Shown here: piece by piece, positions 1 to 24,118 of the stretch
How positions within the stretch are numbered: the first letter of the stretch is position 1
Layout of the letters: the number at the start of each line of letters is the position of its first letter
Assembly: GCA_045640765.1 (NCBI GenBank)
Contig: JAZUFP010000020.1
Span: 1 to 24,118, forward strand
DNA length: 24,118 bases
Source: Acutalibacteraceae bacterium
GTDB lineage: Bacteria > Bacillota > Clostridia > Oscillospirales > Acutalibacteraceae
Direction of reading: 5' to 3'
Made by a program: the position numbers and the translations under genes
Notes under the pieces: generated by a model
Databases searched by the model: none
What the model was told of the DNA's origin: nothing
Seen by the model: only the letters and a program-made list of their open reading frames with translations

Positions 1-1718
1 GAGATCTCTTTTTCCTCAAACGAAACGTTGACGGCAAGTACCGCCAGGTGACCGTTCGAGGAACGGACGCAGGACGTGCAGATCCCGTCACCGGCGGAAC
101 CGGCAAAAACTTTGGAATCCATATCGCCCAAATAGCGGGTCATCAATGTGATCGCGTAATAATCGGGATACGGTTCTTTACAGCGGTGAATATTCGGCAT
201 GGTGCCGCAGCGATGATCGCCGTCCACAAAGGTGTCGAATCCGTCCCAATGGTTATTCGGCCACTGCTGATCGAAGATCGTCCACAGCAGTGAACTGTTG
301 ACACCGGCGTTCATAAAGCCCGCCTGCGCCGACGCAAAAGAAAGACCTTTGCGCGGCAGTTCGTTCGGATCCAGCAGACGTGTGTTATACTCGTCAAACC
401 AGAAGTCCTTATCCGCGGGGACCGGCTTTTTGAAACTTTCGGCGGTATGATACCAGAAATAGTATTCACCCAGCGGATCGTTCTTTCCGCCGAAGCCGTA
501 CTCATAAACCAGCCACGCGGTCGAGCCGACCACCTCAAAATCGCCGTTGTCCAGCAGTTCGCGGTCATCCCCGACCTTTTTCAGCGATGCCAGATCGTAA
601 TAACCGACGGTACCCTCTTCGGGGATGTCGTGATAAATGCCGAAATAACCAAACGTATGATCGCCCGAATGGAAGCGCATTTTATACTGTTTCCATTCGT
701 CCGACATTTCGGTGGCGGGGATATTGACCACGCTGTTGTCGGTCAGATAACTGACCCCGTCTCCGCCGGCGGTAATGGTGCGGATCAAACCTTTTTCGCA
801 CCACGGCACGTGAAACGCGCCGAGGAAAAAGCCGCGCTTGTCATTGACCGGATCGGTAAGACCGGTTGCCTTTGCCCATACCGACGCTTCATATTCGGTA
901 TTCGGTTCCAGGTCCACACGCTGCTGTGCGCGGAAGCCCGGTATCGGGAAACGCAGGCAGTAGTCGCCGGAGAACGCTTCCCATTCGGGTTGTTCGGAAT
1001 AGTCCACGTCCAGATAGCAGTGGGTCGTGAAAACATCCAGTTCATCGTGGAGATTTTCCACGCACCATTCCAGCATTTCGGGACGGTCACTTGCCGGTTG
1101 TCCGGCGTTGGGGCCGACCAGTTTCACCAGAGAGCGCAAGCCGTCTTCCGTCAAATGACGGTGCGCCGCCCGGGCGCACAATCCGTACGGTTCAAATTCG
1201 CTTTCAAACCCGAAAATCCGTTTCAGTTCACGCGTACTGCCGTTCGGTTCGGTAAACAGAAAAATGTACTTGATATTATCAAATCCGCGTTTGACGATGA
1301 TTTCGTTGACGGCTTCGCTGACATAGGCACCGAAGCGATCCGCCGCAACGGCGGGATCGTCGTCGCGGAACGGATATTCATTCGCCAGGAAAATATTATA
1401 CGCCAGCCACCAGCCGAGATTCAGCGCGACTGTGACATTGCGCTTTTTCATTTCTTCCAGCCAGCGATAGACCCCCCGCACGTTCGCGTCTTCCCAATTC
1501 CATTTTCCGTTTTCATAGGGAGGAAATTCAAAATAAGTACGGGCGATCTTCAAACCGGATTTTGTTACGCGCTCCATCTCGATCTCGCATTCTTCGGGCG
1601 TATAGGCGCGTCCGGAATCATCGGGACAAAACGCGAAAGCGTGATACACCGCGTTGACGCCCAGGAAATGTTCCTGGACGCAGCGGGTATTATCTATTTC
1701 TAAATTCACTTTGGTCAA
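1..1718 (-). CDS. Putative cytoplasmic clan GH-A-like glycoside hydrolase with internal CBM4/9-like insertion; 3' end beyond the window; absent from the ORF track
   Basis: Hand translation gives an open frame from TTG at 1718 (GAGGT RBS at 1733-1729) to the window edge, 572 codons: MTKVNLEIDNTRCVQEHFLGVNAVYHAF...LFTEP (Glu codon 1250-1248)...KLVGPN...DVFTTHCY...FWFDEYN (Glu codon 392-390)...LLWTIFDQQWP...VLAVNVSFEEKEI. Motifs are colinear with the 710-aa neighbour. No signal peptide. The + strand ORFs 447..1703 and 48..293 are its in-register antisense shadows. Confidence 0.85.
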   Translation of the reverse strand, partial: MTKVNLEIDNTRCVQEHFLGVNAVYHAFAFCPDDSGRAYTPEECEIEMERVTKSGLKIARTYFEFPPYENGKWNWEDANVRGVYRWLEEMKKRNVTVALNLGWWLAYNIFLANEYPFRDDDPAVAADRFGAYVSEAVNEIIVKRGFDNIKYIFLFTEPNGSTRELKRIFGFESEFEPYGLCARAAHRHLTEDGLRSLVKLVGPNAGQPASDRPEMLEWCVENLHDELDVFTTHCYLDVDYSEQPEWEAFSGDYCLRFPIPGFRAQQRVDLEPNTEYEASVWAKATGLTDPVNDKRGFFLGAFHVPWCEKGLIRTITAGGDGVSYLTDNSVVNIPATEMSDEWKQYKMRFHSGDHTFGYFGIYHDIPEEGTVGYYDLASLKKVGDDRELLDNGDFEVVGSTAWLVYEYGFGGKNDPLGEYYFWYHTAESFKKPVPADKDFWFDEYNTRLLDPNELPRKGLSFASAQAGFMNAGVNSSLLWTIFDQQWPNNHWDGFDTFVDGDHRCGTMPNIHRCKEPYPDYYAITLMTRYLGDMDSKVFAGSAGDGICTSCVRSSNGHLAVLAVNVSFEEKEI

Positions 1719-1741
1719 AATAATCTCAACCTCTATACAAA

Positions 1742-3874
1742 TCAGTTATCCACGTGATATTCCGTCGAATAGATCGCGAAAGAAAGGGCCGGAACAACAT
1801 CACGCAATTCGTTCTTCGTTCCCTTGAAGCAGATGTCGGCGTCGATCATGGTCGCGCTGCTGTCCGCCATAACCTCAAACGGGTTATAAAGGTAACGGTA
1901 CATCTTCACACCGCCGAGACTCTTGGAAAGGGTGATATCCACCGGACGTTCGGTGACGTTGGTATTTACAACGATGATCGAATGGTAGGTCTTGCCCTTT
2001 TTCTGATATTCGACCATGGAAAGGTTGACGCCGTCGGAACTTTCACCGCAGAATGTCTTAGATCCCATCATGCCGCAGTATTTCGTCAACAGCGTAAAGC
2101 CGTAATACGAAATATACGGAACAGACGATTTACACATGGCAGGTGCCATACCGATAACGTGAATACCGGAAACGAATTCGTCACCGGAACCGTCACGGTA
2201 GGGCCAGACCGTATCAAACAGCTGCCAGGTCAGACCCGTTTCAATACCGCTGTTCATCATCGCGACGGTCGCCTGTGCCAACTGTCCCGGATTCATCGGG
2301 TTTTCGGCAACGATATCGTCGTAATGCTGACGGTTTTCGCCGGTATCGGTATTATAGTTGAATTCATCGAACCACATGGCTTTTCCGGTGGGTTTGATCG
2401 TCTCCACGAACCGGTCGAAATACATCTTATACATAAAATAGTTGTCGTCATAGAACGTCGCGTTCTGAGGCGCGCCGATTCCGGGCCAGTTCGGCAGATA
2501 ATAGTGGAAAGAGTAAACGTCGATGACGTCGTCCGCGTGGTCGATCCACCACTGGATATCGTCTTCCGGCTTCATTTCGGGCTGTTTCCCGGTCACCACA
2601 CCTTTTTCATACGACATGTGGATCGTTCCGCCGAACGCAACATCCGGTCCGACAAACCGGACCTTTTTGCGCATACCGTTCGCTTTGGCCGCCTTGTCCG
2701 CGGCTTTGATGATTACAAGCCACATATCCCAGGTGGTATACAAGCGGGCAGTCAACTTCTGCTTTTTCGTCAGGTTGACCTTTGCCCCGGTCTTGATATC
2801 ATAGAAATCCGGGAAGGCATGGATGTATTTGTAATCTTCATCCATTTCCTTGGAATAGCAGGTTTTGGCGTTACAGACGTAATCCTTTTCCCCGATCTTG
2901 GCCATATACATCGGGACGCCTTTCATCACCGGATTTTTGGCGTAAACCTTGTTTTCGACCGAAATATCCGCGCGATAATTCAATTCCTGACGTTTCTGGG
3001 CGCTGTATTCATAATAAAGCGGCTCGGTCAGGTTGACCGTGTACTGAACGTTGGTATATCCGTATTTATCAATGATCCATTTCAGCGATTCGGCATACCA
3101 GTAGGCGTAACCGTTGACAACGTCACTGAACCGGCAACCGAAAAACGGATTGTTTACGCTGATCGAAGTATGTTCATAATACAGATCGCCGGCGCTCCAG
3201 CCCATGTTCAGCGCAACAACGATATTGCGTTTCTTCAACGCATCAAGCCACTGATACAGATACATCATGTTCGGATTTTTCTTGCTGAAATCCCACGAAG
3301 ACGGATCGTTCACATTTCCGCCGACATAGGCGTAGGACGGTTCAAAATAGGAGCGGATCAGCGAAATATCCATTTCGTCAATACGTTTCAGTTCACGTTC
3401 CAGCATTTTCTGGTTATAGGAACGCCCCAGTTTGGTAGCATCCGGAATGAAAATGAATCCCTGATAAACCGAATTGAGTCCCAGCCAGTTGTTGGAAACC
3501 GCCTTGCTGTTATTGATCGAAAGCGAAACCACCTCATCGGGCAAGTAACCCGTTTCGGTAGTATTCTGCGGTTCTTTTTTCGGCTTCTCGTCCGGAAGAT
3601 CTTTATCTTTTTTTATGGGAACTTTTTCGGTAATTTCTTCGGTGACCTCTTTTTCTACCAGTTTCTTGCGCTCGTAAGGTACGGTAACTTCGTTGACCTC
3701 GCCTTTTTTGGTAGTGGTAACGGTCTTTTCGGTATAGCTTTTTTCGGCAACGACAACATTGTTTTTGCCCTGCGAAGCGGTAGTACCGTCATCCGAAGAA
3801 GAACCGGTCGTGCAGGCGATCGCTGAAAAAACGATGAGCGCGGCTAATACCAGTGCGGTTAATCTGCTTTTCAT
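1742..3874 (-). CDS. Lipoprotein, clan GH-A-like (GH39/GH30/GH51-like architecture) glycoside hydrolase, 710 aa
   Basis: Signal peptide with lipobox AIA-C21, then a Thr/Lys/Glu-rich spacer. Barrel motifs NLTEP (Glu284, codon 3025-3023), RFVGPD, DVYSFHYY, MWFDEFN (Glu504, codon 2365-2363). C-terminal beta-sandwich-like tail (HSIIVVNTNVTERPVDITL). ATGA overlap with the upstream gene. Exact family not assignable by eye. Confidence 0.75.
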   Translation of the reverse strand: MKSRLTALVLAALIVFSAIACTTGSSSDDGTTASQGKNNVVVAEKSYTEKTVTTTKKGEVNEVTVPYERKKLVEKEVTEEITEKVPIKKDKDLPDEKPKKEPQNTTETGYLPDEVVSLSINNSKAVSNNWLGLNSVYQGFIFIPDATKLGRSYNQKMLERELKRIDEMDISLIRSYFEPSYAYVGGNVNDPSSWDFSKKNPNMMYLYQWLDALKKRNIVVALNMGWSAGDLYYEHTSISVNNPFFGCRFSDVVNGYAYWYAESLKWIIDKYGYTNVQYTVNLTEPLYYEYSAQKRQELNYRADISVENKVYAKNPVMKGVPMYMAKIGEKDYVCNAKTCYSKEMDEDYKYIHAFPDFYDIKTGAKVNLTKKQKLTARLYTTWDMWLVIIKAADKAAKANGMRKKVRFVGPDVAFGGTIHMSYEKGVVTGKQPEMKPEDDIQWWIDHADDVIDVYSFHYYLPNWPGIGAPQNATFYDDNYFMYKMYFDRFVETIKPTGKAMWFDEFNYNTDTGENRQHYDDIVAENPMNPGQLAQATVAMMNSGIETGLTWQLFDTVWPYRDGSGDEFVSGIHVIGMAPAMCKSSVPYISYYGFTLLTKYCGMMGSKTFCGESSDGVNLSMVEYQKKGKTYHSIIVVNTNVTERPVDITLSKSLGGVKMYRYLYNPFEVMADSSATMIDADICFKGTKNELRDVVPALSFAIYSTEYHVDN

Positions 3875-6800
3875 TCCTCTGCACCCCCCGATTTTTTCTT
3901 TTTACCCAAAAACAGAAGCAGGAAAAATGCCGCCAGACTTAAAACCAAAACGATGACCGCGGCGATACAGATGTAGGCACCGGCAGAAAAATCACCGCCG
4001 GATTCGGTCACGGTCTTGCGGACACGCTTGCCGTATTCGGGCTTATACGTGACTGCGTCTTCCACAACTTCTTCCCATGTGGTCAGACTGGTATCAGTGC
4101 GGTAACAGGTTTCCGGTACCAGTTCCCGGACTGTTTCAGTATTCGTTTTGGTTACGGTTTTATAAGTCGTGGGTGTTTCGGGCGCGGGATCTTCCTCTTC
4201 TTCGATATTTTGCTGATGAATGATATCAAAGCTGAGTGCCGGCAAGACCATCAGTTTGGCCGTCCTTTTCTCAACTACACTCAACGAAGAGATGCCTTGC
4301 GAAGCAAAATAAAGATCGACATCGTCAATGCGGATATTGCCCTTTGTACCGGTGATGAGCAGGAATCCCTCATCGTAAATACCGGAACCGAAAGCAATAT
4401 TGACACGGTGCCACTTGCCGTCACGCCCGAACGGAATATTTCCGTCTTCGGTCAGGAACAGATCCTTAAAGTTCTTTCCGCCCGCGTTACCGTAAACGCC
4501 GACCGTAATATCGCTGTCGGGATCGGCCTTGACCCACAAAGACAGAATATAGTTGTTGTTGGTGACCAGCGGGAATCTGCGGAAATAGGTAGAGCCATCC
4601 AGCGCGTCGCCGCTGATCTGCATCACGTGCTTATTGGCCTTACGACCGCTGTCGCCCGGATCGGAAACGACCTTCATACCGTCGGAAAGCGGAGCCCAGT
4701 TGGCTTTGGTGATCTTGGATTCAAAATCATAGTTATCCAACTGCGAATACAGATCTTCGCAGTACAGACTGTCTTCGTAGTTCGCGACTTCGGTTACCGT
4801 AAAGTTGTCAAACAGCACGTCACAACCGTAATAAAGCGGAATAACAAAGTAGGCAATGTCCGGAACGACCTCTTCGGTAACGATGGAAAGGGTCATCGTC
4901 CGCCACTGATGGTCGTTGATCTTGCTGACAAAGGTCTTCATCGACCAGCTGCCCGCCATACCGTAGTTGGTACCCAGCGCGCAATAATGGTCAAACGTGT
5001 ATTCATCATCCGGGTTGGTATCGTGATTCAGAATCATATACCGGACGTTGATGTTATATTCCGAGTGACTGCGCAGCGCGATACCGTGGATATCGTAATT
5101 GAGGGCTCTGTCCTGACGCGGTTCGTTGCTGTAACCGTACAGGAAACCTTTGGATTCGCCGATCGTCGAAGCAAGTTTCGGATAGAGCTTCTTGATTTCG
5201 GCGTTGGTAACACGGCGGAAGCCGGTCGTTGACGGATAGATCGTCGGATCTTCCTCATCAAACGTCAAAACTCTTTCTTTGACCGGTGTCGGCGAAACGA
5301 CCTCACGCAAAGTGAAATTGTCAAACAGCAATTCCTGACCGCCGTATACACCGACCCTGAAATAGTTCGCCGCGGGGACCATCTTCGTGGTCGAGAAATA
5401 GATCGTTTTGGAGCTCCAACCCTTTTCAACGTTGTTATAGTAGTCATAATGACTTTTTACACTGTTGGTTTCGGGTTCCAGATGTTGTGTGCCGAACGCG
5501 AACGCATATACCGCGCCGGTCGCTTTTTTGGAGCAGTAATCAAACGTAAGGGCATAATTCGTATTGGTTTTCAGTTGAATGTTTTTCAGTTCAACAAAGG
5601 CAACATCGGCACTGACGGCGTCTGAATTTTCGATATACAGATAACCGCCGCTTCCGTTATCCTGGAAGCCCTTTTTGATGATTTCGGACTTGGTCAGACG
5701 GGCACTGTGTTCGGTCATAGCGACGTATTTGGTCGAATCCGCCTTTTCAAAATCGAGCACGCCGATCTCTTCGTTGGTTTCTTCCAGATATTTGGTGACC
5801 GACAGGTCGTCGATATATACTGCCGCGCCTGCGGAAATGTTGAAGATCATCCAGTCATCCGACGCCGATCCGGTGGCGTTTTTGCCGATTTCAAACAAGA
5901 AAGACGCGGTTTTCCACTCGCCTTCAACGCCGTTTCTGACCGTCAGGATCGCCTCGCTTGATCCGGCCAAAACAATGTTCGGATCGGTACCGACCGTAAA
6001 CAACGTGTTGCCGGATGCCGATTCACGCGCCTGATAGTAGGGAAACTCCACTTCATACTTGCAGTTGGTTTCCGGTTTGATTTTACCGTTCACGGCACCT
6101 AACTTACCGGTCTTCGCGGCATTTTTATCCGCGACAGCGCGCAGGTAACCCATGGACAGTTTCGGTTCGGTGACCTTGACCATTTTCAGTTTGGAGGGAG
6201 CGTCCTTGCTGATCGGGACCGAACTGTCGTCCAGTTTCTGAACAACGGTAGACGCGGTAAAAGGTACGTTCGCGACGGTACCGCCGAATTCGTAATCGGA
6301 AATGACGATATCGTCAATATAGACCGACGTTCCCGGTGCTGCCTTGATCGCCAGACCGTCGGCAAGATCGGAAAGCTTTGCGATATAAGACGCTTTTTCC
6401 CAGCGTTCGGCCGTGCGGTTGGAACCGGCTTTGACCGTGCCGGCAAGACCGCAGCTTTCATTGGATCCGTCTTTGACGGCGTAAAGCGAGAATAACTCAT
6501 CACTGTCGGCGGCGGACTTCATATAATAGTTGAAAGAAACACGGTAATCGATATCCGGTTTCAAGTTGTTGAATTCTTCGTCGATCACCTTGACCGTATC
6601 GGATGAAGCATGGACCGCGTAATCAGTCGCAGGAGGAACTTCGCCATAAGCGACTTCCGGACCGGCCTCGATGCTGAAAGAACCTTTCGGCACCGGAGCG
6701 ACCTTTTCATTGTCACCCACCGATTCGTCCCAGCAGACATAAGACATGGATTCGTCTTCAAAGTCGATCTGATAAACAATATTACCTTTCAGATCGGTAA

Positions 6801-8859
6801 CGGTCATGTTATCAATATAGACTTCGGTACCGCACCAGACCTTGACACCCATGGTGTTGTAATAAACGTTATCACTGGAATCCCCGCACACAAACGGTTG
6901 ATTGATACCGTAAGAGCCGCCCTTTACCTGGAACCACTGCCCGTACGGCTGTTGTCCCGTACCACTGCCCATTCCGTAGGTGCGGCGGTCGGTACGGAAG
7001 ACTTCACAGTACTGGCCGTTACCGCTGCCGACACGCATTGTCGGGAAGTTGTTGTGCATTTCACCGCCGTCATAAGCAGCGGTATAACCGTTGTCGAAAT
7101 AGTAGAGATCCGCCGTGAAAAGGTACTTCTGACCGACAACTAATTTTCCGGGCAGATCCGGTGTGTCAAAGCGGATATCCAAAACGTGATCCATTTTGGA
7201 GCGTATCGGGGTATTGATATGCAGTAATCTGTTTTTCGCCAGACCCGCACGCACCGAACGGCGATTCATTTTTTCGCCGACCAGGTTATAGGAAACGTCA
7301 TACGTTCCCGTATTGATCCGTTCGATCTTACAGGTCACGACCGCCTTGTTCGTAGCGGCATCAATGATCTGAATATTGTCGAAATACGCGATCAGTCCCT
7401 GATAGGCGCGGATGCACAGATCGAACCCGGCCGGCTGGAATTCCGGTGTGGTAAAGGTCTGCCATTCGTCCGTACCCAGATCGCCGATATTCCGGGTGCT
7501 TATTATCTTTGAACCGAATTCGATTTCAAAGTTTTTGGTGTTTTTATCTTTTCCGATCAGCGTTTTGGCGTTTCTGCCGATAAAGGCATCCATGCTGATC
7601 TTATATTTTTTATTGGCATCCAGTTTTTCGGAAAGGTTGAAATCATTGATATAGGTATAGGACTTTGCCGATTTGTTATTGATGACCGAAGCCACCCAGT
7701 CCTTTACAACGTAAACGTCCGGACCGTTTTCAATGGCATAAATACTGCGTTCCGTATAGGAAGCGACCGTGATGGCATAATCGTTGCTGAAATCAGCCGC
7801 CAGCACAACGCCACCGGTCACGGCATCGACAAATTCCACGTTATCGATATACAGCGAAACCCCGGCGCCGACTTCGATCGTCCAATAGGTCGTCTGACGG
7901 TTCTTGGCGGTGAATTCGGTTTCGTAGGTGTACCACGTTTCAAATTTCGGCTGATTTGCCGTCAGATCAAAGGAAGTGTTCAGACTGCCCTTGTCACTGG
8001 TAGCGTTATTCGCGATACGAAGTTTTACTTCTTCGGTACTGACCCCTTTTCCGTTGTTTTCCAGATAGTAATAATCGAAACGGAGTTTATAATTCTTGTT
8101 CACCGTCAGTTTTTTGGAAAGTGCCGTTGATTCATCGTCACCCTGCTTGAAACTGAATGCGAAATAATGACTGTTTTTTCCGCCGTTGATATTATCCGGG
8201 CATTTAATGCGGAACAGACGGTTGTCCTTACGGACCTGCGCCGTTTCATTTTTCAATACCCAGTCAAAATACAGGTAATTGCCCGCCGCGGTCTCAGCGT
8301 CGATTTTATCGGTCTTACCGTTGCCGTCGATCGTTTCCAGATTGTCGAAAAGCACTTCGACGCCGGCCACCAGGGAAAAATTCAGCGTAACATTCTTTGT
8401 TTTCGGAATGACGTCGGTTTCATAATGATACCATTTTTCGACTTCGGTATACACCGTCATCTTCATCTGCTGGGAAGAAACGGTCGTCGTTCCGTCCGCG
8501 ATTTCGGTCGTGAAGATCAGGTTGCCTTCCGACGGCATTTCGGAAATCAAAAAGTCAAAACCGACCGTATTCATTTCCCCGGCGATGACCGGGCAGTTCA
8601 AAACGATCTGCTGCGTACTTTCGGAAGTATTCTGACCGAACAGATAACCGTCCTGTTGCGGCAAACCGTCAAGACTTAACGCGGAATCCGAAGAAAACCC
8701 GAAATCGTCAGGATCTTCAAAATCCAGTTCCTGACGGGTATAGGTGTCGGCGGAAACCGGCGAGGAAAGCAAACTGAACGGAAAATAAGCCGCCAGAATA
8801 GCCACAATACACAGCACTGTCAACCCGATTTTCGGAAAACGCTGTATTCTTGTTTTCAT
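3871..8859 (-). CDS. Large membrane-anchored surface protein with about nine tandem CBM4/9-like (galactose-binding-like) beta-sandwich modules, 1662 aa
   Basis: Start moved from 8904 to ATG 8859 (AAGGAG RBS 8870-8865). SPase I-type signal peptide (SPVSA|DT). Nine repeats of Y-x-(L/I/V)-x-F ... W ... (Y/L)(I/F)D(N/D)(hydrophobic) about 500 nt apart. Pro/Thr/Glu spacer, one C-terminal TM helix (AYICIAAVIVLVLSLAAFFLLLFLG) and a KKKK stop-transfer. Confidence 0.8.
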   Translation of the reverse strand: MKTRIQRFPKIGLTVLCIVAILAAYFPFSLLSSPVSADTYTRQELDFEDPDDFGFSSDSALSLDGLPQQDGYLFGQNTSESTQQIVLNCPVIAGEMNTVGFDFLISEMPSEGNLIFTTEIADGTTTVSSQQMKMTVYTEVEKWYHYETDVIPKTKNVTLNFSLVAGVEVLFDNLETIDGNGKTDKIDAETAAGNYLYFDWVLKNETAQVRKDNRLFRIKCPDNINGGKNSHYFAFSFKQGDDESTALSKKLTVNKNYKLRFDYYYLENNGKGVSTEEVKLRIANNATSDKGSLNTSFDLTANQPKFETWYTYETEFTAKNRQTTYWTIEVGAGVSLYIDNVEFVDAVTGGVVLAADFSNDYAITVASYTERSIYAIENGPDVYVVKDWVASVINNKSAKSYTYINDFNLSEKLDANKKYKISMDAFIGRNAKTLIGKDKNTKNFEIEFGSKIISTRNIGDLGTDEWQTFTTPEFQPAGFDLCIRAYQGLIAYFDNIQIIDAATNKAVVTCKIERINTGTYDVSYNLVGEKMNRRSVRAGLAKNRLLHINTPIRSKMDHVLDIRFDTPDLPGKLVVGQKYLFTADLYYFDNGYTAAYDGGEMHNNFPTMRVGSGNGQYCEVFRTDRRTYGMGSGTGQQPYGQWFQVKGGSYGINQPFVCGDSSDNVYYNTMGVKVWCGTEVYIDNMTVTDLKGNIVYQIDFEDESMSYVCWDESVGDNEKVAPVPKGSFSIEAGPEVAYGEVPPATDYAVHASSDTVKVIDEEFNNLKPDIDYRVSFNYYMKSAADSDELFSLYAVKDGSNESCGLAGTVKAGSNRTAERWEKASYIAKLSDLADGLAIKAAPGTSVYIDDIVISDYEFGGTVANVPFTASTVVQKLDDSSVPISKDAPSKLKMVKVTEPKLSMGYLRAVADKNAAKTGKLGAVNGKIKPETNCKYEVEFPYYQARESASGNTLFTVGTDPNIVLAGSSEAILTVRNGVEGEWKTASFLFEIGKNATGSASDDWMIFNISAGAAVYIDDLSVTKYLEETNEEIGVLDFEKADSTKYVAMTEHSARLTKSEIIKKGFQDNGSGGYLYIENSDAVSADVAFVELKNIQLKTNTNYALTFDYCSKKATGAVYAFAFGTQHLEPETNSVKSHYDYYNNVEKGWSSKTIYFSTTKMVPAANYFRVGVYGGQELLFDNFTLREVVSPTPVKERVLTFDEEDPTIYPSTTGFRRVTNAEIKKLYPKLASTIGESKGFLYGYSNEPRQDRALNYDIHGIALRSHSEYNINVRYMILNHDTNPDDEYTFDHYCALGTNYGMAGSWSMKTFVSKINDHQWRTMTLSIVTEEVVPDIAYFVIPLYYGCDVLFDNFTVTEVANYEDSLYCEDLYSQLDNYDFESKITKANWAPLSDGMKVVSDPGDSGRKANKHVMQISGDALDGSTYFRRFPLVTNNNYILSLWVKADPDSDITVGVYGNAGGKNFKDLFLTEDGNIPFGRDGKWHRVNIAFGSGIYDEGFLLITGTKGNIRIDDVDLYFASQGISSLSVVEKRTAKLMVLPALSFDIIHQQNIEEEEDPAPETPTTYKTVTKTNTETVRELVPETCYRTDTSLTTWEEVVEDAVTYKPEYGKRVRKTVTESGGDFSAGAYICIAAVIVLVLSLAAFFLLLFLGKKKKSGGAEE

Positions 8860-8873
8860 AATTACTCCTTTAT

Positions 8874-8898
8874 TTCCCGCCGTCAGCGACGGCGGGAA
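8874..8898 (-). other. Intercistronic GC-rich stem-loop after the SBP gene (probable mRNA stabilising/processing element)
   Basis: Perfect 11-bp inverted repeat TTCCCGCCGTC-agc-GACGGCGGGAA. On the operon strand it is followed by ATAAAGGAG (the next RBS), not by a U-tract. Confidence 0.65.
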
Positions 8899-8910
8899 TA
8901 ACAAATGCTA

Positions 8911-10449
8911 TTATTTTGCCTGCGAAACCATCTGATTGATCTTGTTGATGCTGATGTCGTAACTGCTCTTATATTTTTCGAGCGTTGCTTTGACCTGACC
9001 GACGTCACTCTTACAGATCAACTGCGACATCGGCGAATAGTCGACCAGACCGGCACCGTCCAGAACGCCGCGGGTATACGGGATCAGTTTCTTCATCTGA
9101 GAAACCTTGCCGTAGGTGTCTTTCAGGTTGGCGTTGATGAAATTGTCCGCCTTCGGATAGTTACGCGGATCCAGGAAGTATTTTAAGAATTCGATCGCGC
9201 CTTCCGGATTTTTGGCACCCTGCAGGATACCGAACGCGGAAGCGTCCATCAAAGCGACCTGCTGTTTGCCCTTGGGCATCGGGAACGGAACGGCATCGAT
9301 TTCGTCGGTCATTTCGTCGAAACGGGAGTTGGAATCCTTGAACATCTGATAAGCGATGCAGGAGAACATTGCCGCCTTGCCGGCCTTGAAAGTATCGGGT
9401 CCGTAAGGCAGAGTCTTATCCATATAACCCTTATCGGTCATGGTCAGGAAGAAGGTCAGGGAGTCGCTTAAAGCTTTGCTGCCAATGTTGGAGGTGAACT
9501 TGCTGGTATTGGTATCATAGCTGATAAAGTCCTTGCCGCCTGTAGTCGTCCAGTAGGAAATGGACTGTGCCCACAGATTGACGTAACCGTAAACGCTCTT
9601 GTCTTTCTTGGTGGTCGCCTTCGCGCACTCCATGAAAGTATCCCAGTTCCAGTTGCCTTCCTGCCAGTACTGACGGGGCGTTTTGACCTTCATCTTGTTA
9701 AAGATGGTCTTGTTATAATACATAACAACATATTCGGAATAGTTGGAACCGTTGATGTTCATACCGTATCTTTTGCCGTTGATCTTATAGGCAGACGCGA
9801 TCTCGTCATCCCAGTCAGATGATTTATAGTTCGAGAATTTTTCCAGCGGCTGCATCATTTTGATCGGGCGGCCCGGGAAACAGGTATAGTTGAACATCGC
9901 AACGTCATAACCTTCCTTACCGGCCATGGAAGAGGCCAGTAATTCGGTATAGGGAGAAGCGTCGTTCGAGGAGAATTTATAATCGACCTTCATGCCGGTA
10001 TCATTTTCAAACTTTTTGATGACGCTCTTTTCAGTATTGGTAAAATCGTGCCACCAAAGCAGTTTAACGGTCGTTCCTTTTAACTTTTCGCTCAGGCCAT
10101 CGTCCAATTGCACTTTGCTGGCAGTACCGTTGCCGGTGATATCGTTGGAAGTGATTTCCTTTTTGCTTTCGGTCGTTTTGGACTCGGTCTTGTTGTCCTT
10201 GCTGTTGTTGCCGCTGCTTTCGACCGTTGTGGAAACAGTCGTATCACCCTTTGTGGTTTTGGAAGTTGTTGAAGAAGTGGTCGTACCGCCTTCGGAAGAT
10301 CCGTTTTCATCGTCCGCTTCATAGAAATCGGTATCCTCAATAATTTCGGTGGTCTTGGTTTCGGCCTTCGGGCCGCATCCCGCGAAGCAAATCAGGCAAA
10401 GTGCCAGTGCCAGCATGATGCACAGTGTACGTTTGATCAATGTTTTCAT
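8911..10449 (-). CDS. Carbohydrate ABC transporter solute-binding lipoprotein (SBP_bac_1-like), 512 aa
   Basis: Start moved from 10521 to ATG 10449 (MKTLIKR; GAAAGGG RBS). Lipobox FAG-C25, Ser/Thr-rich linker, then SBP motifs (TVKLLWW, FENDTGMKV, YYNKTIF, WNWDTF, FKAGKAAM, VPFP, KNPEGAIEFLKY). Tandem stops TAA TAG. Confidence 0.88.
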   Translation of the reverse strand: MKTLIKRTLCIMLALALCLICFAGCGPKAETKTTEIIEDTDFYEADDENGSSEGGTTTSSTTSKTTKGDTTVSTTVESSGNNSKDNKTESKTTESKKEITSNDITGNGTASKVQLDDGLSEKLKGTTVKLLWWHDFTNTEKSVIKKFENDTGMKVDYKFSSNDASPYTELLASSMAGKEGYDVAMFNYTCFPGRPIKMMQPLEKFSNYKSSDWDDEIASAYKINGKRYGMNINGSNYSEYVVMYYNKTIFNKMKVKTPRQYWQEGNWNWDTFMECAKATTKKDKSVYGYVNLWAQSISYWTTTGGKDFISYDTNTSKFTSNIGSKALSDSLTFFLTMTDKGYMDKTLPYGPDTFKAGKAAMFSCIAYQMFKDSNSRFDEMTDEIDAVPFPMPKGKQQVALMDASAFGILQGAKNPEGAIEFLKYFLDPRNYPKADNFINANLKDTYGKVSQMKKLIPYTRGVLDGAGLVDYSPMSQLICKSDVGQVKATLEKYKSSYDISINKINQMVSQAK

Positions 10450-10510
10450 GTCAAAAACCCTTTCTGAAATAAATAATTTTTGATTTATATACTCGGAACA
10501 AAGTTCCGTT

Positions 10511-11479
10511 TTATCCGACAATACCGACCCGGTCGATACTCTTGATGAAGTTTTTCTGAACGATGAGGTAGAAGATCAGCACCGGGAGGATAAACAACAG
10601 GCACGCCGCCATGCTGGTACCGATCTGCGAAGAAACGTTCTGATCCAGTTTGATCAACTCGAAAATGCGGTCGATCGCGATAGACATCGGGTAGTTGCTG
10701 TTGAAATAAAGCCCGGTCAGGTAATATTCGTTCCAGTGCCAGATGATCGACAGAATGGAAACCGTCAGAATCGCGACACCGGAAGACGGGACGATGATCT
10801 GAACAAAGGTCTTGATGGGACCCGCGCCGTCGATCCACGCGGCTTCTTCCAGTTCTTTCGGGATTCCCTTTAAGAACTGAATGTAGATCATGATAAACAA
10901 ACCGGATTGATACCCGACACCGAAAATGGACGGCAGATAAAACGTGAACGGTGTATTGATCAGATTCAGCGTCAGATCTTTGCCGACCAGTTTACCGATC
11001 AGTTTCGTGATCCCGAAGAAATCGAAATAGCGGTAATTTACATAAGACGGAAGCATGGTAATGCGAACGGGCACGAGGATCAGCAAAATCAGCAGTGCAT
11101 ACATAACTTTCCGTTCGGGATATTTGAATCGGGCAAAACTGTACGCGGCGACCCCGCAGGTGGCGACCTCCATCAGCGCGCTGACCACCGGGATCAGCAA
11201 GGTGCGCAGGAAGGTGATCGGATAATCCATCACGCGGAACGCGTCCGCGAAGTTCTGCCAGTGTACTTTGGACGGGATCCAGACAACGCTGGAATTGATG
11301 AAGTCCGACTGGGGTTTCAATGAATTCGCAATGACCTGAAACAGCGGTGACATGACCGTGTAACCGACGGCGACCAGCAAAAACAGCCGGAGCAGCCGGT
11401 ACGCGATACTGAAAATACGCTGTTTGGTCTGTTTGGTGATCTGAATGGAGGAAGCGTTGATGTTCATGATATTTTTCAT
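10511..11479 (-). CDS. Carbohydrate ABC transporter permease (MalG-like), pair 2
   Basis: Multiple hydrophobic segments; AAYSFARFKYPERK; EAA loop GIPKELEEAAWIDGAG; IWHWNEYY; AAGGGGG RBS. Confidence 0.92.
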   Translation of the reverse strand: MKNIMNINASSIQITKQTKQRIFSIAYRLLRLFLLVAVGYTVMSPLFQVIANSLKPQSDFINSSVVWIPSKVHWQNFADAFRVMDYPITFLRTLLIPVVSALMEVATCGVAAYSFARFKYPERKVMYALLILLILVPVRITMLPSYVNYRYFDFFGITKLIGKLVGKDLTLNLINTPFTFYLPSIFGVGYQSGLFIMIYIQFLKGIPKELEEAAWIDGAGPIKTFVQIIVPSSGVAILTVSILSIIWHWNEYYLTGLYFNSNYPMSIAIDRIFELIKLDQNVSSQIGTSMAACLLFILPVLIFYLIVQKNFIKSIDRVGIVG

Positions 11480-11491
11480 CGTATCGCCCCC

Positions 11492-12409
11492 TTAATTCCA
11501 ACGGCGCAGGAAAACGCGCTGGTAAATGAGCAGGATCAGACCGCCGACAGCGCCGACAATGATGAAATACAGCCACAGCGCCGCCGCGCTTTGATCGTAC
11601 AGACTGTTTTTGCCGACAAAATCGTACGCCTGCTTCATAACGGGGTTATCGAAAGCCGTGATCTGATCCACCATCGTGTAAATAAAGACCAGCAGGATCA
11701 CGTTGCCGAGCATCGGGAACGTGACGTACCAGAATTCTTCCCACGAAGTGGCGCCCTCGATCTCGGACACTTCATAAAGTTGTTCCGGAATGGACTGCAT
11801 ACCGGCGACAAACAGCAGGATCTGAATACCGCAGCTCCAGATCAGGTTGAATACGTTGGTAATATAATCGTTCAAAACCAGCGTCACCTTATCGGGAAGC
11901 CCCAGTTTCAAAAGGATCGCGCTGAAACGCATGGCCGATTCGTCACTGCCGATTGCGGTACTCAATGCCGAGCCGTCACTGCCGAGGTTGTTGCCGGACA
12001 TGACGTATTTCATGACGACACCCGTCGCAATAATGACCGGCAGGAAGAAAACCGCGCGGGCAAGCAGTCTGCCGTGAAATTTCTGGTTGAGAATGACCGC
12101 GAAAATCAGACTTAACGCCACGATGATCGGCAGAGAGGTCAGGAAACCGGTGACCGCCGACCGAAGATTATTGATATAATCGGGGTCTTCGTTCAGCAGA
12201 TACTTAAAATGCGTCAAGCCGGTAAACTTCAACGAAACGCCGTTCATCAGACTGAAATCAGAGAAAGCATATGCGACAGACGATATCAGCGGGATAATGA
12301 AAAACAGCAGAATTCCGATAAACCACGGCACGATAAACATTCTGCCGTAGCGAACCTTCAAACGCTCGATCCCTTTTGTCTTTTGGAGTTTAGAAGACAT
12401 TTTTCGCAT
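11492..12409 (-). CDS. Carbohydrate ABC transporter permease (MalF-like), pair 2
   Basis: FIVPWFIGILLFF; RAVFFLPVII; variant EAA loop SIPEQLYEVSEIEGATSWEEFWYVTFP. RBS spacing favours ATG at 12400 (MSSK) over 12409. Confidence 0.92.
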   Translation of the reverse strand: MRKMSSKLQKTKGIERLKVRYGRMFIVPWFIGILLFFIIPLISSVAYAFSDFSLMNGVSLKFTGLTHFKYLLNEDPDYINNLRSAVTGFLTSLPIIVALSLIFAVILNQKFHGRLLARAVFFLPVIIATGVVMKYVMSGNNLGSDGSALSTAIGSDESAMRFSAILLKLGLPDKVTLVLNDYITNVFNLIWSCGIQILLFVAGMQSIPEQLYEVSEIEGATSWEEFWYVTFPMLGNVILLVFIYTMVDQITAFDNPVMKQAYDFVGKNSLYDQSAAALWLYFIIVGAVGGLILLIYQRVFLRRWN

Positions 12410-12423
12410 TCCTTTCCGTAGAT

Positions 12424-14643
12424 TTAACGATAAACAAAGCTGCCGGCTTTTACGGTGCCGAACCCGGAATAATCCGTTTTACTGCGATTGGTCACCAGTA
12501 CGGTACCGTCCGAAAACGTGGTTTTCGTCACATTTTCCGCCAATATTTCATGTTTTTCAATCGTGCTGTCCGCCACGCGGACAAGCAGATCTTTCGCTTC
12601 TTTCACGTACGCGCCGAGCGTTTCCTTCTGTCCGTCGAAGACCGCCCCGGCAAATACGCTTTGCCCATGTACGAAAGATTTATTATAATGATCGGCCACC
12701 GTGAACAGCAAGCCGCTGCCCGTTTCGACCGAACTTAAAAACGTATCACGCCCGTTGCCCGCCAGCGTCAGCGACGGACCGGAAAGGGATACGGAGCCCT
12801 TGAAAACCATTTGATAAAACGGGACGTCCACATCCAGCGCGTCGAATCCGGTGGATTCGGACGGAGCCGCGAGAACGTGATCGGATTGTGCCGCCGCGTA
12901 CGCGAAGGATTTTTGCGTCATGACCGAAGTTTCCTTGCGTGCCGCTTTCAGCGCCGCGGAAATATCCGCGTCCATATTTCCTTTGTTATAAGCGGACGGA
13001 TCACGGTAATCGGAATAGGCGATCTGTCCGATGGTCGAGAAGGAAGCGCCGTTCAGCGATTCATCCTTGATCTTATCAGTGACTTTTTGCGTGATCGTAC
13101 CGATCTGACCGCGTGCCAGCAGGTGATAAACACCCTTTTCGGTATCGCCGTTCCCCATGGCGGTAGCGTATTTCAGGAAGTGGGACGCCATAGCGGAATT
13201 GACCGCTTTCGCGCCGTCGGACGCAAAAGAAACGCCCAGTCCGGATTTGGAGAATTGAAGCACATCAAAATCCGGATATATGTCGGGGAATTGCTTTTGC
13301 AGGTCTTTCAGATCACCGAAAGAACCGAGCGATCCGTCAATTTTCAAGCCGCCCGCGATCTTACCGATATTGATACCGGATGCGCCGAAGCCCTTTAATT
13401 GAAGGACCGGTTGAAGTCCGGTCAGATCGGAAACGGATTTCGCGATCTTGCCGGCCTGCTCGACCGTTGTCGCCGACGCGACCGACGTATACGGAATACC
13501 CAGGAAAGAACGGTCAATTTCGGCACCGCCGACCGCCTGCAAATAAAGCGGCCGGGTGGAAACGTCGGATTTCATCCCTTCGTTTTCCCGTAAATACTGA
13601 CGGTACCGTTTCGCCATGCCGGAATATCCGTCTGATACCGGGTAATAACCGACCGTGCAGGCGGTATTGACATACCCGTCGGAGTAGGAATCGTAAACTT
13701 TTTTACTGCCGTAGGAAGTCTGGATCTTTTCGGTGTTGAATCCGCGCAGCGTAAAGGTCGGATATACCGAAGAATAACCGATCTCATCGCCGGCGATCGC
13801 CTGAATATCACAGCAGGCGGCACCCTGCTCGATCACGCCGAGCAACGCGTTTTTCCCGTCGTTCACGCCGAAAACAGGCATGGTCGCACCGATTTCGTTC
13901 GATGTGATCGCGTCCTGCAATTCGGCGTAGTCCGAACCGAAAAGTTCTTCTTTATACGCGCGGAAGCCGGTGCTTCGCACGTCGGGATACATTAGTGCGC
14001 CGCAACCGGACGGAACAAACAGATATTTATCTTTGTCCGGCTTTTTTGTTGTTGCCACGGCGGCAAGATACGGCGCGATATCGATACTGTACAGTTGATA
14101 CTGCCCTTCCAGGATGTGGGCGGTATCGACCGATACTGCGAAATGGTCGTCATACAAACGGTATACCAGCGGAATGACCATTTCGATCTTATCCAGGAAA
14201 TAGCAAACCAGCAGACCGTCATCCACCTTTCTGGCAGACAGCCGCCCTTCTTCGGTCAGGACTTTCTGACCGGAATAGGTGGAAAGCTGTTGATTGGCGC
14301 CCGGCAGATAGGAAACGCTGATGGGCGTGAACAACAGTTCACCGTCTCCCACGGCGGGATCGGCGTCCGGACGCTTGCAATAGTCCGCCGGGGTGGTGGA
14401 CCAGACCTGCCCGCTTTCCTTATCAGTAAAGCTGACGACCGCGCGTTCCGCGTCCCAGGACAGGGAAAAACGATCGTTTTCCGTCACGACGCCCGAATCG
14501 ACCGTCGTGATTTTCAGGTTTGACTGATATTCCGAAAATTCCAGCGGTTCTATATCACCGCAGGCGGCAAACACAAAAATCATTACCGCGCCCAGCAGAA
14601 ACGCCGCTGCCCGTCTGATTCCATTACGAACCGCTTTTGTCAT
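12424..14643 (-). CDS. DUF5696-like lipoprotein (putative glycosidase-clan TIM-barrel protein), 739 aa
   Basis: Lipobox FAA-C; motifs VWSTTP, YLFVPSGCGALM, MPVFG, YSGMAKRYRQYL, VPFYQMVFKG and TTFSDGTVLVTN, which I recall as typical of DUF5696 proteins. Position between the NHL/Yip1 gene and a permease pair. ATGA overlap with the upstream gene. Confidence 0.65.
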   Translation of the reverse strand: MTKAVRNGIRRAAAFLLGAVMIFVFAACGDIEPLEFSEYQSNLKITTVDSGVVTENDRFSLSWDAERAVVSFTDKESGQVWSTTPADYCKRPDADPAVGDGELLFTPISVSYLPGANQQLSTYSGQKVLTEEGRLSARKVDDGLLVCYFLDKIEMVIPLVYRLYDDHFAVSVDTAHILEGQYQLYSIDIAPYLAAVATTKKPDKDKYLFVPSGCGALMYPDVRSTGFRAYKEELFGSDYAELQDAITSNEIGATMPVFGVNDGKNALLGVIEQGAACCDIQAIAGDEIGYSSVYPTFTLRGFNTEKIQTSYGSKKVYDSYSDGYVNTACTVGYYPVSDGYSGMAKRYRQYLRENEGMKSDVSTRPLYLQAVGGAEIDRSFLGIPYTSVASATTVEQAGKIAKSVSDLTGLQPVLQLKGFGASGINIGKIAGGLKIDGSLGSFGDLKDLQKQFPDIYPDFDVLQFSKSGLGVSFASDGAKAVNSAMASHFLKYATAMGNGDTEKGVYHLLARGQIGTITQKVTDKIKDESLNGASFSTIGQIAYSDYRDPSAYNKGNMDADISAALKAARKETSVMTQKSFAYAAAQSDHVLAAPSESTGFDALDVDVPFYQMVFKGSVSLSGPSLTLAGNGRDTFLSSVETGSGLLFTVADHYNKSFVHGQSVFAGAVFDGQKETLGAYVKEAKDLLVRVADSTIEKHEILAENVTKTTFSDGTVLVTNRSKTDYSGFGTVKAGSFVYR

Positions 14644-16784
14644 TGATAAAGCGCCTCCTTTACAATGGAACCGATAAACGAACTCAGTTCACGCGTAAGA
14701 ATAAAGATCATGAAAATAATGAACACGATCAGCAGAATGCCGAGCACCGAAACGACCGTTGTCCACAGGAAACGGAAGAAATCGTATTCGTGGACCGCCA
14801 TGATACCGACGCACAGAACGACGGCGGTGAGAATGTGACAGCAGACCATCAGAATGGTCATGATCGCCGCTTCTTCCGGCACCAGGATGTTGGTCAGGAT
14901 CAGTTTCAGCACGCAGCCGATGATTTCCGGGATCAGCGCGTAGCAGGTCACCATGAAAATTTCTTTCAGATAACCCTTGCCCTGTGCCAGAATACACACG
15001 CCCCAGTTGACGACCGTCCAGACAACGACCAGTCCGATGGTGCGAACCAGCGTCAGCAGGGAGTTATAATCGGCAGGATCAAAAATGCTGAACGAAAAAC
15101 CGGAATAGATCTCCGAGGCAACCATGGCCACGTAATATAGGATCATGAGCAGGAACGCCACACCCAGCGAGCCGGCGCCTTTATATTTCAGGCGGTAGAA
15201 TGAATCAAACGGATGGATCATGGTATTGAGGGCGAAACGAACCGGATGATCCGGATTCTTTTCCTTTTCCCCGCGCAGTTTGATCCAGATGAAGATCCCG
15301 ACGGCAAGAACCACGACCAGAACGATGATCCACCAGACGTTGTCGGCAAAGAATTCCGAGCGTTTCTGTTGGAACGCGACCGCGTAGTCATTCTGATCCA
15401 GACCGGTTTCGGCATAGTCCAACGCCGCGGTGTTATCCCCTTCAAACAAAGCCGCCTGCGCCAGGCCGATGTAGGCAAGCTGATTGTTTTTGTCGACCGA
15501 CAGAATCTGTTTCCACAGCGGTTTGGCTTCGGGATAATTACCGTCCAGCGTCAGTTTCTGCGCTTTCAAATACATTTTTCCGTAATCGGTAATACGGAAA
15601 GACGTGATACTGCAATCTTCGGCATCGGTCACGTACAGCATATCGCCGTATACCACGATGGAGGAGGCGCGTTCAAACGTTCCCTTTTGTTCGCAGATGA
15701 AATCGCGTCCGCCGCCGCCGAAAACGCCGATGTTATTGCACTGGCTGTCGTAAATAAAGATATGACCGAACTGTGCGTCAACGGCATACACAAAATCGTT
15801 TTTATCGACACAGAGTTTTTTGAAATCGGTCAGGTACGGCATCAGCACTTCGGTCTTGAAATCGCCCGCATCGGTAAAATCAAGCGATTCCGAACCTTTG
15901 CCGCTGCTGTTTTTATAAATATTGCTGCCGGCGGGATTCAGCCGACGGATATGACCGGTACCGGAAGAATAAATATTTTCGGTTTTGCCGGTCAGCGTAT
16001 AGATAAAGTCGCTTTGGTCGATGTCCATACTGATGAACTGGTACGGCAGTTTCTGAACACTTGCCGCACGTTTGGCTTCGGTCTGGGTCATGCGGTCCCA
16101 CAGCTTTGCCAGAAAATCCAACACGGTCGCCTGAACATAGTTGGCACCGTAGAAGCCGAGGAAATTGCCGTCTTCATCATAGACGACCGCGCCGTAATAC
16201 GATCCGTCACTCAATACGAAAATGTATCCGCGTGAGTCCATGACCAGTTTGGTCGGCGCAAAATTGAAATCATCCGGAACGACGTCGCTTTCCGGAAGCG
16301 TGATCTGTTTCGTGTATTTTCCGTTTTTGTCAAAAACCAGCACACGTCCGTTATTGGTATCGCAGACGTAGACCCGATCTTCGCGGTCAAGATAAATGCC
16401 GCGTGCGCCGGAGAAATCCAGTTCTTCACCTTTCACGGTCGGTGAAGAAATGATTTTGATCAGTTTCAGCTGCGGGGTCAGGACCACTACACGGGCGTTA
16501 TCCGCATCAAGAATATAAACGTTTCCTTTACTGTCGGTATCCAGATCGGCGGGTTCACTGAATTCTTCGATGCCGAGGTCAAAACCGTAAACCTTATCTT
16601 CGACCGTATAGAGTTCGCGGATCGGCGCGGCTTCCCGCTTCGTTCCCTCCGCGCTGGTCCAGTACATATAGGTATCGTAAGGTTCGGATTCATATTCTTC
16701 TGCGGAAGCAACCGGCGAGATCATCAGTCCGCACAGGACCAGAACCAGCAATAACGCAGCGGTATATTTCAGGATCTTTTTCAT
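14640..16784 (-). CDS. Secreted NHL-repeat beta-propeller + TPR-like + TM + Yip1-like multi-pass membrane fusion protein, 714 aa
   Basis: Signal peptide (PVASA|EE). NHL-like repeats (FSEPADLDTDSKGNVYILDADNARVVVL; FSGARGIYLDREDRVYVCDTNNGRVLVF; FAPTKLVMDSRGYIFV). TPR-like helices (AKPLWKQILSVDKNNQLAYIGLAQA), a TM (WWIIVLVVVLAVGIFIWI), then MIHPFDSFY and about five more TMs. Confidence 0.8.
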   Translation of the reverse strand: MKKILKYTAALLLVLVLCGLMISPVASAEEYESEPYDTYMYWTSAEGTKREAAPIRELYTVEDKVYGFDLGIEEFSEPADLDTDSKGNVYILDADNARVVVLTPQLKLIKIISSPTVKGEELDFSGARGIYLDREDRVYVCDTNNGRVLVFDKNGKYTKQITLPESDVVPDDFNFAPTKLVMDSRGYIFVLSDGSYYGAVVYDEDGNFLGFYGANYVQATVLDFLAKLWDRMTQTEAKRAASVQKLPYQFISMDIDQSDFIYTLTGKTENIYSSGTGHIRRLNPAGSNIYKNSSGKGSESLDFTDAGDFKTEVLMPYLTDFKKLCVDKNDFVYAVDAQFGHIFIYDSQCNNIGVFGGGGRDFICEQKGTFERASSIVVYGDMLYVTDAEDCSITSFRITDYGKMYLKAQKLTLDGNYPEAKPLWKQILSVDKNNQLAYIGLAQAALFEGDNTAALDYAETGLDQNDYAVAFQQKRSEFFADNVWWIIVLVVVLAVGIFIWIKLRGEKEKNPDHPVRFALNTMIHPFDSFYRLKYKGAGSLGVAFLLMILYYVAMVASEIYSGFSFSIFDPADYNSLLTLVRTIGLVVVWTVVNWGVCILAQGKGYLKEIFMVTCYALIPEIIGCVLKLILTNILVPEEAAIMTILMVCCHILTAVVLCVGIMAVHEYDFFRFLWTTVVSVLGILLIVFIIFMIFILTRELSSFIGSIVKEALYQ

Positions 16785-16820
16785 TACGGTTTCCTTCCTT
16801 TCGTCAGAATTGAATCATGC

Positions 16821-17684
16821 TTATTCCTTGATACCGGCGCTACCCATGGTTTCCATCACGCTTCCCTGCGTGATCATATATACGGTGACAGGCGGGATCA
16901 GCAAAATAACGGTTGCCGCCATGGCGCTGCCCGAACGGGCGATACCGCCGGCGGAAATGGTTGAAAGAACGGTCGGCAGCATTTTCAGTTCTTCGCTGAA
17001 AATCGTACCGCCGGGCTGCATGGACCACAGATCGCGGAACGCGAACAGTGCCAGCGTCAGCCATGCCGGGCGAATGATCGGCAAAGCGATCTGCCGGTAG
17101 ATGCGGAAAAATCCGGCGCCGTCGATCCGGCCGGCTTCCAACAGCGCGTCCGGCACACTGCTGTCGATGAACTGTTTCATTAAGAAGACACCCATTGCGG
17201 ACGGCAGATACGGCAGGATATAGACTAAATAAGTATCGATGATGTGCAGTTTCGAGAAGATCACGTACTGCGGGATCGCCAGCGTATAAGCGTTATACAG
17301 CAGCGCGAACTGTACGGTGGCGAAAATCACGGCACAACCTTTGAATTTCAGCTTTGACAGGACAAACGCCGCCATGGAAGCGATCAGAATATGCAAGATC
17401 GTGGTCGCCACGCTGACAAAGATACTGTTGAAAACGTACCGTGAAAGCGGGACCTGCAAACTGGAAAGCAGTTTCGGCAGTGCCGCGTAGTTTTCCAACG
17501 TCGGCCGTGTCACAAAGAAACGCGGCGGGTAGATCATGATTTCTTCCAGCGGTTTCAGTGAGGTACAGACCGTGTAAATGATCGGCAGTACCGAAAACAG
17601 ACCGAACAGCGTCAGGAAGAAGAAATAAAAGAAATTGCCGACCCGTGAACGGGTATATCTTTTATACTGTGCACGATTTTTCAT
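16821..17684 (-). CDS. Carbohydrate ABC transporter permease (MalG-like), pair 1
   Basis: TSLKPLEEI...PPRFF; MAAFVLSK; EAA loop SVPDALLEAGRIDGAG; ATGA overlap with the upstream gene; GGGAGG RBS. Confidence 0.92.
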   Translation of the reverse strand: MKNRAQYKRYTRSRVGNFFYFFFLTLFGLFSVLPIIYTVCTSLKPLEEIMIYPPRFFVTRPTLENYAALPKLLSSLQVPLSRYVFNSIFVSVATTILHILIASMAAFVLSKLKFKGCAVIFATVQFALLYNAYTLAIPQYVIFSKLHIIDTYLVYILPYLPSAMGVFLMKQFIDSSVPDALLEAGRIDGAGFFRIYRQIALPIIRPAWLTLALFAFRDLWSMQPGGTIFSEELKMLPTVLSTISAGGIARSGSAMAATVILLIPPVTVYMITQGSVMETMGSAGIKE

Positions 17685-18595
17685 TTGCGCCCTCCCTGAT
17701 TACCGAAGGAGTCCAGTATCTTGCCGACGAGCACGCGCGTGATCGCCATCATGGCAAACAGGAAGACCGACAGCGCCGCGGCATAGCCCATTTCATACCG
17801 GCTGGTGCCGACGTCCATCAGCATTGTGACCAACGTATCGGTAGAATAGTTCACGCTTGGGAAACCGGTCAGTGTCGTAACGATCGAACCGATCGAGAAG
17901 CAGGACTGGATCTGCATGACCGCGCCGAACAGCAGGATGGATTTCATACTGGGCAGCGTAATATACCACAGTTCCACCCAACGGTTCCTGACACCGTCGA
18001 TACATCCCGCTTCGTACAGTTCCGGGTTGACGTTCTGCAAACCGGAAACATTGGCGAGGAACGAAACGCCCATGCTCATCCACAACTGGACGATCATCAC
18101 GATCGGCATGGCGTATTCGGGGGATTTGAACCATTGGATCGGTTCCGAAACCAAACCCATGGTCAGCAGGGCATTGTTGATATAACCGTAACTGTCGCCG
18201 CTGAACAGCACCTGCCAGATCAGGTAGACCTGACCGGAAAGCGCCGGCGCGTAAAACAGGAAGGAAAGCAGCGTGCGCATACCGCGGTTCAGTTCGTTGA
18301 TCATCCACGCCAGCATAAAAGCAAGGATATAACTGATCGGGCCGGTCACGATCGCCAGGAGCAGCGTGTTCCGCAATACTTTCGGGAACATATCGTCACG
18401 GGAAAACATTTTTACATAATTCCCGATACCGTTAAACTTGGGGGCGGAGATCATGTCGTAGGACGTGAAACTCAACACCACGGAAGAAATGATCGGCAGG
18501 ATCGTAAAAACGAAAAACAGGATCAGAAACGGAGCCAGCATGATCAAGCCGGTTCTGATTTCGCTGTTTTTCTTAATGCCGAGTTTTGTTTTCAT
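17681..18595 (-). CDS. Carbohydrate ABC transporter permease (MalF-like), pair 1
   Basis: MLAPFLILFFVF; LSFTSYDM; FLFYAPAL; EAA loop NVNPELYEAGCIDGV; GGAG RBS. Confidence 0.92.
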   Translation of the reverse strand: MKTKLGIKKNSEIRTGLIMLAPFLILFFVFTILPIISSVVLSFTSYDMISAPKFNGIGNYVKMFSRDDMFPKVLRNTLLLAIVTGPISYILAFMLAWMINELNRGMRTLLSFLFYAPALSGQVYLIWQVLFSGDSYGYINNALLTMGLVSEPIQWFKSPEYAMPIVMIVQLWMSMGVSFLANVSGLQNVNPELYEAGCIDGVRNRWVELWYITLPSMKSILLFGAVMQIQSCFSIGSIVTTLTGFPSVNYSTDTLVTMLMDVGTSRYEMGYAAALSVFLFAMMAITRVLVGKILDSFGNQGGRK

Positions 18596-18628
18596 AACTC
18601 CATTATCCTTTCAACGAATCGGAAATTC

Positions 18629-21505
18629 TTACTTCAATCCATATTGAGAACGCTTTTCGGCGATCTCGTTATCGGCGACCTTATCCCATTCCAACAGCAT
18701 GGAACGGACGCTCTTGTTATTGTTGACAACGTTCCAGAATGCCTGGTCAACAACGCGCGGGATGTAATAGCCGCCCGGCACTTCGGGCATTTCGCGGACA
18801 ACTTTCCACTGGTTCAGCAAAATTTCAGCGTCGTTATCATCCCAGGACAGACGCTGCATCGCACCGACCGTAGCCGGCGTATTACGCCCGGTCACGCCCA
18901 AAATAGATTCGATGTTCTGCGAGAAGCGGTACTCGATCTCATCGCTGGTCCACCATTTGATAAACTCCCACGCGTCATTGATCTCCTGCATGTTGCCGTT
19001 GTCGATGATCGCGCAGGCAGAGCCCGCGCCGGCCTGGCAGTTGTTGATCGTACCGTCTTCCTGCAAGAAGCCGGGGATCGGGGCAATTCCCCACAAGCCC
19101 TTGATTTCGGAAGCCGCGCCGCTTAACAGCGTATAGATCGGATACGACTGGATCGCCATCGGCATCAGCCCGATGCGGAAGCGGTTATAAAAATCATAGG
19201 TTTTCTGGAAACTGTATTTGTTGTAAAAATCAGTCCACATGGTGAATGCCTTGACCGCTTTGAGCGAGGTCAGTTCAATGGCGGAATAATCTTTGTTATA
19301 CAGATTGCCGCCGTCCTGCATCAGCAAAGTCGGGAAAATATTCAGCGCGCCCAGTCCCATGTTGACCTGGCTCATATCGGTGATCTGTGTATAAGGCAGA
19401 CCGACCTGCATATTGTTGCGCATGATCACCGACGAAACGTGAATGAAATCATCCCACGTTTTCGGCACCGACATACCGAGTTCTTTCAGAATATCGGAAC
19501 GGTAGAACAGAACCGTGAAAGTCTGACTGTCGGGAAGACCGTAGGCACCCTTTTTGCCGTTTGCGTCGGTAAAATCGTACGGGACGGTCGCGGTCGGCAT
19601 AAACCGTTTGCAGACCTCATCGTAATCGTCAAAGTTTTTCAGATCGTACAGCGCGCCGCGCATAGCCAGATTGACCGGTTCGGTACGGGACAACCGCAGG
19701 TAGCAGTTCGGGCCGTTGCCCGAAAGCAGACCCTGAATGACCGACGCGTTGGTCAGTTTGATATCGACCGCGATGCCGGTCTTGGGGGTAAAGTCGCTTT
19801 GGACCAGGAAGTTCAGCACCTGTGCCTGATCACGGCCCCAGTTGATCCACAGCGAAATGGAATGTTTCGTGTCGGCACCGCCGGAAATGTTATTGTAATC
19901 CCCCGCCAGCGACGCACAGAACCGCAGGAAACCGAAACGAAGATCGGTAAAGAATCCGGCGTTGTAACCCGCAATGTCCTTACCGGGCGCTTTCAGGCAG
20001 AACGCGTCGATATCCAACGGCATATTGGTCATTTCATAAAGCCACGCGCTGATACTGGAATAGTTGTCGTAAAAACTGCTTTTATAATTCTGCGCCTGAT
20101 ACTTGTAATTCAGCATACGGTCGATGACCGCCACCATACTTTTGATGATCGACGTCGCGGAACTGCTGCCGTTGCCCGAAATGCGGACGGCTTCCTTTTC
20201 AATGGCGGTCAAAGCGGTTTTCAGATTTTTCAAACGGTTTTCAAAATCCGGGATCTGACCGAACAGGTTATAGTCACGGTTGGCATCGGGCGACTCGCCG
20301 GTGATCATAACGATCTGCCGGTAAAGGGTACCGAGTTCCCTGATCTGCGGTTGAAGTTCACGCGCCAGCGACGAAAACTCGCCCAGCGTGACCGAAAGTG
20401 AAAAATCATGTTCCCCTTTGGTCAGATACACAACGTACGGCTTTCCCTTTTCGTCGGTAAAGCCGTAATGCTTCCAGGCGTTGCAATAGGCGAATTTCAA
20501 GCTCTTGGCTTCCTCAAACGGCAGTTGACCGTCAATTTTCAGGACACGGTAGGAATTGCCGTTCATCAGATAACTTTGCTGGAAATGGAAATCCAGTTCA
20601 TACAAACCGTCCGCCGGGACGTTGATTTTCCACGTGATCGTGTCGCCGACGCCGCTCCAGTTGCTGCCGCCGATGTAGTTGATCTTGTTCCGGAACGGAT
20701 CGTTCGGCACAACGTCCGCCGAGGTGGTATCCGACAAAGCGATCAGCGAATTCTGTGATTTCAGAACGGCGCTTTCGCCTTCCACATTGATCTGTTCGCC
20801 GTCGTAGGCGGTGTACCCCTTGCTCTGCCAGTCCGCCAGCGCTTCCGCAAAGGTCGGCGCGGTCTCTTCGGCACAAAGCGTCATGCCGGCAATGGCGATC
20901 TTGGCAGCGTGACCGACAAGCGTGACCGTATGTTTGCCGGGTTTCAGCGCGAACAGGTACGGATCGGCGATCAGCCCTTCCGGATCGCTGAAACGCTGTT
21001 CGTTCCAATCCAGCGCCTCGATCTGTTCCGGGGCGAATTCATTATCGGCGCCATCCTTCCGGATGGTACCGTCATCTTTCCAGATGCGCGGCAGTTTCAG
21101 TCCGGTCAGACCGTCGAAAGGTTCTTTCCCGTCGATCAGCACGTCCATCGCGAACGACTGATTTCCGTTTTCCAGCGCACGGTAATTCAGTTTGATGTTA
21201 TAAAGTCCGCCTTTTTGAAGATCGAACTGCCAGGCCAGCGCACCGTTGCCGTTCAGCCAGCGGATCGCGGATCTTCCGTCGAATTTGCCGGTTTTGATCT
21301 GCGCGCCGCGTTCCGCGGAAACGTTGTCCAAAGAAAGCGGGATATCCTGCACCGTTCCGTTCAGATCGGAATACGCGGAAAGATACGCGGCATATTCGTC
21401 TGTGAAAACAATATCGTCCGCGGTCTGCGCGGATACCGGCATATTGCAGAATACCGCCGGGATCATCATGCATATTCCCAGTAAAAACGCAACGGTTTTT
21501 TTCAT
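18629..21505 (-). CDS. Giant extracellular solute-binding protein (N-terminal CBM-like modules, helical linker, C-terminal SBP_bac_1-like domain), 958 aa
   Basis: Start moved from 21751 to ATG 21505 (AAGGAG RBS 21517-21512). SPase I-type signal (MPVSA|QT). Two beta-sandwich-like segments (WQFDLQKGGLYNIKLNY; WKINVPADGLYELDFHF), a helical stretch, then an SBP domain from about 19870 (ISLWINWGRDQ, LFYRSDILKELG, PKTWDDF, AWEFIKWW, EVPGGYY). Confidence 0.85.
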   Translation of the reverse strand: MKKTVAFLLGICMMIPAVFCNMPVSAQTADDIVFTDEYAAYLSAYSDLNGTVQDIPLSLDNVSAERGAQIKTGKFDGRSAIRWLNGNGALAWQFDLQKGGLYNIKLNYRALENGNQSFAMDVLIDGKEPFDGLTGLKLPRIWKDDGTIRKDGADNEFAPEQIEALDWNEQRFSDPEGLIADPYLFALKPGKHTVTLVGHAAKIAIAGMTLCAEETAPTFAEALADWQSKGYTAYDGEQINVEGESAVLKSQNSLIALSDTTSADVVPNDPFRNKINYIGGSNWSGVGDTITWKINVPADGLYELDFHFQQSYLMNGNSYRVLKIDGQLPFEEAKSLKFAYCNAWKHYGFTDEKGKPYVVYLTKGEHDFSLSVTLGEFSSLARELQPQIRELGTLYRQIVMITGESPDANRDYNLFGQIPDFENRLKNLKTALTAIEKEAVRISGNGSSSATSIIKSMVAVIDRMLNYKYQAQNYKSSFYDNYSSISAWLYEMTNMPLDIDAFCLKAPGKDIAGYNAGFFTDLRFGFLRFCASLAGDYNNISGGADTKHSISLWINWGRDQAQVLNFLVQSDFTPKTGIAVDIKLTNASVIQGLLSGNGPNCYLRLSRTEPVNLAMRGALYDLKNFDDYDEVCKRFMPTATVPYDFTDANGKKGAYGLPDSQTFTVLFYRSDILKELGMSVPKTWDDFIHVSSVIMRNNMQVGLPYTQITDMSQVNMGLGALNIFPTLLMQDGGNLYNKDYSAIELTSLKAVKAFTMWTDFYNKYSFQKTYDFYNRFRIGLMPMAIQSYPIYTLLSGAASEIKGLWGIAPIPGFLQEDGTINNCQAGAGSACAIIDNGNMQEINDAWEFIKWWTSDEIEYRFSQNIESILGVTGRNTPATVGAMQRLSWDDNDAEILLNQWKVVREMPEVPGGYYIPRVVDQAFWNVVNNNKSVRSMLLEWDKVADNEIAEKRSQYGLK

Positions 21506-21696
21506 GGCAAACTCCTTTTTCGTCAATAAAAATACGGCAAAACGCACACCGACGTCGTTTTTTTTGAAATCGGTATGCTGCGCGTATCGTTTTTTCAGTT
21601 GTGGATCATTCCCCCGAAACAGCGAAAGCCAAAAATCGGAAATCCATAATAAAATCGGGGGTTTCGGGCATTTTTCTGCCGAAATTTTACGGAAAA

Positions 21697-21710
21697 TATT
21701 ATCGTTCATA
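21697..21710 (-). promoter_or_regulatory. Candidate LacI-family operator TATGAACGATAATA
   Basis: 14-bp imperfect palindrome with central CG, matching the family pattern T-G-x-x-A-x-C-G-x-T-x-x-C-A except a symmetric G>A / C>T change. Centred about +13 from the predicted transcription start (about 21716). Confidence 0.5.
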
Positions 21711-21722
21711 TCCGTTGTGTTT

Positions 21723-21751
21723 ATTATATCATTTCCGTCCCGATTTGTCAA
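21723..21751 (-). promoter_or_regulatory. Sigma-A/sigma-70 promoter of the carbohydrate operon
   Basis: Exact consensus TTGACA (21751-21746), 17-nt spacer, TATAAT (21728-21723), with extended -10 TGn. Confidence 0.9.
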
Positions 21752-21884
21752 TCCTTTTTTAGTAAAATTGTGAAATTCTCACCCCGCATTTTTGGCGGAA
21801 TTATTTATATTCCATAACTCTGTCCGCCACTTCCGGAAAATATCCGTTTTTCTGACAATTTCGGACAATATTATGAATTTAATG

Positions 21885-21913
21885 TTGAAAAAACGAAAAA
21901 AAAATGTTATGAT
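21885..21913 (+). promoter_or_regulatory. Sigma-A/sigma-70 promoter of the LacI-family gene
   Basis: TTGAAA (21885-21890), 17 nt, TATGAT (21908-21913) with extended -10 TGn; about 40 nt upstream of the ATG. Confidence 0.75.
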
Positions 21914-21953
21914 ACTGTTGTTAACTACATATTTCAGGCAGGAGAACCTCAAT

Positions 21954-22961
21954 ATGGCAAAAAAACAAGAATTCAAACGTGTTTTAATGAGTGATATTGC
22001 CCGGGAGGCCGGTGTCTCCACCAATACCGTATCCAACGCGCTGAACGGCAGCTCCCTTGTCAAAGAAGAGACCAAGGCACGCATCCTTGAAATCGCCGAG
22101 CGGATGAATTATATCGGCAACGCATCGGCACGGTATCTGCGATCAGGGAAAAGTAATATGATCGCGGTGATCGTCGGCGATATCGCCAACCCCCATCTTT
22201 CCTTGGCGGTCAAACAGTTGTGCGACCAGTTTGCCCAAAAGAATTACGGCACGCTGGTACTGAATACCAACGAAGACGCCGCCATTGAACGGCGCGCCAT
22301 CGAAACCGCTTTGCGGCAGAACGTGGACGGGATCATCCTTTCCCCCACCGCCGACAGTGAAGATAACGTGCGGTTTCTGAACGGTTTTAACATTCCGTTC
22401 GTACTGTTGGGCAGGAAATTCGACAGTGTGGATTGCAATTACGTTATTTCGGACGACGAATACAGCGGATATATTATCGGAAAGCATTTGCTGGAACGGG
22501 GACATAACAAGATCTTATTCATGAACGGTCCGGAAAACCTTTCCTGTTCGATCGACCGGCTGGCGGGATACAGGCGCGCGCTTGCGGAATACAAACTGGA
22601 TTATAATCCCGATTATACGTACACGGTCCCGTTGCTGACCACCGACCGCTATCATCCGGTCCTTCGCGTGTTGGAAGAACACCCCGAATGCACCGCCGTC
22701 ATCACTTTTTCGGACATGCTTTCCTTAAAGGTCATGTACTGTGTCAATCGGTTTTTCCCCGAGAAAAAAGTCGAGGTCGCGTCGTTTGACAACATTCAGG
22801 GTTCCTTCCCCGTCAACATTGACCTGACCACCGTCGGCCCGGTGCAAAACGGACAGAATACGGCGACCGGCTGTTCCCAGTTGCTGTCGGAGTTGATACA
22901 ACACCCCACCACCAAAACGACCCACATCGTTATCAAAACAAAAACCATTACGACGAAATAA
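21954..22961 (+). CDS. LacI-family transcriptional regulator, 335 aa
   Basis: Start moved from 21792 to ATG 21954 (AGGAG RBS 21940-21944). HTH VLMSDIAREAGVSTNTVSNALNG, hinge NASARYLRSGKS, sugar-binding fold motifs (NVDGIILSP, HLLERGHNKI, RLAGYRRAL). Confidence 0.95.
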   Translation: MAKKQEFKRVLMSDIAREAGVSTNTVSNALNGSSLVKEETKARILEIAERMNYIGNASARYLRSGKSNMIAVIVGDIANPHLSLAVKQLCDQFAQKNYGTLVLNTNEDAAIERRAIETALRQNVDGIILSPTADSEDNVRFLNGFNIPFVLLGRKFDSVDCNYVISDDEYSGYIIGKHLLERGHNKILFMNGPENLSCSIDRLAGYRRALAEYKLDYNPDYTYTVPLLTTDRYHPVLRVLEEHPECTAVITFSDMLSLKVMYCVNRFFPEKKVEVASFDNIQGSFPVNIDLTTVGPVQNGQNTATGCSQLLSELIQHPTTKTTHIVIKTKTITTK

Positions 22962-22995
22962 AAAATGCCTCCGTCACCGTGACGGAGGCATTTTT
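22961..22995. terminator. Bidirectional intrinsic terminator
   Basis: 17-bp perfect inverted repeat AAAAATGCCTCCGTCAC-c-GTGACGGAGGCATTTTT between the convergent lacI and STAS stop codons; T-tract on both strands. Confidence 0.9.
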
Positions 22996-23002
22996 ATTAC
23001 GG

Positions 23003-23299
23003 TTATTCAATGGTCAGGATATCGGCGAAGCCGGTAATCTCAAAAACTTCCATAATATCCTCACAGACGTTCTTGATGATCATGCTGCCCTGCGCACTCA
23101 TTTTTTTCTGCGTTGAAAGCAGTACACGCAATCCGGCGGAAGAAATATATTCCAGTTCCTTGAAATCAAGGATCAGTTTCGTGATCCCACCGGACTGTTC
23201 GGCCAACGCGCTTTCCAACTGCGGCGCGGTATTGGTGTCCAGTCTGCCCTGCAAAGAAAGCGTTAATTCCGTTCCCGTTTTGATGTTGGTGATAGTCAT
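23003..23299 (-). CDS. STAS-domain protein (anti-sigma-factor antagonist, SpoIIAA/RsbV-like), 98 aa
   Basis: LQGRLDTNTAPQLE; LDFKELEYISSAGLRVLL; VFEITGF; strong AAGGAGG RBS overlapping the upstream stop codon. Confidence 0.92.
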   Translation of the reverse strand: MTITNIKTGTELTLSLQGRLDTNTAPQLESALAEQSGGITKLILDFKELEYISSAGLRVLLSTQKKMSAQGSMIIKNVCEDIMEVFEITGFADILTIE

Positions 23300-23311
23300 A
23301 TCTGCTCCTCC

Positions 23312-24118
23312 TTAAAAAATCAGGGTATCGACCTGATCCAGCAGGTCGATAATATGCTGTTTATACGTTTCGATCTCCTTACGGCCCTGCTCGTCATCCA
23401 GACCGCCACGGCGGATCAAACGGCGCATCAGCCGGGTATAACCGATCAGTTTCGCCTTGTTCGCCACTTCGGCGTTTCGCTGTTCGTCCTCCGTTCCGAG
23501 GTACATTGCCAACGTCTTTTTCCAGATCTCGGTCGCCGCCTCATACGAAATGCCGAGGAAATTACGCGACACGTTGTGATCCAGTTCCGCGAATCCCTGA
23601 TAAGCGTTGAAAACGCTGGCAAGTTCAAAGATCGGATGACCGTGGCAAAGGGTATCCATATCGATCAGCAGGACCTCGCCGTCCTGCATCATTACGTTTT
23701 TAACGTGATAATCCCCGTGCATCATGTGCAGGTCTTCCGGCACTTCTTCGACCAGTCTGCGCAATTTATCGCCCTTTCCGTCCGGCAGGTATTTACACAC
23801 GAAATCCACCCAGTCCAGCACCACGCGGCGCATATCGGGCATATCTTCCGGCCTGACGACCGTTCCGTGGATCTTTTTCAGCAGATCAACGTACAACCCG
23901 ACGTAATGATCCAGTTTTTCCGGTTCGGCGTCGATCAGTTTTGCAAAGGATTTCGCGCTTAACAGTTCAAAAACCGAACCGTACTGTTCCCCGACCTTGA
24001 CCACATCGTACGGGATCGCCGTCGGAATGCCCAGCACAAACGCGCGGCGCGCCAGTTCACGCTCGCGGTGGATATCGGGCAGCGCGTCGGGATTGAAATA
24101 AACCTTGACGATGGTGTC
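23312..24118 (-). CDS. APH/choline-kinase-like phosphotransferase; 5' end beyond the window
   Basis: The frame stays open upstream of the track's GTG at 24037 to the edge (DTIVKVYFNPDALPDIHRERELARRAFVLGIPTAIPYDVV). Catalytic HGDYHVKNVM and metal-binding LLIDMD motifs; resembles my recollection of the TIGR02172-like family often linked to STAS domains. Confidence 0.8.
   Translation of the reverse strand, partial: DTIVKVYFNPDALPDIHRERELARRAFVLGIPTAIPYDVVKVGEQYGSVFELLSAKSFAKLIDAEPEKLDHYVGLYVDLLKKIHGTVVRPEDMPDMRRVVLDWVDFVCKYLPDGKGDKLRRLVEEVPEDLHMMHGDYHVKNVMMQDGEVLLIDMDTLCHGHPIFELASVFNAYQGFAELDHNVSRNFLGISYEAATEIWKKTLAMYLGTEDEQRNAEVANKAKLIGYTRLMRRLIRRGGLDDEQGRKEIETYKQHIIDLLDQVDTLIF

Follow-up and report, generated by a model that had tools for sequence, protein, structure and literature searches.

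The 24,118-nucleotide stretch of Acutalibacteraceae DNA analysed here (the window) is probably a LacI-controlled, Gram-positive polysaccharide utilisation locus (PUL) with a conserved twin CUT1 importer cassette at its core. Judged from its sequence, that core is the xloEFG-Athe_0177-Athe_0178-axoFGE block published for Caldicellulosiruptor. The papers describing the block (PMC8579813, PMC12285236) make no mention of its being a widely conserved cassette. Its seven core genes encode a giant solute-binding protein (SBP), permeases A1 and A2, an NHL-TPR-Yip1 protein, a DUF5696 protein, and permeases B1 and B2. The cassette is a generic platform that the genus has copied repeatedly, with a different enzyme set attached to each copy, and its status as a functional module is well supported.

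The operon is real and contains at least 11 genes. The open reading frames, Pfam matches and a check of the junctions bear out the first-pass annotation in its claim of 11 consecutive minus-strand genes under one consensus promoter (all operon coordinates below are on the minus strand). The promoter (21723..21751) joins TTGACA to TATAAT across 17 nt with a TG extension, matching the sigma-70 consensus at 12 of 12 positions, and is followed by a 217-nt leader (21722-21506); an Rfam search of the window, leader included, found no family. The three ATGA couplings that had been proposed lie exactly at 17681-17684, 14640-14643 and 3871-3874, the remaining junctions measure 12-61 nt, and a purine-rich ribosome-binding site (RBS) precedes every start. 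A scan of the intergenic gaps for terminator-like hairpins found none in any gap, as the same annotation had held. The window does not contain the whole operon: the last gene, a 572-aa frame, is cut by the contig end, and the related loci L049 and L058 carry extra genes downstream of the corresponding operon end. Upstream and divergent lies the gene for a 335-aa LacI-family regulator (21954..22961, plus strand; Pfam LacI HTH 5e-15, Peripla_BP_1 6.5e-19) with a visible ATG and RBS. This protein is likely the repressor of the 11-gene operon; an inverted-repeat scan of the divergent promoter region for its operator gave nothing convincing, and a search of sequencing runs returned no RNA run containing the locus.

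The first importer unit, A, opens with SBP1 (18629..21505), a giant solute-binding protein of 958 aa in which Pfam recognises SBP_bac_8 only at residues 693-945 and whose N-terminus is a hydrophobic helix without a lipobox. In its AF2 model (pLDDT 88.5, pTM 0.85), two beta-sandwiches (55-211 and 239-373) and a helical bundle (377-493) stand before a CUT1 SBP fold (497-954), and matches in the PDB, all to oligosaccharide SBPs, are restricted to the latter part (TMq 0.33, TMt 0.72-0.82). This architecture is kept in 39 homologues, and among the 34 family members in which an N-terminal hydrophobic segment can be recognised, 30 have no lipobox. Permease A1 is a MalF-type TMD of 304 aa (17681..18595) with a BPD_transp_1 match and an EAA motif; its own-family HMM scores are 300-450 bits, and those with the other three permease families only 50-120 bits. 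ATGA-coupled to it is permease A2, a MalG-type TMD of 287 aa with an EAA motif (16821..17684), for which BPD_transp_1 stays below the cut-off in the genome search (21.2 bits) and the family HMM scores strongly. The second unit, B, consists of permease B1 (305 aa, 11492..12409), with a weak BPD_transp_1 match, its own family HMM and the variant EAA motif YE..eGa..We.FW.iTfP; permease B2 (322 aa, 10511..11479; BPD_transp_1 1.7e-13), with the motif elEeAA.iDGag; and SBP2 (8911..10449), an ordinary-size lipoprotein of ~512 aa from the ATG at 10449 with an SBP_bac_1 match (2.7e-18), the lipobox FAGC and a Ser/Thr-rich linker. The permeases form four distinct families, and the ATPase-coupling EAA motif is kept in all of them (37-42 homologues each). 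A recent duplication of one importer was considered as the origin of the two pairs and rejected, because the A and B permeases resemble each other no more than either resembles ordinary CUT1 permeases.

CUT1 importers such as MalEFGK2 use a shared ATPase of the MsmX/MsmK type. The operon likewise contains no ATPase gene, and a single MsmX/MalK-type ATPase, encoded by an OB_MalK-bearing gene on a separate contig (C358), is the only one found in this metagenome-assembled genome (MAG; Bacillota, 1.95 Mb, 94% complete). Proteins of the SBP_bac_1/8 fold, MalF/MalG-type pairs of EAA-bearing permeases and a MalK/MsmX-type ATPase encoded elsewhere in the genome together place the system in CUT1 (TC 3.A.1.1). 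We infer two separate import routes for oligosaccharides, each a type-I ABC translocator: A (giant SBP with permeases A1/A2) and B (permeases B1/B2 with SBP2). The parts and coupling motifs are all present, and transport itself is presumed from family knowledge. Both would draw their energy from the ATPase on the other contig, the presumed partner of the cassette permeases. The cassette nevertheless differs from an ordinary CUT1 importer in having two permease pairs, two additional conserved envelope proteins and an SBP of ~950 aa that lacks a lipid anchor and carries a conserved extension of 500 residues at its N-terminus.

The closest described counterpart is the xylan degradation locus (XDL) of Caldicellulosiruptor (Anaerocellum) bescii, xloEFG-Athe_0177(NHL)-Athe_0178('GH129')-axoFGE, in which xylan induces the whole set Athe_0174-0181, eight genes, and msmK as well (Rodionov et al. 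2021, PMC8579813). A LacI-family regulator, XynR, binds the operator of the Caldicellulosiruptor cassette with a Kd of 161 nM (PMC12285236). One locus in our collection, L017, matches all eight cassette HMMs, and we assign it to Caldicellulosiruptor because the DNA upstream of it matches exactly the C. owensensis sequence that precedes xloE in the supplement of PMC8579813. Its identity to the window proteins is 38% for SBP1, 50% and 48% for permeases A1 and A2, 32% for NHL/Yip1, 23% for DUF5696, and 38% and 37% for permeases B1 and B2. The window has the XDL-type twin-importer order of eight genes, the final SBP included, together with a LacI-family regulator, no ATPase in the operon, and secreted and cytoplasmic glycosidases after the cassette. 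The two loci differ in their attached genes: Caldicellulosiruptor has xylan as substrate and GH10, GH43 and other enzymes, whereas the window has an unclassified clan GH-A-like pair and a nine-module carbohydrate-binding module (CBM)-like protein. The authors of that study divide the block into two predicted CUT1 importers, XloEFG and AxoFGE, with Athe_0178 a putative GH129 and Athe_0177 unnamed (PMC8579813). The first-pass annotation had raised the prospect that the block might turn out to be already characterised as two independent ordinary importers; it has indeed been published, transcriptomically characterised and read that way (PMC8579813), but the reading was made from predicted importers.

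Extended to the window, that reading would mean two ordinary CUT1 importers, co-operonic by chance, with DUF5696 an active exo-glycosidase from a distant GH129 subfamily and NHL/Yip1 an unrelated envelope protein. It agrees with the names already in print (XloEFG, AxoFGE and a putative GH129, PMC8579813), with the complete EAA motifs of both permease pairs, and with the presence of a separate SBP for each pair in the window and in Caldicellulosiruptor. The DUF5696 protein itself, a 739-aa lipoprotein (12424..14643; lipobox FAAC; Pfam DUF5696 5e-110, 369 bits) ATGA-coupled to the NHL/Yip1 gene, speaks on both sides. A PDB search with its single sequence was uninformative (best E 0.14), but the family profile matches ZgGH129 (PDB 5opq, a GH129-like 3,6-anhydro-D-galactosidase) at E 1.9e-15 and NagBb (5wzn) at E 8.6e-9, with homology spanning the N-terminal sandwich, the first barrel half and the C-terminal sandwich. 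The AF2 model (pLDDT 86.5) has the three-domain GH129 fold with a central (beta/alpha)8 barrel, and Foldseek pairs it with 5opq (E 9e-31, TM 0.61/0.68) and 5wzn (E 1e-23), TM lying at 0.6-0.7. Unlike the GH129 enzymes, DUF5696 always lies within a transporter cassette and has no acidic residue that is invariant among 37 homologues. The catalytic half of the barrel does not align to GH129 by sequence. Of the best candidate residues, the D545 column holds 30 D, 6 N and 1 H, and E640 is present in 33 of 37. Neither is at a strand end in the model, D545 falling ~10 residues past strand 532-535 and E640 ending helix 631-640, and the window protein departs from the consensus at D212S, N580F and N626T. 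The variability of these candidate acids counts against an active exo-glycosidase, but several of them (D545, E640) are moderately conserved, and the protein may yet be an enzyme.

A broader difficulty for independent importers is the conservation of the block. The first-pass annotation had pointed to its recurrence and proposed a gene-neighbourhood survey, and the survey found the components co-conserved in order. The canonical order holds in 30 of 40 DUF5696-centred loci, across ~24 Bacillota genera; NHL/Yip1 lies immediately before DUF5696 in 38 of the 40, permeases B1 and B2 immediately after it in 37, and 4-nt overlaps between DUF5696 and permease B1 are frequent in other loci. Pairwise distances among all eight components correlate at 0.42-0.75 over 38 cassettes, which fits a shared evolutionary history, although common descent by itself could produce such values. 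Roughly every twelfth Bacillota genome in the sample carries the cassette; a single-protein search for related loci had returned only one, near-identical MAG locus. Six DUF5696-centred copies are present in this MAG, each in a cassette wherever the contig allows, and 13 in one close relative. In this gut genome, 26 of the 40 BPD_transp_1 matches, about two thirds of its ABC-importer permeases as matched, lie in cassettes, set against one MsmX-type ATPase. The copies differ in their enzymes (GH29-like; GH78-like; GH16+GH20+GH38-like; beta-helix+GH36; GH-A-like), and since each is tied to different glycan-degrading genes, the cassette acts in effect as a single platform for uptake in a Gram-positive PUL. 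Linkage, order and both accessory genes would not be expected to persist over ~24 genera and 6-13 intragenomic duplications if the importers were together by chance, nor could one glycosidase specificity suit loci for xylan and for GH16, GH20, GH29, GH36 and GH78 substrates.

The distribution of the second SBP points the same way. Only about half of related cassettes have one, and it is absent (within 20 kb) from ~13 complete ones, roughly a third of the complete set, in which a single giant SBP accompanies four permeases. Many copies depart from a one-to-one pairing of SBP and translocator, and our own scheme, in its simple form, does not explain them either. Taking this evidence together, we regard two independent importers joined by chance as quite unlikely.

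The conserved PUL cassette that we favour leaves the role of its two accessory proteins as the least certain step. The NHL/Yip1 protein (714 aa, 14640..16784) has an ectodomain made of an NHL beta-propeller (Pfam NHL 3e-13) and TPRs (TPR_19), a TM anchor at 483-501 and a five-TM Yip1 domain (6e-12), the last scoring 46.1 bits for PF04893 against a cut-off of 28.6 over residues 520-690. Its NHL and Yip1 parts are fused in 20 canonical loci and are two genes in 10. Both beta-propellers and TPRs typically bind proteins. A Yip1-family protein genetically coupled to an ABC transporter also occurs in Bacillus subtilis, where YknW is the membrane partner of an ABC transporter (YknWXYZ); YknXYZ, however, is a MacAB-like exporter that is not known to have a propeller/TPR ectodomain or to act in sugar uptake. 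Literature searches on DUF5696 (PF18952), and on Yip1 combined with NHL, permeases, ABC, SBP or GH, found nothing relevant. NHL/TPR-Yip1 and DUF5696, the latter with its GH129 fold, are constant companions of translocator B. Most likely they hold or trim oligosaccharides and organise their delivery at the membrane, and are not ordinary substrate-specific enzymes.

A stronger version, along the lines of the first-pass annotation, would make the giant SBP, both permease pairs, NHL/TPR-Yip1 and DUF5696 one obligate envelope machine, functionally analogous to the SusC/D utilisome, in which the propeller/TPR protein tethers the un-lipidated SBP and a non-catalytic receptor of GH129 fold feeds translocator B. 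The fixed order, the ATGA coupling of NHL/Yip1 to DUF5696 and the overlaps of DUF5696 with permease B1 elsewhere fit this scheme, as do the protein-binding type of the TPR and propeller domains (known from their families), the missing lipobox in most of the giant SBP family, the ~13 complete cassettes with the giant SBP alone and the want of an invariant catalytic pair in DUF5696. Three loci, however, are half cassettes in which NHL/Yip1, DUF5696, permeases B1/B2 and an SBP occur without the A unit, so the A and B importers are separable, and an uncleaved N-terminal signal anchor would tether the giant SBP with no partner. A complex prediction for permeases A1 and A2 with NHL/Yip1 residues 470-714 (34-row alignments) scored 0.01, which is no evidence on binding in either direction. 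We consider an obligate super-complex rather unlikely. Equally doubtful in our view is the far-reaching proposal of a new type of ABC importer to which NHL/TPR-Yip1 and DUF5696 both belong as obligate subunits. In it, a glycosidase fold devoid of catalysis would act as substrate receptor for a B translocator lacking an SBP, the propeller/TPR protein would tether the un-lipidated giant SBP, and many gut Clostridia would rely on this Gram-positive counterpart of SusC/D as their main platform for sugar uptake.

The SusC/D utilisome of Bacteroidota combines an outer-membrane TonB-dependent transporter with a SusD-like lid. The window shares with it a single regulated locus that would link binding and cleavage of a glycan at the surface to its import and its hydrolysis inside the cell, present in many copies with different enzymes. 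It differs in having no outer membrane and in ATP-driven import through ABC translocators. A Pfam search of all 11 products found no TonB-dependent transporter or SusD-like domain, and the likeness is one of analogy only because none of the defining parts is present. Nearer in kind are the Gram-positive PULs of Roseburia and Eubacterium, reportedly described by Sheridan and colleagues in 2016 as having a single ordinary SBP and two permeases. Like the window, which unites a LacI protein, ABC importers and GH-like proteins (the last recognised by profiles and Glu residues), they bring a regulator together with glycoside hydrolases and an ABC importer at a single locus; they are not known to carry the NHL/Yip1 and DUF5696 partners. 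Understanding the cassette would show by what route complex carbohydrates are taken up in many Firmicutes that degrade fibre and host glycans, and the question is directly testable, since C. bescii is genetically tractable and carries the same cassette in its xylan locus, with known induction conditions and regulator.

The genes that follow the cassette suggest how glycan might be captured and cut. The block of SBP2, a big CBM-like protein and two GH-A-like proteins is kept in the relatives L049 and L058. The big protein (1662 aa, 3871..8859) has a signal peptide, nine beta-sandwich-like modules, each terminating in [VL][YLF][IF]D[DN], and a C-terminal TM anchor followed by KKKK. A Pfam search of the window protein and a PDB search with its single sequence returned no match, but the orthologue at the same position in L049 matches CBM_4_9 at 7.9e-18, the Atlas lead is also CBM_4_9, and L058 has the protein in the same position. 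Together with the pair of beta-sandwiches in the giant SBP, this anchored, CBM-like protein may hold the glycan at the surface.

The 710-aa (1742..3874) and 572-aa (3..1718) proteins form a small Pfam-less family of clan GH-A type and are putative glycosidases. A word-based search with the former gave only two proteins and an exhaustive one 278 cluster representatives among 1.84 billion proteins; a PDB search with the single sequence was uninformative (E 0.02), and the family profile matches GH51 (3e-6) and GH30 (6.5e-6), with GH5 and GH79 also matched. Invariant in 35 members are E284 (T-E-P), H457-x-Y459, D503-E504 and W550, which by motif would provide both proteins with the acid/base and nucleophile Glu of a retaining clan GH-A glycosidase; this assignment draws on motifs and profile matches. 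The 710-aa protein is not cytoplasmic, since it carries the lipobox AIAC and is a surface lipoprotein; a signal peptide is missing only in its 572-aa paralogue, which also has no TM segment and the full-length orthologues of which in L049 and L058 have 632-633 aa. The lipoprotein would then cut the glycan extracellularly, and the signal-less paralogue would complete hydrolysis in the cytoplasm. As to the substrate, the leads are mutually discordant: weak GH5-mannanase matches, a GH36-like gene just behind the GH-A pair of L058, and RhaM downstream in L049.

The window is the entire contig C20 of a 1.95-Mb MAG with a completeness of 94%. Between 21505 and the left window edge, 11 ORFs follow one another on the minus strand, and Pfam gives their order as a 958-aa SBP, two permeases, an NHL+TPR+Yip1 protein, a DUF5696 protein (369 bits), two further permeases, an ordinary SBP and three Pfam-less proteins. 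Because the final gene is interrupted at the contig end, the operon has at least 11 genes. The promoter at 21751-21723 on the minus strand matches the consensus at 12/12 positions and carries a TG extension, ATGA overlaps join three gene pairs (17681-17684, 14640-14643 and 3871-3874), the other intergenic gaps measure 12-61 nt, and a purine-rich RBS is found at every operon start. In a hairpin scan none of the operon's gaps held a terminator-like hairpin, the weak ones detected all falling elsewhere. The first-pass annotation's description of 11 consecutive genes under one promoter, with three ATGA junctions and terminator-free gaps, is thus borne out by ORFs, Pfam, junctions, promoter and hairpin scan. 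For the 217-nt leader between promoter and first start codon (21506-21722), searches yielded neither an Rfam family nor a clear palindrome that could serve as LacI operator. A LacI-family regulator gene (21954-22961) diverges from the operon and converges with an APH-type kinase gene (23312-24118). Directly 3' of the LacI gene, at 22961-22995, lies a hairpin with a perfect 16-bp stem and A and T runs on either side, which is likely to be a bidirectional terminator between these two genes.

We think it fairly probable that this is a LacI-controlled Gram-positive polysaccharide utilisation locus (gpPUL) with a twin CUT1 importer cassette and two conserved accessory surface proteins as its uptake core. 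The basis for this reading is the parts, their order, conservation and coupling motifs, and co-induction in Caldicellulosiruptor. In the mechanism we infer, which takes in transport, the substrate and what NHL/Yip1 and DUF5696 do, glycan would be captured at the surface, cleaved outside the cell, imported via two translocators with a shared ATPase supplying power, and hydrolysed in the cytoplasm.

The cassette is real and widely conserved, a variant of the known CUT1/gpPUL theme in which two fixed components are unexplained. When the phylum was sampled evenly, the DUF5696 family turned up in 34 of 401 genomes and 18 of 270 genera. HMMs for the eight components, built from paralogues of the window's genome, were applied to the ORFs of 40 DUF5696-centred 20-kb loci from ~24 genera; the canonical order was found in 30 of them, with NHL-TPR and Yip1 joined in one gene in 20 loci and encoded by two genes in 10, although 13 of the 40 loci are paralogues of one genome and the counts are thus non-independent. 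The block is therefore co-conserved in order, which bears out the recurrence described in the first-pass annotation. Elsewhere the A unit (giant SBP and permA1/A2) lies behind the B pair (permB1/B2; three loci), the B pair lies in front (one) or A1 is displaced (one); three loci are half cassettes (NHL/Yip1-DUF5696-B1-B2-SBP), one is truncated at a contig end, and one is divergent. The invariant core looks to be the B unit together with its accessory pair (NHL/Yip1 and DUF5696). Pairwise distances correlate among all eight components (r 0.42-0.75, 38 complete cassettes), which fits block inheritance and duplication and is no proof of contact. The half cassettes (L010, L011 and L014) are without giant SBP and A permeases, and their genomes hold 4-7 giant SBPs elsewhere.

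Six DUF5696 genes are present in the window's genome, and tblastn with ORF classification places each copy, where short contigs permit, inside the same set of giant SBP, permA1, permA2, NHL-TPR(-)Yip1, DUF5696, permB1 and permB2. The cassette contigs are C20, C168, C329, C352, C313 (perhaps with C350) and C339+C228, with an orphan B pair on C138; of the 40 BPD_transp_1 matches in the genome, 26 fall on cassette contigs, and only one MsmX/MalK-type ATPase gene was found in the genome. The other cassettes are accompanied by GH29-like, GH78-like, GH16+GH20+GH38-like and beta-helix+GH36 genes, and because the enzyme genes differ we regard the cassette as a generic platform. Across the genus, a genome has between 0 and 14 DUF5696 matches. 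All 13 loci fetched from one 2.3-Mb genome (G014; L034-L046) are complete cassettes, whereas other members of the genus have none or one, and the expansion is therefore strongly lineage-specific. At ~11 kb each, these cassettes take up ~6% of that genome. On the window genome's own contig C313 (L056, 30-2075), NHL-TPR and Yip1 are separate genes rather than fused as in the window, so both forms occur within one genome. On C339 (L053, 1-5908), a dockerin + beta-helix protein and a 1033-aa Pfam-less protein lie upstream of the closest paralogous cassette.

The four permease families are anciently distinct, a member reaching 250-450 bits with the HMM of its own family and 50-120 bits with those of the other three. 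Since all four retain the EAA coupling motif, both pairs look like working translocators. In the 958-aa giant SBP the Pfam SBP domain is confined to the final 260 residues; its high-confidence model (pLDDT 88.5, pTM 0.85) predicts two beta-sandwich modules and a helical bundle before a standard oligosaccharide-SBP fold, and only the last ~420 residues matched solved structures. The N-terminal extension is kept across the family, and of the 34 members in which a hydrophobic segment can be recognised at the N-terminus, 30 have no lipobox. Only about half of the loci have an ordinary second SBP at an edge of the cassette, ~13 complete cassettes lack one inside 20 kb by family HMM, and the gene following permB2 is an SBP by Pfam in 1 of 10 loci checked.

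The NHL/Yip1 protein combines a signal peptide and a propeller/TPR ectodomain with a TM anchor and a Yip1 domain of five TM segments, and the window's DUF5696 protein (12424-14643) is a lipoprotein. A DUF5696 profile of 37 sequences matches the GH129-like 3,6-anhydro-D-galactosidase ZgGH129 (5opq) at 1.9e-15 and NagBb at 8.6e-9, in matches limited to the N- and C-terminal sandwiches and the first half of the barrel; the structural model (pLDDT 86.5) finds 5opq (E 9e-31) and the NagBb entry 5wzn (1e-23), followed by GH101, GH36, GH31 and GH97. No acidic residue is invariant among the 37 sequences, the best candidate catalytic acids being D545 (30 D, 6 N, 1 H) and E640 (33/37). The window's copy deviates at highly conserved polar positions (D212S in a P-D-G-S-G motif, N580F and N626T) and may be a further degenerated member. 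Its closest paralogues retain most of these positions. The obligate super-complex proposed in the first-pass annotation would be compatible with the non-invariant "catalytic" positions of the DUF5696 family, with an un-lipidated giant SBP and with SBP-poor cassettes, but we consider it unlikely.

The chief practical gain is a tie to a tractable model organism, Caldicellulosiruptor bescii. The Caldicellulosiruptor locus L017 (GC 35%) has a tetrapyrrole-methylase gene in front of it, the arrangement also seen in C. bescii. Upstream of its giant SBP it carries a sequence that agrees exactly with the DNA shown upstream of C. owensensis xloE in the PMC8579813 supplement, and it matches all eight cassette HMMs; we therefore equate the cassette with the transporter block of the published xylan degradation locus (XDL). 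All eight genes of that block are induced on xylan and Avicel, with msmK co-induced (Rodionov et al. 2021, PMC8579813), the LacI-family regulator XynR binds the XDL operator with a Kd of 161 nM (2025, PMC12285236), and the orthologues in C. saccharolyticus respond to biomass rich in xylan (PMC5658599). These three papers contain no transport test, no study of the two accessory proteins and no mention of the cassette's broad conservation, and a literature search by name found no paper mentioning DUF5696 or PF18952. Rodionov and colleagues read the block as "two CUT1-family ABC transporters", in agreement with two ordinary importers that are merely co-located, yet such a reading does not fit the fixed linkage across genera and paralogues, and we consider it quite improbable.

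To the twin-importer cassette, the window adds a strongly expanded example whose GH-A-like enzyme pair is unclassified. In the 1662-aa protein, nine modules, each closing with a [VL][YLF][IF]D[DN] motif, lie between a signal peptide and a TM anchor at the C-terminus; its orthologue in the related locus L049 matches CBM_4_9 at 7.9e-18, and the window's copy is Pfam-less. The 710-aa lipoprotein and its signal-less 572-aa paralogue are members of one small family, represented by 278 clusters in a set of 1.84 billion proteins, for which a Pfam search found no model. Its profile matches GH51 (3e-6), GH30, GH5 and GH79, and the invariant E284 (as T-E-P), H457, Y459, D503-E504 and W550 together amount to a clan GH-A signature. 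Dockerin or CBM modules are attached in some of the family's proteins. The block of SBP2, big CBM-like protein and two GH-A-like proteins recurs in L049 (~60% identity) and in a second relative, L058. Past the GH-A-like pair, the L049 operon goes on (10669-17248) with genes for a 92-aa dockerin-only protein, a 1303-aa Pfam-less protein, a Big_2 protein, a radical-SAM enzyme and the L-rhamnose mutarotase RhaM, which hints at a rhamnose-containing substrate; in L058 the pair is followed by a GH36-like protein.

Follow-up and report, generated by a model that had tools for sequence, protein, structure and literature searches.

Glycoside hydrolases of clan GH-A usually place an Asn before the acid/base Glu, where it hydrogen-bonds the 2-OH of the sugar in the -1 subsite. 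The GH51 α-L-arabinofuranosidases, the GH79 β-glucuronidases and heparanase, and GH5 all carry this Asn-Glu pair, and the nucleophile motif of GH51 is F-D-E-W-N. GH30, represented by the glucuronoxylanase XynC of Bacillus subtilis (PDB codes 3kl3 and 3kl0) and AcXbh30A (7n6h), combines the catalytic barrel with a side β-sandwich and reads Q-N-E-P around the acid/base, while GH39 includes β-xylosidases and α-L-iduronidase.

Two neighbouring minus-strand ORFs in the window, the 24,118-nucleotide stretch of DNA analyzed here, were taken from the ORF list with its translations and encode predicted sugar-cleaving enzymes; the source organism is an uncultured herbivore-gut bacterium. P0001 (1742–3874, 710 aa) is the lipoprotein paralogue, and its ATG start overlaps the stop codon of the preceding gene, which encodes a 1677-aa surface protein. 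P0002 (3–1718) starts at a TTG with an upstream GAGG and runs into the contig end at residue 572 of ~632. Its last 53 residues were found at the start of another contig of the same assembly (C58) and are 98% identical to residues 580–632 of the orthologue from L007, a locus orthologous to the window locus and 96% identical to it, which yields the full length of ~632 aa. The gene pair of the original prediction is thus present, although its left-hand gene is incomplete in the window. BLASTP aligned P0001 and P0002 with 26% identity over ~610 columns (E 1e-36), and the eight colinear motifs said to unite them were all matched by regular expression in both proteins, in identical order. P0001 and P0002 are most likely partners acting as retaining β-glycanases or glycosidases of clan GH-A. 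We consider it probable that these paralogous, putatively retaining glycoside hydrolases belong to a family unrecognized by Pfam, NCBIfam, the PDB and NCBI annotation.

All features described below lie on the minus strand. The predicted acid/base of P0001 is Glu284, located in the motif LTEP (residues 282–285), in which Thr283-Glu284-Pro285 (3020–3028) carries Thr283 in place of the canonical Asn, as indicated by the model, alignments and motif search. Its predicted nucleophile is Glu504 in the motif WFDEFN (residues 501–506), where Asp503-Glu504-Phe505-Asn506 (2357–2368) lies at the end of β7 and aligns to GH5, GH39 and GH30. In P0002, motif search and the family alignment place the predicted acid/base at Glu157 in FTEP (residues 155–158; Thr156-Glu157-Pro158, 1245–1253) and the predicted nucleophile at Glu443 in WFDEYN (residues 440–445; Asp442-Glu443-Tyr444-Asn445, 384–395). 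These four glutamates are the ones originally numbered as catalytic, and the motif positions agree with that numbering. In an alignment of 79 family sequences, Glu284, Asp503 and Glu504 are invariant, as are Arg174, Asp452, Trp550 and both His457 and Tyr459 of the motif His457-Tyr458-Tyr459 (2498–2506) at the end of β6.

Position 283 of the same alignment is Thr in 75 of the 79 sequences and Asn in none. Of the 194 family proteins that could be aligned at this column, 176 have Thr and 8 have Asn, and Val, Cys, Ser, Ile and Leu also occur. The corresponding column is Asn in 9/9 GH30 and 7/8 GH39 sequences. The prevalence of Thr at a position that coincides with the Asn of both families bears out the earlier view that it is a conserved feature rather than drift. 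Family-wide, in nearly all members, Thr replaces the Asn that usually stands before the acid/base Glu; this Asn is missing from both window proteins and from most of the 194. One nested clade has reverted to Asn. Since this clade exists and other residues are tolerated, the Thr hydroxyl is not indispensable, and the original suggestion that it reflects an unusual C2 substituent or sugar is somewhat weakened. The family-wide loss represents a natural experiment on a residue held to be near-universal in clan GH-A.

AlphaFold returned a (β/α)8 barrel with eight barrel strands (pLDDT 91.8, pTM 0.93). In model numbering, TEP comes just after strand 167–171 (β4) and DE lies at the end of strand 390–396 (β7); from these strand positions and the profile alignments, Glu284 and Glu504 are predicted to face each other. 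The top structural match was GH30 XynC (3kl3_D; Z 28.4, rmsd 2.9 Å, 347 residues aligned, 14% identity), with GH30 7n6h at Z 27.8 and structures of GH59, GH79, GH39, GH5 and GH51 at Z 23–25. Foldseek gave E ~1e-16 at 9–12% identity, and the structural alignments cover model residues 6–596. The proposed likeness to clan GH-A is supported by this model, in which a (β/α)8 barrel carries an acid/base Glu at the C-terminal end of β4 and a nucleophile Glu at the C-terminal end of β7, both aligning with the catalytic glutamates of GH30 and GH39. Fold and chemistry are otherwise conventional.

Using hhalign, the family profile aligned to GH39 with a probability of 97.5% (E 6.4e-12, 376 columns) and to GH30 with 97.4% (E 1.5e-11), and both alignments set FTEP over (Q)NEP and the Glu of DE over the nucleophile Glu. 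On the same scale, the family's own deep clades matched each other at E 7e-106, and GH30 matched GH39 at E 0.018. The nearest known relatives, at clan distance, are GH30 and GH39. GH30 resembles the family in its barrel, side β-sandwich and both Glu positions, and gives the best structural scores; unlike the family, it has Q-N-E-P rather than F-T-E-P, lacks the D-E-[YF]-N nucleophile context, and shares only 11–14% identity. GH39 shares the architecture and aligns in register at the acid/base, H-x-Y and nucleophile motifs, and protein-language-model neighbours of the family include GH39 clusters, yet identity is 16% and, as had been anticipated, the acid/base context differs, with Thr-Glu in the family versus Asn-Glu in GH39. 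At the sequence level, GH51, GH79 and GH5 match the family in short stretches around the strands bearing H-x-Y and the nucleophile (E 4e-4 to 3e-3), and GH5 Man5A (E 0.02) places E504 over its nucleophile region. These weak matches agree with the nucleophile likeness noted in the original prediction, and the D-E-aromatic-N context of the family is similar to the GH51 motif. At the family level no profile match to GH51, GH79 or GH5 was obtained: the HMMER matches to GH51 are short and centred on the nucleophile, and hhalign against GH51-type catalytic domains gave a probability of 14% and placed the acid/base regions out of register.

The two paralogues differ in their accessory regions. P0001 begins with a signal peptide whose last residue is the lipobox Cys21 (..FSAIAC; 3812–3874), as read from the sequence; the stretch MKSRLTALVLAALIVFSAIAC is followed by a Ser/Thr/Gly-rich linker, and the Cys is kept in the homologues P0003–P0006, features that mark P0001 as a predicted lipoprotein. 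P0002 has no signal peptide by the same reading. The linker that joins the lipid anchor of P0001 to its catalytic module (residues 22–112; 3539–3811) is of low complexity and rich in Lys, Glu and Thr; in the alignment it is missing from P0002 and variable across homologues. An N-terminal β-strand (residues 116–130; 3485–3529), modelled as strand 7–21 with pLDDT >95, is read, by analogy with GH30 and GH39 architecture, as joining the C-terminal β-sandwich. The sandwich itself (residues 605–703; 1766–2062; model strands 496–594) is of the GH30 side-domain type, and its profile matched the GH30 C-terminal region of PDB entries at E 1.2e-7; PF17189 (Glyco_hydro_30C) gave weak, sub-threshold matches in 8 of the 79 members.

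Both window proteins also differ from GH30 in carrying large insertions. In P0001, alignments place ~115 residues (286–400; 2675–3019) after β4, including the motif YVCNAKTCY; only the closest orthologues, P0003 and P0004, have this insertion at full length, and it is modelled as short strands and helices of mixed confidence. In P0002, the gap pattern reveals an insertion of ~190 residues between β6 (HCY) and β7 (WFDEYN) (444–1013), which appears to resemble a β-sandwich of the CBM4/9 type. PF02018 (CBM_4_9) matched residues 264–286 of P0002 weakly and 7 of the 79 members below threshold, and in an ESM Atlas cluster 59% of members have CBM_4_9.

The gene context is that of a surface-capture/ABC-import operon. 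Directly upstream of P0001 lies the 1677-aa surface protein (3871–8904), giant CBM_4_9/Flg_new homologues of which precede family members in most loci examined, and a solute-binding protein and two ABC permeases (8911–12409; Pfam SBP_bac_1 and BPD_transp_1) share the same minus-strand gene string. The conserved order is permeases, solute-binding protein, giant CBM protein, lipoprotein copy and cytoplasmic copy. No other endo-acting glycosidase was recognized in the operons examined, and the family proteins may therefore be the backbone-cleaving step. We propose that the lipoprotein copy, held at the cell surface beside the giant carbohydrate-binding protein, would break captured polysaccharide down to oligosaccharides for import by the neighbouring ABC transporter, and that the signal-less copy, with its inserted CBM4/9-like domain, would finish the backbone inside the cell, a presumed endo/exo division of labour. 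Both copies would act by double displacement, with Glu284 (Glu157 in P0002) after β4 as acid/base and Glu504 (Glu443) after β7 as nucleophile. The recurrence of GH29 α-L-fucosidase, L-fucose isomerase, GH36-type enzymes and SGNH esterases near family members points to a β-linked glycan with fucose, α-galactose and probably O-acetyl decorations.

Pfam and NCBIfam searches returned no match for P0001 or P0002. At E ≤0.01, the 79 members matched eight Pfam families, all weakly and below threshold, among them Glyco_hydro_cc in two members and GH5 in one. The claim that no established family includes these proteins holds for Pfam, NCBIfam and the PDB, the databases searched. A number of recently created CAZy families lack a Pfam model, and the two proteins could belong to an already numbered, newer clan GH-A family that has neither a Pfam model nor a solved structure and to which annotation pipelines are blind; absence from Pfam, NCBIfam and the PDB is compatible with such membership. 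We regard this as rather unlikely: CAZy families are founded on a characterized enzyme and none was found, a full-text literature search for the motif and related terms gave nothing relevant, and the solved structures are all at ≤14% identity. Moreover, every TEP-family member with a source name is a 'hypothetical protein' from uncultured Clostridia MAGs, and in cultured bacteria the only carriers observed, those of Paenibacillus and Cohnella, are distant relatives with Asn at this position; the Paenibacillus auburnensis relative is likewise a 'hypothetical protein'. Classification as a highly divergent GH30 (or GH39) subfamily, rather than a separate family, would fit the GH30 structural matches at Z 27–28, the sequence similarity of the C-terminal sandwich to GH30 and the hhalign probabilities of ~97%. 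These probabilities, however, apply to GH30 and GH39 alike, with E values of ~1e-11 that are equally weak against both and far from the within-family value. The GH30 catalytic-domain models PF02055 and PF14587 matched none of the 79 members at E ≤0.01 and neither window protein, and PF01229 (GH39) matched a single member at E 9.5e-4, below the cut-off, and neither window protein. Together with the 11–16% identity and the different acid/base motif, this makes the subfamily assignment very unlikely.

Replacement of a residue conserved in the compared GH30 and GH39 sequences could also signal a change of chemistry, the proteins being altered barrels that act as transglycosylases, phosphorylases or carbohydrate-binding proteins. 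Such a function is extremely improbable, given that both catalytic Glu and the Arg, His, Tyr and Trp residues are invariant across 79 diverse members, that the genes belong to catabolic import operons which also encode exo-glycosidases and sugar catabolism, and that sugar phosphates are not expected to be available to the extracellular copy. A bolder version of the hydrolase assignment is that the pair founds a new clan GH-A family which gave up the O2-binding Asn because its -1 subsite takes a C2-modified sugar; we consider this quite unlikely. If true, candidate ligands would be 2-O-fucosylated galactose, a 2-O-acetylated residue or a 2-acetamido sugar, and the backbone of a heavily decorated glycan could be cut without prior debranching. 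The neighbouring GH29, GH36-like and SGNH esterase genes, together with the esterase fused to a third paralogue, would then serve to clean up the released decorated oligosaccharides.

For the preferred assignment as clan GH-A hydrolases, the neighbouring genes vary between clades. GH29 adjoins the family in 11 of 24 genome loci, together with FucI, GH36-like genes and DUF4886, these GH29 loci coming from related species and not being independent. In the nearest clade and elsewhere in the window genome, family members lie beside a GH29 fucosidase, GH36-like enzymes and SGNH esterases; the third paralogue of this genome is fused to a GDSL esterase and has a GH36-like gene and GH29 on its contig. 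Neither GH29 nor GH36 is found next to the pair at the window locus or at L007, and other clades adjoin GH2, GH3, GH78, CE15, CE4 or β-helix enzymes, so the fucose link may be restricted to some clades.

Of 1.84 billion cluster representatives, an exhaustive profile search retrieved 711 at E ≤1e-3, of which 242 reached E ≤1e-30. Standard annotation misses these apparent glycosidases, which make up hundreds of sequence clusters and are concentrated in uncultured Clostridia; if the family does provide the backbone-cleaving step, predictions of carbohydrate use in these organisms miss backbone cleavage. Characterization of a member could establish a new CAZy family as well as a new specificity, perhaps one for glycans that bear fucose or acetyl groups. 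According to their record titles, the loci recovered come mostly from Acutalibacteraceae MAGs of goat and horse gut samples.

The two genes at the left end of the window lie on the minus strand and encode clear paralogues (26% identity, E 1e-36). P0001 (1742–3874, 710 aa) is a lipoprotein consisting of a signal peptide, a lipobox cysteine (Cys21), a linker of ~90 residues rich in Lys, Glu and Thr, and a large globular part. P0002 (3–1718) starts at a TTG codon with GAGG upstream, lacks a signal peptide and extends for 572 aa within the window before running off the contig end. Its missing tail forms the first part of another contig of the same assembly, C58 (L076:1–162), which encodes 53 residues that are 98% identical to residues 580–632 of the orthologue at L007:6418–8313. 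Locus L007 comes from an Acutalibacteraceae MAG and is 96% identical to that of the window; full-length P0002 therefore comprises ~632 aa. All the shared motifs listed in the original prediction were found in both proteins in identical order, and its numbering of the proposed catalytic residues, Glu284/Glu504 in P0001 and Glu157/Glu443 in P0002, is correct.

An AlphaFold model of P0001 residues 110–710, calculated from a 79-sequence alignment (pLDDT 91.8, pTM 0.93) and used instead of an earlier model from 6 sequences (pLDDT 68.8), revealed an eight-stranded (β/α)8 barrel. The N-terminal strand and the C-terminal all-β domain are read as a side sandwich by analogy with GH30 and GH39. The T-E-P motif follows directly after β4 (model strand 167–171), H-x-Y lies at the end of β6 and D-E at the end of β7 (model strand 390–396); the invariant Arg174 is located on β2 and the invariant Trp550 after β8. 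The best structural matches to the model were GH30 xylanases (3kl3_D, Z 28.4, rmsd 2.9 Å over 347 residues, 14% identity; 7n6h, Z 27.8), followed by members of GH59, GH79, GH39, GH5, GH51 and GH164 (Z 23–25), and this comparison singled out no solved structure as belonging to the same family.

Profile–profile comparison with GH39 and GH30 sequences drawn from genomes of the same order aligned ~370 columns and related the family formed by P0001, P0002 and their relatives (hereafter the TEP family) to both GH39 (Prob 97.5%, E 6.4e-12) and GH30 (Prob 97.4%, E 1.5e-11). In these alignments, F-T-E-P falls over (Q)N-E-P and the Glu of D-E over the nucleophile Glu. The column facing the Thr of the TEP family is occupied by Asn in 9/9 GH30 and 7/8 GH39 sequences. 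For calibration, the lipoprotein and cytoplasmic clades of the TEP family matched each other with E 7e-106, and the GH30 and GH39 alignments, both small, with E 0.018. Since its own clades are joined at E 7e-106 compared with ~1e-11 to GH39 and GH30, the TEP group, judged on sequence profiles, holds together as a single family and is separated from GH30 and GH39 by clan distance. The predicted likeness to clan GH-A is thus borne out by the modeled barrel and by the positions of the two Glu residues, after β4 and β7 and over the catalytic Glu residues of GH30 and GH39.

P0001 has no Pfam match, the sole match of P0002 is a sub-threshold CBM_4_9 within an insertion, and NCBIfam returned nothing meaningful for either protein. 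Single-sequence searches of the PDB gave best E values of 0.02–0.04; one of these matches placed H-Y-Y and W-F-D-E-F-N of P0001 over the nucleophile region of a GH5 mannosidase. A word-indexed protein search retrieved 5–6 relatives, and an exhaustive profile search 711 cluster representatives at E≤1e-3, 242 of them at E≤1e-30. When 79 diverse members were scanned against Pfam, there was no convincing match to any glycosidase catalytic-domain model, the weak matches being to Glyco_hydro_30C (8), CBM_4_9 (7), Glyco_hydro_cc (2), GH39 (1) and GH5 (1). Neighbors in AlphaFold DB and ESM Atlas were first unnamed or 'hypothetical' Bacillota clusters, then clusters of GH39, GH5, GH30 and GH79/51. Occurrence is patchy, with carriers making up 15/301 sampled genomes of the window's family and 5/401 of a phylum sample, both counts including the window's own genome; carrier genomes usually hold several TEP-family matches each.

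These proteins are of a familiar kind, predicted clan GH-A glycosidases within a Gram-positive glycan-utilization operon. What is new is a sizeable family unannotated in Pfam, NCBIfam, the PDB and NCBI annotation, and the family-wide replacement of a conserved Asn. The alternative that the TEP family is already listed in CAZy is argued against by the makeup of its core, which holds no cultured or characterized member: those whose records name a source belong to uncultured Clostridia and are labeled 'hypothetical protein'. A cultured species, Paenibacillus auburnensis, carries a distant relative with Asn at the key position, likewise named 'hypothetical protein' in RefSeq. GH159 was rejected as a candidate family because its fold is a five-bladed β-propeller (PMC9278983). 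Literature searches found nothing relevant on the TEP/NEP motif, on Asn/Thr in clan GH-A, or on GH30-like, GH39-like or new GH families.

Across the 79-sequence alignment, Glu284, Asp503, Glu504, Asp452, His457, Tyr459, Arg174 and Trp550 are invariant, and residue 283 is Thr in 75 sequences, the remaining four having Ser (2), Ile (1) or Cys (1). Among the 194 proteins in which this column is aligned, 176 carry Thr, confirming it as a conserved feature; the others have Asn (8), Val (4), Cys (2), Ser (2), Ile (1) or Leu (1). When a tree was rooted on the distant relatives from Paenibacillus and Cohnella, which carry Asn, the four N-E-P proteins within the family (P0084, P0096, P0141 and P0153) shared a single nested group with one T-E-P protein; the V-E-P proteins lay close together. 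This topology points to an origin of Thr at the base of the TEP family with occasional later replacement, and suggests that Asn in the four nested proteins is a reversion. These four, of which three (1960–3563 aa) are giant multidomain proteins, are natural controls for the role of Thr. As the family can dispense with the Thr hydroxyl, loss of the O2 contact fits better than a new essential contact made by Thr.

The left 21.7 kb of the window are taken up by a single string of minus-strand genes, accompanied by a divergent LacI-type regulator. In transcription order, it encodes a large solute-binding protein, a permease and a 287-aa protein without a Pfam match, an NHL/Yip1 membrane protein, a DUF5696 protein, two permeases, a solute-binding protein, a 1677-aa surface protein, P0001 and P0002. 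The large solute-binding protein (18629–21751, minus strand, 1040 aa) has an N-terminal extension of ~690 residues, in which weak CBM35-like and Golvesin-like matches occur, and is far bigger than an ordinary ABC binding protein. The DUF5696 protein (12424–14643, minus strand; PF18952, E 5e-110) gave only insignificant matches to PDB sequences (E 0.14–0.17), one being a 3,6-anhydro-D-galactosidase, and we found no mention of DUF5696 in the literature searched. No significant Pfam domain was detected in the 1677-aa surface protein (3871–8904, minus strand), although its counterparts at other loci match CBM_4_9 and Flg_new_2. The P0001 gene begins within the stop codon of the surface-protein gene (overlap ATGA), suggesting translational coupling.

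This operon logic, together with the fold and the conserved residues, is established directly from the data; for chemistry, topology of action and substrate, we infer the following. Hydrolysis would proceed by retaining double displacement at the C-terminal face of the barrel, with Glu504 as nucleophile and Glu284 as acid/base. Anchored P0001, working alongside the giant binding protein, would act on captured polymer; the fragments would enter through the ABC system and have their backbone broken down further by the cytoplasmic paralogue. Fucosidase, α-galactosidase-type enzymes and esterases would strip the decorations.

Other loci show a recurrent order of permeases, binding protein, giant CBM_4_9/Flg_new protein, lipoprotein enzyme and cytoplasmic enzyme. 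In the clade nearest P0001 (41–42% identity), a GH29 α-L-fucosidase and often an L-fucose isomerase lie between the two enzymes; next in the cassette come a GH36-type (Raffinose_syn) protein, DUF4886, an AraC regulator and a Melibiase-type protein. The only mention of DUF4886 in the literature searched is its discussion in a review on SGNH hydrolases (PMC9487903). GH29 adjoins TEP-family genes in 11/24 genome loci. The cassette with GH29 and L-fucose isomerase between two family genes is seen at L012:9740–20214, L015:9842–20124 and the related loci L009–L021, all from Acutalibacteraceae MAGs, and at L022:7792–11196 it runs on into a glycyl-radical enzyme, DUF4867 and a radical-SAM activase. 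The cassette thus extended seems to provide the full path by which a fucosylated glycan would feed fucose catabolism. Specificity probably varies across the TEP family, since other clades adjoin or are fused with GH2, GH3, GH78, GH127, CE15, CE4, dockerins and CBM4_9. P0037 (934 aa) is a fusion of the family domain with a GH127-type β-L-arabinofuranosidase catalytic domain, and P0050 (1000 aa) one with a 3-keto-disaccharide-hydrolase-like domain.

Contig C58 continues the operon past the left edge of the window in the gene order of L007. After the P0002 tail, it encodes a dockerin-looking secreted protein of 93 aa (L076:311–592), a 1308-aa protein without a Pfam match (L076:635–4561) and a radical-SAM activase-like protein (L076:4661–5428), next to which the 1308-aa protein could be an unrecognized glycyl-radical-type enzyme. 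A further contig of the assembly, C167, encodes a third paralogue of at least 1238 aa with a C-terminal GDSL/SGNH esterase fusion (L075:37–3753), an architecture also present in P0012. It is followed by a divergent AraC regulator (L075:3818–4726), a 1121-aa protein without a Pfam match (L075:4951–8316), a GH36-like (Raffinose_syn) gene (L075:8610–10778) and a GH29 α-L-fucosidase gene (L075:10772–11629).
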